DNA of 64,000 nt, taken from NCBI GenBank assembly GCA_039586365.1, contig JBDHKN010000016.1, positions 1-64,000 of the forward strand. Reading direction: 5' to 3'. Below, in pieces: positions 1 to 64,000 of this stretch (position 1 is its first letter; every line of letters starts with the position of its first letter). The translations under genes and the position numbers were made by a program. This DNA is from Gemmatimonadota bacterium (GTDB lineage Bacteria; Gemmatimonadota; Gemmatimonadetes; Gemmatimonadales; GWC2-71-9). The notes beneath the pieces are model-generated. The model worked only from the letters and a program-made list of their open reading frames with translations. It had not been told where the DNA came from and did no database searches.

Positions 1-1
1 G

Positions 2-709
2 TACGAGTACGAGCTCGAAGCGGTAGGAGACTACGTATTCAAACGGCACAACTCGCAGGGCGAGGCATACTTCTCATTGATCGCTGCGGGAGACAACGCG
101 CACTATCCCCATTACCACGCGTCACAGAGCCAGCTGGAGGACGGGGACTTGGTCTTGTGGGATTGGGCGCCCGACTACAAGTACTACACTTCTGACGTGA
201 CCCGGATGTTTCCAGCCAACGGCACCTTCAACGACGAACAACGAGAACTCTATACGATCTATCTCCGATTGTATCGAGCACTCATGACCTCAATCCGACC
301 GTATGCGACTCCCGCCGAAATCGTCGCAGATGCGGTCGAGAAGATGGAAGCGATCGTCGATTCCTATCAGTTTACGAACTCCAAGATCCGCGCAGCGGCG
401 GATAGTTTCGTCGAAATGTATCGCAGCGGGAGTGGGCAGCAGCGATTGGGACATTGGGTGGGCATGGAGGTGCACGACGTGGACGTACCGTTCGATGTAA
501 TGCAGCCGGGGATGGTGTTCACTATCGAGCCGGCGCTCCGGATCCCGGAAGACAAGGTCTACATTCGCTGTGAGGACGTCATCCTGATTACCGAGACAGG
601 TTACGAAAACCTCTCGGAGTTCGTGCCCATCGAGATCGAGGATATCGAGCAACTGATGGCCGAGGAGGGATTTGCAGAACTGCTCCGGAAGCAGCGCTCT
701 ACGACGTGA
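2..709 (+). CDS. Xaa-Pro aminopeptidase (M24 family), 5' part outside window
   Basis: Frame open from base 2; M24 metal-site motifs [29 protein letters not shown]. Confidence 0.9.
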
Positions 710-744
710 GTTGGCCCGCGGACAATCCGGCTGCCTCTCCGAGT

Positions 745-2943
745 CTACAGTCTTGCGAGGTACGTCAGTTTTGCCACCAATCCTCTGTTCGACAGGTCCC
801 AGAGCTCGTCCGCTACCCCTCGCCTTTCGGTCAGCACGATGAACAGATCGCTGCCCGGCCGGTGGATGAAGTTCAGCCGGAGGTTGGCAGAGAAGTTGTT
901 ATCCAGGCTGTTGTACTGGAGGAGGGCGTTTGTGGTGAGCTTGGTGGAAAAGGCGTAGCCGAATCTGAGCGAGGTGATGTTGGCCGTGAACTCACCGTTG
1001 GGCACTTCGACCCGGTTCCATTCGTGGGCCAATTCCATCGACACCTGTGGGCTCGGCGACACCGAAACGCTGGGCTCTATCGACCAGTGGGTTCCCCCAT
1101 AGAACTGCTGCCAGCCGCCGTGCAGCTCACCCACCACGGCCCGATGGCGGCTGCTGTTGAGGAAGAACCGAATCTCGGAGGCATCGTACCGTCCGATTTC
1201 GATGGGGATTGAATCGGCCAACACGAAGGTCTCGTCCAATTGAGTCTCCCCTATGGCGAGTCTGGTACCGAAGCTCTCCCCCGACTCGAACTCCGGGTCG
1301 AAGAAGACACTTGCCTCCCAGTCCTGCATCGTTCCGTCCGTGGTGGAGATGTATTCCCCCTCTATGCGGGTCTCGGCGACCCGGATCCCCCAGCGTCCCG
1401 GTCGGGGGGAGAGACGGAACTCGGCACTGGTTTGGCGGATGTCGGTCCGGGTGATGAAGCCGAGGTCAGCCCGGGCGTCAGGTCCGATGGTAAGGTGCTC
1501 GATGGATGCCCCCACGAGGTCCGTCGAGTAATCCGCAGCTACTGAAAAGGTGTGGTCCTCCCCTCCGTCCCCGCTCGTGAAGCTCCGGGTGTAGAAACCC
1601 GTCACGTTCAGGGTTGGTCGGAGCCAGAATGAGCCGTCCACCGCCGCTACCGTGTTCGACCCATCGCCGTTCCGCCGGTCCGTGACCATGAAACCGAGGA
1701 AGTTGTTCTCCCCGATGTCCCGTTTCATTCGAGCCACGGAGTAGCTGGTTCTGGGCGTCTCCCCGGACTCCACGGTGATGACGTTCATGAACCCCACCGT
1801 CTGGTCCCCGACCCGGCCGGTGAGGCGGGCACCTCCGAGGATGGGTATCTCCCCGTCGGCTCCGATCCCGATGCGGCGGGAGAAGAAGAGCTGGTAGGGT
1901 GGAGGACCGAATCCGCCACCGAATCCCACATCGAAGATCCCGGCGTTCTCGAGGAAGAAGTCCCGCTTCTCTGGATAGAAGAGGGAGAAGCGAGTGAGGT
2001 TCACTTGCTCGTCGTCCACCTCGACCTGGGCGAAGTCGGTGTTCAGCGTCAGGTCCAGGACCAGCCCCGGTAGCAGCTCCGACTTCAGGTCCAGCCCGAT
2101 ATCTGTCTGACCTTGGACCGGCGTCTGTCCGAGAGTATCGAGCTCCTGCCTAGCCCCTCCCAGAATGAAGGGCTTCACCTCCACGTTGATCCCGTACCTT
2201 GGGAGGTCCTCCATTCCAACCAGGTGCCCGGCCCGGCTCACGCGCTGGAAGCCCTCGTTGTCCCGAGACCAGGATTGCCACAGAGCCATCTCGTTCTTAC
2301 GCCGGATGATCCTGAACACGTTGAAGCCCCAGGGCTCTCCTTCCCCTTCTTCCGGGTACCTCAGCGTACGAAGTGGAATGGCGAACTCTGCCGACCACCC
2401 CTCGCCGTTCCGGGCGGCCCCCACCTCCCATACCGCCCGCCAGTCCACATTGACCTCGCTCCCCTCATCGGTGATGAGGGCCTCGAACTCCGCACCGTTC
2501 GGGTTCGTGGCGAAGACGAACGCGTTGCGGCTGTCGTGGAAGGTGTCGAACAGGATGGCCACGGCATCGTCGCCGGCGAACTGGAGCCCGCCGTGCTCAT
2601 TCTCCATGACCCGGTCTCTCCCGAGAATCCGGCTCACCACTCGATCCGGCTCCCGATCGAAGGCCATCACCGCCACGTAGATGTTCTCGCCGTCGACTGC
2701 GACCCTGACCTCCGTGTCTTCCGTGGCGGAGGCTCCTTCGTCGGGTTCCTGCTGACTGAAGCCCCGGATGACGGCGGCCTGCTGCCAGAATGCTTCTGTG
2801 AGCAGGCCGTCCAGGTGCAGGGTTTCCGCCTGGTCAGGGGTCAGTCGCAGGGCCCGGATCTCGTCGGCTCCAGGTTGCTGACCCGACAAGAAGCCTGTGG
2901 CGCACGCACTCACTAGAAGAAGAGCGATCGGCGTTTGTCTCAT
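745..2943 (-). CDS. Secreted CBM9-like/DUF5916 outer-membrane protein
   Basis: Signal peptide; DGLLTE..W N-terminal CBM9-like domain; NTDFAQVEVDD..NLTRFSLFYPEKRDFFLE motif; beta-strand-rich C-terminus. Confidence 0.85.
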   Translation of the reverse strand: MRQTPIALLLVSACATGFLSGQQPGADEIRALRLTPDQAETLHLDGLLTEAFWQQAAVIRGFSQQEPDEGASATEDTEVRVAVDGENIYVAVMAFDREPDRVVSRILGRDRVMENEHGGLQFAGDDAVAILFDTFHDSRNAFVFATNPNGAEFEALITDEGSEVNVDWRAVWEVGAARNGEGWSAEFAIPLRTLRYPEEGEGEPWGFNVFRIIRRKNEMALWQSWSRDNEGFQRVSRAGHLVGMEDLPRYGINVEVKPFILGGARQELDTLGQTPVQGQTDIGLDLKSELLPGLVLDLTLNTDFAQVEVDDEQVNLTRFSLFYPEKRDFFLENAGIFDVGFGGGFGPPPYQLFFSRRIGIGADGEIPILGGARLTGRVGDQTVGFMNVITVESGETPRTSYSVARMKRDIGENNFLGFMVTDRRNGDGSNTVAAVDGSFWLRPTLNVTGFYTRSFTSGDGGEDHTFSVAADYSTDLVGASIEHLTIGPDARADLGFITRTDIRQTSAEFRLSPRPGRWGIRVAETRIEGEYISTTDGTMQDWEASVFFDPEFESGESFGTRLAIGETQLDETFVLADSIPIEIGRYDASEIRFFLNSSRHRAVVGELHGGWQQFYGGTHWSIEPSVSVSPSPQVSMELAHEWNRVEVPNGEFTANITSLRFGYAFSTKLTTNALLQYNSLDNNFSANLRLNFIHRPGSDLFIVLTERRGVADELWDLSNRGLVAKLTYLARL

Positions 2944-3116
2944 GGTTCTCCTGGGGGCAGTCGGCGCGCAGGTGCAAGCTACCTCTACAGTGCCTACGAT
3001 CTAGCGGGCCTCGTTGTTGAAGTGCAGAGTGTCAGAGAACTGTAAGAGATGAGGGTACCGGACGGAGGGGGTAGCGGCGAGGTGAGGCCGATTCTGATCT
3101 GGCGATGGCCTCCGCT

Positions 3117-5069
3117 CTATCGAGCCTTCTTCCCCTTCTTCCGTTTATCCTTGGTGGACTTCAGGTCGAGCTTGGCAATCCCACATCCTGGCGACGTGTA
3201 GCTGATGTTGGCCCAATCCTCTGTTAGTTCGAGTGCCGGCCAGGTAGGCGCATCGTGTCCCCAATGATCCTCCATCGACTGGATTATGAGGTCGAGGAGC
3301 CGCACTGTCTCCAGAATGTGGGGCCCCTTGTTCAACATCACGCATTCCGTCCGCTGCGCCATCACGACGTCCGCGATCTCAGCCCTCGACGGAGTGCCCT
3401 GCTTGGCGAGGTTTTCCAGCACCTGTGTTGCCCAGACTATAGGAATGTGAGCTGCCTCGCACATCCACATGATCTCTTCCTGGATCTTAGCGAGGTTCTT
3501 CCAACCGGCCTCAACCGCCAAGTCACCACGCGCGATCATCACACCGACTGGTCTGTGTTTGAGAGCTTCGAGGAGAATGAGCGGAAGGTTGTGGAACCCG
3601 CTCATCGTCTCGATCTTGACGATGACACCGAGCTTGTCTGCACCTAGGCGGTCTAGTTCCCAGAGCAGGTCGCGTACGTCCTCACGCCGGTTGACGAACG
3701 AGAGATTCACGATGTCAGCGTGCTGGACGACGAATTTGAGATCTTCTTTGTCCTTCTGTGTCAACCCGCTCAGACCCAAGCGACTGCGAGGGAAGTTGAC
3801 TCCCTTGTCGGACCTGAGCCGGGCAGCCCCTCCACGAGCGTAGCTGATTGCGACGGCGATTCTGTCCTCGTCAACCGACTTGATGACACCATCGATCCTG
3901 CCGTCGTCGAAGGATACCGGCTCACCAACGGCCACTTCGCCGAAGACCTCTGGAAGTGTGCAAGGAAGGAAAGCCGGTGCGACGGTCCTGCCGGAAGCGT
4001 CCTGTTCCGCAGGAGCACCGGGGTTCTGATCCCGTGTGAGAATCAGCGTGTCGCCGCGCGCGAGGATGATGGCCTGCTCGGTCGCGGGAAGATCGCCGAC
4101 AGTCCCGTGGCGGATCGCCGGTTCGGCGTCCGCACGCTCCAGCTCCAGTTGTGTGCCGCTCAATATGTACGCGGACTTGTCACAGTTGGCCCACGCAACG
4201 TCGTCATCAATGCTCTCTACGGTGAGGGTGCACCTCTTGTCTCTCGTGTCCTGGAAAGACACGGTGTCCCCTTCCCGCAGCTGTCGGTTCCAGTCTTCGG
4301 CTACGGGGAGGAACGTCCAGTCGCCATCGCTCGTCGTCGCGCGTTCCTGAGGTCCCAGTGCTACTCGTGGGCAATGCACGATTCTCCCGAGAACGTCGCG
4401 TCTGGGTCTGAGACGAACGACGCACGGTCCAGGCTGAATCGCGCCGGTGCGCAGCTTCGGGCCCGCGAGGTCCATGGCAATCTTGCAGTTGCGACCTGTC
4501 CTCGCTCGTGCCTTGGCGACGTTGGCGATCATCCGCTCCCATACCCCGGGTCCGTCATGGGCGCAGTTGATGCGGGCGACACTCATCCCTGTCGTCACCA
4601 GATCATGCACGAGATCCTGGTCGCTCGCCGCCTCGGAGGCGAGCGTCACCATTATCCTGGTGACGGAACCCTTGAGCTTCTTGCCTAACAGCCGGTTGGT
4701 GTTCTTCCGGATCTGCTTGTGACCCTTGTCGGCGGAAATGAGCACCTTGCGATTGCGGTAGGCTGTACCCTTCAAGCCGTGAAGCACCTTGGAGACCGAC
4801 TCCAGGCCTGCAAGTGCATGACTCTCCGTACCCACCAGTGTTGACACGCCCAGCCCATGGAGGGATTCCTGTAGAGCACGCAGATCGTGGTTTCTTATCC
4901 CCAGGTAGTGCGCGAGATTGACGGCACTGACCTGGTTCTTGGCATGCGCGTTCTCGATCTCGGTCCTGTATCTCTCCGTGTACTCTTTCGCCGAGTCGCG
5001 CAGGCGACTGACCTGGTCGATCAGCTCATTGATTTCCCTATTGGCGGTCATCGTAGTGGGGCGGAACAT
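3117..5069 (-). CDS. pyk: Pyruvate kinase (long form with expanded B domain)
   Basis: RINCAH, DLAGPKLRTG, KIET, MIARGDL, ATQVLE, SRAE, MLNKG motifs. Confidence 0.92.
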   Translation of the reverse strand: MFRPTTMTANREINELIDQVSRLRDSAKEYTERYRTEIENAHAKNQVSAVNLAHYLGIRNHDLRALQESLHGLGVSTLVGTESHALAGLESVSKVLHGLKGTAYRNRKVLISADKGHKQIRKNTNRLLGKKLKGSVTRIMVTLASEAASDQDLVHDLVTTGMSVARINCAHDGPGVWERMIANVAKARARTGRNCKIAMDLAGPKLRTGAIQPGPCVVRLRPRRDVLGRIVHCPRVALGPQERATTSDGDWTFLPVAEDWNRQLREGDTVSFQDTRDKRCTLTVESIDDDVAWANCDKSAYILSGTQLELERADAEPAIRHGTVGDLPATEQAIILARGDTLILTRDQNPGAPAEQDASGRTVAPAFLPCTLPEVFGEVAVGEPVSFDDGRIDGVIKSVDEDRIAVAISYARGGAARLRSDKGVNFPRSRLGLSGLTQKDKEDLKFVVQHADIVNLSFVNRREDVRDLLWELDRLGADKLGVIVKIETMSGFHNLPLILLEALKHRPVGVMIARGDLAVEAGWKNLAKIQEEIMWMCEAAHIPIVWATQVLENLAKQGTPSRAEIADVVMAQRTECVMLNKGPHILETVRLLDLIIQSMEDHWGHDAPTWPALELTEDWANISYTSPGCGIAKLDLKSTKDKRKKGKKAR

Positions 5070-5099
5070 GGCGTGGGAACCCGTGGCAGAGCCATTAGC

Positions 5100-5680
5100 T
5101 TACCGAGTCGCGGCGCGGACCAGGGTTCCGGATTCCGACATCTCCAGATCCTCTAGGTCGCGATGTGGAGTGGACTGGTGCAAGGCCCACAACTGTGCGG
5201 CCGAGTCCTCGGTCCACGCATCACCTCGGATCTTACCAGAGGCGCGATCGAGTGCCTCTGCAGAGGCAGGTCGGTCGCTGGGATCCTTGGCCAGCAACTG
5301 TAAGATCAGCCGATCCAGTTCTGCCGGAATCGCAAACGGACTCCTGTCGGACCGAGATCCGGGCAGCTCACTCAAGTGCTGGACTATCATGTCCATCGGA
5401 GTATCACCCTCAAATACCAGCTCACTCGTCAGCATCCAGTAGGCCACACAGCCCAAGCTATAGAGATCCGCCGCTCCCGTGAAGTCCTTCTTGCCCGAGG
5501 CAATCTCAGGAGCAACATGGCCGGGCTTGCAGGGAGCGAACCCTTCTCGGGTGAGATTCACATCCTCTAGCAAGTCCCGAGTTCCTGCGCCTTCGTGGCC
5601 TCCGAACCGAGCCGGTGTACGGTACGGGACACGAACGGCACCAGGATCACCACAACGATGTTCGGAAGGAAACGCGCCAC
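5100..5680 (-). pseudogene. Internally deleted Ser/Thr protein kinase remnant
   Basis: C-lobe (PGHVAPE, ADLYSLGCVAYWML, LAKDPSDRP) in one frame; a TM/juxtamembrane piece VARFLPNIVVVILVPFVSRTVHRLGSEATKAQELG* in another frame (5680-5567); subdomains I-VII absent. Confidence 0.75.
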
Positions 5681-5820
5681 GGGGCCTCCTGCGTAAAGAG
5701 TTCCACGGCGCAGTTTTGAGTTGGCTTTTCTGCGGCATGAAGCCTGAACCTACCTCGTGCGTGGGCGCGTCGTAGTCCTCCCGTAGCGCTCCGCTGAGAG
5801 TAAGTAAGGTCGGTAAGTCA

Positions 5821-5839
5821 CCGGGGAAAAACTCCCCGG
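5821..5839. promoter_or_regulatory. Inverted repeat CCGGGGA-N5-TCCCCGG, candidate enhancer (bEBP) site
   Basis: Perfect 7-bp arms about 150 bp upstream of a sigma54-like element. Confidence 0.4.
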
Positions 5840-5990
5840 CGATACGAAACCGGCCGCTTTCTGCTCGCCGCCTGACCCCGCCCTCAGCGTGACTCCGTAA
5901 TCGATAGGGACATCGTAACATCCAAGAGAACAGAGACTTACATGCCCGAACCAGCACTGTCACCAGCAGCGCGCTGAACGCTGAACCGGT

Positions 5991-6005
5991 TAGCACGGCC
6001 CTTGC
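5991..6005 (+). promoter_or_regulatory. Candidate sigma54 (-24/-12) promoter
   Basis: TAGCACGGCCCTTGC versus consensus TGGCACG-N4-TTGC (one mismatch, at a normally conserved G); locus encodes a sigma54 activator. Confidence 0.45.
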
Positions 6006-6042
6006 CTTTGAGGGCGGCGCAACCAAATGGCTGGGGGATACT

Positions 6043-6339
6043 GTGCCAACGCAGAGCATCGTGAAGCAGGGCTTGTGTTCGACTTGTGTCAACGCCGCGA
6101 CCTGCATGTACCTGAAGTCCCGTCGGCATCCGGTACATCAATGCGAGCAATTCGACGACTACGTGCCGCCGCTCAGCGTACGGAAGGCCAATCCGACAAT
6201 CGCGAAACCCGGCAATGAGCCGGTGGTCTCGCTGCGACCCAACGGCCGATTGGGACTATGCAGCACCTGCGAGGCGTGGGAGGCCTGCGCCTTTCGCCAA
6301 CCTGAGGGAGGCGTCTGGCACTGCGACGAATACCACTAG
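6043..6339 (+). CDS. Small protein with two GLCxxC-x5-C..C repeats (metal-binding)
   Basis: GLCSTC occurs twice, 8 Cys; GGGGGA RBS; first gene of the operon. Confidence 0.75.
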   Translation: MPTQSIVKQGLCSTCVNAATCMYLKSRRHPVHQCEQFDDYVPPLSVRKANPTIAKPGNEPVVSLRPNGRLGLCSTCEAWEACAFRQPEGGVWHCDEYH

Positions 6340-6381
6340 GTCGCGTATTGCTCGAATCGCACAACGGAGAGGCATGTCAAC

Positions 6382-7233
6382 ATGAGTGTTCGGATGAACC
6401 CGGAGGAAGTGTTCCGGATCGTCGATAGGCACAACGGTAGGGAAGGCGCCGTCATTTCAATTCTCGAAGACATTCAGGCCCAATACAATCACCTGCCGGA
6501 GGTGGCCCTCAAGATCGTCGCGAACAGAACAGGCCGTTCGCTCGTTGATGTGTTCGGTGTTGCGACGTTCTACCGGGGATTCAGTTTGAAGCCCCGGGGC
6601 AAGCACCTCGTGTCGGTTTGCATGGGTACCGCCTGTCACGTGCGCGGATCACCGCAGCTTCTCAAGGCCTTCGAAGGGCAGCTTAAAGTAAGGGCGGGTG
6701 GTACTAGTGATGGTGGGGAGTTTTCTCTATCGACAGTGAACTGTCTCGGTGCATGCGCGCTTGGGCCGGTCGCGGTCGTGGATGGCGAGTATTACAGGAC
6801 TGTCAAGGATCGCGACGTCCCGGGTGTCCTCGAACGCTCTGCGCGAATCAACGGCGCCCTTAGCCTGAGCGACGACGAGCGGGTGTTCGGGGTGAATGTG
6901 TCGTGTCCGAGCTGTAACCGCAGCCTGATGACTCGAGAGCACCTGCTCGAGGGTCATCCTATGATCCGTGTGACAGCCTCCTTCGGCCGCAAACACGGCT
7001 GGATGAGGTTGAGCAGCCTGTACGGTGACTACCGGATAGAGAGTGAGTACGACATTCCAGACGGCGCGGTTGTCCATTTCTTCTGTCCCCGTTGTCATGC
7101 AGAACTCAGATCCACCCGACTCTGCCCGAACTGCGATGCCCCGATGATCATCCTGCTCGTGCGAGGCGGCGGAACTGTGCAACTCTGTTCGCGTCGCGGG
7201 TGCAAGGAACACATGCTGGATCTGGGCGTGTGA
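6382..7233 (+). CDS. NuoE/HydC-like [2Fe-2S] subunit with C-terminal zinc-ribbon extension
   Basis: VATFY, CMGTACHVRG, NCLGACALGP; extra CPSC, CPRC, CPNC, CSRRGC. Confidence 0.88.
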   Translation: MSVRMNPEEVFRIVDRHNGREGAVISILEDIQAQYNHLPEVALKIVANRTGRSLVDVFGVATFYRGFSLKPRGKHLVSVCMGTACHVRGSPQLLKAFEGQLKVRAGGTSDGGEFSLSTVNCLGACALGPVAVVDGEYYRTVKDRDVPGVLERSARINGALSLSDDERVFGVNVSCPSCNRSLMTREHLLEGHPMIRVTASFGRKHGWMRLSSLYGDYRIESEYDIPDGAVVHFFCPRCHAELRSTRLCPNCDAPMIILLVRGGGTVQLCSRRGCKEHMLDLGV

Positions 7234-7303
7234 TGGACCAGCAGCGGTTGGCGACTTTGGCGTCCTGAAAACGAACGTAAACAGAAACCATTGACGACGC
7301 ACT

Positions 7304-10300
7304 ATGCCGAGACTCAGTACGATTGGAGAACTAGAGCAGCTACGCCGGCGCATACGCGACCGCGTGGGTCAGCAAAGACCATGTGTCACAGTCTGTGCTG
7401 GCACCGCCTGTCAGGCTAGCGGAGCCAACGACGTTCAGCGCGTCATCAAGCGACATCTCATCGAGAGAGACCTCGTTGACCAGGTGTTGCTGCGCGTAAC
7501 GGGATGCCATGGGTTTTGCGAGATGGGCCCCTTCGTGGTTCAGGAGCCGCAAGACGCTTTCTATCCAAAGATCACTACGAAAGACGTGCCGGCAATCGTC
7601 GACGCAGCCGTCTTGGGTGAGACCCTCCCGGATCTTCTCTATCGCGATCCAATCACTGACGTTCCCTGCCAATGTTTGGATGACATCCGCTTCTTCGCAG
7701 GACAGCAACGCACATTGCTCGGGCGAAACCAACGCCTGGATCCAATCAGGTTGTTCGGTTATCTCGCCGAGGGCGGGTACGAAGCGCTGGCGCGGGTTCT
7801 GGAGCGGTACACACCTGAACAGATAATCGACGAGGTAAAACGTTCAGGGCTGCGGGGGCGTGGCGGGGCGGGTTTCCCCACCGCTGAAAAGTGGGACGTG
7901 GCACGGCGTCAGGAGAGCGGAGAGAAGTACGTCGTCTGCAATGCCGACGAGGGAGACCCGGGAGCCTACATGGATCGCAGTATCCTTGAAGGCAATCCTC
8001 ACAGCGTCATCGAGGGGATGATCATCGGCGGGCTCGCTATGGGTGCCAGCGAGGGTTTCGTGTTCGTAAGACATGAGTATCCCCTCGCAATCAAACACCT
8101 GTTGATTGCGCTCCGCTTGGCTCGCGAGTACGGCCTCCTCGGAGAAGACATACTTGGCACCGGCCGCGACTTCGACATCAACATTGTGAAGAGTGCCGGT
8201 GCCTTCGTGTGCGGTGAGGAAACAGCTCTCATTCGCACCATCGAGGGTGCTGTGGGTGAGCCACGGCAGCGACCCCCTTTCCCAACAGAGAGTGGCATCA
8301 ATGGCAAGCCCACATGCATCAACAATGTGGAGACGTGGGCGAACATTCCAATCGTCATCGCTAGGGGGGGTGACGAATTTGCCCGTATTGGGACCCCTAC
8401 CAGCACGGGTACGAAGGTCTTTTCAGTTGTTGGAAAGATCAGGAACACGGGCTTGGTGGAAGTGCCGATGGGTACCTCCATCAAGGAAATCGTATACGAC
8501 ATTGGCGGCGGCCCACTCGAGGGCAGCAGGATCAAGGCTATTCAGATAGGGGGGCCGTCCGGCGGGTGCATCCCGCATTGGCGGTTCGACCTCCCGATCG
8601 ACTACGACAGCCTGAAGGAGGCCGGCGCCATGATGGGTTCGGGCGGCATGATCGTCATGGACGATAAGACCTGCATGGTGGATGTCGCCAAATACTTCAT
8701 GGGTTTCCTCAAGGACGAGTCATGTGGCAAGTGCTTCACGTGTCGCAAGGGAACGCAGCGGCTGTGGGAGCTGCTGGACGACATCACCGAGGGGCGGGGT
8801 ACCTTGGCACACCTCGATCTCCTGGAAGCGCTAGGCCAGACAGTCACGGACTCCACGATGTGTGGCCTGGGGCAGTCAGCGGCCAATCCAGTACTGAGTA
8901 CGCTCCGCTATTTCCGTGGTGAATACGAGCGACACGTAATCGACAAACGATGTGATGCTCAGGTCTGCAGGGGACTCACGGGTGCACCGTGCCAGGCTGC
9001 CTGTCCGGTTGGGACAGAAGCTTGGCGGTACGCCGCTCTCATCGCCCGAGGCGAGTACGAGGAAGCGTACAGGGCCATACGTGAACCTAATCCATTCCCG
9101 TCGGTGTGCGCACGCGTGTGCGACCACAAATGTGAAGAGCGCTGCCGTCTCGGCGCATCGGGAGAGGACCCACTAGCACTCCGCGCTCTGAAGCGCTTCA
9201 TAACCGACACTGTCGATCCGCGCCTATACCAAGCTGAGAGGTATGCCAATCCGGTTTTGGCAGGCAAGAAGGTGGCGATTGTGGGCGCCGGTCCGGCCGG
9301 ACTCACAACGGCACACCATCTATCGCTGCAGGGTGTCAAGACAACGGTCTTCGAGGCCGAGGACCGTGCGGGGGGGATGCTGGTGTCCGGCATACCGGGT
9401 TTCCGGCTCCCGCGGGACGTCTTGAACAAAGAAATCGATGCGTTGATCGACGAGAACGTCACGCTCAGCTGTGGGACAGCGTTGGGTCGCGATTTCACGA
9501 TCGACAGCCTGTTTGCATCTGGCTTTGATGCGGTGTTCCTGGCACTGGGGGCGCACAGGAGCCGGCGCATGAACATCGATGGAGAGGACTTGACTGGGGT
9601 CTATCCCTCTATCGAGTTCCTCAAATCGTGGAACTTGCGGGGCGAGGTACTTGCCAAGGGTAGGGTGGGAGTCATCGGAGGGGGGAACTCTGCGATTGAT
9701 GCCGCTCGTGTCGCCGTCCGCCAGGAGGGGGTGAGCGAGGTAACGATCTTCTACCGTCGCACTCGCCATGAGATGCCGGCGTTTGCGGAGGAGATCGAGG
9801 GCGCCCTCGAGGAAGGTGTGAAACTGGAACTGCTTACCTCACCTGTGACTGTGCACGGTGAGGACGGACGCATGACCACCGTCGAATTCATCGTTAACGA
9901 GCTGGGTGACGTGGACACCAGTGGTCGCCGCAGACCGGTTCCCAAGGCTGGATCGGAGAAGCGGGTGCCGCTCGACACACTCGTTGTGGCGATCGGAGAG
10001 CAATCGGTAGACGACGGTGCCGACGTGACCGAAGGGATTCATGTGAAGAATGGGGCGGTGGTCGTGGACAAGCGCACGCTGGAGACGGGTAGGCCGGGTG
10101 TGTTTGCAGGCGGCGATTTCGCAACCGGCCCGAACACCGTCATCGACGCGATTGCTGCCGGCAGGCGTGCGGCCGCCGTGATTGAGAGATATCTGCAGGG
10201 AGAGAGCCTGGTCGCGCCAGTCGAGCCGCTTCTCCCGACAGCATATGTCGAACCGGTCGCAAGTAGCGGAGCAGCGGACGACCGGATAGGGAGAGTGGAG

Positions 10301-10474
10301 ATACCGGTGCAGCCAGCGGAGAAGCGTAGACGCCTCTTCACCGAAGTGGAGGCGACGGTCACTGCTGAAGCCGCCGTCCGTGAAGCGAGGCGGTGTCTGA
10401 GATGCGACCTAGAGTTTACCAGCTGCCCGGAGGCCGAAGGTGTGCTCCCGGAGACAAGCAGAGGACATAGATGA
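7304..10474 (+). CDS. NuoF/HydB-like FMN/NADH subunit fused to a GltD-like FAD/NADPH domain
   Basis: GRGGAGFP, NADEGDPGAYM, GAFVCGEET, CGKCFTCR..CGLG; then CQAACP, CARVC, GAGPAG, GGGNSAID, YRR, FAGGD. Confidence 0.92.
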   Translation: MPRLSTIGELEQLRRRIRDRVGQQRPCVTVCAGTACQASGANDVQRVIKRHLIERDLVDQVLLRVTGCHGFCEMGPFVVQEPQDAFYPKITTKDVPAIVDAAVLGETLPDLLYRDPITDVPCQCLDDIRFFAGQQRTLLGRNQRLDPIRLFGYLAEGGYEALARVLERYTPEQIIDEVKRSGLRGRGGAGFPTAEKWDVARRQESGEKYVVCNADEGDPGAYMDRSILEGNPHSVIEGMIIGGLAMGASEGFVFVRHEYPLAIKHLLIALRLAREYGLLGEDILGTGRDFDINIVKSAGAFVCGEETALIRTIEGAVGEPRQRPPFPTESGINGKPTCINNVETWANIPIVIARGGDEFARIGTPTSTGTKVFSVVGKIRNTGLVEVPMGTSIKEIVYDIGGGPLEGSRIKAIQIGGPSGGCIPHWRFDLPIDYDSLKEAGAMMGSGGMIVMDDKTCMVDVAKYFMGFLKDESCGKCFTCRKGTQRLWELLDDITEGRGTLAHLDLLEALGQTVTDSTMCGLGQSAANPVLSTLRYFRGEYERHVIDKRCDAQVCRGLTGAPCQAACPVGTEAWRYAALIARGEYEEAYRAIREPNPFPSVCARVCDHKCEERCRLGASGEDPLALRALKRFITDTVDPRLYQAERYANPVLAGKKVAIVGAGPAGLTTAHHLSLQGVKTTVFEAEDRAGGMLVSGIPGFRLPRDVLNKEIDALIDENVTLSCGTALGRDFTIDSLFASGFDAVFLALGAHRSRRMNIDGEDLTGVYPSIEFLKSWNLRGEVLAKGRVGVIGGGNSAIDAARVAVRQEGVSEVTIFYRRTRHEMPAFAEEIEGALEEGVKLELLTSPVTVHGEDGRMTTVEFIVNELGDVDTSGRRRPVPKAGSEKRVPLDTLVVAIGEQSVDDGADVTEGIHVKNGAVVVDKRTLETGRPGVFAGGDFATGPNTVIDAIAAGRRAAAVIERYLQGESLVAPVEPLLPTAYVEPVASSGAADDRIGRVEIPVQPAEKRRRLFTEVEATVTAEAAVREARRCLRCDLEFTSCPEAEGVLPETSRGHR

Positions 10475-11148
10475 TCACACTCAATATCAACGGGATTACC
10501 GTGGAAGTGGAGAAGGGCACGACGCTGCTCGAAGCCGCTCAATTCCTGGGGTTTCCCATCCCGACTCTGTGCCACATGGAGGGACTGTCTCCTTACGGTG
10601 CGTGTAGGCTCTGCGTGGTGGAGATCGGTGCAGGGGCCAGATCTAGGTTGGTCAGTTCCTGTACCTACCGGGCCGAGGAGGGGTTGAAGGTCCGGACCGC
10701 ATCGTCGCGCGTGGTCAAGACGAGGAAGATGATTCTCGAACTGCTGGTAGCGTCCTGTCCTCAGTCCAAGACCATTCAGGACCTCGCTGCCGCGCACGAC
10801 ATACGGCAGCAGCGTTTCCGTCAGGAGTATGAGGACTGCATTCTGTGCGGCCGTTGCGTGCGAATGTGCGAAGAACAGATGATGGCCAAGGCTATCGGCT
10901 TTCGCGGCAGGGGTGAGAGCCGGAGTATTGGCACTCCGTTCGATATCAAATCCGACGTCTGCCGTCTGTGCGGTGCCTGTATCTACGTGTGCCCCGCCTG
11001 CGAGCTGAGGTGCACCTACACCGAACCCGAGAAGGCAGTCTGCGGTGGCTGTGCCAACATCAGCCCGCCATGCGTCGAAGTGGATGAATTCGACGACATG
11101 ATGTGCTATATGAATCCCTGCGTCGCTTGCGAAGTCGTGCGGCGCTAA
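10471..11148 (+). CDS. NuoG/HydA N-terminal-like Fe-S protein without a catalytic domain
   Basis: IPTLC..GACRLC..SSC [2Fe-2S]; CILCGRCVRMC and CRLCGACIYVCP; Cys-rich tail. Confidence 0.88.
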   Translation: MITLNINGITVEVEKGTTLLEAAQFLGFPIPTLCHMEGLSPYGACRLCVVEIGAGARSRLVSSCTYRAEEGLKVRTASSRVVKTRKMILELLVASCPQSKTIQDLAAAHDIRQQRFRQEYEDCILCGRCVRMCEEQMMAKAIGFRGRGESRSIGTPFDIKSDVCRLCGACIYVCPACELRCTYTEPEKAVCGGCANISPPCVEVDEFDDMMCYMNPCVACEVVRR

Positions 11149-11176
11149 AGGTGAGTTTAGGCCCAAGGAGAGAGCG

Positions 11177-12760
11177 ATGACGCTGTCCAGAGTGAATACA
11201 TCAGCAGCGACCCTGACCAAGAACCGGACCGAAGGCTCGATCACACCGATCTCCGGCATGTGTGTCACGTGCGTCGATGGCTGCGTTGGCATGTGCGAGA
11301 TCGGGAAATCAGCGTTCCGCGGCCACGAGGTGATCTATCCCCAGCCGTTCGGCGTCATCACAACTGCGGCGGAGAAGGACTATCCCCTCGACTACTCCCA
11401 CATCAACATCATGGGTGGTGTGGTGGGTGCCCAAGGCATCGAGGCCGACAGTGACAAAGCCGTTTTCCCTGCGGTGAACCTCGAGGTAAGGTTCGGTCAC
11501 GATGAGGGACTCAAGTTCAAATACCCCTGGATCATACCGGGAATCGGCTCGACGGACGTGGCGAAAAACAATTGGGAGGGCCTGGCGATCGGTTCGGCGC
11601 TAGCCGGCACGGGTCTCACCATTGGTGAAAACGTCGTCGGGATGGATCCCGAGGCTGTGATAAACAACGGACGCATTGTGGACACGGTCGACCTCAAGCG
11701 GCGCGTCAAGTTGTTTCAGGATCACCAGCGAGACGGATACGGTGCCATCATAGTGCAGACGAACGTCGAGGGCACTCGCCTGGGCGATCACGAATACGCA
11801 ATCGACACGCTCGGCGTCGAGTGCGTCGAGATAAAGTGGGGGCAGGGTGCCAAAAACATCGGTGGTGAGGTCAAGATCAAGGATTTGAAGAAGGCGCAGC
11901 TGTTGTACGAGCGCGGCTACGTCGTTCTGCCCAATCCCACCGAGCCTGCGGTAATCAGCGCCTTCAAGGCCGGAGCCTTCAAGGAGTTCGAACGGCACTC
12001 CCGCGTGGGCATGGTTACAGAAGAGTCGTTCGCCAAACGTGTGGAGTACTTGCGAGGCCTGGGTGCCAAGTATGTCTTCCTCAAGACCGGTGCGTATCGT
12101 CCAGCGGCACTGGCGCAGGCGCTGGGCTATGCATCACGATATGGGATCGACCTGGTGACTGTTGACGGGGCTGGCGGCGGCACGGGAATGAGTCCGTGGC
12201 GGATGATGAACGAGTGGGGTGTCCCACCGGTCGAACTGCACTCCTTGCTCTACCAATACGCGGCTCGCTTGGCGGAGAAGGGCAAGCCGGTCCCGGCGCT
12301 GGCTGTTGCCGGCGGCTTCACATTTGAGGATCAGATCTTCAAGGGGCTGGCCCTCGGTGCGCCATTCGTCAAGTTGGTCGGCATGGCGCGTAGCCCGATT
12401 GCCGCCGCCATGGTTGGAAAGACTATCGGTCGTGCCATCGAGCGGGGAGAGCTTCCGGTCTATGTCGGGAGATTCGGAAACTCCATTGACGAAGTGTTTG
12501 TCACAGCCCACGAGCTGCGAGAGGAACTGGGTGCCGCTGAGTTTAGCAGGGTGCCCACCGGAGCAATCGGGCTCTACACGTATTACGAACGTCTGGGTCA
12601 GGGACTGCGCCAGCTCATGGCTGGGAGCCGCAAGTTCTCACCACAGTATCTGTCCCGCGACGACTTGGCTGCGCTCACACCACACGCCGCGGAAGTCACT
12701 GGACTGCCGTATGTCATGGACGTGGACAAGGGGGTTATTGACGGCATACTGGGTGTCTAG
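11177..12760 (+). CDS. Stand-alone FMN-binding glutamate synthase domain protein
   Basis: EIKWGQGAK..GG, VDGAGGGTG, AGG..KGLALGA motifs; N-terminal CxxCxxxCxxxC. Confidence 0.88.
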   Translation: MTLSRVNTSAATLTKNRTEGSITPISGMCVTCVDGCVGMCEIGKSAFRGHEVIYPQPFGVITTAAEKDYPLDYSHINIMGGVVGAQGIEADSDKAVFPAVNLEVRFGHDEGLKFKYPWIIPGIGSTDVAKNNWEGLAIGSALAGTGLTIGENVVGMDPEAVINNGRIVDTVDLKRRVKLFQDHQRDGYGAIIVQTNVEGTRLGDHEYAIDTLGVECVEIKWGQGAKNIGGEVKIKDLKKAQLLYERGYVVLPNPTEPAVISAFKAGAFKEFERHSRVGMVTEESFAKRVEYLRGLGAKYVFLKTGAYRPAALAQALGYASRYGIDLVTVDGAGGGTGMSPWRMMNEWGVPPVELHSLLYQYAARLAEKGKPVPALAVAGGFTFEDQIFKGLALGAPFVKLVGMARSPIAAAMVGKTIGRAIERGELPVYVGRFGNSIDEVFVTAHELREELGAAEFSRVPTGAIGLYTYYERLGQGLRQLMAGSRKFSPQYLSRDDLAALTPHAAEVTGLPYVMDVDKGVIDGILGV

Positions 12761-13100
12761 TCGGAGGCGTCCCGACAACGGAAAAGGCCGCTTCCATTCC
12801 CATCCGCGATGTGGCAGAACTGGCAAGCTGCCGCAGACTTTCCAGGGGATGGAAGTGGCCGCTTCAACCTGAGATTCCACCGTACATACGCCGCCATGAA
12901 GTATTGCAGCGACAACACGCAGGTGCCTGCGTCCTTCCCAGAAGGTAGATTCGACTAGAGTATGGGACCATGGGGAAGCCATGGGCGGTGCCGTCGTGAT
13001 TGTCCTCGTGAGCTGCCACACTGCCGCCGGTTCGAGGGTATCGACCCACATATTGAAGCTTCCGAGCGTTTTGGTGCGACAGAGGAGGCCAGTTGGGATC

Positions 13101-16100
13101 ATGAGCGCTGAGGTGAAAGATGATGCGAGACTTGCCCTGATGGAGCGGGTTCTCGCTAGAATCGCCAAGTTCGAGGGTCCGGAACAAGCGACGCTGAAGT
13201 CGTTTACACAGGAGATGCTTGGCAAGGCCCCGGAGGATTTCTATCTGGGCCGGGAGGAGGCCGAATTGACCGAGGCTGTGACCTCGGTCTTCGGCCTGCT
13301 TGAGGAGACGGCACCTGGCAAAATGACCGTGCGCGTCCGGCAACGGCAGCGAGGTCAACACAAGGGTGCTGTTGAAGTCGTTGTCGGTGACCGTCCGTTT
13401 GTGGTAGACACCGTTCGCCAGTGCCTGATAGATAAGGGATACGAAATACGGCATGAGCTTCATCCAGTAGTTGTGGTAGATCGCGATGACCGAGGCCGGA
13501 TAACGCAGATACGCGACTGGACGGTTACGCCCGAGCGCACGTCGGTAGTCTACACCGAATTCGAGGGCCCTCTCGACGCGGACCTCGCCCACCTTCTCGA
13601 AGACGATGTTCGCGCATCCGTTGAGGACCTCTGTCTTGCGACCGACGACTTCCACGCGATGCTTGTGAAGACGGACGAAGTGGCTGACATGCTCTGTGGC
13701 TATGGCGAGCGATTGGAGGGGCACAAGTCAGAGATCGACGAGATCGTTGCGTTTCTCAACTGGCTCAAAGGTGGCAGTTTCGTCTACCTCGGTTACCGCG
13801 AATACGACATCCATCTCGATGATGGGGGGCGGAAGGTGGCGAAAGTCGTGCGCGGTTCGGGGCTCGGAATCCTCCGGCGTGAGTTGGACTCCTCAGTCTG
13901 GGAAGCATCTCCGATAGATGAGTTTCCAGCCGATGTCCGCGCACGAGCGCTACACGGCCCGCTGCTTCTCGTGTCGAAGGCCAACTCGGAGTCGCGGGTG
14001 CATCGACGGGCCCGCATGGACTACATCGGTGTCAAGAAATTGGACGGTGCAGGTGAAGTCGTCGGTGAACGCCGGTTTCTGGGTCTGTTCACTTGGCAAG
14101 CCTACCAAGAGAGCCGAGGAGTGATTCCGATCCTCAGACGCAAGCTTGACCTGTTGTTGGGGGCGGCAAATGTGCCGGAGGGCTCGCATGACCACAAGAC
14201 CATAATCGCTCTGTTCAACGAAATGCCGTTGGAGGAACTGTTCCTCGTGGGTGTGGAGGATCTGCGGCGACAGATATCGGCCATGATGGCGACTGAGAAT
14301 ACCGGTGACGTGCGGCTGGTGCTAGCTCCCGACACTTCGGGACGTGGTGTCAACGTGATGGTCATTGTTCCCAGGCCGAACTACTCCGATGAAGTTCGCG
14401 GTCGGCTGCGCTCGGAGATCACGCAAGCATTCGGCGGCGCTGTTCTGAACGACTATCTGTCCCTTGGCGCTGGCGATACGGCGCGCCTGCACTTTTACAT
14501 CTCGGCAACGTCGGAACGTGTTGAGCGAATTGATGTGCAGGCTTTGAACAAGCAAGTGAGTTCCATCGTACGGACGTGGAAGCAGCGCCTGCGAGATCTC
14601 CTGGAAGAGAAGTACGACGCCGGGCAGGTCCGCCGGCTGGAGGACCGCTATTTCGACGCCTTCGAGCCGGGCTACGTGGCGACCGTGGACGTAGATGCAG
14701 CGCTCGACGATATCGGACGGCTGGAAACCCTGCGCGAGACGGGCGTTATGCAGGTGTCCCTTGACGATCACGAAGAAGGTGACCTGAGTGGGAGCCGCCT
14801 GCGACTCTTCGTGGCACACGGCTCGCTGATTCTCGCCGACATCATGCCGGTGTTGGAGAATCTGGGACTTCGTGTCATCGAGGCGGACGCACTGGACGTG
14901 AGTACGGCGACGATTCACCGGTTCGTGGTGCAGGGCCCTGGACGTGAGCGTCTCGACCGTGATGAGGTGGGCCAGCGTCTCACCGACATACTGCGCACCG
15001 TATCGCTTGGGCTGACGGACAACGATCAGTTCAATGTGTTGGTCGTGACCGCCGGGATGGCTTGGCAAGAGATCTCGGTGCTGCGGGCGTTGTCGGCATA
15101 TGCCTTCCAAATCGGTGCAGTTCCCAGCCGCCGGGCTGCTCCCGACGCCCTCCTCAAGTATCCCGATGTGGCGCGGCTTCTCTTCGGCGTATTCCGAGCG
15201 AAGTTCGATCCGGAACTCGCCAAAGATCGCAGGAATCTTCTCGAAGCGGCGGAACTGGCATTCCGCGATTCGCTTCAAGGGGTGCGCGGCATCGGAGACG
15301 ATGGCGCTCTCCGTCGGCTTCACAACCTAGTCGAAGCCGTCGTCCGAACCAGCTACTTCAAGAACCAGAAGCACCAACTACCGGTGCCACGCACTACGTT
15401 CAAGTTCGATTGCTCCGTGATCGAGCAAATGCCCCGTCCACGGCCGGCCCGGGAGATGTTCGTTCATGGACCGCGGACCGCCGCGCTCCATCTGCGGTTC
15501 GGGCCGGTCGCGAGGGGTGGCCTGCGCTGGAGCGAGCGGCCGGACGATTTCCGCACCGAAGTGCTTGGGTTGGTGAAGACGCAGCAGGTGAAGAACGCGG
15601 TTATCGTGCCCAACGGAGCCAAGGGTGCGTTCTATGTCCGCAAGCCTCCTGCCCAGGGAGGTGACGTCCGGCCGCTCGTACGCGAGTGCTACAAGGACTT
15701 CATCAGCGGCATGCTGGACGTGGCGGACAACGTCGTGGAGGGTAAAGTCGTGCGGCCTGAAGGGATCGTGGCGTACGACGATGATGACCCCTACTTGGTG
15801 GTGGCCGCCGACAAGGGAACCGCCACATACTCGGATACGGCGAACCAGATCTCAGCTCAATATGGATTTTGGTTGGGAGACGCCTTTGCATCAGGTGGAT
15901 CGTACGGCTACGACCACAAGAAGGAGAGGATAACCGCCCGCGGTGCCTGGGAATGTGTACGCCACCATTTCAGGGAGATGGGCAAAGACATCAACCTAGA
16001 ACCTGTGACCGTTGTGGGGATCGGGGACATGAGCGGTGACGTGTTCGGCAATGGGATGCTGTTGAGCCGAACCATCCGACTCCTCGCTGCCTTCGATCAC

Positions 16101-17924
16101 CGCCACATCTTCATCGATCCCGATCCCGATCCCGGCGCGTCGTATGAGGAACGCCTTCGTCTCTTCGGGCTTGCGGGTTCCAGCTGGGTGGACTATGACG
16201 CCTCCCTCATCAGTAACGGAGGTGGGGTGTTCCCGCGGGACGCAAAGGAGATTCATCTGTCCCGCGAAGTGAGAAGCCTCTTGGGCCTGACTGAGGAGGT
16301 GGTCAACGGACCAGCGCTGATTCGAGCGATCCTGCGAGCACCGGCCGACCTGCTGTGGAACGGTGGGATCGGCACGTACGTGAAGGCGCCAGATGAGAGC
16401 AACGCTGACGTCGCTGACTCGAGTAACGATGCGGTACGCATCGATTCGAACGAGCTGCGCGTGAAGGTTGTGGGAGAGGGAGGTAACCTGGGTCTTACGC
16501 AGCGGGCTAGGATTGCCTTCGCGCTGGAAGGTGGCCGCCTGAACACTGACGCGATCGACAACTCGGGTGGCGTCGACATGTCGGATCGCGAGGTCAACCT
16601 GAAGATACTACTGAGTGCGCCGATAGACCGAGGTGATATGTCGGTGGAGGAGCGGAATGATCTGCTCGCACAGGTGAAAGGTGACGTGGCGGAGTGCGTG
16701 TTGTCCAACAACCGCTCTCAGAGCCGTGCGCTCAGCCTCGAGCAACGGAGGGCTGCGGATCGACTCGGTGACTTTCGCGACGCTTCGTACTATCTCGAAC
16801 GTGAGGTCGGGCTGAAGAGAGCCGAGGAGTACCTACCGGGGTGGGGACGACTGCAGGCGCGCCAGGAGAGCGGGAAGAGCATGACGCGCCCGGAGCTGGC
16901 CGTACTCCTCGCCTATAGCAAGTTGCACCTGAAGCGCGAGATTCTGGCTGCGGAGTTGCCTGACGACCCGATGCTCACGGATCTCTTGTGTAGCTACTTC
17001 CCGAGGCCGGTTGTCGAGCGTCTGGTGGACGGCGACCTTCGGCAGCACCGGTTGCAGCGCGAAATAATAGCTACTGTTCTCACCAACAGCCTGATCGACT
17101 TGATGGGGGTGACGTTCATACCGCGGGTCAAGCGCGACACCGGGGCGTCGGCTGCCACCATTGCGCGCGGCTGGTATGTAGTTGCAGCCATTGCGGGTGC
17201 TGCTGAGTTGCTCGAAGCCATCGAGCGAAGCCGTGAGCGACTGCCGGCAGAAGGGGAATACAGGTGGCTTCTGGTGCTGGAAGGAGTCCTCGATCGCACT
17301 GTGAGGTGGGCGGTCGAGAATCTACCGGAAGAGGTGAAAATCGGCCCCGTGATCGAGGAGTTCAAGGGTCCCGTTGGAGAGCTGTTTCACATGCTGCCCG
17401 ATATGGTCGTCGGGTCCCAGCGGTCCGTGTTCGCGGATGCGCTGCAAGAACTCGAGGGTGCCGGCCTTACTGCCGAGGAGGCGCAGAAGCTGGCGGCGCT
17501 GCAATTCCTCGGACAGCTGATGGAGGTAGCGCGGATCGCCCGCGAGGCCGATCGTCCGGTAGCCGATGTCGGACATGTGTACTGCTCGTTGGCGGAGGAC
17601 GTCGATTTTGCTCACCTTTTGAATCTGCTCGAAATGAAGCCCCTGGACGACAAGTGGGAACAACGCACGGCCCAAGGGCTGCTGCAAGACCTGGCGCAGG
17701 CGCGGCGCGATTTGACGCTGGCCGCGCTGGCCACCGGCGGCAATCGGGTTTCGGTTAGTGAGCAGCTCGCGGCTTTCCGTGAGCGCCACGCGGCGCGTTT
17801 GGCCGCGATGCGAGAGGCTTTCGAAGACTTGGTGGCCACGGAGGACATAAACCTGGCGGCCCTGACTGTTGTGACGCGGGAGACGGTCCGACACTCAGGC
17901 GCGATCTGGCAGTCTTGTGATTGA
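13101..17924 (+). CDS. gdhB: Large NAD-specific glutamate dehydrogenase
   Basis: ARGGLRWS, RTEVLGLVKTQQVKNAVIVP, YLVVAADKGTA, GDMSGDVFGNG, NTDAIDNSGGV; AGAGGAGG upstream of ATG 13101. Confidence 0.95.
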   Translation: MSAEVKDDARLALMERVLARIAKFEGPEQATLKSFTQEMLGKAPEDFYLGREEAELTEAVTSVFGLLEETAPGKMTVRVRQRQRGQHKGAVEVVVGDRPFVVDTVRQCLIDKGYEIRHELHPVVVVDRDDRGRITQIRDWTVTPERTSVVYTEFEGPLDADLAHLLEDDVRASVEDLCLATDDFHAMLVKTDEVADMLCGYGERLEGHKSEIDEIVAFLNWLKGGSFVYLGYREYDIHLDDGGRKVAKVVRGSGLGILRRELDSSVWEASPIDEFPADVRARALHGPLLLVSKANSESRVHRRARMDYIGVKKLDGAGEVVGERRFLGLFTWQAYQESRGVIPILRRKLDLLLGAANVPEGSHDHKTIIALFNEMPLEELFLVGVEDLRRQISAMMATENTGDVRLVLAPDTSGRGVNVMVIVPRPNYSDEVRGRLRSEITQAFGGAVLNDYLSLGAGDTARLHFYISATSERVERIDVQALNKQVSSIVRTWKQRLRDLLEEKYDAGQVRRLEDRYFDAFEPGYVATVDVDAALDDIGRLETLRETGVMQVSLDDHEEGDLSGSRLRLFVAHGSLILADIMPVLENLGLRVIEADALDVSTATIHRFVVQGPGRERLDRDEVGQRLTDILRTVSLGLTDNDQFNVLVVTAGMAWQEISVLRALSAYAFQIGAVPSRRAAPDALLKYPDVARLLFGVFRAKFDPELAKDRRNLLEAAELAFRDSLQGVRGIGDDGALRRLHNLVEAVVRTSYFKNQKHQLPVPRTTFKFDCSVIEQMPRPRPAREMFVHGPRTAALHLRFGPVARGGLRWSERPDDFRTEVLGLVKTQQVKNAVIVPNGAKGAFYVRKPPAQGGDVRPLVRECYKDFISGMLDVADNVVEGKVVRPEGIVAYDDDDPYLVVAADKGTATYSDTANQISAQYGFWLGDAFASGGSYGYDHKKERITARGAWECVRHHFREMGKDINLEPVTVVGIGDMSGDVFGNGMLLSRTIRLLAAFDHRHIFIDPDPDPGASYEERLRLFGLAGSSWVDYDASLISNGGGVFPRDAKEIHLSREVRSLLGLTEEVVNGPALIRAILRAPADLLWNGGIGTYVKAPDESNADVADSSNDAVRIDSNELRVKVVGEGGNLGLTQRARIAFALEGGRLNTDAIDNSGGVDMSDREVNLKILLSAPIDRGDMSVEERNDLLAQVKGDVAECVLSNNRSQSRALSLEQRRAADRLGDFRDASYYLEREVGLKRAEEYLPGWGRLQARQESGKSMTRPELAVLLAYSKLHLKREILAAELPDDPMLTDLLCSYFPRPVVERLVDGDLRQHRLQREIIATVLTNSLIDLMGVTFIPRVKRDTGASAATIARGWYVVAAIAGAAELLEAIERSRERLPAEGEYRWLLVLEGVLDRTVRWAVENLPEEVKIGPVIEEFKGPVGELFHMLPDMVVGSQRSVFADALQELEGAGLTAEEAQKLAALQFLGQLMEVARIAREADRPVADVGHVYCSLAEDVDFAHLLNLLEMKPLDDKWEQRTAQGLLQDLAQARRDLTLAALATGGNRVSVSEQLAAFRERHAARLAAMREAFEDLVATEDINLAALTVVTRETVRHSGAIWQSCD

Positions 17925-18157
17925 CCGCTCGACGTGCCGCATGTCTGCTTGGCAAGGAGCACTTCGCCCGTCGCTACCGCGTACGGAATCGGCAACTTGG
18001 GAGTGGGTTTCCGCGCACCGAGTACCTGCTGGAGGCCTGGGGGTAGCTGGCGCTTTAGGATTCAAGTCGCCAAGGCTGGGTTACGGGAAGGGGTTGGGTT
18101 GGTGGCGTCCGGTGCCACCGGTCGGTCGTGCTGCGGAAGTTCAGATGGCGGTCAACG

Positions 18158-19897
18158 ATGGGTGATCTCGAGCAGCAGTCAGCCGATGGGCCGGACGTGA
18201 AAGCTGATTCGCTGAAGGGGTTTGTCGAATTGTCCCGCCGCGTGATGCGGCTGGCCAACGAGGCGATCCCACGAGCCGAGTTCCTGCAGCAGCTTTCCCA
18301 TCTGCTGCTTGAGTTCTCGGATTGCGATTCTGTGGAGCTGGTGGCGCGGGGACAGGTTGAATATCGCGCGCGTGCGACGGCCAAGCCGCAACGCGAGTTT
18401 GTGTTCAACCCCTCGAGCGGTGATGCTGAGACACGGAAGGTGAAGTTGTCACAGGGAGGGCATTCTCACGTCCTGCGACAGCTTGTACTAGCTGAGCTGG
18501 GAGCGACTGTTGAATGGTCGGCGCCTTGCTTCACGCGGTATGGTAGTTTCTGGACCAGCGATGTCCGAGAAACGATGGAACAGTACCACGAGATGGAGAG
18601 TGGGGAGCAAGCGCCCTATGCCGATGCAGTTTCGATGGCGCTGATCCCCTTCGCGATCGATGAGGCCAACGTTGGTCTATTGCGGTTCGAATGTGCGGAG
18701 CAGGGTCGATTCTCCTATGACAGGATCGAGTCATATGAGGCAGTGGTGGAGACGATTGGGCTGGCCATTGCACAGCGTCGGGCTCAGGCGGCGCTCCGTG
18801 AACGGGTTAAGGAACTGAGTTGCCTCTACGGTATTGCGCGTGTGATTGAGACTGCGGCGGGCAATGTGAGTGCTGCACTTTACCGGATAGTCTCGCTGCT
18901 TCCTCCTGCATGGCAGTATCCAGAAATCGCTGTCTCCCGAATCGTACTCGATGGCACCATGTACGCTACGGCTGATTTCGAAGAAGTAGTTGCACGACAA
19001 TCGGCCGACATTGTTGTCGACAAGGTCCGGCGTGGCACTGTGGAGGTGGGCTATGTCGAAGGGGTGGCGTACTTTCCAGATAATCCCTTCCTCGAAGAGG
19101 AAAGCCAGCTGATTCAGGCCGTCGCGCGGGAGATCGGAGATTTTATGGAGCGGCGTCAAGCCGCGGCCGAGCGCGAGCGATTGGAAGAACAGCTGCATCA
19201 TGCGGACCGGTTGGCCACCGTCGGGCAACTGGTGGCGGGGGTGGCGCACGAGATCAATGAGCCTCTCGGTAGCATCTTGGGATTTGCACAACTGGCACTG
19301 AAAGGTGGCGATGCCGTAGATAATGCTGTACAGGATCTGAACAAGATTGTCGCTTCCTGCCTCCAGGCTCGTGAGATCGTGAACAAGCTGAAGATCTTTG
19401 CCCGGCAAACTCCAATTGATAGACGTTGGGTATCAGTCGCCGACGTCGTGGCGGAGGCCATTTCCTTCGTTCGCGGTCGGTGCGCCAGCCAAGGGATCGA
19501 ATTGATACAGCAGTCGGAGGGTGAGGTATACAACACCGAGGCAGATCCAATTCAGTTGAAGCAGGTCATCGTCAATCTGGCCGTGAACGCCGTCCAGGCG
19601 ATGCCGGATGGCGGAACCCTTACCGTCAGAACTGGTGCCAACCAAGACGGGCTCTTCATTGAGGTGACCGACACCGGGCCTGGCATGACTGAAGACGTCT
19701 TGAAGCAAATCTTTAATCCATTCTTCACCACGAAAGACGTTGGAGAGGGAACAGGGTTGGGACTAAGCGTAGTCCACGGTATCGTGAATGCGCACGGTGG
19801 CGAGATCGATGTCGCTAGTGTCGAAGGGAAAGGCTCCAAGTTCACGGTACACATTCCAATCTCTGGGTCGGCGGAGCTAGATGGGGTGCGCAGATGA
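18158..19897 (+). CDS. Cytoplasmic sensor histidine kinase (GAF-like input, NtrB-like)
   Basis: AHEINEPL H-box, NAVQA, DTGPG, FFTTK, GTGLGL; no TM segment evident. Confidence 0.92.
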   Translation: MGDLEQQSADGPDVKADSLKGFVELSRRVMRLANEAIPRAEFLQQLSHLLLEFSDCDSVELVARGQVEYRARATAKPQREFVFNPSSGDAETRKVKLSQGGHSHVLRQLVLAELGATVEWSAPCFTRYGSFWTSDVRETMEQYHEMESGEQAPYADAVSMALIPFAIDEANVGLLRFECAEQGRFSYDRIESYEAVVETIGLAIAQRRAQAALRERVKELSCLYGIARVIETAAGNVSAALYRIVSLLPPAWQYPEIAVSRIVLDGTMYATADFEEVVARQSADIVVDKVRRGTVEVGYVEGVAYFPDNPFLEEESQLIQAVAREIGDFMERRQAAAERERLEEQLHHADRLATVGQLVAGVAHEINEPLGSILGFAQLALKGGDAVDNAVQDLNKIVASCLQAREIVNKLKIFARQTPIDRRWVSVADVVAEAISFVRGRCASQGIELIQQSEGEVYNTEADPIQLKQVIVNLAVNAVQAMPDGGTLTVRTGANQDGLFIEVTDTGPGMTEDVLKQIFNPFFTTKDVGEGTGLGLSVVHGIVNAHGGEIDVASVEGKGSKFTVHIPISGSAELDGVRR

Positions 19898-21264
19898 GTA
19901 ATCGCAAGGACCGAATTCTGGTCGTCGACGACTCAGCTGACGCGCGCGAAGTACTGAGCCGGAACCTGAGCGGAGAGGGCTTCCTTGTCTCCGCAGCACC
20001 GGGGGTACCAGAAGCGATACGGATGCTCGAGTCCGAATCGTACGACTTGGTGATCACGGACTTGAAGATGCCAAAGGTCGGTGGAATCGAACTGATCAAG
20101 CATGTTCGTGCCCGATCAAAGGACCTAGGCGTCATCATGATCACCGGGTACGCTTCAGTCGAATCTGCGGTTACGGCGGTCAAAGAGGGGGCGGAGCACT
20201 ACCTTGCCAAGCCGTTCACCGACGCCGAACTCCTTGCGTCGGTTCACGACGTTCTTGAGAAGGTTCGGTTCCGCCGCGCCGGGCGGGATACCGTGCTATC
20301 GGTCCACTCCCATGGTTTGGTAGGTGAATCGGAGGCGATGCGCCGCGTGTACCAAGCAGTGGATAAGGCCGCAACCACCTCAGCCACCGTGCTTGTGACG
20401 GGAGAGAGTGGAACAGGAAAGGAGCTAGTAGCTAGGGGCGTTCACTATGGTGGGAGCAGGGCACAGGCTCCGTTTGTCCCGATCAACTGCGGTGGCATTC
20501 CGGAGAGTCTGCTTGAGAGCGAACTGTTCGGTCACGTAAAAGGGTCGTTTACTGGAGCCGCCGAGACCCGCGCTGGTTTCTTCCAGACCGCCGATGGAGG
20601 TACCCTGTTCCTCGACGAGATCAGCGAAACCAGCCTATCCATGCAAGTGAAGCTCCTGAGAGTCCTGCAAGACAAGGAAATTCGCATGGTCGGTGGCAGG
20701 CAGCACGTGAACGTGGACGTGCGGATCATCGCCGCCACTAACAAGGACCTGCTCGAACTGGTGCGCAGGCAGCTGTTCCGCGAGGATCTCTACTTCCGCA
20801 TCAACGTGATCAACATCGACGTTCCACCTCTTAGGGAGAGGGACGACGACACACTTCTCCTCGCACACCACTTTGTACTCAAATACTCCAATGAGCTGGG
20901 CAAGGAGCCGCCCCAGTTCTCTGACCGCGTTCTGGAAGCGCTACGATGCTATCACTGGCCAGGTAACGTCCGCGAACTCGAAAACGTGATTCACCGGCTA
21001 GTGGTCATGAGTGAAGGCGCTGTTGTTGACATTGCCGACTTGCCTTCCGTGATGCGATTCACGGCTCAGCAGGGTGTCGTGCGACATTGCACGCTGGCCG
21101 AGGTGGAGGCAGAGCACGTGCGCAACGTGCTGGCAAGTGTAGATGGCAACAAGACACGGGCAGCCGAAATCCTCGGCATAGACCGGAAGACGTTGCGAGA
21201 GATACTGAAGCGTGACTCGAACCGCAGAGGAGGAGCCCAACCAGGCGGGGCTTCGTCATCGTGA
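19894..21264 (+). CDS. Sigma54-dependent response regulator (NtrC family)
   Basis: REC domain, GESGTGKE, ELFGHVKGSFTGA, WPGNVREL, Fis-type HTH. Confidence 0.95.
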   Translation: MSNRKDRILVVDDSADAREVLSRNLSGEGFLVSAAPGVPEAIRMLESESYDLVITDLKMPKVGGIELIKHVRARSKDLGVIMITGYASVESAVTAVKEGAEHYLAKPFTDAELLASVHDVLEKVRFRRAGRDTVLSVHSHGLVGESEAMRRVYQAVDKAATTSATVLVTGESGTGKELVARGVHYGGSRAQAPFVPINCGGIPESLLESELFGHVKGSFTGAAETRAGFFQTADGGTLFLDEISETSLSMQVKLLRVLQDKEIRMVGGRQHVNVDVRIIAATNKDLLELVRRQLFREDLYFRINVINIDVPPLRERDDDTLLLAHHFVLKYSNELGKEPPQFSDRVLEALRCYHWPGNVRELENVIHRLVVMSEGAVVDIADLPSVMRFTAQQGVVRHCTLAEVEAEHVRNVLASVDGNKTRAAEILGIDRKTLREILKRDSNRRGGAQPGGASSS

Positions 21265-21751
21265 GATCAGTGGTGGCCTGACTAACAGTGCACACCGTGG
21301 CTGGTGGAGCTACACGCAGGCGTCACCCGTGCTCGATCTGCTCCCCTCTCAACACCGCAGCACACCACACAACCGAGTTCCAGGCAGGGTATCAAGCAAA
21401 CATTGAAGGAACCTTACCAGCGAGCTGCTCGCCATTCGGCCTTCGGGTCTGCATCTTACAGCCGATGTCCGCGGTACCTGAAGGTGCACTTTGCAGCGCG
21501 GTTCACGTGTTGACGCGAACCGCGGGACTACCACGGGGGTCAAGGTCATCATCGGCCTGCGTGCGCTCAGTCTTGTTCTTTGGTCCTTGGGTACATGATG
21601 GCTGCATGAGTGGTCGGATGAGTGTGAGGCTCAGTGAGGGGCAACCGGCCGAGAAGTGCAGTGCGACGTGTGGGAGTCGATCACATTGAAATCGGTAAAA
21701 CTCGGGCCTGCGCGGAGGCATACGCGGCCACGATTCGTCTGGAGGGTGAGC

Positions 21752-23098
21752 ATGCAGAGGACGATTCTCGTCACCGCAGTCTTGTGGATCGCCGCACAGC
21801 CGGCACTGTGCCAACTTCCTGGTGGGACTGACCCGAACATCCTGCCCATTCGGGCCAGAGCGGAACTGATCTACGACATCACCCAAGAGCGACTCGACAC
21901 GCTGCTTCCCCGGTTGATGCGGGAGACCGGGTTCGACATGTGGATCATCACCGGCAACGAGGACAACCACGACCCCATCTTCTGGACCATGATGCCCTAC
22001 AAGAACTGGTCTCCGATCACCCAGATCTTGGTATTGTACGACGGTGGCCCTGAGCTGGGAGTAGAAAGACTGAACGTCTCGCGAACCAACACTCAGGGGC
22101 TGTTCGTCAATGCCTGGGACGCCGCCGCGTGGGACACGGAGCAGAAAGAGAGTCAGTGGGACTGTCTCGGCCGCATCGTACGTGAACGCGACCCTCGACG
22201 GATCGGGATAAATGAAGGTGAGATCCAGTGGGCGGCCGGAGGGCTCACCGTCGCGCTCAAGCGGAAGCTAGTTGCAGCCATCGGGCCAGAATACGCTGCG
22301 CGGCTCGAGTCGGCCGAACCGTTGGCAACGTTATGGTCGGAGACGCTGCTGCAGCGGGAAGTCGACGTGTGGGAACGGGCTGTCGCGGTCTCCCACAGCA
22401 TAATCGCCGAGATGTTCTCGAGCGCGGTCGCCACTCCCGGCATTACCACCACGGAGGATCTGCGGTACTACTACTGGCAGAGGGTGGCCGATTTGGGGCT
22501 CGACATCGCGTTCACGCCGTTTGTCTCGATCCGTGGCCGCAGTCCCGAGAGCAGGGAGAAGCACGGACCGACAGACAACATCATCCGTCCGGGCGACATC
22601 CTGCACTGCGACGTCGGTTTGAAGTACATGCGCTACAACACCGACCACCAAGAGTTGGCATACGTGCTAAGGGTAGGGGAGACCGACGCGCCTGAGAGCG
22701 TCAAACAGCTCATGGCCGAGGCCAACAGGTTGCAGGATGTCTTCGTGGGAGAGTTCAAGACGGGCCTGACCGGAAACGAGCTGCTCACCAACATGCTCAC
22801 CACTGCTCGTGCGGAGGGAATACCCCAGCCCCGTATCTACTCGCACTCGCTCGGCTACTTCCTCCACGAGCCGGGGCCGCTTATCGGCCTGCCCTGGGAA
22901 CAAGTGAACAACCCCGGCCGAGGTGACGTGCAGCTCGTTCCTATGAGCGGTTTCACCGCCGAGCTGAGCGTAACCGGGCCAGTTCCCGAATGGGGCGGTC
23001 AGCAGTTCCGCCTGCCGCTCGAGCAAGACGTAGTCTTTTTGGGAGACCGCACCGTCTTTCTGGATGGGCGACAAACCCGGTTTCACCTGATCCGATAG
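21752..23098 (+). CDS. Secreted M24-family metallopeptidase
   Basis: Signal peptide after GGAGGG RBS; HCDVG..NTDHQE, YSHSLG..HEPGP, AEL, LEQD. Confidence 0.85.
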   Translation: MQRTILVTAVLWIAAQPALCQLPGGTDPNILPIRARAELIYDITQERLDTLLPRLMRETGFDMWIITGNEDNHDPIFWTMMPYKNWSPITQILVLYDGGPELGVERLNVSRTNTQGLFVNAWDAAAWDTEQKESQWDCLGRIVRERDPRRIGINEGEIQWAAGGLTVALKRKLVAAIGPEYAARLESAEPLATLWSETLLQREVDVWERAVAVSHSIIAEMFSSAVATPGITTTEDLRYYYWQRVADLGLDIAFTPFVSIRGRSPESREKHGPTDNIIRPGDILHCDVGLKYMRYNTDHQELAYVLRVGETDAPESVKQLMAEANRLQDVFVGEFKTGLTGNELLTNMLTTARAEGIPQPRIYSHSLGYFLHEPGPLIGLPWEQVNNPGRGDVQLVPMSGFTAELSVTGPVPEWGGQQFRLPLEQDVVFLGDRTVFLDGRQTRFHLIR

Positions 23099-23209
23099 GT
23101 GATACGATGGCCTTCAGGTTACGCAATGAGCTGCTATGTGTAGAATGCGCGGAATGCGTCTCCCCACTACCTTGTAAAGCGGACACGCCTCAATCCAACG
23201 GCGGAGATC

Positions 23210-24124
23210 ATGGCCTTCCTCCGTATGCAACACATCGGTGTCGTCGTCCGCGACCTGCGGGATGCCTGCTACCGGTTTGAGCGCATCTTCGGTCTCGAGC
23301 CCCGGGATCTGCGGAGCGATCAGGCGAACGGCATGCAGTACGATGCCCGCATCCTGCTCGGCAACGAGTGCTGGTTGCACCTGGTACAGAACTGGGATCC
23401 CAACTCCCGGGTCTGCCGTTTCCTGGAGGAGCGAGGTGAAGGTCTCGAGCACATAGCCATCGAGACAGACGACCTCGAGGCTGACGTGGCGCGCCTGCGG
23501 GCGAGTGGGACCACAGTATTCGAGGATACGATCTTCGATCGGCACGACGGGTACGAGGCGTTCGTCTACCCCGATCAGTTGCCAGGGCTCACCGTCGAGC
23601 TGATCCAGTCACATGACCGCAGTTGGACATATCCCGCGGACGCGGCCGGCCGACCCATCAGCTCGGTGATGAACCTGGTCCGGCTGCATCACCTGGGTCT
23701 TGTGGTCGCGGATCTGCAGGATGCATGTACGCGCTTCAAGACTCTGTTTGGTCTCGAGGCTCAGGATTTCCGCGACGATCAGGGACACGGCATGCAGTAC
23801 GATGCCCGCATCCTCTTCCCCAACCATTGCTGGCTGCACTTGGTGCAGAACTGGAACCCGGAGTCGCGGGTCAATTGCTTCTTGACCAGCCGCGGGGAGG
23901 GACTCGATCACATCGCGCTGCAGACCTCCGACGTTCAAGCTGACGTCGCGTATCTAAGAGAGAACAACATACCAGTGTTCCGCGACGAGATTCTCAACGC
24001 GGCCGACGGCTTTGAATCGTTCGTCTATCCCGATCAGCTTCCGGGCATGACCGTGGAGCTGATTCAGCCGCACGCGCACAGTTGGAGCTTTCCGGAGGAG
24101 GAGCCTGGATCACGTACCAGCTAG
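23210..24124 (+). CDS. Tandem-duplicated VOC (methylmalonyl-CoA epimerase-like) protein
   Basis: Two closely similar halves: H(I/L)G.VV.DL, RGEGL.HIA, VELIQ. Confidence 0.85.
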   Translation: MAFLRMQHIGVVVRDLRDACYRFERIFGLEPRDLRSDQANGMQYDARILLGNECWLHLVQNWDPNSRVCRFLEERGEGLEHIAIETDDLEADVARLRASGTTVFEDTIFDRHDGYEAFVYPDQLPGLTVELIQSHDRSWTYPADAAGRPISSVMNLVRLHHLGLVVADLQDACTRFKTLFGLEAQDFRDDQGHGMQYDARILFPNHCWLHLVQNWNPESRVNCFLTSRGEGLDHIALQTSDVQADVAYLRENNIPVFRDEILNAADGFESFVYPDQLPGMTVELIQPHAHSWSFPEEEPGSRTS

Positions 24125-25206
24125 ATGACCGTGTCGCGGTCACACGGTTCCCCGAGCCCATCGTTCGGCGGTTCGCCGAGGACGCGCTCCACGCCCTGGG
24201 TGCTACGGACGAGGAAGCACGCATCACCGCGGACGGGTTGGTCACGGCCTGCCTGTGGTGGCACCCAGGACAGGGACAGGGCCTCGAGAAGCTGTTTCGT
24301 TTTGCGCGCCGAGTACGAAACGGCGGCATCGTTCCGGCAGCAGACATGCGGTGGATGTGTGAGCGCTCGTCAGCTGCACTGCTCGATGCCGCCAAGGGCT
24401 TCGGCTACGTGGCTGCGCACCGCGCCATGGCCCGCGCCACCCAGAAGGCGCGGGGGAGCGGGATCGCGATGGTAGCTGTCCGGCACAGCAACCACTTCGG
24501 GATCGCGGGCTACCACGCCCTGCAGGCCGCTACTGCTGGGCTCATAGGAATCGCCCAAACCAATGCCGGTGCTGAGATGGCGCCGTGGGGATCCGCCAAG
24601 CCGGTGCTCGGCACCAACCCTTGGGGCATTGCGATTCCGCGGGGCGGCGGCCACGATGCGATCGTCTTGGACATGGCGCTCACCCAGTCGGGGAAGGGCA
24701 TGATGCGGTGGCTCGAGCGCGCCGGTATCGCGATGCCGGACCACTGGGCGCTTACACCGGGAGGTGGGCGCACTACTGATCCCGCGGCAGCAATGGATGG
24801 GCCGCTCCTTCCGGTTGGCGAATACAAGGGCTACGGGTTGAGCTTTGTCACCGACGTCCTCACCGGCGTATTGACCGGTTCGCTGTTCGGCAGTTCTGTG
24901 TTTCGGGACGATCGCAACTACGACGTCGGCCACACGATGATAGCGATCGATCCAGTTGTGTTCCTGCCGCGTGCGGAGTTCGAGGCGCGACTCGAGCGAC
25001 TGATCGACGAGGTCAAGAGCGCGCCACCGATCGACAGCGACCGACCGGTGATGCTTCCCGGCGAGCCTGAACAGGAGACTGCGCGGCACCGCATGCGCGA
25101 CGGGATTCCCATCGACGAGCAGACCGTTGTTGGCCTCGCTGCGCTGGCCAAGGAACTCGGCATTTCATCTCCACTCAACAACGAACGCACGGAGACCCAT
25201 GGCTGA
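24082..25206 (+). CDS. Ldh_2 (AllD/ComC-like) NAD(P)-dependent dehydrogenase; start uncertain
   Basis: HSNHFG, LGTNP, LDMA, GEYKGYGL, PGE motifs. Confidence 0.85.
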   Translation: MELSGGGAWITYQLDDRVAVTRFPEPIVRRFAEDALHALGATDEEARITADGLVTACLWWHPGQGQGLEKLFRFARRVRNGGIVPAADMRWMCERSSAALLDAAKGFGYVAAHRAMARATQKARGSGIAMVAVRHSNHFGIAGYHALQAATAGLIGIAQTNAGAEMAPWGSAKPVLGTNPWGIAIPRGGGHDAIVLDMALTQSGKGMMRWLERAGIAMPDHWALTPGGGRTTDPAAAMDGPLLPVGEYKGYGLSFVTDVLTGVLTGSLFGSSVFRDDRNYDVGHTMIAIDPVVFLPRAEFEARLERLIDEVKSAPPIDSDRPVMLPGEPEQETARHRMRDGIPIDEQTVVGLAALAKELGISSPLNNERTETHG

Positions 25207-26200
25207 GCCTCTCAACATAGGTACCGTATCCGCCCAACCCGGGACGATCACGCGTGGGAGCATCGTAACGGGCACTGACTTGGGTGGCAGAACCGACGCG
25301 ATCCCGATAATCGTATGCCGTGGCCGTGAGGTCGGACCCACGCTGTGGCTGAACGGAGCCACGCACGGGGACGAGCCTGAAGGTGCGTTCTCGATCTTCA
25401 AGACGATCGCTAAGCTCGACCCCACACGGATGCAGGGAACGGTTGTCGCTGTGCCAGCTATGAACGTACCTGCGTTCCAGGCGGGAGAACGGGGCAATCC
25501 GCTCGACACGTTTTCATATGACATGAACCGACTCTATCCGGGACGGGCAAACGGCTACCCCACCGAGCGAGCAGCGCACGCTCATTGGGTGGCGATGAAG
25601 GACAACTGCGATCTGCAGATCGCGATCCACTCGGGCGGCGAGCACTCGTATCTCGCACACATGATCTTCGCGTCCGACAACCCGGCGTCACTGGAACTCG
25701 CTGCCGCAATGGGGTCGCAGTGGGACTTGGTGTTCAAGAGCGGCGTGGGCGGGCACAATCCAGCATCGCAAATCGCCGAACTGGGCAAGGCCGGAATCAC
25801 AGTGGAGCTGGGCGGTAACTGTAGTACCCTCACCCGTGAATTTCATGAGGTTGCAGAGGACCTCTCTGAGAGCTACCTGAACGTGATGCGCCACTACCGG
25901 ATGATCGCTGGAGAGGCGCGTTATGCCGGCCGTTGGCGCATGGGGCACCAGGAGGCGATGCTCGCGCCGGCTTCGGGAATGTGGGTGGGGAATCCGGAGC
26001 TAGTATTTGAGACGGCGGTGACCGCGGGCACGCTGCTGGGACAGATCTACACGCTGTATGGGGACATCGCGGCTGAGGTACACGCACCGTGTGACGGTGT
26101 CGTGTTTGGGCTCCGCTCGCGGCCGGCGGTGCTGGAGGGTGAGTGGTGCTGCTTCTTCGGAATCATCGACGAGAGCCGCGACGACCTCGTACCGTCGTGA
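25199..26200 (+). CDS. Succinylglutamate desuccinylase/aspartoacylase family deacylase
   Basis: HGDE, DMNRLYPG, IHSGG, VELGG. Confidence 0.88.
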   Translation: MAEPLNIGTVSAQPGTITRGSIVTGTDLGGRTDAIPIIVCRGREVGPTLWLNGATHGDEPEGAFSIFKTIAKLDPTRMQGTVVAVPAMNVPAFQAGERGNPLDTFSYDMNRLYPGRANGYPTERAAHAHWVAMKDNCDLQIAIHSGGEHSYLAHMIFASDNPASLELAAAMGSQWDLVFKSGVGGHNPASQIAELGKAGITVELGGNCSTLTREFHEVAEDLSESYLNVMRHYRMIAGEARYAGRWRMGHQEAMLAPASGMWVGNPELVFETAVTAGTLLGQIYTLYGDIAAEVHAPCDGVVFGLRSRPAVLEGEWCCFFGIIDESRDDLVPS

Positions 26201-26209
26201 CCTCCGGAG

Positions 26210-27598
26210 CTACGGCAACAGCTGGGGCTCCACGGGTCGTCGCTTCACGAGTTGTCCACGACCGCGTGCTGCATTGGGCCGGCCCCGCTCCGCGATGACT
26301 TCGCCACGCGAGATCGTCCAGGTGGGGAAGCCCCGCACACGGATTCCCTGGTACGGGCTGTAATCCATCGCCGAATGCAACTCGGTATGGTCGATCTCGA
26401 CCTCGCGCGCGGGATCCAGTACGATTATGTCGGCGTCGGCTGCCATTTCCAGCGATCCCTTGCGCGGGTACATACCGAAGATCTTCGCGGGATTGGTTGA
26501 CACCAACTCCACGAACCGGTTGGCGGTGAACCGCCCGCGGTGCACCCCTCCGGTGAAGAGGAGCGGCAGGCGCGTCTCAATGCCGGGAACACCGTTCGGG
26601 ATCCGGGTGAAGTCATCGCGCCCCTGCGTTTTCTGATCCCCATACCGGAACGGCGAATGGTCGGATGCCACCTGTTGGATCTCACCAAGGGTCAGTGCCT
26701 CCCACAGCGCTTCGCGGTGCTCCGGCGCGCGGATCGGCGGACTGCACACGTACTTGGCTGACTCGAAACCGTGCGAAGGGTCGTACACATCCTCGGTGAG
26801 GGTGAGATACTGGGGGCAGGTTTCAGACACCACAGGCTGGCCCCGCATGCGGGCGGTCGCAACGTGGGCGGCGGCCCCGGCACACGTGACGTGCGCGATG
26901 CACAGTGGTGCTCCCATCAGTTCGGCCAGCACGATCGCGCGGTTAGCGGCCTCGGCTTCGACTTGGGGTGGCCGGGTGCGCGCGTGAAACACGGGACCGG
27001 TTTCGCCGCGGCTCAGGCAGCGCTCTATCAGGTGGGTGACCGCTGCGTCGTTCTCACAATGGATGTATGCGAGCCCTCCATGCTGCGCGGTCCTCTCCAT
27101 GACACGTAGCAGGGCGGTGTCGTCCACTTTCTTGTCGCTGTACGTCATTAGCAGCTTGAACGACGGAAACCCCTCGCCGATCATTGCTGGAATCTCATCG
27201 AGGACGTCGTCCCGCGCGTCGGTAACGATGATGTGGAGGCCGTAATCGATCACGGCATGGCCATCCGCGTCCTGCTGTATCCGGTTGTCGCGCGCCTGGG
27301 TCAAAAACTCACCGCGGCGCTGCAGAGCGAAGTCGATGATCGTAGTCACGCCCCCACACGCCGCCGCCACCGTGCCCGTGTAGAAGTCATCCGCTGTGGT
27401 GATGCGGAGGCGATCGACGGGATGGTCCAGATGCACGTGCGTGTCGATGCCACCCGGCATCACTAGCTGCCCTGACGCGTCGAGCACTTGGCCGGCGGTC
27501 TGGAGACCCGCCCCCGTCTGGGCGATCTTACCGTCGCGCACCAGCAGGTCAGCCTGTTTCGAGTCCGCGGCGGTCACCAGTGTCCCGCCTCGTATCAA
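26210..27598 (-). CDS. hydA: Dihydropyrimidinase/hydantoinase
   Basis: DTHVH, GGVTTIIDF, SFK, HCEN, ETCPQYL, SDHSPF, NPAKIFGMYPRKG. Confidence 0.9.
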   Translation of the reverse strand: MIRGGTLVTAADSKQADLLVRDGKIAQTGAGLQTAGQVLDASGQLVMPGGIDTHVHLDHPVDRLRITTADDFYTGTVAAACGGVTTIIDFALQRRGEFLTQARDNRIQQDADGHAVIDYGLHIIVTDARDDVLDEIPAMIGEGFPSFKLLMTYSDKKVDDTALLRVMERTAQHGGLAYIHCENDAAVTHLIERCLSRGETGPVFHARTRPPQVEAEAANRAIVLAELMGAPLCIAHVTCAGAAAHVATARMRGQPVVSETCPQYLTLTEDVYDPSHGFESAKYVCSPPIRAPEHREALWEALTLGEIQQVASDHSPFRYGDQKTQGRDDFTRIPNGVPGIETRLPLLFTGGVHRGRFTANRFVELVSTNPAKIFGMYPRKGSLEMAADADIIVLDPAREVEIDHTELHSAMDYSPYQGIRVRGFPTWTISRGEVIAERGRPNAARGRGQLVKRRPVEPQLLP

Positions 27599-27634
27599 AA
27601 GTTCCGACGACCTCCTAGCTGCGACCTCCCTCCA

Positions 27635-28792
27635 TCATCGTTCGAGTGACTCCACGAATCCATGCATCCTCTCGATGGCAACGCCGATCCGATCCTCCGG
27701 TGCCAGCAGCGAAATGCGCACCCAGTTGTTCCATCGTTCCCCAAACGACCGCCCCGGGAACAGGAGCACACCGGTCGCCTCTAGCAGGCGGTAACAAAAC
27801 TGTTCGGCATCGATCCCAAAGCGTGACAGGTCCGCCCACACGAAGAAACCGCCACCGGGGAAGCCGTATGGGATGCCGAGTTCGTCGAGACCGGCCATCA
27901 AGCGCACGCGTCGCCGAGTGTAGATCTCCAGGAACTCACGGCGGCTGTCGGGTTCCTGCTCGAGTGCCGCTTGCGCAGCGTATTGCGAAAAGAGCGGACA
28001 CGGACCCGACGTGGCGGCTTTGAGTGCTTCCACCGCATCGATGAAGCTGGGGTCGCCGAGCAGGTATCCGACCCGGAACCCGGTCATCGCATACGCCTTG
28101 GAGAATCCCGAGAGCGTGACGGTGCGATCGCGCATCCCATCGCAAGCCGCGAGAGATAGCAGCCGCTCACCGTCGAACACAACGCTCTCGTAGATCTCGT
28201 CGGAGATGACTATCGTGTCTGTGTCCTGCACCGCCTGCGCGATGGCTCGCACGCCATCCGCGGCCACGAATGCACCGGTCGGGTTACTCGGATTGACTAG
28301 CACCAGCAGTTTGGCGTCCGTGGTGTACGTACGCACATCGTCTGCCCGAAGCACGAAGTCTCGCTCGGCTCCGGTCGGGATCTCCACCAACTCACCGCCG
28401 GCTGCCCCAATCGCCTGATCGTATGACGAGTAGCGCGGATCGGGCGTCGCGACTCGGTCACCGGGATCCACTAAGGCCAGCATGGCAAGGAACAGTGCCT
28501 CCTGACCGCCGTTGGTGATCAGGATCTCCCGTTCGGGATCAAACGACAACCCGTTCTCCAGCGCGTACCGGCGGGCGATCGCAGCACGCAGTTCTTCGCT
28601 GCCGCGCACCGGTGTGGAGCTTAGCGGCCGCTCCAGTTTCCTTAGTGCTGCTTCCCAGATGTCCGCTGGTGTGGCGAGGTCGGGATCGCCCCGCCCCAGC
28701 GAGATCACGTCGTCCAGCGACGACGCCAGCTCCATAATTCGGTAGCGGAGCGAAGTCGCCTGTTCGCCCTGTCGTGTGATGCGACCGTTCAC
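27635..28792 (-). CDS. PLP-dependent aminotransferase class I/II
   Basis: NPSNPTG, SDEIY, GFSKAYAMTGFRVGY; GTG start overlaps the upstream TGA. Confidence 0.92.
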   Translation of the reverse strand: MNGRITRQGEQATSLRYRIMELASSLDDVISLGRGDPDLATPADIWEAALRKLERPLSSTPVRGSEELRAAIARRYALENGLSFDPEREILITNGGQEALFLAMLALVDPGDRVATPDPRYSSYDQAIGAAGGELVEIPTGAERDFVLRADDVRTYTTDAKLLVLVNPSNPTGAFVAADGVRAIAQAVQDTDTIVISDEIYESVVFDGERLLSLAACDGMRDRTVTLSGFSKAYAMTGFRVGYLLGDPSFIDAVEALKAATSGPCPLFSQYAAQAALEQEPDSRREFLEIYTRRRVRLMAGLDELGIPYGFPGGGFFVWADLSRFGIDAEQFCYRLLEATGVLLFPGRSFGERWNNWVRISLLAPEDRIGVAIERMHGFVESLER

Positions 28793-29538
28793 GACGGTCG
28801 CTCCCTGGAGATTGCGAATAGCGCCGCCCGTTGCGATGGTGCTGCGCTGCAAATGGAAAAGGCCTGCTTCCAGGTCATGATGCGCTTCACCAGTGCCGGA
28901 GGGCCTGCTGCGCAACCCACCTGGAAGTGGCCCATTCCCGGCAGTGAATCGAGCTGCCCGATCACAATTGCCTGCGTAGAGAAGCCAGCCGGCTCCGCGT
29001 CACCTGCACGCCGTGAGAACAGCAACCCGCCCAGCGCAAGGATCTCCTGCCTCTCCGCCCTCTCCGCGTCCTCGTGCGTAGCGGCTGCGCCTACACCGTT
29101 CTCGATCTGGCGATACGTAGCCACCGCCCGGCTAGCCCTCGAGTCTCCCGGTTCGACGAGATCAATGCCCATCACGTCGAACAATCTGCGGTGCCGGCAA
29201 TCGCCCGCGACGACGACGCTGTCCCCCGCACCGATGCCGAGTCCTAGCAGCGTGACGAAAAGCGCTTCGCCTTCTCCATGTGTCACCACCACGCCGTCAG
29301 CTGCGACGTCCGGACCGCCACACCTCCCGATTTCCAGGCCGATTGCGCGGCGTAGCTCCACGATGCCGGGTCGCGTCGTGTAATGCGTGTCGCCTGCGGA
29401 GAGATGTCCCCGGAGGTAGGCGGCCAGCCCCTGCGGTACCGGTTCGTCGCGAAAATTGACGCGCTCAGCAGCCGGCTTCACGGCTCGCACTCGCTGCGCC
29501 AACCGCTGGGCGATGGTCGAATCTCCCAACTCGGTCAT
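28789..29538 (-). CDS. Degenerate aminotransferase-like protein lacking the PLP lysine
   Basis: HYT..PG..ELRRAI, VVVTHGEGEALF; GQLDSLPGMGHFQVG aligns with GFSKAYAMTGFRVG; only 249 aa. Confidence 0.7.
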   Translation of the reverse strand: MTELGDSTIAQRLAQRVRAVKPAAERVNFRDEPVPQGLAAYLRGHLSAGDTHYTTRPGIVELRRAIGLEIGRCGGPDVAADGVVVTHGEGEALFVTLLGLGIGAGDSVVVAGDCRHRRLFDVMGIDLVEPGDSRASRAVATYRQIENGVGAAATHEDAERAERQEILALGGLLFSRRAGDAEPAGFSTQAIVIGQLDSLPGMGHFQVGCAAGPPALVKRIMTWKQAFSICSAAPSQRAALFAISRERPS

Positions 29539-29585
29539 GTCTGCTGTCCCGTCACCGTTGAGCGCGTCCTGCTGGCCATCTCGCT

Positions 29586-30365
29586 TTAGCGGTAGAACTC
29601 AGCGATCCTGGCCAGTGTCTCTTTCCGGCCCAGACGGCGGAGTGCTCCAGTCAATTCGAATGCGTCGAAGCGGTGTCCCGTGACTTCGCCTCTCAAGCTG
29701 GCGAGAAATACGAATGCCGGCGTGATCTCCATCGGGTCGGACCACTGCGTCCGTTCGCTCTCAGGCACGGTGGGGATCTGTTCCTCGGTTAGCGACGTCG
29801 GCTTGATCTTGAGACCAGGCGTCATCGTGTTCACGCTGACGGCGCTGGAGCGCAGCTCAAGGGCCAGGCACTGCGAGAACGCCTCTACTCCGTATTTGGC
29901 GGCGCAGTACGCTGCCTCTCCCTCGAAAGGCATTACACTCGAGCGTGAGGATACGCTTATCACCGCACCGCCTTCCCGTTGCAGCAGTGGCAGGAGATCA
30001 CGGGTGACGAGGAAGGGGGCCGTGAGCATCACTGCCAGGGTATGGGACCACTGCGACAGAGTGAGGTCCTCCACCCGCGTGGGCTGCAACACCGCAGCGT
30101 TATTCACTATCACCCGGAGCCGATCGGCGCCCTGTGTCACCGAACGAGCAAACGCAGCGCATGCGGTTGGCTCGGCGAGATCGGTCTCGATCGCTCGGGC
30201 ATCGCCACCGGCCGCTTCTATCAGGGCTGCCGTCTTCTCCAGCTCTGTCGGGTTCTCGGAGCAGATCCAAACTCGCGCGCCGTCGGCTGCGAGCGCCTGC
30301 GCGACGGCCCGTCCTAGGCCGCGTCCGGCACCGGTCACGACAGCGTCGGTCGGTTCGCTACTCAA
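29586..30365 (-). CDS. SDR family oxidoreductase
   Basis: TGAGRGLG, NNAA, YCAAK. Confidence 0.92.
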   Translation of the reverse strand: MSSEPTDAVVTGAGRGLGRAVAQALAADGARVWICSENPTELEKTAALIEAAGGDARAIETDLAEPTACAAFARSVTQGADRLRVIVNNAAVLQPTRVEDLTLSQWSHTLAVMLTAPFLVTRDLLPLLQREGGAVISVSSRSSVMPFEGEAAYCAAKYGVEAFSQCLALELRSSAVSVNTMTPGLKIKPTSLTEEQIPTVPESERTQWSDPMEITPAFVFLASLRGEVTGHRFDAFELTGALRRLGRKETLARIAEFYR

Positions 30366-30401
30366 GCTGTCCCACCGGGCTCTCCTTGTAGCGTGGTGGG
30401 T

Positions 30402-31565
30402 TCACATCCACGCCCTCACGATATAGGCACAGGCGAACCCCAGGTAGTTGCCGAGCGCGTAGCCCAGGATGCCGACGATCACTCCCGGTGTGATCAAGCG
30501 ATCCCACTTCATTGCCATCGATAGTGCCAGCGCTGAGCCGGGCCCTCCAATCGCTGCCTGGCTAGCCACCGAGACCGTCGGCAGGTCCAGCCGCGCAATC
30601 CAGCCAACACCATAAGTGATGAGCGCATGCACCGCGATGATGGCGATCATGAAGCCGAAGATGGGAAGGCCGGCCTCGAACACCTCCGCGATCACCGATG
30701 ACGCGCCCAGGACGATGAAGAACATGTGCAGAGCGAAGTACGATGCGACCTGGGCACCGCGGAGTCGCTGGATGATCGGTAGTTGGGCCAGCACGAGAGC
30801 GATCGTGGTGAGCCAGAGCACCTCGGGGATTCCCGGTACCACCTCGCCCAAACGGCGCGCCAGCCACAGCGTTGCCAGCGGCAATCCCGCGAGTATCGCC
30901 ATGTCGCTGATGCTGACCTGTGTAACGGTCCACTCGCGCCGCAGATCGAGAGCCGTGGCCGCTCCAGTGCCACGCTGCGCTGCTGTGTCGGTCGTCGCAC
31001 CTTGCCTTGCCCGTCGCGCGAACCCGGCGCCGAGTACTCCCACCAGCCCAACTTGTGCCAGCAGGTAGGGTACGGTCGACAGGTTGTCGGCGACGGCTCC
31101 GGCGGCGAACGTGCTCGCTGAGAGATCGAGGCCCTGTCCCACAGCGGCGAAGTTCATTCCGCCGCCCGCGAACGCTGCCGAGAAGGTCCCACTCAGCTTC
31201 CATGTTTCCGGCCCGACCCAGGTGGTCATGAGTACGCCGGAGGCGACTCCTCCCGCGAGGCTCGCGAACACAGCCAGTCCGTATGCCAGCAGGAGCGGGC
31301 GGCCCGCTTTCAGGATTTCCCTGAGGTTGGTGCCGATGATCACCAACACGATCGTGTACGGGATCGCGAACTCGAAGACCGCTTCACTGGTGGGGGAGGT
31401 AGCTGTAGTGGGAATCACTCCGGTATTCGCCAGGGCGATGCCGAGTAGCGTGCACACTACAGCGGAACTGATGCGCTCAACGAACTTGGAGTGTTGCTCC
31501 AAGAAGCGAGTGAACGCGACGATCGCGAACATGCACGCGAGAAGCAGCAGGGGATTGCTGATCAC
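30402..31565 (-). CDS. DUF819-family multi-pass membrane protein (putative transporter)
   Basis: About 10 hydrophobic segments; GGGMNFAAV, ASQAAIGGP, GYALGNYLG. Confidence 0.82.
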   Translation of the reverse strand: MISNPLLLLACMFAIVAFTRFLEQHSKFVERISSAVVCTLLGIALANTGVIPTTATSPTSEAVFEFAIPYTIVLVIIGTNLREILKAGRPLLLAYGLAVFASLAGGVASGVLMTTWVGPETWKLSGTFSAAFAGGGMNFAAVGQGLDLSASTFAAGAVADNLSTVPYLLAQVGLVGVLGAGFARRARQGATTDTAAQRGTGAATALDLRREWTVTQVSISDMAILAGLPLATLWLARRLGEVVPGIPEVLWLTTIALVLAQLPIIQRLRGAQVASYFALHMFFIVLGASSVIAEVFEAGLPIFGFMIAIIAVHALITYGVGWIARLDLPTVSVASQAAIGGPGSALALSMAMKWDRLITPGVIVGILGYALGNYLGFACAYIVRAWM

Positions 31566-32584
31566 AGTTCGACCAGATGGAGCGGCGGCTCGCCGCGAGC
31601 GACCCGCTCGATGTTTGCCATCATGTCGGTGACCATACCCTTCTGACCACCGCCGGTACCTCCGCCCACGTGCGGAGACAGCAGCACGTTGTCGAGTTTG
31701 AGCAAGGCATGTCCCGCCGGCAGCGGCTCATCGAGGAACACGTCGAGTCCGGCGCCTGCGATGCCGCGGTCGCGAAGGCATGCTGTCAGGGCGTCTTCGT
31801 CCACCAGCCCGCCGCGTGCGGTATTCACGAGGATCGCGGTGTCCTTCATCCGTGAGAGCGCCGCGCCGTCGATGAGTCGCTCTGTCTCCGCTGTATGCGG
31901 GGCATGGATGCTGACGACATCCGAATGCTCGAGCAGTTCGCTGAGGGGCGCGGACCGAACGCCCGCCATCTCCTCGTACTCCTTCGGCAGCGGCCGGCGT
32001 TTGGTGTAGAGCACATTCATGTCGAACGCGCGGGCGCGCCGGGCCACTTCCAGCCCGATGTCACCCAAACCGATGAGACCGATCGTCGATCCGTAGAGTT
32101 GCCGCAGGTCGGAGAAGCCAAGCCAGTTGAACGCGATCGTGCGTTCCGCCGTCCGGATCGGTTCAATGCCGAGTGTCCGGTAGTCGGCTCCGGCGGTTCC
32201 GGTATGGCCGGCTACCAGTTTTCGCATTAGCCCGAGCGTGAGGGCGAAGGTGTGTTCGGCAACGGCGATGGCACCTCGGTGCGGCATGAGCGAGACTGGA
32301 ACGCCGGCCGCACGAGCGGCCTCGTGATCGACGGCCCACGGCGCCCGTCCCTGCACCTGAATGAGCTGGAGGCCTGGCCCTGCGGCTCGAATGAGTGGCC
32401 CGGTAACCCGTCGCTGGTTGGTGACCAGTGCGGAGGCACCGCTCAGTGTATCGGGTGCTCCGTCATCGTCCAGGTCCTCGACCCAGGTGAGGTCGCAGCC
32501 CGACAGCGGGAGTGTCTTGGCGTAGATGTCCCGGATCCACTGCGGTGGCGGCTCGATGTGGAGAATGCGAAATGGATTTGTCAC
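31562..32584 (-). CDS. D-isomer-specific 2-hydroxyacid dehydrogenase
   Basis: GLGDIG, NTARG, LDVF..EP, SPHVGG. Confidence 0.9.
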   Translation of the reverse strand: MTNPFRILHIEPPPQWIRDIYAKTLPLSGCDLTWVEDLDDDGAPDTLSGASALVTNQRRVTGPLIRAAGPGLQLIQVQGRAPWAVDHEAARAAGVPVSLMPHRGAIAVAEHTFALTLGLMRKLVAGHTGTAGADYRTLGIEPIRTAERTIAFNWLGFSDLRQLYGSTIGLIGLGDIGLEVARRARAFDMNVLYTKRRPLPKEYEEMAGVRSAPLSELLEHSDVVSIHAPHTAETERLIDGAALSRMKDTAILVNTARGGLVDEDALTACLRDRGIAGAGLDVFLDEPLPAGHALLKLDNVLLSPHVGGGTGGGQKGMVTDMMANIERVARGEPPLHLVEL

Positions 32585-32765
32585 AGGGTCGACCCATGCT
32601 TGGTGACGGGTATCTCACGGGCCAACCTGCAGGCCTGTCACGTGATACGACGTGTGGGATTCAAAGCTCCCACTCCAAGTATACCCCTGGTAATCCGGCC
32701 GTCCAGCGGTTGTGACGGCGATCCGCGGTTACCCTATGACATATCCATCAAAGAATTCGCAGCGC

Positions 32766-33002
32766 CTAACCAGAATCCTTTGTGACCGATGCCCCGTACT
32801 TCATGTCCCGCAATTGCAGGGCGATGACGAAGACAAGTGCTACGGCGGCCAACTCCAGCAGCCGCGCGGGCGTGTACCCCCCCAAGAACACAAGGGTGAG
32901 TCCGATCATATTCGTGAGCTTCTCCCAAACAGCGAGACCACCCAGAACGAAGGCAGCAACGAACAGGAACCGACTAGCGACACTGGCAATCTGGTCTATC
33001 AC
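32766..33002 (-). CDS. Small two-TM membrane protein
   Basis: AAGGGG RBS then GTG; two hydrophobic helices. Confidence 0.6.
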   Translation of the reverse strand: MIDQIASVASRFLFVAAFVLGGLAVWEKLTNMIGLTLVFLGGYTPARLLELAAVALVFVIALQLRDMKYGASVTKDSG

Positions 33003-33012
33003 TGTTACCCCC

Positions 33013-33309
33013 TTAGCGTCGGCCAATAACTGCAACACTGTCCACAAGCCGGCGGGACTCGTGATGGTAGCCCACCAGACGGACTTCTCCTGCTTCGTTC
33101 TGGAACCACAACGTCGCAGCTGGCCAAGCGACATCCGCGGTCACCGAAATCAACTGTCCCCATTCCAACGGCACTGAGTTGGAGTACGGCATCTCCTCGA
33201 TCGTAACTGAAGGTCCTTCGCGTGGAGTCGTCTGGCGAAGTTCGCTGCAGGACACAGCAGAAAGAACCAGAGCTGCTACGAGGAGGTACCCTCCTATCCG
33301 GCACAGCAT
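33013..33309 (-). CDS. Small hypothetical lipoprotein
   Basis: AAGGAGA RBS; signal peptide ending AVSC. Confidence 0.6.
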   Translation of the reverse strand: MLCRIGGYLLVAALVLSAVSCSELRQTTPREGPSVTIEEMPYSNSVPLEWGQLISVTADVAWPAATLWFQNEAGEVRLVGYHHESRRLVDSVAVIGRR

Positions 33310-33599
33310 AGAGTCTCCTTTCACCTAGAGTCGTGCCCGGCTTCTGGGCAACGGTGTTCCTTGCGGTCTCGTCGTCGGGCGGGCGTCCAACGGGGCGTCT
33401 GTCAGGCGGCGGGGCGCAAAAGGCCACCGGCGTGTTGGTCCGCACGCGCTGTGGCCGTGAGGGCAGATACTAGTATGAGGTGTAGTGCAGGTGTCGGCTA
33501 GAGTGGAGACGACACGGTCTGATGCCGCGAGGTTTGCCACGGTGCAGGCTCGCTTCCGGTCGCCGGCTGTCAATGTCTCTTCTGGTCTCCCTGTCCGTC

Positions 33600-34352
33600 T
33601 CACCCCATCAGCTCGCGGAACAATCTCGATCCCCTGCGACTCGCCACCAACTTGCCGCCGTCGTCCAGCTGGAAGATGAGCCTGCGCTCGTCGTAGCGTT
33701 TTATCATGGTCACGTGCGCGACGCTCACGATGTGGCTCCTGTGCACCCGCACGAACTCCCTGGGATCGAGACGTTCCTGCAGTTCGCCGATGGTCGCAGA
33801 AGCGGAGTAGGTCCCTTTGTGCGTGACCAGTTTCACTCCGCCCGCAGTCGCGTCTATGCGGAGGATCTCGGTTGTGGGTACGGGGATTACTCCCCCGCGG
33901 TGCCGTGCAAAGAGTCGGGCAGGATAGCGTCCGGTCCGGGGTGCTTTCTGCTCCTCTCCGCCAAGCCTCTCACCTAGCAGGCGCACGCGAACCCGGTCGA
34001 GTGTAGCGTGAAGCCGTTCTCTGCCGAACGGCTTCACGAGATAATCCACCGCCCCGAACTCGAATGCCGCAACGGCGTACTCATCGAAAGCTGTTGTGAA
34101 GACGATCGCGGGCTGGTACGTCAAAGCCTCGAGAACCTGGAGGCCCGTGAGCCCGGGCATGCGTACGTCGAGGAAGATCAAATCCGGCTCCAACTTGTGG
34201 ATGAGGCGGATAGCTTCGGGCCCGGTTTTGGCTTCCCCGACCACCTGAATCCAATCGATATCACTGAGGTATTCGCGCAAGGCTCTCGTGGCCAACGGCT
34301 CGTCCTCGCAGATGAGGGCGCTGACCGGCCCGAAAGGATGCCCTGCGGTCAT
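33600..34352 (-). CDS. LytTR-family response regulator
   Basis: REC domain (EDE, FLDVRMP, DYLVKP); FVRVHRSHIV, VASRR. Confidence 0.92.
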   Translation of the reverse strand: MTAGHPFGPVSALICEDEPLATRALREYLSDIDWIQVVGEAKTGPEAIRLIHKLEPDLIFLDVRMPGLTGLQVLEALTYQPAIVFTTAFDEYAVAAFEFGAVDYLVKPFGRERLHATLDRVRVRLLGERLGGEEQKAPRTGRYPARLFARHRGGVIPVPTTEILRIDATAGGVKLVTHKGTYSASATIGELQERLDPREFVRVHRSHIVSVAHVTMIKRYDERRLIFQLDDGGKLVASRRGSRLFRELMG

Positions 34353-35566
34353 CTGTTCCTCCCGGGTTCCGCGTCCGTATCTACCACTTGGCCCGTCGCG
34401 GGTTCGGGGGCCGGGGTCGCCGGTAGTTCGAGGCGAACCGAGAACCCTTCATCGGGGGCCGTGTGCCAGGACAGGGACGCGGCAGAACCATAGAGGGCAG
34501 CCAGTCGCTGTCCCAAGACACTCAAACCTCGTCCTTCCTCCCGCGTCACGTCGCTAGGATTGGCTCCCACTCCGTCGTCTGCGACCGACAGGACGAGCCG
34601 CTCATCGCTGAGGCGAAGTCGGATCCTGACAGTCCCGCCCTCCGGCTTCGGGGACAGGCCGTGTTTGATTGCGTTCTCCAGCAGGGTCTGGAGCGAGAAG
34701 GACGGTACGGCGAACCGGCCCACGTCCGCGGCTACATCCCACTCTACCTCGAGCCGCTCGGCCAAGCGCAGGTTCTCGAGCGCCAGGTACTTCTCGGCCA
34801 TCTCTACCTCCCGACTGAGAGGAACCGTATCCCGGCCGCTCCGATCCAGCAGCGAGGCGTAACGAATCAAGGCGGCGACGTCCTCAATGGCCCGCTCCGC
34901 CGCCTTTGGATCTGCTCGCACCAGCAGCATGAGAGAGTGAAGGGTGTTGAACACGAAGTGCGGGTTGAACTGTGCTCGCAGCACTTTGGCTTCCGCCTGG
35001 GCCCGCAACACTGCCTCACGGGCCGCGATTGCTCGACTCTCCTGCACTCGATTGATCGATTCCGTCCACATCAGGAAGCCCGCCAGAACGCTGTACAGCA
35101 GAAGGTATGAGACGGACAGGAAACCAACCAGCACGGTCGGTCTGGCACTCCACAGTGTGTCAGGGGGTGTGACCGCCAGCCTGAGCAATCCGGCGGAGAC
35201 TGCGGCTGACAGAACGGCGTAGGCCACTCCCAGGACGAGGAGAATACCGGCCGTCTTTAACAGGGAGGCCTCGGGACGGAGCAGATCGCGGCGCCGCCAC
35301 GCGACCAGGTAACCAAGCGCCACGGGCGCGATAGTGCATAGGAACCGGGGAAGCAACGACTCGTTGTCGAAGCCCGCGGGCAACACCAGAATCGCAACGT
35401 AGGCGAGCGAACCTGCGGCAAAGAGAAGCCAGAAACTCCGATCGCTGACTGGCTTCTCGATGGTTTCGGCCCCAAACGACGGGGCCCTCGCCTTGTTGTC
35501 ACTGCGGGATGTCACGGCACCTCCAAGGTTTCTAGTGACCTGGGCTGCCGCCGCCTGCTCTACCAC
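34349..35566 (-). CDS. LytS/YehU-type sensor histidine kinase
   Basis: Four TM segments; LRAQFNPHFVFNTL, LLENAIKHG. Confidence 0.92.
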   Translation of the reverse strand: MVEQAAAAQVTRNLGGAVTSRSDNKARAPSFGAETIEKPVSDRSFWLLFAAGSLAYVAILVLPAGFDNESLLPRFLCTIAPVALGYLVAWRRRDLLRPEASLLKTAGILLVLGVAYAVLSAAVSAGLLRLAVTPPDTLWSARPTVLVGFLSVSYLLLYSVLAGFLMWTESINRVQESRAIAAREAVLRAQAEAKVLRAQFNPHFVFNTLHSLMLLVRADPKAAERAIEDVAALIRYASLLDRSGRDTVPLSREVEMAEKYLALENLRLAERLEVEWDVAADVGRFAVPSFSLQTLLENAIKHGLSPKPEGGTVRIRLRLSDERLVLSVADDGVGANPSDVTREEGRGLSVLGQRLAALYGSAASLSWHTAPDEGFSVRLELPATPAPEPATGQVVDTDAEPGRNR

Positions 35567-35584
35567 TCACAAAGTTGCCTAACA

Positions 35585-36280
35585 TCACCGCGGAAGCCTA
35601 GGAAGCGGAGCGCGCCGGTCACGCTGCTGTGCCAGAGACTCCGCCCGTCGCTTGATCCCGAGCATCGATTTGCGCATGGGGAAGATCTCGCCGAGGTCCA
35701 CAAATAGCCGGGTCAGAATGCCCTGAGGGCGGCCTCGCAGCCTCGTCACCAAACGCGTCTCACCAGGACCCACCGGGTAGAGACCCCACGCCCAGGTTGC
35801 CTCCGCCCAGTCAGGAAATACCAGCAACATCGAGCGGTTGGTCTCCAAAACCGCTACTGTAACAAAGAAGCCGGGGCCAATCGGTATACTGTCCCCAACC
35901 TGCAGCCCCTGGTATTGCGGGATGACATGCTCGGCGCTGGGAATGCCGTCGTTGTCCAGTCTGTCGTAGCTGTACAGGCCGGCTCTTAGATAGCCGATCT
36001 GAACCAGCCAGGGCCAGATATCCTCCGGGCCGGCAGTGACGGTTACCGCGCGAGTGGCGTCGAATGTCGCCGCTTGGATGATGGAATCCCCGGGCATCGC
36101 ACGGGCGATCTCGGCAGCGGTAGCACCCCAGTGCAGGGCCCAGGGACGATATACGAACCAGGTCAAGCCGCTGCCAAGGATGACGAGCAGCACCGAGGCG
36201 AGCAACGCGAGCAGGACCTTGCCTCCGACAGACGTTGCAGATCGCTCGGCGTGGCGCTTCGCTCCGGCGCTACGGGCCAC
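35585..36280 (-). CDS. SRPBCC-like membrane-anchored protein; start uncertain
   Basis: WGAT..E..MPGD, IWPWLVQIG..RAGLYSYD, MLGIKRRAE. Confidence 0.7.
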   Translation of the reverse strand: MARSAGAKRHAERSATSVGGKVLLALLASVLLVILGSGLTWFVYRPWALHWGATAAEIARAMPGDSIIQAATFDATRAVTVTAGPEDIWPWLVQIGYLRAGLYSYDRLDNDGIPSAEHVIPQYQGLQVGDSIPIGPGFFVTVAVLETNRSMLLVFPDWAEATWAWGLYPVGPGETRLVTRLRGRPQGILTRLFVDLGEIFPMRKSMLGIKRRAESLAQQRDRRAPLPRLPR

Positions 36281-37337
36281 CTGTGGAGCGTGCAAGCCGG
36301 AAGCCGCTCGCGTTGCAGCGGTTGTGCGACTGCCAGGAGAACCGTTTCGCAACGCGCATCTCGAACGCATCCCCGCCCCAGCGCCCACCCCGTATCACCC
36401 TGGTTGTCCCGGAGCCTTGGTGTGGATTGGACGCGGCGTTAGCCGTGTACGGCGCCCGGTAGTCGCTCACCCATTCCCAGGCATTCCCTGCCATGTCATA
36501 CAGCCCCAAGGCGTTGGGGGGATAGCTCAGCACGGAGGTAGGGCTCCTCCGGACAGGCCCGTGGACCTGGTAGTCGTATTCGTCCCCACTGGCGTCGAAT
36601 GCCGCCCGCTCCGGGTCAGCGATGTCCCGGCCGTTGCCGAACCGTGCGGCACCGCCCCGCTCCCGAGCGGCGAACTCCCACTCAGCCTCCGTGGGAAGCC
36701 GGTACCCCATCACCTCTGTGATATTGTTTGTCGGCCGCCCCTCAGCATTGAGCAAGGACTCTGTTGTGAGGTCGTAAGCCTCGGGAAGCCCATCCGATCT
36801 GCTCACCCAGTTTGCGTAGGCCGCAGCGTCGTCCCAGGAGAGACACACGACCGGGTAGTCCTCCGCTTGCTTAAACCCGGGAGTTCTCCAGTCGAGGTGA
36901 TCACCCCAATCAAAGCCTCGCTGATCGGGATCCCACCGCCCGCACCCGCCGTGCCGTAGCACCTCGTCGTACAGTGCAATCCGCAGCGCGGGCGTCGCGC
37001 CCGGGTCCGACGCCCGTGCCATGAGGCTGTCTCTCACAGCCGAATCAACGGGGCTCTCCGCGGAGGTCCTGTACCCGGTCTCGGACACGAACCTCGCGTA
37101 CTGCGCCACCGTGACTTCAGCCTCGCCCAGCAAGACGTCGGCCACCGTCACCTCGTGGAGCGGGAGTTCGTCCGCGACCCCCTCCCCGAATGCGTCACCC
37201 ATCGTGAACGAACCTCCCGGGACGAAGACCAGGCGAGAGCCCTCGGGGGCAACGATGACCTGGCCTTGCTTCCAGGTAGAGCACGCCCAGCTGCTGAGCA
37301 GGAAGAACACACCCAGTAACGTTCCGGTCCGCTTCAT
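36270..37337 (-). CDS. FGE-sulfatase (SUMF1) domain lipoprotein
   Basis: Lipobox SWAC; YRLPTEAEWEFAAR, GLYDMAGNAWEW, GFRLA; no FGE catalytic Cys pair. Confidence 0.88.
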   Translation of the reverse strand: MKRTGTLLGVFFLLSSWACSTWKQGQVIVAPEGSRLVFVPGGSFTMGDAFGEGVADELPLHEVTVADVLLGEAEVTVAQYARFVSETGYRTSAESPVDSAVRDSLMARASDPGATPALRIALYDEVLRHGGCGRWDPDQRGFDWGDHLDWRTPGFKQAEDYPVVCLSWDDAAAYANWVSRSDGLPEAYDLTTESLLNAEGRPTNNITEVMGYRLPTEAEWEFAARERGGAARFGNGRDIADPERAAFDASGDEYDYQVHGPVRRSPTSVLSYPPNALGLYDMAGNAWEWVSDYRAPYTANAASNPHQGSGTTRVIRGGRWGGDAFEMRVAKRFSWQSHNRCNASGFRLARSTGGP

Positions 37338-37666
37338 CGGTTTCACCTCCACGGGTCTGGTTGAGCCGCAGGCGTGGTATGCGAGTGAAGCTTGGGGAGT
37401 GGGAACAGCTGGGCAAAGGCTTCAAGGGCGGGCGATCCCGCTTGGGGATCTAGCGGGCCGCATGCCGGGGTGAATGGCGCAGCGCCCACTAGTCGGCTGT
37501 CGGTACCAGGCTGCTTCCTGTGACGATCAAGACCACTACTCGTCGAGTGCTCGGGTCTTGTGCATCGGCCCCCTCGACGCAGTGAAACCCTGCTGCGGAC
37601 TCAACTCGACGGACTCGCTAGATCGGCATATGGCGTGAGTGGAGTCCGGCGGATCCGGAGCGAACT

Positions 37667-39238
37667 CTAGCGTTGATGCGCGGATGTCAGTCTGGCTACC
37701 TCTTGCGCCAGTTCATCCGCCATGGCCCGGACCTGTGATCGCCGTTTACCTGCCAGCCTCTTGATGAACGAGCGAGCGAGGCCGAACGAGCCGGCACACA
37801 CCGCAGCCACCGTGAGAACGCCGACACCAACGCCGAATGAATCGGAAACCAGGAGGGCACCCAGCAATGTTGGCGCGACCATAGCAGCGGTGGTCATCGC
37901 ATATGTGAGTTGTGCAACAGGCTGCAACCGCTCCCGGACCACAATCCGCGTCCGCCCATCGTGCGGTGTGACCGTCACGTGAGTGTCGCGAACCTGGCTG
38001 GGACCGCGGCTGCGGTCCAAGTGCCAGAAAGTATGGCCGGTTGTCGATTCCCATTCCAGCGACGAGCTCAGCGTGCTGGTATTGCCGACGTACCCCACGA
38101 GATCACGCAGCTTCTCGACCAATACCGGATGGTCTCGCGCGGACACTTCACCCACCACCGTGCGTTCAACCGTCAGAACCTCCGGTGCACCATGGACGAG
38201 AGACTCGTTGACGGAACGCTCTGATTCACTCAGGATCCGGGCGGCCTCACGCACGTGTCCGGATGGAATGCCTACCTCGGCCGCGATCTCCCGCACGCTT
38301 CCCAGGGACATCGATCCTGTTTCGCTGGGCCGCTGCAGTTCCAGTTCGGCTGCGCGTTGCACGATCCGCCGGACGTCCGTGTCCGCGTATTGCTGGGCAT
38401 GGCCCACGGGACGCACGAGGGCGGCAGCAAAGGCATCAGGCGTTTCGAAGCGATCCGTGGGCCGCAGTGCCAGTGCACGAGTCAACGCCAGTTCGATCAG
38501 CGCGGGGAGCGCTGCGAGTTTCTCCCGATGGGCAGCGGGCGCATCTACGAATCGCCCGCGAAACACCGACTCCTCGGACGGCCAAGCACCGGGCACATCA
38601 CCTACGACCATCTCGTAGAAGGCACAGGCCAGGCTGAACAAGTCGGTGCTGCCGTTCAGCTCCGTGCTGCCGGCCGCTTGTTCCGGACTCATGTATCCAG
38701 CGGTGCCGAGCGGGAAGCCGGACCGTGTAAGCTCGCCGCGACTCGCGACGCTCAGAGCTTTGGCAATCCCAAAGTCAGCGACGACAGCGTGCCCCTCTGC
38801 CAGCAGGATGTTCTCCGGTTTCACATCACGATGGACGATGCCTTGCCTATGCGCGTAGGTCAGTGCCTCGGCTACCTCGCCCACGATCTCCAGCGCCGCA
38901 GATAGCTCGATGGTCTTCTCCCGATTGAGCCGGGTGCGCAAGGACCCGCCGCTCACGAATGGCATGACGTAGTAGAGCAAGCCATCGGCTTCACCCGAGT
39001 CGTGGAGCGGTAGGATGTGCGGGTGGGTGAGACGCGCCACGATCTCGATCTCACGCAGGAACCGCTCGGGGCCGAGTGCCGCGGCGAGCTCCGGGTTGAG
39101 GACCTTCACTGCCACCTGGCGCCCGTGCTTGACATCCTGAGCCAGGTAGACCGCGGCCATCCCGCCGCGGCCCAGCATGCTTTCTACTGTGTAGCGGCCA
39201 GTGAGTGCGGCCGCCAGACGGTCGGCGGAGTCGTCCAA
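37667..39238 (-). CDS. Ser/Thr protein kinase with C-terminal two-TM domain
   Basis: GRGGMA, VAVK, HRDVKPEN, DFG, YMSPE. Confidence 0.93.
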   Translation of the reverse strand: MDDSADRLAAALTGRYTVESMLGRGGMAAVYLAQDVKHGRQVAVKVLNPELAAALGPERFLREIEIVARLTHPHILPLHDSGEADGLLYYVMPFVSGGSLRTRLNREKTIELSAALEIVGEVAEALTYAHRQGIVHRDVKPENILLAEGHAVVADFGIAKALSVASRGELTRSGFPLGTAGYMSPEQAAGSTELNGSTDLFSLACAFYEMVVGDVPGAWPSEESVFRGRFVDAPAAHREKLAALPALIELALTRALALRPTDRFETPDAFAAALVRPVGHAQQYADTDVRRIVQRAAELELQRPSETGSMSLGSVREIAAEVGIPSGHVREAARILSESERSVNESLVHGAPEVLTVERTVVGEVSARDHPVLVEKLRDLVGYVGNTSTLSSSLEWESTTGHTFWHLDRSRGPSQVRDTHVTVTPHDGRTRIVVRERLQPVAQLTYAMTTAAMVAPTLLGALLVSDSFGVGVGVLTVAAVCAGSFGLARSFIKRLAGKRRSQVRAMADELAQEVARLTSAHQR

Positions 39239-39581
39239 TGCAGTTACCCGTCAGTAAAATACATATGTAACATACGTATCGTGGTCTGTGCTCGCCAGAC
39301 GCCAGCGAGCTCCGCAAACAAAGATGCCGACCTAGCAAAGTCGGAGGGGTCAAATCGCGGCCGACGCCGCTCCCAGTTCGAAGCTCGGCCTAAGTGCAGT
39401 CCAGCCCAAGTTGGGGTCCATCAGCTCGCCCATGAACGGGATCGTGTCCGACGACCGAGCCACCATTGCAGACCGGCAACCGACGCCGTCCACCAGGCTG
39501 GGTGAGCTCCGGGAGCGGCGGGTTGCTGTGCGCACGACGATCATCGGCCAGGTGTATATTCTGTCCCTGCGTAGAAGAGAT

Positions 39582-39974
39582 GTGGAGGACGAACTCAAAG
39601 CCTGCTTTTGCGAGATGCAGATACCGGACTTGGTTGCTGCGTATCTATTCGGGAGCGTCGCACGGGAGGAGGGTCGAGCGGACTCCGATGTCGATGTGGC
39701 GGTTCTGTTTGCGACATCGCCTGCCAAAACGATTGCTCACCCGTCGGTCAGTCTCTCGCTGGATCTCGAGGCAAGGATGCGGCACCCTGTGCAGGTCGTT
39801 GTCCTGAACGAGGCACCGCCCGATCTCGTTCACCGCGTACTGCGTGATGGACGCCTGGTTGTCGACAGCAACCCGTCGCTCCGCATACGATTCGAGGTGC
39901 GGGTGCGCAACGAGTATTTCGACCTACTCCCCGTTCTACGACGGTACCGCAAGCTCGAAGGCCGGCCGACATGA
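39582..39974 (+). CDS. mntA: MntA-type minimal nucleotidyltransferase antitoxin
   Basis: YLFGSVAR..SDVDVAV motif; coupled to a HepT-like start. Confidence 0.85.
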   Translation: MEDELKACFCEMQIPDLVAAYLFGSVAREEGRADSDVDVAVLFATSPAKTIAHPSVSLSLDLEARMRHPVQVVVLNEAPPDLVHRVLRDGRLVVDSNPSLRIRFEVRVRNEYFDLLPVLRRYRKLEGRPT

Positions 39975-40030
39975 CCGATCCGGAACTGATTGCGAAGAGA
40001 CTGGCGGAGATAGAAACCGCAGTCAAGTCC
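39971..40030 (+). pseudogene. Truncated HepT/DUF86 (HEPN) toxin
   Basis: ATGA overlap; MTDPELIAKRLAEIETAV resembles DUF86 N-termini; no RxxxxH motif follows. Confidence 0.6.
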
Positions 40031-40303
40031 ACCACTTGTCGTCGGCGATCTTCACCAACACGTTCAACCCTTCCAAGCATGAGCTACCAAGACCTACCCA
40101 GTCTCAGCGCTGCTACTCAACTGTGCCGTCGTTCTGGCGCCTCGGTCGCGATTCAATCCGCCGCCCACGTCCATTGGCAGCACCACGAAGTGCCTGGCTT
40201 GATCAGCGAGGTAGGCTAACGAAAGACTCCGCAGTGCGCTAAGGCTGCGGGGTTTCTGGCGCGGCCGAGTCACCTGACTACCTGTGCCAAGCCGGCATCC
40301 CCC

Positions 40304-40912
40304 TTACAACACCGCGGTCACCGTGTTGCTTTCCCGTCCCTCTCCCGCCCGATTGATGGCGACGACCCAGTACTGCCACTCGACTCCGCGCTCCTGATCT
40401 AGGAGGACGCTCGCGCACTCGACCGCAGTGCCCGCACTCTCCGTCTTTTCTGTGCCGCGCCGGCAGCGCAGCACCTTGTAGGCAGCCACCTTGCCTCCGT
40501 CCGCCGGTGGTTTCCAGTCGAGTGCGATCCAGTCCGGACCCTCATGCAGTATCTCCAAGTCCCTGACCTGACCCGGCGATTCGAGCCGCTCGCCGGGCCG
40601 ACGCCCTCCCCAACCGATCAGCGAAAGTTTCCTCTGGTCGGAAAACGCTATGCTCTCGGCATAGCGGATGCTACGCTTCATGCCGACCATGAGCTGCTTT
40701 AGCGCCGCCCGCTTCTCCAGCGTGGCTTGCTTCGCGGCCGCCGCCGCGTGGTTCGCCTTGTGGCGGGCCGCGTCGAAGGTAGCCAACAACGCCGCTAGGT
40801 CGCCCGGGTTTACGGGTGGTGCAGGGAATTGGTCAGCGTTGGCTGTGAACCCGGCGATCAGGCTCTCCGCCAGAGCCCTTACGTCGGGCTCGGTCCGTGG
40901 GAATGTGGCCAT
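40304..40912 (-). CDS. Helical N-domain plus fibronectin type III domain protein
   Basis: PGQV.DL..L.W.PP.DGG..Y..Y.V.A.N.AG.G..S FN3 pattern; no signal peptide; GGGAGG RBS. Confidence 0.85.
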   Translation of the reverse strand: MATFPRTEPDVRALAESLIAGFTANADQFPAPPVNPGDLAALLATFDAARHKANHAAAAAKQATLEKRAALKQLMVGMKRSIRYAESIAFSDQRKLSLIGWGGRRPGERLESPGQVRDLEILHEGPDWIALDWKPPADGGKVAAYKVLRCRRGTEKTESAGTAVECASVLLDQERGVEWQYWVVAINRAGEGRESNTVTAVL

Positions 40913-41009
40913 GGGTGGTATCCTCCCGTCGTGTCTTCCCTAAGTGCTTTACTGACAACTGCTTTGCGTATCTCGGTGCGACATCGTTCGATTGTGCATG
41001 GGCCAGCAA

Positions 41010-41190
41010 TATAATGATGTAAGTTTACATAATAATAATGACAATACGGCTAGATATCAAAGTGTAATACAATCTATTAATGCATGCATTATATGATATC
41101 AACGAGTATGCAATCAATACGATGAGTATACACTGCTGATGTACTGAAGTATTGAAGTACTCTTAGTTTGTTCACAACAATACGATGTAG
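41010..41190. other. AT-rich island (about 30% GC by manual count) with palindromes
   Basis: TAATGCATGCATTA (41078-41091), ATGTAA-GT-TTACAT (41017-41030), three CAATACG copies. Confidence 0.8.
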
Positions 41191-41406
41191 AGAACTTGGC
41201 CGCGAGCTGTCCTGTTAGACATCAGAGTTCCGATCGAACCTTGGAGGCGAGCGTGGTCCGGGGGGGTCGAGGCGTCCATGCGACCGCATGTGGCGGCAGT
41301 GGAATGGCTCGTCCAATTTCCCGCCCACCGACACAGCAAGGGAAGTGTGGGGGGTAGCTCGAGGAGCAGCTGAGGGTCGTCGAGACTGGGTCGCGCGAGT
41401 TGCTGG

Positions 41407-42048
41407 CTACTCCTCAAACGCCGTCTTCCAACGCACCCGCGGATCATCGAATGTCACAGACGCCGCGTCGAAGTCGTCTGGGTCAAAATTCCCGCCAAGC
41501 CACTCAAGCAGCTCCTCATAGTCCGGGTGCTCTGGGTCGGCGATCGCCGCCAACAGCTCTGTGTAGCCGTGAGCACCACCACAGTCTTCCGGGGGACACC
41601 GCCGCGCACCAGACATACAACGTGGATAACTGACTGACTCATCGGCAGGCGCCGTGCCCTCGTGCATCAACACATGCTGCCAGTCGTCACCGAAGTCGTA
41701 GACGTACAGCGCGGGCGAAGCTCCCAGCGCGAAATAGTCGGACACCTTCGCTTTCCACCCGGGGGTGCACGGCTTGTCCTCCGGCACCTCACCGTCCGGG
41801 ATGCCGATGCGCTCCACACTACCACTGGGAGCATGTACAACCAAGAACTCATGAAGATGATAGTCCAGCCATCCCATGGCATCTTGGATCGCAACGTGTA
41901 GATCCCAAAAGGAGTATTCTTCCGGGACCTCTATGCGTCGCCAGACCAGCGGATCGGTCCCGCTCAGCACCACGAGGAACTGATGAACGTCCGAGGAGTG
42001 CTTCCGACCCCCTCGGCCACTATGGGAAGTAGCCTTCTTCGCAGTCAT
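41407..42048 (-). CDS. Plasmid pRiA4b ORF-3 family protein
   Basis: VWRRIEVP, LHVAIQ.AMGW.DYHLHEF, YDFGDDW.H, CPPEDCGG. Confidence 0.9.
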   Translation of the reverse strand: MTAKKATSHSGRGGRKHSSDVHQFLVVLSGTDPLVWRRIEVPEEYSFWDLHVAIQDAMGWLDYHLHEFLVVHAPSGSVERIGIPDGEVPEDKPCTPGWKAKVSDYFALGASPALYVYDFGDDWQHVLMHEGTAPADESVSYPRCMSGARRCPPEDCGGAHGYTELLAAIADPEHPDYEELLEWLGGNFDPDDFDAASVTFDDPRVRWKTAFEE

Positions 42049-42068
42049 GATCCTCGTCGCTAGCTAAA

Positions 42069-42089
42069 GCATGTTGAGAGCGCGCCCCA
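42069..42089 (+). repeat. 21-bp copy of the IS110/IS1111-like left end
   Basis: GCATGTTGAGAGCGCGCCCCA is identical to 49256-49276; both follow an attC-core-like heptamer. Confidence 0.75.
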
Positions 42090-42097
42090 TTTGCCGG

Positions 42098-42326
42098 TTA
42101 CCGTGCGATGTCCTTCACTTCAGCAAGAGGTTCAAGTTTTGCGATGTCGTTGGCCTCTTCAGATCGGAGGGCATGCCAGAGCTCCCAGTCTTGCTGCAGT
42201 CGAAGCCAGAATTTCGCACTCATACCAGTCACTCGAGCAAGGCGCAGCGCAGTATCTGTGGTCACGCTCCGTTTGCCATTTATGATCTCGTTCAGGCGAG
42301 GAAAGGATACCCCCAGTTGTCGGGCC
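42098..42326 (-). pseudogene. higA: HigA antitoxin, 5'-truncated
   Basis: LGVSFPRLNEIINGKRSVTTDTALRLAR..FWLRLQ; N-terminus replaced by an MBL fragment. Confidence 0.8.
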
Positions 42327-42710
42327 GATCCGCTCGAGCACCGAGCGGCTCTCGGGGAAGGAGATCGTGACATTGTCGTGCAGCGTGATGTCCACATATT
42401 GATCTTGAGGCTTGATCCATGACTTCATGAGGGGGATCGCGCGGACTTGCGCGTCGAGCACGAGCAGCGGAACACCCGCCTCTTTCAGTTCTTGGCCGAG
42501 GCCGGCGTCATCGATATGGTAGTGGGTCGCGAGTCCGTACCGGATCTCCTTGATCGGTACATCAATCCGAGCGAGACCCGCCCGCAGCCGTGCCATGGTC
42601 CCCGGCCAGCCGAGGTCCACGAGCAGGCGCGAGGTGCCGGCGCTGACGACCCAGTAGTTGGTCGAGCGGTATCCAACGTTTACGATCGTGATAGACCCGG
42701 GTTTGGGCAT
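42324..42710 (-). pseudogene. MBL-fold hydrolase, 3'-truncated
   Basis: LLVDLG, THYHIDD (expected HxHxDH); runs into higA sequence. Confidence 0.75.
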
Positions 42711-42877
42711 CGTGCTCTGCGTGCCTTCTAAACGATGGTTAGCCCGTCTCGCCACGAACGGGCCATTACCCTCAAGAATTCAAGAAGCCTCGTGGTGCGA
42801 ATTCGCCGCCTCCCTAAGGATCCACGGTCCCAGGGTTGTGACAAGCGGGTTCTGGTTGTCGCCGAGTCGACTGGTGG

Positions 42878-43363
42878 TTACCAAGACCCATCAGTTTCCT
42901 GGTCCAATTCAAGGACCATTGGGACGAAGCGAATACCGTTCTCGACCCGTTCCGGTCCTTCTGCCCTGAATCCCATGCGCCCGTAGACCTCAACCGCACC
43001 AGGAGCAGCATGGACGGTGAGGCGCGCCAGTCTGGGGATTGTACGTCGGCAACGCGCTACCGCCTGACGCATGAGTTCCTTGCCCACACCGCGCCCCTGG
43101 CGTGCAACGAACAGCATCGCCACGTGCTCGCAGTGGCGCATCTCGATGAAACCAACCAGTTTCTCGTCCTCCTCCGCTACAAGCACGAAGTGTCCGGCTT
43201 CCGATCGCTGCAGCAACTGATCCGCTGCAGCATACCGCAGGAACTCTTGGACACCTTCATCGGAATAGCCGGGCGCAACGAACTGGTTGAACACACGCGC
43301 CGCGAGGTCAGCTACGGCTTCCTCTTCGCCACGCTTCATCGACCGATACACTAGAGGAGTCAT
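42878..43363 (-). CDS. GNAT N-acetyltransferase (cassette)
   Basis: QGRGVG, AVEVYGRMGF. Confidence 0.85.
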   Translation of the reverse strand: MTPLVYRSMKRGEEEAVADLAARVFNQFVAPGYSDEGVQEFLRYAAADQLLQRSEAGHFVLVAEEDEKLVGFIEMRHCEHVAMLFVARQGRGVGKELMRQAVARCRRTIPRLARLTVHAAPGAVEVYGRMGFRAEGPERVENGIRFVPMVLELDQETDGSW

Positions 43364-43406
43364 GGGAGAGACGCCACGCGAGCAATGCACCCATGTGCTG
43401 GCAACA

Positions 43407-43850
43407 TCAGGGATCCACTCTCTGAAACGTGATCCATGTGACACTCGAAGGCGTTCTTGGTATCGCTTCGGGCCACTCTGGCGGCCCGCTGTCTAAATGC
43501 ATGCTCACCCAGTGCAACCGCTCCCCGGCATGGGTTCTTTCGAGGCGGACGAGCGTATGAGAGACTCTACCGAAGGCCATGTCTACCTCGTAGACAAGAT
43601 CCAACCGCGCCGGATCGCGTGCCACATCAAGCGAGTAAGTGAACGGGAACGTGTCGACTTCGTCCGCAAGGTACCCGGTGCCGTCGGATCTCAGCATGAA
43701 AGTGAAATGCACCAGCCGGCCAACATATTCCCATGTTCCGAGGTAGGCGGCCTTAGAATCTCTCTGCGCTGCCACCACAGAACCCAGTGTCGCAAGCAGC
43801 ATCGTTGATGCAGCCAGGAACATGATGCGCAGACAAAGCGTTCGGCGCAT
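43407..43850 (-). CDS. Secreted hypothetical protein (cassette)
   Basis: AAGGAGG RBS, signal peptide, LGTWE. Confidence 0.65.
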   Translation of the reverse strand: MRRTLCLRIMFLAASTMLLATLGSVVAAQRDSKAAYLGTWEYVGRLVHFTFMLRSDGTGYLADEVDTFPFTYSLDVARDPARLDLVYEVDMAFGRVSHTLVRLERTHAGERLHWVSMHLDSGPPEWPEAIPRTPSSVTWITFQRVDP

Positions 43851-43939
43851 GTGAGAATCCTCCTTGTCGAAGTGGGCGCCCAGCGCGCTCCATGAATCAA
43901 GGTGTCCGGCTACACTGGCGGTTCCTTTGCGTCTGTGCC

Positions 43940-44025
43940 ACCTAACGACTCCTCGTTTGCGCTGCAAACCACTCGCCCGCCAGGCAGCGACCTTTCAAGG
44001 CCTTGGTTTGCCACGCTGGTCAGGG
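43940..44025 (-). repeat. attC site (shortened)
   Basis: Minus strand CCCTGAC (contains stop)..GCAGCGCAAACGAGGAGTC-GTTAGGT. Confidence 0.65.
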
Positions 44026-44736
44026 GTACACTGCAGTAGTACGCCCCGAATCATCGAGAAAAGCCAACCGTGCGGTGCCAGCAGAATCCACAGACAGCCG
44101 AATCCTGACCCTGCCAGCAGAATCCCGCAGTTCGAGCGCAGCTGTGCGGTCCTCGCTTCCGAGAAAGAGGCGCGGGGTGCCCTGAACACGGGCGCGGGCG
44201 CGCAGCCGCTCTCGATCCAACGAGTCGCGAGCAGGACCAGGAGGAGTCGCAACCATCTGTTGCGCCAACGCGAACTGCTGTTCGAGAGGGTCATCTGTCG
44301 GCCGGTCCCACACCCTGAGCCCGGCAGACCTCGTCGTACCGTTGTCTTGGTACTGAACGGCCACGACTTGATTCTGCTTCCACTGATCGAAGGACAGGTG
44401 GCCGAAGGCGCGATACAGCGAATCGCGAGGTGCCCCCTCGTATATAATGCCGCCGACTTCGTCGCCCACCTCGTTGAAGAAGATCATTCCGGCGCTCCGC
44501 CCGCGTCCGGAAAAGGACTGCGGATATTCCCTCCCGGCGAAAGTGCCCCCGGGCAGGCGCACAGCATTCGACAGCACCAGGGCGAGGGCTCCGGTCGAAT
44601 CCACGATGTTGAGCCGCTCGACGGACAAAACAGGAGGCTGCCGTCTGGTGAAGCCGCTGAGTAGCATGGAGGCGAGAGCGAGGAACATGGTGAGGTTACC
44701 GACAAAAATCCACTTGGCAACGGCAGTGTTCTGCAT
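44020..44736 (-). CDS. Hypothetical membrane-anchored protein (cassette)
   Basis: 238-aa ORF with N-terminal TM; VERLNIVD..G, GMIFFNE.GDE.GG. Confidence 0.75.
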   Translation of the reverse strand: MQNTAVAKWIFVGNLTMFLALASMLLSGFTRRQPPVLSVERLNIVDSTGALALVLSNAVRLPGGTFAGREYPQSFSGRGRSAGMIFFNEVGDEVGGIIYEGAPRDSLYRAFGHLSFDQWKQNQVVAVQYQDNGTTRSAGLRVWDRPTDDPLEQQFALAQQMVATPPGPARDSLDRERLRARARVQGTPRLFLGSEDRTAALELRDSAGRVRIRLSVDSAGTARLAFLDDSGRTTAVYP

Positions 44737-44844
44737 TAGCTGACTCCGATTAAGGACCGTGCGGTGGGTGGCTTAGACATGAACGCCCCGTTCGGCGGAG
44801 GATCAGAAAGCTTCTCTCAGGGCCTGCTAGGGTGCTTTGTAGCT

Positions 44845-44937
44845 TCCTAACGCCCCTGCGGGGAGTCTGCAGAACGCCGAGCAACGATTTTCTTTCAAAA
44901 CGAGTCGCTCCTGCGCAGCGCCATGCGGGGACTATAC
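44845..44937 (-). repeat. attC site (degenerate R'')
   Basis: Begins at the stop of the upstream gene; CCCCGCA..CTGC..GCAG..GGGGC-GTTAGGA. Confidence 0.6.
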
Positions 44938-45495
44938 GCGCATGCCCTCGAGCTGTAGCAGTCGCGCAAGGCTGATTGATGCCGCCTCAGCGCCCCGGAA
45001 CAGGAGAAGCGCCAAGCGGCGCGCGAGCTCGAACGACCCGAGAAGGTACACAAGCTGCGCTCCTGCTCGGACCACATAGGGTCGGCGGGACATGTCCATG
45101 CCGAGAATCTCCGACGCATAAGCGCCCACGGCGAGCACGACAAACCACGTTGTGACGAAAGGAATCCCAGTGAAGAGAATGTGCACTATGTCATGCAGCA
45201 GAAACCCACAGAGAGCAAATGTGATGAGTACGGCCACGGGGCGTGGCAGGTACCTCCGCAGAGGCCGATACGACCAGTAGTAGAGGAAATATCCATATAC
45301 TGGATTCCAGTAGTGCCAGAACGCGACGAAAGACCTCGCACCCAAGGCCCGCGACACCATCCGCCTCGCGGCCTGCCACGGCCCTGCCGGATTGCCGAGC
45401 CGAAAGAAGACGTAGTCCCTGACAGATGGCTTTGGCCAGTCTCGGCCTTTGCGGTGAGACGAGGCTTCAGATGCTGAGTCATTCCTGGAGGTCAT
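44932..45495 (-). CDS. MBOAT-like small membrane protein (cassette)
   Basis: FWHYWNPVYGYFL, F.LCGFLLHD; hydrophobic. Confidence 0.65.
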   Translation of the reverse strand: MTSRNDSASEASSHRKGRDWPKPSVRDYVFFRLGNPAGPWQAARRMVSRALGARSFVAFWHYWNPVYGYFLYYWSYRPLRRYLPRPVAVLITFALCGFLLHDIVHILFTGIPFVTTWFVVLAVGAYASEILGMDMSRRPYVVRAGAQLVYLLGSFELARRLALLLFRGAEAASISLARLLQLEGMRV

Positions 45496-46235
45496 TGTGT
45501 CCGTCTGTTGCTGACCGCACCATTCAGGCCCAGCATGTCGGGCAGTCGATCGAGGCTTGGGATGATCACTGTACCCGCGGCTGGCACCCTGTCATCACGG
45601 CGCACTAGAACGGCATGCATTCCTGCACCGCGCGCACCCTCAACATCGTCGACAACGCTGTCACCCACGTGCAGGACTCGGTGGCACGGTATTCCCATAC
45701 GGCGACATACATCACGGAATATCTCTGGGTCCGGCTTTGCACAGCCCACTTCTGCGGATGCAACGACGTGATCCAGCGCGTCACCGAACCCAAGTTCTGT
45801 GCAGAAATGCTGCAGACCGCACTGCCAGTTTGAGACCACCGCTACCCTATATCCCTCGCGCCGCAGGATCTCAAGGACTCGAAGTACATCCGGAAAGACG
45901 CCTAGACTCGACGGGCCGAGCACACTCCATACGTTGGCGGCGTGATGGGGTGCCGCGCCGTCGGGCGCACGCACGTTGAGCCGCTTGAAGACCCGATGGG
46001 TAAGGCACATCAGGTAGCGCCGTTTTTCCTCCGCCGGAAGATGTGGTGAATAATCCCTGGCGTGTTGCTCGAACACATCGTAGAGCACCTGATGTTCCCA
46101 TGGATTGGATTCTAGCTCCTGGGACCGGAAATACTCCATCAACATCGCGCCCCGGCCGCTGCCCTGTCTGTGGTAAACGAGGGTGTTGTAGAAGTCGAAT
46201 GTGACGGCGTCGATGTCAGCGAAGTGAATGGTCAT
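45492..46235 (-). CDS. HAD-superfamily hydrolase (cassette)
   Basis: FDFYNTL, VSN, KPDPEIF, HVGDS..DDVEGA. Confidence 0.88.
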   Translation of the reverse strand: MTIHFADIDAVTFDFYNTLVYHRQGSGRGAMLMEYFRSQELESNPWEHQVLYDVFEQHARDYSPHLPAEEKRRYLMCLTHRVFKRLNVRAPDGAAPHHAANVWSVLGPSSLGVFPDVLRVLEILRREGYRVAVVSNWQCGLQHFCTELGFGDALDHVVASAEVGCAKPDPEIFRDVCRRMGIPCHRVLHVGDSVVDDVEGARGAGMHAVLVRRDDRVPAAGTVIIPSLDRLPDMLGLNGAVSNRRTQ

Positions 46236-46304
46236 GATGCATCCCCGGATCCTTCTGCCGGTCGGACCAGAACCGCTTCATGCGCGACCGTTGCCCGCAG
46301 GGCC

Positions 46305-46347
46305 AGCTAACGGCACGTATCCATCACCGTTCATGCCCCTGTCAGCC
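46305..46347 (-). repeat. 43-bp internally deleted attC
   Basis: GGCTGAC (stop inside) AGGGGCATGAACGGTGA..GTTAGCT; 5' part resembles the attC at 46866-46996. Confidence 0.65.
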
Positions 46348-46840
46348 GGCGCGAAAGCTCCGGCTACGCCAAGGCCTGGGAATGAACATCGGTACCGTTC
46401 GCTTGTACTCGGTATACGCCGCTCCAAAGCGAAGCTCCAGTTCAGGCTCCTCAACCGTCTTCAACTCGATTACGTGCGCCAGGATGTACAGCGGTGTCCA
46501 TACGAACACAATCGAACCCGAATGGAGGAAGAGACCGATCCCGAACAGGGCCGTGAACACTCCAGTCACCATCGGGTTGCGCATCCACAGGTACGGCCCC
46601 GCAACGCAGCACGCACCAGCCGCAGAGCAGCGACCCCAGCGCAAGCAGCACCACCCCAATGCTCACTCCCAATCTCCCAGGCAGGACCTCTGGCATGCGC
46701 AGCACTCTGTCCGTGTATAAGCCCAGGACAACTACAGCAGCTAGGGTAAAGCCAAAGATCAGCAAGCCAAGGGGCGTCAGAAGCTCCCGCTTGTGACGGG
46801 ATCCTGTAGCAACCGAATGAAAGACGTCAAGCAGACTCAT
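46342..46840 (-). pseudogene. Isoprenylcysteine carboxyl methyltransferase-family gene, frameshifted
   Basis: N-terminal TMs in one frame and GPYLWMRNPM..EEPEL..RFG..Y..YK in another; junction near 46603. Confidence 0.8.
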
Positions 46841-46865
46841 CCCACGTTCCTCCAATCACGCGTCC

Positions 46866-46996
46866 GGCTGACGACCAGGCGCATCAGCTGCAGGCATCTC
46901 CTAACCAGCAACTCCGATCTCGGCTCAATCATTGAACCTCCCAGTTCCCAACTGAGCGGGACGACGAGCGCGTCACGGTTCATGTGCCCGTTAGCC
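46866..46996 (-). repeat. attC site (131 bp)
   Basis: GGCTAAC..GCAGCTGATGCGCCTGGTC-GTCAGCC. Confidence 0.7.
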
Positions 46997-47098
46997 AGCG
47001 AGATGCGAACTTACTGGAATCGTTATGTCACGGGCCTGCCGGAACGAGCTGCATTCACTTTCCGTCCATAAGGTGGTTCTGACCGGGCTTGAAGCACC

Positions 47099-47233
47099 AC
47101 ATAACGACTCCGCGCTTGAAAGGTGGCACGACCGACCCGCCGGGCGGGTCGGTCGCGGGAACGAGCACGATCTTGCGTAGCGCTCATATTAACGCCACCC
47201 ACCGCGGCCACCAGCTCCTAGCGGGTGTTAGAC
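47099..47233 (-). repeat. attC site (135 bp)
   Basis: GTCTAAC (contains GNAT stop)..GTTATGT; shares GCGTT.ATATGAGCGCT with the attC at 48466. Confidence 0.8.
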
Positions 47234-47746
47234 AGCACGCCATGAATCACGTTCAATTGCATAAAGAGACAGGCAGTACCCTCGTAGCGTGACCTCTCCT
47301 TCAAAGCGCTCGCCAAGACGCTCGGCTAATCGGATTGAGCGGCGGTTGTCCGGGTCGATCAGGCTGACCGCCCGGTGCCATCCAAGAGGGCCGAACGCGT
47401 GCGCGAGTGCGGCTCGTGCGGCCTCCAGGGCGAAACCTCGGCCCCAGTACGGACGAGCAAGTGTCCAGGCGAGTTCGCGATCGGGCCAACCCTCCGGAAA
47501 GTGGAGGCCGACACGGCCCACCAGAGAGCCGGTTGCCCGCTCCTCCACAGCCCACATCCCGAAACCGCAGAGCTGCGAGTGGCCGACGAACATCGCCATT
47601 TGCCTCCAGGCGTCGTCCCGGCTGAGAACCGAGCGGACGCCGATGTAACGCATGACGTCCGGGTCCGCACACATGGCGGCATAGGCATCAATGTAGTTGT
47701 CTCGAAAGGGCCGGAGCAACAGCCGTTCGGTTTCCAGTGTAATCAC
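47228..47746 (-). CDS. RimJ/RimL-type GNAT acetyltransferase (cassette)
   Basis: LETERLLLRP, YWGRGFA.EAA, N.RS..LAERLG. Confidence 0.9.
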   Translation of the reverse strand: MITLETERLLLRPFRDNYIDAYAAMCADPDVMRYIGVRSVLSRDDAWRQMAMFVGHSQLCGFGMWAVEERATGSLVGRVGLHFPEGWPDRELAWTLARPYWGRGFALEAARAALAHAFGPLGWHRAVSLIDPDNRRSIRLAERLGERFEGEVTLRGYCLSLYAIERDSWRAV

Positions 47747-47779
47747 TGAGCGGATCTGGTTCGATGTTCATTGCGTGCA

Positions 47780-47911
47780 GCCTAACGTCCCTGCCCATAA
47801 GCTGCGACGGACTCCTTCCCAGCTTACTGATACATCAGTGTTCTTTGATGTCACCGTGCGCACAAATCAAAGTTGCCTATCGCGCTCGGCAGCTTGGTGC
47901 GCGTGCTAGGC
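47780..47911 (-). repeat. attC site (132 bp)
   Basis: GCCTAGC (contains stop)..AAGCTGC..GCAGCTT..CAGGGAC-GTTAGGC. Confidence 0.8.
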
Positions 47912-48412
47912 ACCGCCTCGCGCTGCACGTATTGCGACGATTTGCTCTACGTGATGCATTGCGTGCTCAGCCTGAATCTGTATCGCCCTGCCCACCGTCA
48001 CACGCTCGATCATCCCATCTGGTGTCCGCATCCTGATCGATCGTTGCCAGGCATCTGGCACGTGTTTCAACAGCTGTAAGACATGGCCTCGGTTAGCTCT
48101 GAACAAAGCGAGAGATACGTCAATGGACCGCGCTGAGTATCTCCATCGGTCAGCCCAAACGTCCTGCGACAGCGCCCAGTACCACCCGAGCGTGAATTCC
48201 CCATCTTCACTCCCCAGGGCGGACTTGATGCACAGCTTCCAGATGTCATCTCCATCGACGATATGGTGCACAATCTGCCGAACCGTCCAGCCACCCTGCG
48301 ACCCACTGGCATCGAGACCGGGCCCATCCAAGCCAGCTAGGGCGAGTTCGAGTTGCTCTGGATCCTGCGCATATCGCGCCAGAACCGCTGACTCATTGCC
48401 TTGCGAATTCAT
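47906..48412 (-). CDS. DinB-family protein (cassette)
   Basis: WTVRQIVHHIVD, HAMHHVEQI. Confidence 0.85.
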   Translation of the reverse strand: MNSQGNESAVLARYAQDPEQLELALAGLDGPGLDASGSQGGWTVRQIVHHIVDGDDIWKLCIKSALGSEDGEFTLGWYWALSQDVWADRWRYSARSIDVSLALFRANRGHVLQLLKHVPDAWQRSIRMRTPDGMIERVTVGRAIQIQAEHAMHHVEQIVAIRAARGGA

Positions 48413-48465
48413 AGCAGATTCCTAGGCTACAATGGTTGGTGAAGCACAGATCCAACACGGGTGGC

Positions 48466-48597
48466 GCCTAACGTCCCTGTGTTTGTGCTGCGGGCGACCG
48501 CCCTCCGGACGCTTTCTATCACGAAACTATTAGTTCTAGCCAAGCGCTCATATCAACGCCAGCCACCGCGCCCGGCAGCTCCTAATGCGTGTTAGGC
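48466..48597 (-). repeat. attC site (132 bp)
   Basis: GCCTAAC..GCTGCCGGGCG..CGCCCGCAGC..CAGGGAC-GTTAGGC. Confidence 0.88.
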
Positions 48598-48655
48598 AGC
48601 GCTCCCCGGCGGGATCTGCCAGATCTACTAACGCCTGGAGGTAAGCCGGCCGAAC

Positions 48656-49174
48656 TTAGCATGGCAGGCTTTCTTCTTTCTTCTGCCGGGAAATGGGAAC
48701 TATCTTGCATTCGTCAAAGGAGACATTGCATGGCAAATGGAACCCTAGTTGCGCGTTCATGATGCCAGCTACTTCCATGCCTTCGATCACTTTGCAGTCG
48801 GTTGATTTGACCGCGCCGCGTACGGTTTCAGTCGCGGAGTCGCAGCCCAAAACTACCACAGCGTCATATTGTCTCGCACATTCTTGTAGCTTCTTCCGTC
48901 GGCCCGAAGTCCACATGCAAAGAAACCACTGGTGATAGAGATTGCTCCTAAACACCTTTGTGTTCACACCCGCTTCCCTCAATCGGGATTGCAGTGCCCT
49001 GATGTGTTCTTCGAAGGGAGCCGATTTGAGGAAGCTCCTGAAGAATTGCATGAAAGGCTTCTCCTCTCTCACGGCCACCGTCACTGCAGGACACAGATTG
49101 CACGGAACGATCAGGGCAGAACTCAATCCTTCAACTTCAGAAACCACGTCCAAGTCATTGAAATGGATTGGCAT
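48656..49174 (-). CDS. Cys-rich hypothetical protein, MetV N-domain-like (cassette)
   Basis: IVPCNLCP..FLC..VVLGC pattern; GAGGAG RBS. Confidence 0.6.
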   Translation of the reverse strand: MPIHFNDLDVVSEVEGLSSALIVPCNLCPAVTVAVREEKPFMQFFRSFLKSAPFEEHIRALQSRLREAGVNTKVFRSNLYHQWFLCMWTSGRRKKLQECARQYDAVVVLGCDSATETVRGAVKSTDCKVIEGMEVAGIMNAQLGFHLPCNVSFDECKIVPISRQKKEESLPC

Positions 49175-49255
49175 TTGTCGCTCCTCGTCTCTTCAGGCCA
49201 AGAGTAGCTCGACCGTATGGGAACTTCCAGCATGAAGTCGCGAACGCTGCCTAAC

Positions 49256-49400
49256 GCATGTTGAGAGCGCGCCCCAAGCTGCTACCATGGAGTCGACCAA
49301 GACCCACGGCTCACAGAGAGGAGCGGCTTTCATGAAACGCGCCACCAAGTATGTCGCACTCGGCGTGCATCAGGCAACGACGGTCGCCGCTGCCGCCCGG
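49256..49400 (+). mobile_element. IS110-family (IS1111-like) remnant: left end plus first ~20 transposase codons
   Basis: ATG 49332 MKRATKYVALGVHQATTVAA resembles the DEDD N-terminus Y.xLDVH (D to G); AGAGGAG RBS; abuts GCCTAAC. Confidence 0.72.
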
Positions 49401-49528
49401 CGCCGGTATGCACCCAATGTCGTGGGTGCATACTGCATCACCGCACCGAAGGACATATGTATTGGAGTACCGTCCCTGTCGTTATTCTTAGGATCCCACT
49501 CAACTCTCTATATCTGGAGGAGGTATCA

Positions 49529-52159
49529 ATGCCATTACCACGGCGGGTTATACTCGGTTTGGCGTTCTCGCTGTTGGTTACGATGCCGTTCGAGATATCC
49601 ATAGCTGCCGCGCAGGTCACTCCGCCGGATGAGTACTTGGGGTTCCAGCCCGGCGCGGACTTCCACCTCATGACGTATGAACAGGCGATCGGCTATTTCG
49701 AGCATATCGCCGCCCAGACCGACCGCATGCTGGTCCTCGACATGGGCGAGACTTCGGCCGGTAGGAGAATGAAATACGGGGTCATTTCGTCTCCCGCTAA
49801 CCTCGCGCGGCTCGACGAGTTGAAGGACATCAACCGGAGGGTCAGCCTCGTGCGCGGCGTAGACGACGCCGAGGCGCGGCGTCTGGCGGAGCAGGGGAGA
49901 ACGATCGTCTGGATCGACGGTGGCTTGCACGGCACGGAAGTGGCCCCCGCGCAGCTTCTGCCGCAACTCGCGTACGATCTGGTATCCGGGACCGACAAAC
50001 AAACAACGGCGATCAGAGACAGCGTCATCGCGCTGCTGGTGTTCGCCAACCCGGACGGCATGACCATCGTGTCCGACTGGTACATGGGGAACGTCGGCAC
50101 GCCCTACGAGGTGAGCCCGATCCCTTGGCTGTATCACAAATACGTCGGCCACGACAACAACCGCGACTCGTTCATGTCCAATCTCAAAGAGACGCAGAAC
50201 ATGAACCAGGCGCACTCGCGCGAGTGGTATCCGGAGATCCTCTACAATCAGCATCAGACCGGCCCGTTCCCGGCCCGTATTTGGATTCCACCCGACGCCG
50301 AACCAACCAACCAGAACGTGCATCCGCTGATCGTCCGCTGGAAGAACCTGATCGGCACGGCGATGGGGAAGGCGTTCGAAGAGAACGATCAGCCAGGCGC
50401 GATATCGCGTATCAGGTACGATAGTTGGTATCCCGGATACGCCACGCAGGTGGTGGAAGGGCACAACGTCATGCCGATACTGACCGAGACGCAGCTGTAC
50501 CGCTATGCCACGCCGCAACACTTCACCGTGAACGACTTCCCGGAGGCGCACCGCGACCTGACAATGGGTGCCTTCTATCCGAGCCCGTGGCCCGGCGGGT
50601 GGTGGCGCATCGGTGACGCGGTCGCCTACAACAGCACTGCGTCCAAGGCGGTGCTCGAGGTGGCCGCGCGGTACAAGTACGAGTTGCTGTACGACAAGTA
50701 CAAGGTCGGTTCCGATGTGCTGGAGCGCTTCGGCAGTGAACCGCCCTACGGATGGATCGTACCAGCCGACCAGCCCGACAGAAGCAGCGCGGCGTTGCTG
50801 ATGGAACGGATGATGATCAACGGGATCGAAGTCTACACCGCCGACGAGGCGTTCGAGCACAACGGCATCTCCTTCCCGGCCGGGACGTTCGTTTTGCCCA
50901 CGAGTCAGCCGTTCGGCCTGTTCCTGAAGACCATCTTCGAGCGACAGTCGTATCCCGATCTCAGGAAGTACTCGCATCTGTGGCAGGGGCTCGTCAGTCC
51001 GGAAGACTGGGAGGGCGGTCCCCTGCGACCGTACGACGGCGTCGGGTGGACGTTGCCGCTCCAGATGGGTGTGGAGCACTGGGAGATGACGTCGCCACTG
51101 ACCGTTCAAATGACGGAAGTAGAGAGCATCGAACTGCCGGGCAGCGTCTCCGGCGGCGGTGGTTCCTATGTGTTCGATCACGCCGACAACAACAGCATAA
51201 CAGCCGTGATGCAATTGCTCGATGCAGGTGCGCGAGTCAGGTGGCTGCACGAACCGCTCAGTTTCGGCGGGCGACAATACCGTGCCGGTGCATACGTAGT
51301 TGAGACCGGGGCAGTGTCAGGTGCTAGGCTGCGTGACATAGCTGCATCGACCGGAGTGCGATTCACGGCGGGTAATCCGCGCGGCGCAGCGACTGCCCTC
51401 AGGAAACCGCGCACCGGGCTGCATCAAGCGTGGGTGGCCAGTATGGATGCAGGTTGGATCACCTACCTGTTCGACGCTTATGGCATTACATACCAGTCGG
51501 TCAGCAACGCAGAGATCAGGGCAGGAAGACTCCACGAGAGGTTCGACGTGATCATTTTTGCCGACCAGCGTGCATCCCAGATCATAGAAGGACATCGCAA
51601 GGGAACGATCCCACCCGACTATGTCGGCGGCATCGGGGACGAAGGCATAATCGCACTGCGCGAGTTCGTGGCGAGCGGTGGGACACTGGTTGCTAACAAC
51701 GGATCGAGCGACCTCCCGCTGGAACACTTTGATCTCCCGATAAACAACATCCTGGAAGGTGTCCCGGCCGACAGCTTCAACTGTCCCGGCGCACTGTTGA
51801 AGGCGGAATTCAACACAGACCATCAGCTCGCCTACGGCATGCCTGAACGCGGCATGATATTCTTTTCGCGCGGCAGCGTGTTCGAGATCGAGGGCGACGA
51901 GGCCGAGGCCGAGGTCGAGGAAGAGGGTGAGGAGAGCGACACGGAGGACGAGATCACCGTCGAAGTGGTCGTCACCTATCCCGACGAGCCGCTGCTGTTG
52001 AGCGGCTGGATGATCGGTGACGAGCGGATCCGCGAGAAAGCTGCCGCGCTCGCTGTCTCGTACGGCGAGGGGAAGATCGTCCTGTTCGGATTCAACGTGC
52101 ACAACCGGGCTCAGGCGCGGTCGACAACGAAACTGTTGTTCAATGCGTTGCTGTATTAG
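49529..52159 (+). CDS. Secreted M14 zinc carboxypeptidase
   Basis: HGTE, NPDG, DNNRD, HQ; GGAGGAGG RBS; signal peptide. Confidence 0.9.
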   Translation: MPLPRRVILGLAFSLLVTMPFEISIAAAQVTPPDEYLGFQPGADFHLMTYEQAIGYFEHIAAQTDRMLVLDMGETSAGRRMKYGVISSPANLARLDELKDINRRVSLVRGVDDAEARRLAEQGRTIVWIDGGLHGTEVAPAQLLPQLAYDLVSGTDKQTTAIRDSVIALLVFANPDGMTIVSDWYMGNVGTPYEVSPIPWLYHKYVGHDNNRDSFMSNLKETQNMNQAHSREWYPEILYNQHQTGPFPARIWIPPDAEPTNQNVHPLIVRWKNLIGTAMGKAFEENDQPGAISRIRYDSWYPGYATQVVEGHNVMPILTETQLYRYATPQHFTVNDFPEAHRDLTMGAFYPSPWPGGWWRIGDAVAYNSTASKAVLEVAARYKYELLYDKYKVGSDVLERFGSEPPYGWIVPADQPDRSSAALLMERMMINGIEVYTADEAFEHNGISFPAGTFVLPTSQPFGLFLKTIFERQSYPDLRKYSHLWQGLVSPEDWEGGPLRPYDGVGWTLPLQMGVEHWEMTSPLTVQMTEVESIELPGSVSGGGGSYVFDHADNNSITAVMQLLDAGARVRWLHEPLSFGGRQYRAGAYVVETGAVSGARLRDIAASTGVRFTAGNPRGAATALRKPRTGLHQAWVASMDAGWITYLFDAYGITYQSVSNAEIRAGRLHERFDVIIFADQRASQIIEGHRKGTIPPDYVGGIGDEGIIALREFVASGGTLVANNGSSDLPLEHFDLPINNILEGVPADSFNCPGALLKAEFNTDHQLAYGMPERGMIFFSRGSVFEIEGDEAEAEVEEEGEESDTEDEITVEVVVTYPDEPLLLSGWMIGDERIREKAAALAVSYGEGKIVLFGFNVHNRAQARSTTKLLFNALLY

Positions 52160-52475
52160 GGCCGCTGATCTTCTGCGGATCAGAGCGGATTGACGTGGGA
52201 TTGTGAAGACCAGGGCCCCGATGTCGCTGTGATGTCGGGGCCTGCTTGAGATTGAGCATGCGGTGAGTGGGATTGCCCCGTCGACCGAGCGATCACCTGC
52301 CACGAACCATAACTCCGTTAACCATGCTGGCCTGCGGCGACGCATGTAGCTATAATGGCTCGCTTCGGACCAACGAGTCGCCCAAGATGAAGGAGTCAGC
52401 GGACCGTTCCAGTTTGGTCATGTTCGCCGCCTCTGCGGTCCCTTCTGTACCAGCATCCTTGAACTGGAGTCGCTG

Positions 52476-53285
52476 ATGCCGGAATCCACAGTAGCAGCAG
52501 TAGCCGATGCGCAAGCCTCCCTGGAGGCAGTCATCAAAGGAGAGGTTCTCCGGATGTATCAGGAGGTCGCCGACAGCCCGGAGGCAGAGTTCCATTTCTA
52601 TCACGGACGTGAGGCGGCAGAGATGTTCGGCTACGATCCCGAGTGGCTGAACCAAGCCCCTAAGGGAGCCGTGGCCTCTTTTGCAGGAGTTGGCAACCCA
52701 CACGCCCGGAGCGCGCTGCAGCCGGGTGAGACGGTGCTCGACCTTGGGAGCGGTGCGGGGCTGGACAGCATCATTGCGTCGTGGCAGGTAGGTCCTACCG
52801 GGAAGGTGATTGGGCTAGACCTGAACCCGTCCATGTGTGCCAAAGCGAAAGCGCACGCTGAGGCCACAGGTACCACCCTGGAGTGCCATGAAGGGGTGAT
52901 GGAAAAGATCCCGCTCCAGGATGCCAGCGTGGATGTCATCACGTCGAACGGAGTCATCAATCTCTCGTTTCAGAAGCGCCGTGTGATCCAAGAGATGTTT
53001 CGGGTCCTCCGGCCCGGTGGCCGCATCTCTATCACCGACATCGTCAGCGCGAAGCAGCTCTCCCAATCGATCGTGAACGATCCCAAGCTGTGGGCTAGCT
53101 GAATTGGAGGTGCTCTCCCGGAGGGAGAGGTGTTTGCACTGCTCGAGGACAGCGGCTTCCAGCGCGTGCGCTCGGCAGTGGTGTCGGGCTTCCGATTCCG
53201 CAAGGGAGCGACCCAGGATGCTGCCGAGGCGTACGGCGTCAAGGCAGTCCACTTCACGGCTCGCAAACCCGACATAGCCTCGTAG
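52476..53285 (+). CDS. ArsM-like SAM-dependent methyltransferase, probable selenoprotein (UGA 53100-53102)
   Basis: GVGNP, LDLGSGAGLD, SNGVINLS, LRPGGR; frame continues LWAS-U-IGGAL for 60 aa to TAG 53285. Confidence 0.85.
53113..53129 (+). promoter_or_regulatory. Bacterial SECIS-like hairpin
   Basis: CTCTCCC-GGA-GGGAGAG starts 10 nt after the UGA; G-containing apical loop. Confidence 0.75.
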
Positions 53286-53457
53286 TGCTCGGAGTCCGGT
53301 CATTGCACGCCGGGTTTGTTCCCGGGTGTCTTCCACCGGCGCCCGGTGCCGGAGCGCGCTGGCTTTCAGGAATGACCGGGCTCGCCGCCCAATTGCACCT
53401 CCCAGTGTCGTTGGGGAGGTGCGTCTGGCCATCACCGTCAGCTCGAGAGGTTCTCAA

Positions 53458-54873
53458 GTGACGCCACTGCCCAATTCGCACGTCGTCTTGGATTCCGCCG
53501 CGGTCGAGGATCTGCGTACTCGCTTCCGCGGCTCGCTCCTGCTACCCGGAGATCCGGGGTACGAGGATTCCCGCACCGTCTGGAACGCGATGATCGACCG
53601 CCGACCGGTGCTCGTTGCCCGTTGCCTTGGTGTTGGCGACGTAATCGCCGCGGTGAACTTCGCCCGCGAGCACGGTATCGCCCTGACGATAAAGGGTGGC
53701 GGGCACAACATCTCGGGGCTGGCCGTGGCCGACGGCGCAATCATGTTGGACATGTCGTCGATGCGTGGCGTTATGGTCGATGCGGACGCTCGCATCGCCC
53801 GTGTGCAAGCGGGCTGTCTCCTGGGTGACGTAGATCGCGAAACCCAGGTCCACGGTCTCGCAGCCGTGCTTGGCTTCGTCTCCAACACCGGTATCGCCGG
53901 TCTCACGTTGGGTGGTGGCTTCGGATACTTGACGCGCCAGTATGGCTGGACCTGCGACAACGTGCGCGCAATAGAGCTGGTGACGGCGAACGGCAGCCTG
54001 GTCCGCGCCAGCGAACAGGAGAATCCTGATCTGTTCTGGGGACTCCGTGGCGGCGGCGGCAATTTCGGGGTGGCAACGCGGTTCGACTACGATCTCTACC
54101 CGGTCGGTCCGGAGATCATTGGCGGTGCGGTGGCTTGGCCGGGTGAGGCAGCCCCTGATGTACTGGAGATGTATCGTACGGTGGCCGCCGGCGCTCCCCC
54201 GGAGCTGTCGCTCGTGGCGGTGCTACGCCTGGCGCCACCGGCGCCGTGGCTGCCGCAGGAGTTTCACGGCAAGCTCATCGTAGCGATCTTTGCGTGCCAC
54301 ACGGGATCGATCGCTGCAGGTGAGAAGCTCGTGGCCCCGATCAAGGCATTCGGCAAGCCGATAGGGGATGTGCTGCAGCGGCGGACCTACATTTCGCAGC
54401 AGTCGATCCTCGACGCCACCCAACCGAAGGGAAGGCGCTACTACTGGAAGTCGGAATATCTGCCTGCGGTCGAACCGGGGTTGCTCCGTAAGTGCGTGGA
54501 GTACGCTGAGCAGCTGAAATCCCCCCATTCCGCAGTGGTCCTGTTTCCGCTGGGTGGTGCACTCAACCAGGCCGCAACTGATCTCTCTCCAGTGGGCAAC
54601 CGCGACGCGGAATACGTGCTGAACGTGACCGCGTCTTGGGAATCAGCGGGAGACGACGCAGCCAACGTGGGGTGGGCACGCGCCGCGTGGGAAGACATGA
54701 GAGGCTACTCGACCGGCGGAACGTACATCAATTTCCTGACGGAAGAAGAGGTGGGTGACCGCATTCGCGACGCGTACGGCGGCCACTACGAGCGGCTCGT
54801 GCAGGTGAAGACAACCTGGGACCCGGAGAACTTCTTCCGTGTGAACAAGAACCTCGTGCCGCAGGTGCGCTAG
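53458..54873 (+). CDS. FAD-binding oxidoreductase (berberine bridge enzyme-like)
   Basis: KGGGHN, LGGGFG, LRGGGGNFG, YINF, K..WDPENFF. Confidence 0.9.
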   Translation: MTPLPNSHVVLDSAAVEDLRTRFRGSLLLPGDPGYEDSRTVWNAMIDRRPVLVARCLGVGDVIAAVNFAREHGIALTIKGGGHNISGLAVADGAIMLDMSSMRGVMVDADARIARVQAGCLLGDVDRETQVHGLAAVLGFVSNTGIAGLTLGGGFGYLTRQYGWTCDNVRAIELVTANGSLVRASEQENPDLFWGLRGGGGNFGVATRFDYDLYPVGPEIIGGAVAWPGEAAPDVLEMYRTVAAGAPPELSLVAVLRLAPPAPWLPQEFHGKLIVAIFACHTGSIAAGEKLVAPIKAFGKPIGDVLQRRTYISQQSILDATQPKGRRYYWKSEYLPAVEPGLLRKCVEYAEQLKSPHSAVVLFPLGGALNQAATDLSPVGNRDAEYVLNVTASWESAGDDAANVGWARAAWEDMRGYSTGGTYINFLTEEEVGDRIRDAYGGHYERLVQVKTTWDPENFFRVNKNLVPQVR

Positions 54874-54960
54874 CCGGTCGAGGAATGCAGCAATCAACGC
54901 GCTCTGTGATGAGGCGGACCGCATAGTAGTTGGCTGACGAGCAGCGGAGCCGGCGAACGT

Positions 54961-56391
54961 TCAGCGACCGGTTGCGACTGTATCATCGCCGCCGGCGGGC
55001 AACCATAGGACAAACACGCTACCCGCACCGGCAGTGCTCGCCACGGTGATCTTGCCGCCTTGCAGCTCGATGAGCGTGCGGGCGATGGCCAAGCCGAGTC
55101 CCACACCACCATGGGCGCGGCTGCGGGATTTTTCCACGCGGTAGAAGCGGTCGAATATGTGAGGTAGATCTTGGGGCGGGATTCCCAATCCCGTGTCCCG
55201 AACGGCGATGCCAACTGCGTCTCCGTCTCGTTCGAGCGCGATTGTCACCGACCCCCGCTCAGTGTGGTGCACCGCATTGGTTACGACGTTCAGCACCGCC
55301 TGACGGGCATATTGTGGATCGCCCCAGGCGTGCGCGAGTGCTCGGATCTCGTTCCTGATCTCGATGTCTCGGTCGGTGGCCATCGCCTCGGCAATCTCCG
55401 TAGCCTCACACGCGATTGAGCGCAAATCGAACCGTTTTCGCTCAATGGCAATCGCCGCGTTGTCGCTGCGGGCCAGGAGCAGCAGATCATCCACCATTTT
55501 GCTGGTGCGCTCGACTTCGCTGCCGATGGCTGCCAGTGCCTCTCCCATCTCGTCGACCGAACGACGCTCGTCTAGTGCCCACTGGGCCTGCGCGCGGAGA
55601 TAGGTGAGCGGGGTGCGCAACTCGTGACTCGCGTCGGCGGTGAATGCTTCGAGCGCCCGATGCGAAGCTTCGACACGGGTAATCAGTCGGTTGATCGCGT
55701 CGGCGATCTGGGTGATCTCGATCACGCCGGTAGGTTGGGTCACGCGGCGGCTCAGATCGTCGGGCCCGATGTCCTGGGTCTCCGACAACACACGCTTGAC
55801 CGGTGCCAAGGCCGCCGCCACTGCCACGCGTGTGGCGCGGCGGGCGAGGAGGGCGGTGAGCGGCAGCAGTAGCAACGCTACTCCGGCTATCCCTGCCAGG
55901 GCCACCAGGTGCGGCTGCCGGCTGCCGGCAACGAAGACATCGAACTCGCCGGCCCGCTGATGCAGCACGCGGTAGCGCCAGCGCCCCCGTTCGGCTACGG
56001 CGCGGATGATTTCAGCGTTGACGTCTTCGGGTGTAGCATCCGGACCGAGTGCCGCAATTCGTTTGGCCGGCATCGTGGGAGACAGGAAGTATACCGAACG
56101 GCCTCCCTCAGCGGTTGCCGCCGTCCGGGTGATGAGGAAGCGGGCTCCCATCCCCACCAGCTGCTCCGCCAGGCTGTCGGAAGCCACCGTAGTGCGCTCG
56201 CCCCCTGGATCGGCATAGAGGCCGAGCAGTGACTCGATGACTGTCGCGGTCTGGCCCAGCGTGCGGCCCAGCGATACCTCTCCCAGAACGGCAAACGCCG
56301 TGATCACTATGGAGGCATAGCCGGAGAGAGTGACCCAGGTAAGCCGGGAGAATCGCGCCACCAGCTCGCCGGCCAGCAGGCGTTCGGTCAT
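54961..56391 (-). CDS. HAMP sensor histidine kinase
   Basis: Two TM segments, ASHELRTPL, DTGLGI, FDRFYR, GLGLAI. Confidence 0.92.
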   Translation of the reverse strand: MTERLLAGELVARFSRLTWVTLSGYASIVITAFAVLGEVSLGRTLGQTATVIESLLGLYADPGGERTTVASDSLAEQLVGMGARFLITRTAATAEGGRSVYFLSPTMPAKRIAALGPDATPEDVNAEIIRAVAERGRWRYRVLHQRAGEFDVFVAGSRQPHLVALAGIAGVALLLLPLTALLARRATRVAVAAALAPVKRVLSETQDIGPDDLSRRVTQPTGVIEITQIADAINRLITRVEASHRALEAFTADASHELRTPLTYLRAQAQWALDERRSVDEMGEALAAIGSEVERTSKMVDDLLLLARSDNAAIAIERKRFDLRSIACEATEIAEAMATDRDIEIRNEIRALAHAWGDPQYARQAVLNVVTNAVHHTERGSVTIALERDGDAVGIAVRDTGLGIPPQDLPHIFDRFYRVEKSRSRAHGGVGLGLAIARTLIELQGGKITVASTAGAGSVFVLWLPAGGDDTVATGR

Positions 56392-57062
56392 GGGCCCTCT
56401 AGGCGATAGCCTACGCCACGTACCGTGAGAATCTCGGTCCCATCCGGAATCTCGCCCAGCTTCTTGCGCAGGTAGTTGATATAGACGTCCACCACGTTGG
56501 TGCCGCTGTCGAACTGGTAGTCCCACACGGCCTCGGCTATGCGGGAGCGGGACATGGTGCGGCCCGCGTTGCGCATCAGGAATTCGAGTAACGCGAACTC
56601 GCGAGGTGACAGATCGATGCTGCGGCCCGCGACGGTGAGCGCTCTGGCAGGTACGTCGAGTTTGAGTACGCCCACTTTAAGAGCGGAATCCTCCCGCTTG
56701 AATTGGGCCCGGCGGATCACTGCCTGGACCCGGGCCAACAACTCAGCCAGATCGAACGGCTTGGTCAAGTAGTCGTCGGCGCCGCCCTCCAGGCCTTTGA
56801 CCTTGTCGGTGAGTTCACCGCGCGCAGTCAGCATCAGGACCGGCGTGTGCAACCCCCTGTCACGCAGTTCACGCACGATCTCGAACCCATCCATGCCGGG
56901 CAGCATGAGATCCAATACAATGCAGTCGTACTTGGAGTCGAGTGCTGCGGCGAGTCCTGCATCACCCGCCGCGGCCTGGTTTACGGCGTAGCCCTCCTCG
57001 CGGAACGCCTTGTGCAAGAAAGCCCGCAAATTGTTGTCGTCTTCGACTAGCAGGATCCGCAT
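56388..57062 (-). CDS. OmpR-family response regulator
   Basis: VEDD, LDLMLP, KPF, NVVDVYI.YLRKK, VRGVGY. Confidence 0.95.
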   Translation of the reverse strand: MRILLVEDDNNLRAFLHKAFREEGYAVNQAAAGDAGLAAALDSKYDCIVLDLMLPGMDGFEIVRELRDRGLHTPVLMLTARGELTDKVKGLEGGADDYLTKPFDLAELLARVQAVIRRAQFKREDSALKVGVLKLDVPARALTVAGRSIDLSPREFALLEFLMRNAGRTMSRSRIAEAVWDYQFDSGTNVVDVYINYLRKKLGEIPDGTEILTVRGVGYRLEGP

Positions 57063-57128
57063 GCGAGGAACTGGTGTGAGGTTGGGGCTGTGGGGAGGCG
57101 CAAAGCGCCTCCCCGGATTGGAGAGAAG

Positions 57129-57953
57129 TTACTTGATTCGACGGACGGTGACACGCGCTACCGGGTCGGTCCAGCCATGCTGCGCAGGATCCAGGAAAGC
57201 GCCACCCTGGATACCGGGGTGCAGCTGAACGACTCCTCCTTCCGCGACGTGTCCGTTACCGTCGGCGTCACCGGCCACGGGGCCGATTGCCGGGCACCCA
57301 TCCACGACATTGGCGGACGTCTCGTCGTTCACTTCCGTGCCGGCGTCATAGCCGGGCGCGTAGTACGTGCGCGGCTTGAATCCGTCGGGTAACCGCACGC
57401 CGTCGAGCCCGACGAAGCCATCGTTAGTGCAGATCAGCATCACGGCGAGAGAGAGCCGGTTGGCGTTGCCTCGTGCTGTGATCGTGGTTGTCAGAGACGT
57501 GGGTCCGGGACCCCCGACCCGATGAATCGGTGCCATGGTCGCGACGATGCCGTCAACCCCACGGGTGTCCATCAACTCGGTCTCCGCAGTGCTGGGATCA
57601 CCGCTTTCTGCGATGAACCGCAGACCGTCGGAGGCCACATCACCCACGGTGAAGAAGGACGACCACTTGTTGTGCGTGGCGATCACTCCCGGCGACAGGG
57701 GCTGGCCCGTTGCGAGGTTGGTGATGGTGATCTCGTACTCGCGGGACCGTCCCCTGGCGGGCCACCTTCCGTAATGCCGCCGAACATTCGCATGGCGCCC
57801 GGATGAGCGCCCGAACTGCAGCACTGCGGCGCTGTCTGCGGCGGCCTCGACGTCGGTTAACGCGTCGGTTTGTGGTGGATCGAACATGCCATCCGAGTCG
57901 CTGCACGCCATGGTGAGAGCTGCGGCGAGCACTGCTGTGATCTGTTTCATCAT
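57129..57953 (-). CDS. Spondin_N domain lipoprotein
   Basis: Lipobox TMAC; ITNL..QPLSP, AESGD, MLICTNDGF, YDAGTE.NDE. Confidence 0.85.
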   Translation of the reverse strand: MMKQITAVLAAALTMACSDSDGMFDPPQTDALTDVEAAADSAAVLQFGRSSGRHANVRRHYGRWPARGRSREYEITITNLATGQPLSPGVIATHNKWSSFFTVGDVASDGLRFIAESGDPSTAETELMDTRGVDGIVATMAPIHRVGGPGPTSLTTTITARGNANRLSLAVMLICTNDGFVGLDGVRLPDGFKPRTYYAPGYDAGTEVNDETSANVVDGCPAIGPVAGDADGNGHVAEGGVVQLHPGIQGGAFLDPAQHGWTDPVARVTVRRIK

Positions 57954-58311
57954 TGCTGGACCTCCCTTGAATGGGCTGTGCGTGGTGGTTCAACGAATCC
58001 ACGGACAGTCTAGGAGGCTGGCTCGGTCCAGAGCCGTAATGTGAGAGAATTCTCATGCTGCTCTAACCGCGCCCGGGCGAGCCGGCTCGAACGGATTTGC
58101 TGGGAGCAGACGGAGGTCCGACCTGGTGGGAACGATTAGAGGTGGCCGCAGATGGACGCGGCAACTCACCTGACTGACGAACTCACAATCGCCGCGACCC
58201 GTCGCACGTTCGGTGACGGTTAGAGCGATGCTACGATCACAGTGGAACACAACGTGACGCACTCTTCTATGATAGAGCAGCCCGTGGTTCGACCGTAGTC
58301 ACCAACGCGAG

Positions 58312-58992
58312 CTACTGCGGAGCCCGCTTGTAGCTCACGGAGAGCCCGCCCCCACTCATCAAGAACTCGGTCTCGAGGTTGGGCGTGTTGGTGAGCACTT
58401 CGACGAACTGACCGGTCCCGCCGGCGCCCCGCCTACGTCTCCCGCTTGCCCGGTTTGACACGTTGTGCGCCGTGAAGCAGCCGCCCACCTCGAGCTTGGG
58501 GAGTGCGTCACGGAAGTACTGGGTGTACCAGTTCTTGTCGGCATCGACGAATACGAAGTCGAAGGGGCCGGACAGGGCCGGCACCAGTTCATGCGCATCC
58601 GCGAGCCGAGCATCGATGTACTCGCTGAGGCCCGCCGCCTCGAAATTCTCCACTGCCTGGCGATACCGCCGTTGGTCGATCTCGATCGTGATGAGTCTCC
58701 CACCGGTCTTACTGAGGGCCCAGGCGATCCAGATGGCGGAGTGCCCCGTGGAGGTGCCGATCTCGAGCGCTTGGGTGTACCCGTTCTGGACAACAAGGTC
58801 GTACAGGACCTGCCCATCCGCCGTGGGAACGTTCATATCCCGCCAGGATCTCCGGTGCTCGTCGAGAAAGCGCTGCACCCTGGCGTCGAGGTCTTCTTGT
58901 GTTTTGGGATCCTGAGCCAGGCCGGGCTGGGCCGGGGCACTCAATAGGAGCGCTGTCAGAGAAATCCAAAACATCTGTGGCGTCGACTTCAT
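58312..58992 (-). CDS. Class I SAM O-methyltransferase with signal peptide
   Basis: LEIGTSTGHS, FVDADK, AHN. Confidence 0.88.
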   Translation of the reverse strand: MKSTPQMFWISLTALLLSAPAQPGLAQDPKTQEDLDARVQRFLDEHRRSWRDMNVPTADGQVLYDLVVQNGYTQALEIGTSTGHSAIWIAWALSKTGGRLITIEIDQRRYRQAVENFEAAGLSEYIDARLADAHELVPALSGPFDFVFVDADKNWYTQYFRDALPKLEVGGCFTAHNVSNRASGRRRRGAGGTGQFVEVLTNTPNLETEFLMSGGGLSVSYKRAPQ

Positions 58993-59065
58993 GATTCAAT
59001 CCCCATTCTATATACGCGGCTCCACGCGGCAACGTTGGGTCGCCTGCTGCATTTGGTTGGTCGTA

Positions 59066-60412
59066 TTACCGTGCAGGCTCCTCGCGCTTTGCCTTGGCAA
59101 ACACCAGGTAGAACGGGACCCCCACTGCGACGGTCACCAGAGCGATGGTCGATTCGACCGGTCGCTCGAAGTAAGCCAGCACGAGAATCGCCAGACTGAC
59201 TGAGGCGAACACGAGCGCGGCAAGGACGTAGAACGCTGATCCGGACAAACCGTTGTTACCGGCAGACAGCTTGAACACGCCCAGCACAGCCAGGATCGGG
59301 AAGATCCCCAGACAGAAACCCATGTAGGTCAGGATCTGGTCGAACGTTCCGGACAGCACCATGATCGCCGCGATGAGGCACTGGAGCACAATTGCCGTTG
59401 AAGGGACTCTGCGTACCGGGTCGACGCTCGCGACTCGCTTGAAGAAGTACCCGTCCTTGGCCATCGCGTAGTACACGCGTGGGCCCAGAATGATGAGCGC
59501 GCTGACCGCCGATAGCAGCGCGAAGGCTATGATAAGCGAGATTAGCCGTTCAGCAGCCGGGCCGAACAAGTGCGACGCCACAAGCCCTCCCACGGCGATT
59601 GTCCCCTGCATTTCACCTGGCGAAACGGCGTAAACGAACAGCACGTTGAGGCACACGTAGAGCACCAGCACGATCCCGGTGCCAAGGATGAGTGACAGCG
59701 GCAAGTTTCGACGCGGCGCCTGGATCTCCGAGCCGATGTATCCGGATGCGTTCCAGCCGCTGTAGGCGAACATGATCCACATCAGGGACAAGCCGATCGC
59801 CCGCCAGCTCGCATCCGGAGTGTCGACGGCAATGCGTTCGCGGAAGTTACCAAGGTCACCCTGGCCCACGGTGAATCCCACTGCGATCAGAGCGACGATC
59901 AACAGCACCTTCCCCACCGTGAGATAGTTCTGGATCCTCGCGCCAAACGCCATGCCTCGCAGGTGGACGACGGCGAGCGCGACAATCACCGTCAGGGCGA
60001 TTGTCTTCTTCAGGAGGTCTGCATTTCCAGCTGCGCCGAGTGACGGAAAGGCGCTAGCGAGGTACTCGCTTAAGCCCAGCGACGAGGCAGCAAGCGGTGC
60101 GGAAAAACCAGCAAAGAACGAAACCCACCCGCTGAGGAACCCCAGCACCGGGTGGAACAGCTCCGACAGGTACGCGTATTCGCCGCCGGCCCGCGGCAAG
60201 GCCGCGCCCAGCGCCCCGTAGCACAGCGCACCGCTCAAGGCCAGGATCCCGCCGCCCACCCACAGAGCGATCATGAGCAGGGGACTTCCCAACTCGAGCA
60301 GAAGCAGGCCGGAAGTCGTGAAGATGCCGGCCCCGATCATGTCGGCGATGACTATGTTGGTGGCTGGGAATAACCGCAGCGTTCTTGCGAGGTCGGTATC
60401 AGCATCATGCAT
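59066..60412 (-). CDS. APC-family amino acid permease
   Basis: IGAGIF, GGEYAYL, FAYSGWN, PRVYYAMAKDG; about 12 TM. Confidence 0.92.
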   Translation of the reverse strand: MHDADTDLARTLRLFPATNIVIADMIGAGIFTTSGLLLLELGSPLLMIALWVGGGILALSGALCYGALGAALPRAGGEYAYLSELFHPVLGFLSGWVSFFAGFSAPLAASSLGLSEYLASAFPSLGAAGNADLLKKTIALTVIVALAVVHLRGMAFGARIQNYLTVGKVLLIVALIAVGFTVGQGDLGNFRERIAVDTPDASWRAIGLSLMWIMFAYSGWNASGYIGSEIQAPRRNLPLSLILGTGIVLVLYVCLNVLFVYAVSPGEMQGTIAVGGLVASHLFGPAAERLISLIIAFALLSAVSALIILGPRVYYAMAKDGYFFKRVASVDPVRRVPSTAIVLQCLIAAIMVLSGTFDQILTYMGFCLGIFPILAVLGVFKLSAGNNGLSGSAFYVLAALVFASVSLAILVLAYFERPVESTIALVTVAVGVPFYLVFAKAKREEPAR

Positions 60413-60539
60413 CAGATCGCCTCGTTGCCCAGCTACCGCCGCTCACCTGCCGGCGGGTGTGGCAGCTGGGGAGAGCACCAAGTGATATCGGGTGCCAGCA
60501 TCACGTTCGTCCGCAGCGGGGTCGCTTTGCGGTCATCAA

Positions 60540-61826
60540 TCAATGGTGCTCGCCACGTCCCCTATCCATTCTTGGGTTCACGATGTTGGCGAACTTCGAG
60601 CCGAACCGGTAGTTGAAGCCTACGCCAAAGTCGTAACGGTAGTTGGTCTCACGTTGCCGCCGCTGCAGCAGGATCTCCTCCTGCGTAAGATCCTCGGCGG
60701 GCAGAAAGAACTGGTCTTTGATTCTCGAGAACGAAGTGAAGATGTCGAGACTCAAGCCGCGGAACAGTCGGTACTCCACGTTGGCGCGCGTGTTGATACG
60801 ATGTGTCGCCAGATCGTGGAAGTATTGGATGCCCTCGACCGATCCGAACACCTCGCCCCACGGCTGCTGGACCGCGGCCGCGATCAGCAGGCTGTGGCGT
60901 GTGAGAACGTCCTCTGTCTCTCCCTCCACGGTCAGCAACTCGTAGTCGAAGACCACCGCCTCCACCGAGTAACGGAACGTTATCGAGCGACGGGTGGACT
61001 CTTGATAGGGAAACAGGTTGTACTCGATCGTGGGACCGAGCGCTAAAGCAAGATCCTGGTTCAAGTACGTCGACTTGTTGGCACTAGTTTTCCCGCCGCC
61101 GGACCAGCGGTCACTCAGGCTCCACACCATTAGCAGGCTGGCAGAGTAATCCTCCGAGACGTTGACGTAGGTTGTTCCTTCCTCTAGTTCGTCGAATTCC
61201 TCTCGATCGTACTCCGCTGACAGCCTCAAGTTGATCTTCAGATCCTCCGAGACGCGGTCCGCGCTGGCCGATCCCTCCAGGCTGTAAGCTCTCTCCTCTG
61301 ACTCTCCGTCCACGGACGTCTCAGCGCCGACTCGGAACACCCAGAGGTTCCACGGGTCCCGTTCCTCGCGCTGGACGACGGCCACCTCGGGCTCCTGGTA
61401 CACTACCCTCAACCGGGGAGCCAACGGCGTCGTCTCAACGAACTGTACCAGCCCCAGCGCAATGGTACGAGTCAGACCATCGCGTACTTCAGTATCGGTG
61501 TCATCGGGATCCGAGATGTAGGTCAACGACTTGGTCACGCCCTCGAAGTCCCTGCGGCCGATGTAATCGACTGTGTAGTGCCAACCGTTACCGCCGGTGC
61601 GTTGGGCTGTCACCAGGACGTGCACATCCGAATCCTCTCGGTCGCGGACCCAGTTTACCCACGTGATCTCACGGCGGAAGTGGTCGGAGTCGCAGTTTTG
61701 GGCGTTGCAGTCCTCAAACACAAACAGGGCTTGTGTCGTGGTTGAGGCTACGGGTTCTTGGGATATGAGTTGGGCCGCTCCGAGGATGAAGAGCAGGCTA
61801 GCCAGTATCGGCGTGGAAAGCTTCAT
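60540..61826 (-). CDS. Hypothetical outer-membrane beta-barrel protein
   Basis: Signal peptide from MKLSTP; alternating beta strands; ends YRFGS..NIVNPR. Confidence 0.75.
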   Translation of the reverse strand: MKLSTPILASLLFILGAAQLISQEPVASTTTQALFVFEDCNAQNCDSDHFRREITWVNWVRDREDSDVHVLVTAQRTGGNGWHYTVDYIGRRDFEGVTKSLTYISDPDDTDTEVRDGLTRTIALGLVQFVETTPLAPRLRVVYQEPEVAVVQREERDPWNLWVFRVGAETSVDGESEERAYSLEGSASADRVSEDLKINLRLSAEYDREEFDELEEGTTYVNVSEDYSASLLMVWSLSDRWSGGGKTSANKSTYLNQDLALALGPTIEYNLFPYQESTRRSITFRYSVEAVVFDYELLTVEGETEDVLTRHSLLIAAAVQQPWGEVFGSVEGIQYFHDLATHRINTRANVEYRLFRGLSLDIFTSFSRIKDQFFLPAEDLTQEEILLQRRQRETNYRYDFGVGFNYRFGSKFANIVNPRMDRGRGEHH

Positions 61827-62018
61827 ATGAATCCTGAAGGTTTTGAGTGATCGAGAATTCGGGTGCAGGGCGAAATGGTCTGCTCGCTGTATTACTGCGT
61901 CACCAGCGTGCACCCTATCCAAGGGCTGGCAGCCATGTGTCGATGCGAAGTCTAACGCCTCCTTGCGGTGGCCAGATGATGGGTCGGTACACGACTGGTC
62001 AGAGAGATTTCCGGAGTC

Positions 62019-62036
62019 TGTAAGGCCTGTGTAAGG
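62019..62036 (-). promoter_or_regulatory. Candidate OmpR-family box CCTTACA-N4-CCTTACA
   Basis: Perfect 7-bp direct repeat at 11-bp period between the regulator and the OMP gene. Confidence 0.55.
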
Positions 62037-62043
62037 AGCCATG

Positions 62044-62736
62044 CTACGCTTGCAGTCGATAGCCGACTTTGCGAACCGTGAGAATGTGGCTCGGTTCGGC
62101 TGGACTCCGCTCCAATTTGCGACGCAGTTCCGCCACGTGTACGTCGACGGTCCTGGTCATTATCTCAGCCTCGTAGCCCCACACTTCCTTCAGGAGTTCG
62201 AGTCGTGTGGCGACGGCTCCCCGCCGGCTAATCAAGGCCAGTAGAAGGTCAAACTCTTTTGGAGTGAGCGGGACGGCTGTTCCGTTGCGCAGCACCGTAT
62301 GCGACGCTGTATCAACTGCCACGTCTCCGAAACGTTCTATTGGGCCCTGGTCTGCTGCATCGGCGTCATCCGCCAATTGGCGGCGTAGCAGAGCCCTGAC
62401 GCGGGCCAACAGTTCCAGCGTGCCGAACGGCTTGGTCACGTAGTCATCGGCACCCCAATCCAGACCCAACACCTTGTCAGCCTCCTCACCCCGCGCTGTC
62501 AGGATCAGCACCGGCATTTCCAACCCGGAACGTCTTACCTCACGGAGCACGCTGTATCCGTCCAGTTCCGGCAACATGAGGTCCAGTATGACCAAGTCGG
62601 GACTCCACTGCCGGGCACGCTCGAGTCCCGCGCGGCCGTCGTACGCAACCTCTACGTCGTACCCTTCTATCTCGAGTGCCGTCTTGAGTCCGAACGCCAG
62701 ATCGGCGTTGTCCTCAACCACCAACACCGTGGTCAT
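62044..62736 (-). CDS. OmpR-family response regulator
   Basis: VEDN, LDLMLP, KPF, TRTVDVHV..LRRKLE, VRKVGY. Confidence 0.95.
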   Translation of the reverse strand: MTTVLVVEDNADLAFGLKTALEIEGYDVEVAYDGRAGLERARQWSPDLVILDLMLPELDGYSVLREVRRSGLEMPVLILTARGEEADKVLGLDWGADDYVTKPFGTLELLARVRALLRRQLADDADAADQGPIERFGDVAVDTASHTVLRNGTAVPLTPKEFDLLLALISRRGAVATRLELLKEVWGYEAEIMTRTVDVHVAELRRKLERSPAEPSHILTVRKVGYRLQA

Positions 62737-64000
62737 GTGCCTTCCTCGGAGGCCCTTCTGTGGTTCGCGCCGGAAGACGACGTGGCACCTGGCAACTCCA
62801 CGACGAAGCGAGCACCTCCCGTCGCCGCATCGTCTACCCAAGCACGCCCGTCGTGTAAGGCCACCAGCTCGTCGACCACCGCCAGTCCGATTCCTGTGCC
62901 CGTGACTGCGCGCTGGCCGTCTCGTCGCAGGCGTTGGTACGGCTCCCAAATGCGGCGCCGCTCCGTTCGGGGTATGCCGGGTCCCTCATCCTCGACCGAC
63001 AGGCGAAGCCCGTTGCCTGCTCGGCTGGCTCGGACGGTGACGGTCTGTCCGTCCGGACCGTATTTTACGGCGTTGTCGAGCAAGTTCAGTAGCACTTGAC
63101 TGACCGCATCCCGGTCGGCGCGCAATCCCAGTCCGTCTTGTATCTCCGACTCGAGCGATACCGTCCTTGCCAATGCCAGTGGCCTGAACGCCTCGATCAC
63201 CTCGCTCACGGTCCTGGCGACGTCCAGCCGCTCGATCTTGAGATCCACTGCTGCACGCGCCGATCGCGAGAACTGCAGGATGTTCTCCACCAACTGAGTG
63301 AGTCTTCGGGCTTCGCGATTTATCACGCCCAGTGAACGATCGCGTTCCTCTTGGGTCCGGAGCTTCCCGGAGTCCAACAGCTCGGCGAACATCCGCACCT
63401 GCGCGAGTGGGGTCCTGAGTTCATGTGACACCCCAGAGACGAAGTCGTCGCGCAGCCGTGCGAGTTGACGCTCACGACGAAGTTGGTATAGGGCTGCAGC
63501 ACCCAAGCCGAGCGTTATCAGCAGTAGAGCAACGATGAGTGGCAGTCGTGAGCCTGGGAGGCCGCCGATTATGAGGTGGTCCGCGATGTCGGGTCTGATG
63601 GCGGCCGCGACAATCAGGCCGCCGTATTCGGCCTCCATAGTGTCCCGGGCTGTGTAAGTTGTCGGATACCGGGCGCCCGATTCGAACAGAGTGTCGTTGC
63701 TGCCAGTGTGAACGGTTATGTATAGCAGCGAGTCGTTCCGGTGAGTTCCGGTCACGGCCGGCGGCAGCAGGGGCTGCGCCGCAAACCACTTGGCCAAGAG
63801 TTCTCCATATGCGCTGGGGTTGGTCACGAACCCGTACAGCGCTCGCGCATTGCGGCGGCGGACATAAGTCGTTGAGTACGTGACGAGCGTCGGCGAATCC
63901 AACAGCGATCCCGCCGGCAGCATCACGAGACCGGCTCGCTCGTCAGCGTGCTCCTGCTGATGCCTCATCACTGTGTCGGCAAGCCATGACAGGATGCCGG
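62733..64000 (-). CDS. Sensor histidine kinase, 5' part outside window
   Basis: VSHELRTPL, NAVKY, DEGPGI, GTGIGL. Confidence 0.92.
   Translation of the reverse strand, partial: GILSWLADTVMRHQQEHADERAGLVMLPAGSLLDSPTLVTYSTTYVRRRNARALYGFVTNPSAYGELLAKWFAAQPLLPPAVTGTHRNDSLLYITVHTGSNDTLFESGARYPTTYTARDTMEAEYGGLIVAAAIRPDIADHLIIGGLPGSRLPLIVALLLITLGLGAAALYQLRRERQLARLRDDFVSGVSHELRTPLAQVRMFAELLDSGKLRTQEERDRSLGVINREARRLTQLVENILQFSRSARAAVDLKIERLDVARTVSEVIEAFRPLALARTVSLESEIQDGLGLRADRDAVSQVLLNLLDNAVKYGPDGQTVTVRASRAGNGLRLSVEDEGPGIPRTERRRIWEPYQRLRRDGQRAVTGTGIGLAVVDELVALHDGRAWVDDAATGGARFVVELPGATSSSGANHRRASEEGT

What the first reader, a model, noticed from the sequence alone, without database searches (positions are those of the whole stretch)
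6043..21264. Candidate new multi-flavin glutamate oxidoreductase system: NuoE / NuoF-GltD / NuoG-like module wired to a stand-alone FMN glutamate-synthase domain, with GdhB and its own sigma54 two-component system
Seen: eight co-oriented genes, the first five tightly spaced or overlapping. The Fe-S module has no hydrogenase H-cluster, NiFe or molybdopterin catalytic subunit, and the only substrate-acting redox enzyme in the core operon is a 527-aa FMN synthase domain with no glutamine amidotransferase domain beside it. Known: HydABC/NuoEFG-type modules feed a catalytic partner and can bifurcate electrons, the GltB FMN domain interconverts 2-iminoglutarate and glutamate, and large GdhB enzymes are catabolic. 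Inference: a glutamine-independent glutamate/2-oxoglutarate+NH3 oxidoreductase complex coupling NADH and NADPH pools, possibly forming a cycle with GdhB. I do not know of a characterised example.
Basis: partly seen in the sequence, partly recalled or inferred. Interest (0 to 1): 0.8.

Follow-up and report, generated by a model that had tools for sequence, protein, structure and literature searches.

The report
Hydrogenase-like flavoenzyme with glutamate-synthase-like subunit
This is a real, very widespread and apparently unstudied operon that joins the NADH/iron-sulfur core of electron-bifurcating hydrogenases to a distant relative of the glutamate synthase flavin domain, and it may be a glutamine-independent way of making glutamate from ammonia.

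Summary
The eight co-oriented genes exist as described. Five form a conserved core: a small Cys-rich protein, NuoE/HydC-like, a NuoF/HydB::GltD fusion, a short NuoG/HydA-N-terminal Fe-S protein, and a 527-aa FMN barrel. The histidine kinase and sigma54 regulator pair also belongs to it.

In 80 related loci from many phyla the Fe-S gene adjoins the barrel gene in 73 of 74 assessable loci, NuoF in 54 of 55 and GltD in 43 of 55.

GdhB is a window-specific insertion: 0 of 89 other loci have it. But smaller glutamate dehydrogenase genes adjoin 6 of 89.

The barrel is only distantly GltB-like. It keeps the QGAK, RHS and GGTG motifs, lacks the 3Fe-4S cysteines, and has an N-terminal four-Cys motif instead.

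Of 45 carrier genomes, 2 have a canonical GltB. The window's own genome (86% complete) shows none.

Best reading, about 0.5: a Bfu-type, ammonia-dependent glutamate-synthase-like reductase. No substrate, direction or bifurcation was shown.

I found no paper describing it. A Geobacter five-gene 'GOGAT' operon looks equivalent by annotation only.

This scan met the same operon before on other DNA, in 56 windows.

The parts
5991..6006 (+). Sigma54-type -24/-12-like element TAGCACGGCCCTTGCC, 37 nt upstream of the first gene. It has AG instead of the usual GG at -24.
   Evidence: One search gives a 1-mismatch match, which is not above chance within the window alone (5 found, 4.66 expected); its score of 12.5 is reached by about 10% of random windows. 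The closest relative, L001, has the same TAGCAC...TTGCC variant 69 nt before its first gene, and 24 of 51 related loci carry a near-consensus element there. It is weak in this window taken alone.
6043..6339 (+). 98-aa Cys/His-rich protein of unknown family. It contains two repeats of the form LCSTC...C...H.C, and is the first gene of the operon.
   Evidence: ORF. No Pfam or NCBIfam hit (Pfam on the homologue L008:2754-3134). A homologous ORF lies between the regulator and nuoE in 33 of 35 loci. The Atlas holds only 'hypothetical protein' clusters of 96-97 aa.
6382..7233 (+). NuoE/HydC (BfuC)-like [2Fe-2S] subunit with a C-terminal extension of about 130 aa carrying four CxxC pairs (zinc-ribbon-like).
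   Evidence: PF01257 at 144.6 bits over residues 12-152; weak DZR and Zn_ribbon hits in the tail. The tail is conserved: tblastn covers residues 1-281 in most loci. Present in 47 of 48 assessable loci.
7304..10474 (+). NuoF/HydB (BfuB)-like NADH/FMN subunit with an N-terminal [2Fe-2S] domain, fused at about residue 550 to a GltD/NfnB-like module of two [4Fe-4S] clusters plus FAD/NAD(P)H.
   Evidence: Pfam; NCBIfam nuoF_fam and gltD-type models. PDB: residues 25-559 match BfuB/HydB chains (7t2r_B 2e-196, 9mqx_B, 8a6t_B, 9n5u_B), and residues 555-1041 match the GltD-like parts of 9n5u_A, 9bov_A and 8oh5_C. Fused in 43 of 55 loci. In unfused orthologues the protein ends in an ordinary 2x[4Fe-4S] ferredoxin domain (L032).
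10471..11148 (+). Short BfuA-like Fe-S subunit with one [2Fe-2S] and two [4Fe-4S] motifs, plus a C-terminal tail with 8 further invariant cysteines. It has no catalytic domain.
   Evidence: Pfam Fer2_4 and Fer4_7. The best solved relative is 9mqx_A, a 247-aa NuoG-like chain, at E 3.2e-35 over residues 3-189. Alignment A3 shows invariant C177, C181, C191, C194, C201, C212, C217 and C220. It adjoins the barrel gene in 73 of 74 loci.
11177..12760 (+). 527-aa FMN TIM-barrel protein, a distant relative of the GltB synthase domain and the presumed catalytic subunit. It has an N-terminal CxxCxxxCxxxC motif (C29, C32, C36, C40).
   Evidence: Sequence searches: PF01645 47 bits, partial; no NCBIfam hit. 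More than 8000 homologues, about 80% identical across phyla. Only 1062 hits among 1.84 billion representatives.
Structure: AF2 model with pLDDT 83.8. Foldseek's top hit is 1ofd_A, with lactate oxidases nearly equal. VIA-align's top hits are flavocytochrome b2, glycolate oxidase and IDI-2, at Z about 26.
Profile alignment: hhalign against 5 canonical GltB FMN domains gives 51% probability and E 1.5e-4. QGAK, RHS and GGTG are aligned, and the GltB 3Fe-4S cysteines fall on a Cys-free stretch.
12981..17924 (+). Large (1647-aa) bacterial NAD-type glutamate dehydrogenase (GdhB class). It is inserted between the barrel gene and the kinase gene in this genome only.
   Evidence: PF05088 at 758.6 bits plus GDH_C, ACT1-3 and HM1-3. 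There were 0 tblastn hits in 80 + 3 + 6 other orthologous loci. The nearest relatives, L001 and L085, have the kinase directly after the barrel gene. Contigs of other public runs bridge the barrel gene's stop (X4 record 26), the gdhB stop (X2 record 15) and the kinase start (X1 record 8). The gdhB start is not bridged by a listed piece with 31 nt on both sides.
18128..19897 (+). Sensor histidine kinase. Its N-terminal 340 residues match no known domain.
   Evidence: HisKA and HATPase_c. No Pfam hit for residues 1-341. Homologues lie upstream of the operon in 27 of 43 loci with enough flank.
19894..21264 (+). NtrC-family sigma54-dependent response regulator.
   Evidence: Response_reg, Sigma54_activat, AAA_lid_14 and HTH_8. 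About 60-65% identical homologues lie next to the operon, upstream in 31 of 43 loci and downstream in L001 and L085.

Best explanation
The locus encodes a soluble multi-subunit iron-sulfur flavoenzyme of the Bfu (HydABC-like) kind, switched on by its own sigma54 two-component system.

Proposed electron path:
- NADH enters at the FMN of the NuoF-like domain.
- NADPH enters at the FAD of the fused GltD-like domain.
- Reduced ferredoxin possibly enters at the Bfu core.
- Electrons then run through the [2Fe-2S] and [4Fe-4S] chain of the NuoE-like and short NuoG-like subunits, on to a cluster held by the four N-terminal cysteines of the 527-aa protein, and from there to its FMN.

At that FMN, 2-oxoglutarate plus free ammonia would form 2-iminoglutarate, which is reduced to glutamate. 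The enzyme would then be a glutamine-independent glutamate synthase. It would stand in for GOGAT and work against, or beside, glutamate dehydrogenase.

Shown: the gene set, its conservation, the domain and motif content, the regulator link, the recurring glutamate dehydrogenase neighbours, and the rarity of canonical GOGAT in carriers.

Inferred: that the proteins form one complex, the order of electron carriers, the substrate, the direction, and any use of ferredoxin or bifurcation.
For: 1. Conserved operon. In the 80 best of at least 600 related genome loci, from Gemmatimonadota, Planctomycetota, Zixibacteria, Ignavibacteria, Acidobacteriota, Myxococcota and others, the Fe-S gene adjoins the barrel gene in 73 of 74 assessable loci, NuoF in 54 of 55 and NuoE in 47 of 48. 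Six further loci from another phylum sample show the full order.

2. Bfu-type core. The best solved relatives are BfuB/HydB chains (7t2r_B, 9mqx_B, 8a6t_B) and the short BfuA of 9mqx. Unfused orthologues carry the HydB-type C-terminal 2x[4Fe-4S] domain.

3. GltB kinship of the barrel. PF01645 scores above its cut-off. hhalign places KWGQGAK on GltB's IKIAQGAKPGEGG, ERHS on RHS and GGGTGMSP on DGGTGASP. These columns are invariant or nearly so in the family. A GltD module, the natural electron donor of GltB, is fused into the operon in 43 of 55 loci.

4. Link to the glutamate node. Glutamate dehydrogenase genes of three classes sit beside or inside the operon. The window has GdhB. L069, L070, L040 and L003 have NADP-GDH that passes the NF006929 cut-off. 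L004 (inside the operon), L070 and L086 have a further GDH type. That is 6 of 89 other loci. Paralogue loci L093 and L095 also have one. One 43%-identical homologue lies between two gltD-like genes beside a canonical gltB (L098).

5. Nitrogen-type regulation. An NtrC-family regulator and -24/-12 elements accompany the operon.

6. GOGAT is mostly lacking in carriers. The window's genome has no PF00310, PF01493 or PF04898. A canonical GltB was found in 2 of 45 orthologue-carrying genomes. Background rates for a GXGXG match are 109 of 301 and 69 of 201 genomes in two phylum samples, and 14 of 14 control genomes.
Against: - The barrel is very far from GltB. A profile search of the PDB gives GltB only at E about 0.09, and hhalign probability is only 51%. 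By VIA-align the alpha-hydroxy-acid oxidases and IDI-2 rank first, and no GltB is among the 50 rows shown. Fold alone therefore does not single out glutamate synthase.
- The [3Fe-4S] ligands, the amidotransferase domain, the central domain and the GXGXG domain of GOGAT are all missing.
- The lack of GOGAT is weak evidence. About two thirds of the genomes in both phylum samples lack it anyway, and related genomes are not independent. With all 32 Planctomycetota carriers, paralogues included, the contrast is not significant: 7 of 32 against 62 of 169, p = 0.15. The significant contrast (1 of 22 against 68 of 179, p = 0.0014) uses a 59% identity cut that I chose after seeing both tables.
- The window's genome is only 86% complete.
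- The 2-oxoglutarate+NH4+/glutamate couple lies well above NAD in potential (recalled value, about -0.14 V). A bifurcating core is therefore not needed for this reaction, and its presence is unexplained.
- Twelve of 55 loci lack GltD. Four carriers have weak GXGXG hits in other proteins.
- Nothing here shows that the proteins bind each other.
Confidence: 0.5

Rival explanations
1. The complex has the same architecture, but the 527-aa FMN subunit acts on another substrate. This could be a different 2-oxo or imino acid, or an unrelated C=N or C=C bond. The glutamate-synthase likeness would then reflect only shared ancestry of the barrel.
For: The barrel is as similar in fold to lactate and glycolate oxidases and to IDI-2 as to GltB. 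Only 1062 of 1.84 billion representatives are reached, and canonical GltB is not among them in any number. Paralogues at about 50% identity sit in quite different contexts, with Haem_oxygenas_2-like and hemerythrin genes in L096 and L100, so the superfamily is functionally diverse. Flanking genes other than GDH are not conserved.
Against: The QGAK and RHS motifs are conserved. In GltB these carry the 2-oxoglutarate-binding lysine and arginine; that residue role is recalled, while the alignment is. Every dehydrogenase neighbour has a glutamate dehydrogenase model as its best hit, not a Leu, Val or Phe dehydrogenase model. The GltD module is fused in. A homologue lies beside canonical gltBD (L098).
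Confidence: 0.28
2. The complex works mainly in the oxidative or cycling sense. It oxidises glutamate, or cycles glutamate and 2-oxoglutarate together with GdhB, so as to shuttle reducing power between the NADH, NADPH and ferredoxin pools.
For: NADH- and NADPH-type sites lie on one polypeptide. GdhB lies directly downstream in this window, and GDH genes lie next to the operon elsewhere. A solved GOGAT-GDH 'counter-enzyme complex' exists (title of 7mfm).
Against: GdhB adjacency is unique to this window (0 of 89 other loci), and gaps of 220 and 203 nt set it apart from its neighbours. Twelve of 55 loci have no NADPH module. Glutamate oxidation cannot by itself reduce NAD+ or ferredoxin to any extent (thermodynamics recalled, not computed here). 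Transhydrogenation is already provided by the known Nfn-Bfu design without an extra FMN barrel.
Confidence: 0.1
3. It is an Nfn/Stn-like NADH:ferredoxin:NADP+ transhydrogenase in rearranged form, and the 527-aa protein is an accessory electron-transfer or regulatory subunit rather than a substrate-turning enzyme.
For: The NuoE, NuoF, NuoG-N-terminal and GltD-like modules are those of NfnABC and Stn (PDB matches to 9n5u_A/B, 8oh5_B/C and 9bov_A/B). The window's genome uses a second NuoF::GltD fusion in a NiFe-hydrogenase/HdrA-like cluster on contig C14, so the fusion is a general module.
Against: The barrel is the most conserved protein of the set, at about 80% identity across phyla against 50-65% for NuoE, NuoF and GltD. 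It keeps FMN and substrate-type motifs. It stays when GltD is absent (12 of 55 loci). In solved Nfn-Bfu and Stn enzymes the GltD-like part is fused to the BfuA-like chain, not to BfuB.
Confidence: 0.07

Closest known systems
Wor-Bfu (WorABCSL, PDB 9MQX) and other Type 2 and 3 Bfu enzymes, as classified by Schut et al. 2022 (PMC9304861)
   Same: The BfuB- and BfuC-like core and a short BfuA (about 225-247 aa) without a catalytic domain, which hands electrons to an extra catalytic subunit. 9mqx_A is the best solved match of the 225-aa protein (E 3.2e-35), and 9mqx_B is the second best match of the NuoF part (E 8.6e-190).
   Different: Here the extra subunit is an FMN barrel, not a tungstopterin enzyme. 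BfuB is fused to GltD in most loci. BfuC has a zinc-ribbon-like tail and BfuA a tail with 8 cysteines. A 98-aa Cys-rich protein is added. The classification section of the 2022 paper (section 5, parts 1-2 read; term search of the whole text) lists no glutamate-synthase-like class. I did not see part 3 or the supplementary tables.
Nfn-Bfu (NfnABC, PDB 9N5U) and Sporomusa-type Nfn (Stn, PDB 8OH5)
   Same: A NuoE-like, NuoF-like and NuoG-N-terminal-like set combined with a GltD/NfnB-like NADPH-FAD module.
   Different: In those enzymes the GltD-like part sits in the BfuA-like chain (9n5u_A, 8oh5_C, 9bov_A), whereas here it is fused to the C-terminus of BfuB. They have no further catalytic subunit. 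Here GltD is dispensable (absent in 12 of 55 loci) and the FMN barrel is constant.
NADPH-dependent glutamate synthase GltB/GltD (PDB 1EA0, 2VDC, 6S6X) and Fd-GltS (1OFD)
   Same: A GltD-type NADPH/FAD/2x[4Fe-4S] donor together with an FMN barrel carrying QGAK, RHS and GGTG motifs. 1ofd_A is Foldseek's top hit.
   Different: There is no amidotransferase, central or GXGXG domain. The [3Fe-4S] cysteines are absent and replaced by an N-terminal four-Cys motif. Sequence similarity is marginal. A NuoE/NuoF/NuoG-like module is added.
Bacillus subtilis GltAB-GudB 'counter-enzyme complex' (PDB 7MFM; only the entry title was seen, the paper is recalled and was not read)
   Same: A glutamate-forming enzyme and a glutamate dehydrogenase are functionally paired. 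Here the pairing appears as repeated gene adjacency.
   Different: Only gene adjacency is seen here, in a minority of loci. No physical complex is shown.
Geobacter sulfurreducens GSU1235-GSU1239, annotated as the 'glutamate synthase (GOGAT)' operon (PMC2725144, passages read)
   Same: It has five genes in the same order by annotation: hypothetical; hypothetical; pyridine nucleotide-disulphide oxidoreductase; iron-sulfur cluster-binding protein; glutamate synthase-related protein. A predicted RpoN promoter stands before the first gene. GSU1239 rose together with glnA in one transcriptome (PMC6964889).
   Different: I could not compare the sequences, so the equivalence is a lead and not a result. 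The GOGAT label there is annotation, not biochemistry.

Membership tests
Bfu (HydABC-type) electron-bifurcating enzyme family | BfuB: a NuoF-like FMN/NADH subunit with an extra N-terminal [2Fe-2S] domain and a C-terminal 2x[4Fe-4S] domain | tested here: met
   Complex1_51K, SLBB, NADH_4Fe-4S and an N-terminal 2Fe-2S_thioredx hit (27.3 bits). HydB/BfuB chains are the best PDB matches. In the window the C-terminal dicluster domain is the Fer4_20 of the fused GltD. Unfused orthologues have the ordinary ferredoxin domain (L032).
Bfu (HydABC-type) electron-bifurcating enzyme family | BfuC (NuoE-like [2Fe-2S]) and BfuA (NuoG/HydA-N-terminal Fe-S) encoded alongside | tested here: met
   PF01257 at 144.6 bits; Fer2_4 and Fer4_7; 9mqx_A at E 3.2e-35.
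Bfu (HydABC-type) electron-bifurcating enzyme family | Coupled use of NAD(H), ferredoxin and a third substrate (bifurcation or confurcation) | not testable with these tools
   This needs enzyme assays.
Nfn-Bfu / Stn transhydrogenase | The GltD/NfnB-like NADPH module is part of the BfuA-like subunit, and there is no other catalytic subunit | tested here: not met
   The GltD part is fused to BfuB, whereas 9n5u_A, 8oh5_C and 9bov_A carry it in the A-type chain. A further FMN subunit is always present. GltD is absent in 12 of 55 loci.
Glutamate synthase (GOGAT, GltB large subunit) | N-terminal class-II glutamine amidotransferase domain (PF00310) | tested here: not met
   None in the eight genes. 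There were 0 hits in the window's genome, which is 86% complete. Hits in 1 of 5 closed carrier genomes.
Glutamate synthase (GOGAT, GltB large subunit) | FMN synthase domain (PF01645) with the QGAK...RHS...GGTG motifs | tested here: met
   PF01645 scores 47 bits against a cut-off of 20.4, but only over residues 279-400. hhalign gives 51% probability and E 1.5e-4, with the three motifs aligned. The membership is distant.
Glutamate synthase (GOGAT, GltB large subunit) | [3Fe-4S] cluster cysteines after the barrel (GCxMMRKCHLNTC in the five canonical sequences of A2) | tested here: not met
   The aligned stretch of the 527-aa family has no cysteine. Instead C29, C32, C36 and C40 are conserved at the N-terminus.
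Glutamate synthase (GOGAT, GltB large subunit) | Central domain (PF04898) and C-terminal GXGXG domain (PF01493) | tested here: not met
   Neither is in the operon, and both gave 0 hits in the window's genome.
Glutamate synthase small subunit GltD / NfnB-like | Fer4_20 (2x[4Fe-4S]) followed by an FAD/NAD(P)H Pyr_redox_2 domain | tested here: met
   Residues 551-953. NCBIfam gltA and gltD-type models score 256-322 bits, below their whole-protein cut-offs because the protein is a fusion.
Large bacterial NAD-specific glutamate dehydrogenase (GdhB class, PF05088) | Catalytic domain plus the ACT, helical and C-terminal domains | tested here: met
   Bac_GDH_CD at 758.6 bits, GDH_C at 272.4 bits, ACT1-3 and HM1-3. 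Cofactor specificity was not tested.
NtrC-type sigma54 two-component system | Receiver, AAA+ sigma54-interaction and HTH_8 domains in the regulator; HisKA and HATPase_c in the kinase; a -24/-12 promoter at the target | tested here: met
   Domains. Promoter-like elements in 24 of 51 related loci. The window's own element is a weak AG variant, so that point is inconclusive for this genome.

The most novel reading that the evidence does not exclude
The complex is a third route of ammonium assimilation. It would be an ATP-independent, glutamine-independent glutamate synthase that pulls free ammonia onto 2-oxoglutarate using low-potential electrons: NADH together with reduced ferredoxin through the Bfu core, or NADPH through GltD. 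The extra redox drive would replace the ATP spent by GS-GOGAT. It would thereby replace GOGAT in energy-limited sediment anaerobes of more than a dozen phyla. Glutamate dehydrogenase would be its counter-enzyme, and its own sigma54 sensor pair would decide when it runs.
Probability: 0.3. Interest if true: 0.85.

Novelty: new variant of a known kind. Interest (0 to 1): 0.72.

Why it matters
Glutamate is the entry point of nitrogen into biomass, and textbooks give two routes to it, GDH and GS-GOGAT. Here a five-protein enzyme is kept at about 80% identity across many phyla, with more than 8000 homologues. It is found mostly in genomes without a canonical GOGAT, and has no biochemical study that I could find.

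If it makes glutamate from free ammonia with low-potential electrons, nitrogen budgets and metabolic models of sediment anaerobes would need changing. Many of those models now either lack a GOGAT or label this gene as one. The Bfu family would also gain a biosynthetic member.

If its substrate is something else, it is still one of the most conserved unassigned redox enzymes in uncultured bacteria.

The window adds one particular point. A large GdhB has been inserted into the operon, and smaller GDH genes have been placed beside it independently elsewhere. This is the most direct genomic pointer to the glutamate node obtained here.

Tried and rejected
- Complex prediction of the 527-aa protein with the 225-aa Fe-S protein gave no verdict. 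It is reported here only.
- Public sequencing runs: no RNA holder is listed for window 9000-18500, so nothing can be said on expression or co-transcription of gdhB. Only short, low-depth DNA contigs could be laid.
- A phmmer search and a profile search of the PDB with the barrel gave no usable match. De novo TIM barrels came first, and GltB appeared at E about 0.09.
- VIA-align on Foldseek's list did not place GltB among the 50 rows shown. I do not read this as exclusion, since long multi-domain chains may be disadvantaged.
- I looked for a NuoEF-less 'GltD only' form of the operon, which the Geobacter annotation first suggested to me. I did not find one. A sample of 251 genomes around G506 held only 2 carriers, and all six loci fetched from the sample around G508 had the full architecture. 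I now think the Geobacter genes are the ordinary five-gene core, with NuoE annotated as hypothetical and the NuoF::GltD fusion annotated by its disulphide-oxidoreductase domain. This is unverified.
- No flanking gene other than GDH recurs. The only exceptions are a PPDK_N-domain protein of about 944 aa downstream in 9 loci and a nitroreductase-type gene in 2. No glnA, amtB or PII gene recurs next to the operon in my clustering.
- No intrinsic terminator or convincing promoter was found in the two gaps around gdhB, so whether gdhB is transcribed with the operon is open.
- The second PF01645 protein of the genome, a Rieske::FMN fusion of 537 aa on contig C74, sits among unrelated genes. I dropped it as a partner.
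- The phrase searches for an ammonia-dependent, glutamine-independent, bifurcating or archaeal-type glutamate synthase returned no paper.

Full report
**What is in the window**

Eight ORFs lie head to tail on the + strand between 6043 and 21264.

| Coordinates | Length | Content |
|---|---|---|
| 6043-6339 | 98 aa | Cys/His-rich protein, no family |
| 6382-7233 | 283 aa | NuoE-like [2Fe-2S] protein with a zinc-ribbon-like tail of about 130 aa |
| 7304-10474 | 1056 aa | NuoF-like protein (N-terminal [2Fe-2S], FMN/NADH site, [4Fe-4S]) that runs at about residue 550 into a complete GltD-like module, Fer4_20 plus Pyr_redox_2 |
| 10471-11148 | 225 aa | Fe-S protein of the NuoG/HydA N-terminal type |
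| 11177-12760 | 527 aa | Only Pfam hit is Glu_synthase PF01645: 47 bits, residues 279-400 |
| 12981-17924 | 1647 aa | Large glutamate dehydrogenase (PF05088, 758.6 bits) |
| 18128-19897 | 589 aa | Histidine kinase |
| 19894-21264 | 456 aa | NtrC-family sigma54 activator |

The gaps are 42 nt, 70 nt, a 4-nt overlap and 28 nt for the first five genes. Gaps of 220 and 203 nt lie on either side of gdhB. None of the eight proteins has a hydrogenase, molybdopterin or amidotransferase domain.

**Is the arrangement conserved?**

Yes, very strongly. The 527-aa protein has more than 8000 homologues in the large protein collection. The best 120 are 79-91% identical and are named from Gemmatimonadota, Planctomycetota, Zixibacteria, KSB1, Aminicenantes, Myxococcota, Bacteroidota and others. 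An exhaustive HMMER search of 1.84 billion cluster representatives finds only 1062 relatives. The family is therefore compact and stands apart from ordinary GltB.

A scan of species genomes gave at least 600 loci, of which I kept the best 80. Counting only loci with enough flank:
- The short Fe-S gene lies directly before the barrel gene in 73 of 74. The exception is L016.
- NuoF is present in 54 of 55.
- NuoE is present in 47 of 48.
- The GltD module is present in 43 of 55.
- The sigma54 regulator lies upstream in 31 of 43, and the kinase in 27 of 43.

The small Cys-rich ORF lies between regulator and nuoE in 33 of 35 loci by ORF clustering. By the stricter tblastn count it is found in 21 of 47. 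Six more loci from another phylum sample have the whole order kinase, regulator, Cys-rich gene, nuoE, nuoF::gltD, nuoG-like gene, barrel gene.

The conserved unit is thus five structural genes plus the regulator pair. In the window, in L001 and in L085 the regulator pair lies downstream instead.

**Regulation**

A near-consensus -24/-12 element, scoring 13.5 or more on my simple scale, lies within 350 nt upstream of the first gene in 24 of 51 loci. Only 1.3% of 770 random windows of the same loci reach that score.

The window's own element, TAGCACGGCCCTTGCC at 5991-6006, has AG for GG. It scores 12.5, which about 10% of random windows reach. Its closest relative L001 has the same variant at the same place. 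In this genome the promoter is therefore plausible but not shown.

**What kind of enzyme is it?**

The NuoF part is most like the BfuB/HydB subunits of solved bifurcating enzymes: 7t2r_B at 2e-196, 9mqx_B, 8a6t_B, 7q4v_B and 9n5u_B. The GltD part matches the GltD-like regions of 9n5u_A, 9bov_A and 8oh5_C.

The 225-aa protein is most like 9mqx_A, a 247-aa NuoG-like chain (E 3.2e-35). Orthologues without the GltD fusion end in the usual HydB-type 2x[4Fe-4S] domain (L032).

By the scheme of Schut et al. 2022 this is a Bfu enzyme with a short BfuA and an additional catalytic subunit. I read section 5, parts 1-2, of that paper and ran a term search of the whole text. The paper lists hydrogenase, formate dehydrogenase, Nfn, F420, Wor, Bam, CODH, POR, Mbh, Nuo and rubrerythrin partners. 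It never mentions glutamate synthase. I did not see its part 3 or its supplementary tables, which may list unclassified clusters.

Compared with the solved Nfn-Bfu and Stn enzymes, the GltD-like module is attached to the other subunit, BfuB instead of BfuA. It is also dispensable, being absent in 12 of 55 loci.

Alignment A3 shows eight further invariant cysteines in the tail of the short Fe-S protein. These could carry one or two more clusters towards the barrel. That is inference.

**The 527-aa protein**

The AlphaFold model is confident (pLDDT 83.8) except for residues 1-33 and 55-67. It is an FMN-type TIM barrel.

- Foldseek puts Fd-glutamate synthase 1ofd_A first (E 2.2e-9), but lactate monooxygenase and lactate oxidases follow closely.
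- VIA-align ranks flavocytochrome b2, glycolate oxidase, lactate oxidase and IDI-2 first, at Z about 26.

Fold therefore does not decide the family. Motifs do better. The result was 51% probability and E 1.5e-4:
- KWGQGAK falls on IKIAQGAKPGEGG.
- ERHS falls on RHS.
- GGGTGMSP falls on DGGTGASP.
- AGGF..ED falls on DGG..TGRD.

Q223-G-A-K226, R273 and H274 are invariant or nearly so in the family. From memory, not from a call, the GltB lysine and arginine in these motifs (K972 and R992 in the usual numbering) hold 2-oxoglutarate. The alpha-hydroxy-acid oxidase His/Arg motif is not present at the corresponding strand. I judged that by eye from the alignment, so it is weak evidence.

The GltB [3Fe-4S] cysteines (GCxMMRKCHLNTC in A2) align to a Cys-free stretch. 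Instead C29, C32, C36 and C40 (CxxCxxxCxxxC) are conserved at the N-terminus.

In short, the protein is a member of the PF01645 superfamily with a relocated cluster site and none of the other three GltB domains.

**Is GdhB part of the system?**

Not of the conserved one. No GdhB-type gene is found in the 80 loci, in three carriers of the window's own phylum, or in six further loci. That is 0 of 89. In the nearest relatives, L001 and L085, the kinase follows the barrel gene directly.

The junctions in the window are partly backed by other public DNA runs:
- One contig bridges the barrel gene's stop (X4 record 26).
- One bridges the gdhB stop (X2 record 15).
- One bridges the kinase start (X1 record 8).
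- The gdhB start is covered only with 24 nt on one side, so I do not count it.

The new and more telling result is that other glutamate dehydrogenase genes have been placed next to the operon independently:

| Locus | Position of the GDH gene | Type |
|---|---|---|
| L069, L070 | directly upstream of nuoE | 435-462-aa NADP-GDH, passes the NCBIfam NF006929 cut-off |
| L040 | directly downstream of the barrel gene | same NADP-GDH type |
| L003 | about 3 kb downstream, opposite strand | same NADP-GDH type |
| L004 | inside the operon, between the Cys-rich gene and nuoE | second GDH type |
| L070, L086 | directly downstream | second GDH type |

This makes 6 of 89 loci. All nine ELFV neighbours tested have glutamate dehydrogenase models as their best NCBIfam hits. 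Five of them fall below the cut-offs, and for three of those (L004, the second L070 gene and L086) I used match fragments rather than full ORFs.

Paralogues of the barrel at about 50% identity are also next to ELFV genes, in L093 and L095, which is 2 of 8 paralogue loci. A 43% homologue lies between two gltD-like genes beside a canonical 1576-aa gltB in L098.

With one or two GDH genes per genome, I would expect well under one such neighbour among 89 loci. That is a rough estimate of mine, not a computed control.

**Do carriers have a normal GOGAT?**

The window's genome (86% complete, 132 contigs) has no PF00310, PF01493 or PF04898 match, while 13 to 14 of 14 control genomes do. Its only other PF01645 protein is a Rieske fusion in an unrelated context.

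Carriers of an orthologue:

| Group of carriers | Result |
|---|---|
| 4 others of the window's phylum | 1 weak 48-bit hit only |
| 5 closed chromosomes | 1 canonical GltB (G301); the other four also lack PF00310 |
| 5 further carriers | 0 canonical, 1 weak hit |
| 9 further carriers | 0 canonical, 2 weak hits |
| 22 carriers (59% identity or more) in a 201-genome Planctomycetota sample | 1 canonical (G505) |

G302 belongs both to the closed chromosomes and to the Planctomycetota carriers and is counted once. Counting each genome once, 2 of 45 carriers have a canonical GltB.

Background rates for a GXGXG match:
- 109 of 301 genomes of the window's phylum match above the cut-off. That tally includes one genome, G055, flagged as unpublished. 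No other claim rests on it.
- 69 of 201 Planctomycetota genomes match.

The caveats are real:
- Most genomes of both phyla lack GOGAT anyway.
- Related genomes are not independent.
- The significant contrast (1 of 22 against 68 of 179, p = 0.0014) depends on an identity cut I set after seeing the data.
- With all 32 carriers the contrast is 7 of 32 against 62 of 169, p = 0.15.
- Four of those seven have only small stand-alone GXGXG frames, and their barrel homologues are about 50% identical. They may be a split, archaeal-type GOGAT lineage. I did not follow this up.

In the window's own phylum the operon is rare: 5 of 301 genomes, the window's included. Together with about 80% identity across phyla, this suggests horizontal spread. 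I did not test that.

**Mechanism proposed**

The constant parts are the BfuB/BfuC core, the short BfuA, the Cys-rich protein and the barrel. The NADPH module is optional. The simplest reading is that the barrel is the terminal reductase, fed by NADH, by NADPH where GltD is present, and possibly by ferredoxin.

I take the reaction to be 2-oxoglutarate plus ammonia to glutamate, for four reasons: the retained GltB substrate motifs, the GltD fusion, the NtrC-type control, and the GDH neighbours together with the missing GOGAT and glutaminase.

The couple lies near -0.14 V (recalled), so NADH alone suffices under standard conditions. Lower-potential electrons would only matter at very low ammonium. 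There they could supply the drive that GS-GOGAT takes from ATP. That is the bold reading, at probability about 0.3.

Everything after 'the genes are conserved together' is inference. An attempt to predict binding gave no verdict, and it is listed only under things tried.

**Literature**

Six searches found no description of this complex.

The nearest thing in print is the G. sulfurreducens operon GSU1235-1239. It is listed as 'Glutamate synthase (GOGAT)' with a predicted RpoN promoter (PromScan score 88) in PMC2725144 (passages read). Its five annotations fit the five core genes in order.

GSU1239 rose up to 3.6-fold together with glnA in one condition (PMC6964889, passages). GSU1237 and GSU1238 fell in a biofilm mutant (PMC10599522, passages). 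I could not compare sequences, so this is a lead. If it holds, a tractable host exists.

Background on GltS electron transfer came from PMC8097209 (passages). PMC2995071, PMC10746287 and PMC3543383 were checked by passages and added nothing specific. The Wor-Bfu, NfnABC and Stn papers were seen only as search listings and abstract starts.

**Earlier notes of this scan**

A look-up by sequence shows look-alike stretches in 56 windows of 56 other genomes. Eight follow-up notes call the locus an uncharacterised Bfu-type complex with a GltB-like subunit under sigma54 control. My independent checks agree.

This window adds the GdhB insertion, the repeated GDH neighbours, the GOGAT tally in carriers, the alignment of the RHS arginine motif, and the Geobacter lead.

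**Verdict**

This is a new variant of a known kind: a Bfu-type enzyme with a new, GltB-like catalytic partner. Its function is unproven.

Confidence that it is a glutamine-independent glutamate-synthase-like reductase is about 0.5. Interest is 0.72.

Noticed in passing
Own genome contig C14 (locus L087, 44-14000): A second NuoE-like gene (with an extra N-terminal FAD/Fer4 part) and a second NuoF::GltD fusion (1017 aa). They are followed by DRTGG, CBS-HATPase, PHP and HATPase genes, then a 1081-aa NuoG-N-terminal::HdrA-like fusion, MvhD (FlpD), and NiFe hydrogenase small and large subunits. The NuoF::GltD fusion is thus reused with a hydrogenase partner in the same genome.
   Followed up: partly
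Own genome contig C74 (locus L083, 8156-9769): A 537-aa Rieske [2Fe-2S]::Glu_synthase (PF01645, 311 bits) fusion protein. It lies among CNNM/CBS, beta-lactamase-like and MerB-like genes, and no GltD or glutaminase gene is nearby.
   Followed up: partly
L096 (8816-11743) and L100 (8341-12775), paralogue loci in Planctomycetota: Paralogues of the barrel at about 50% identity sit behind one or two Haem_oxygenas_2/TENA-like 'iron-containing redox enzyme' genes (and a hemerythrin gene in L096), with their own kinase and sigma54 regulator and no NuoEFG-like genes. This is a different, also unassigned, system.
   Followed up: partly
L098 (6012-16624): A 43%-identical homologue of the barrel lies between a 626-aa and a 492-aa gltD-like gene, directly beside a canonical 1576-aa gltB.
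   Followed up: no
L002:3630-6464 and 8 other loci, directly downstream of the barrel gene: A protein of about 944 aa with a PPDK_N (PEP-utilising, ATP-grasp) domain and a PAS-like N-terminal part recurs downstream of the operon in 9 loci. In the window, an unusual 650-aa protein with a pyruvate kinase barrel domain lies upstream on the other strand (3117-5069).
   Followed up: no
window 5100-6107 (- strand): A 335-aa ORF matches only the C-terminal third of a protein kinase domain (profile positions 161-259 of 263). It overlaps the start of the operon's first gene. It may be a truncated or mis-started Ser/Thr kinase gene.
   Followed up: no
window 21288-24124: After the regulator come a 133-aa ORF without a family, a 480-aa M24 metallopeptidase-like protein (weak hit) and a 304-aa double glyoxalase-domain protein, all on the + strand. 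They are not conserved beside the operon elsewhere.
   Followed up: no
G342, G379, G396, G412 (Planctomycetota sample): Genomes whose barrel homologue is only 49-53% identical carry small stand-alone GXGXG frames (250-323 aa). They may belong to a split, archaeal-type glutamate synthase lineage related to this family.
   Followed up: no
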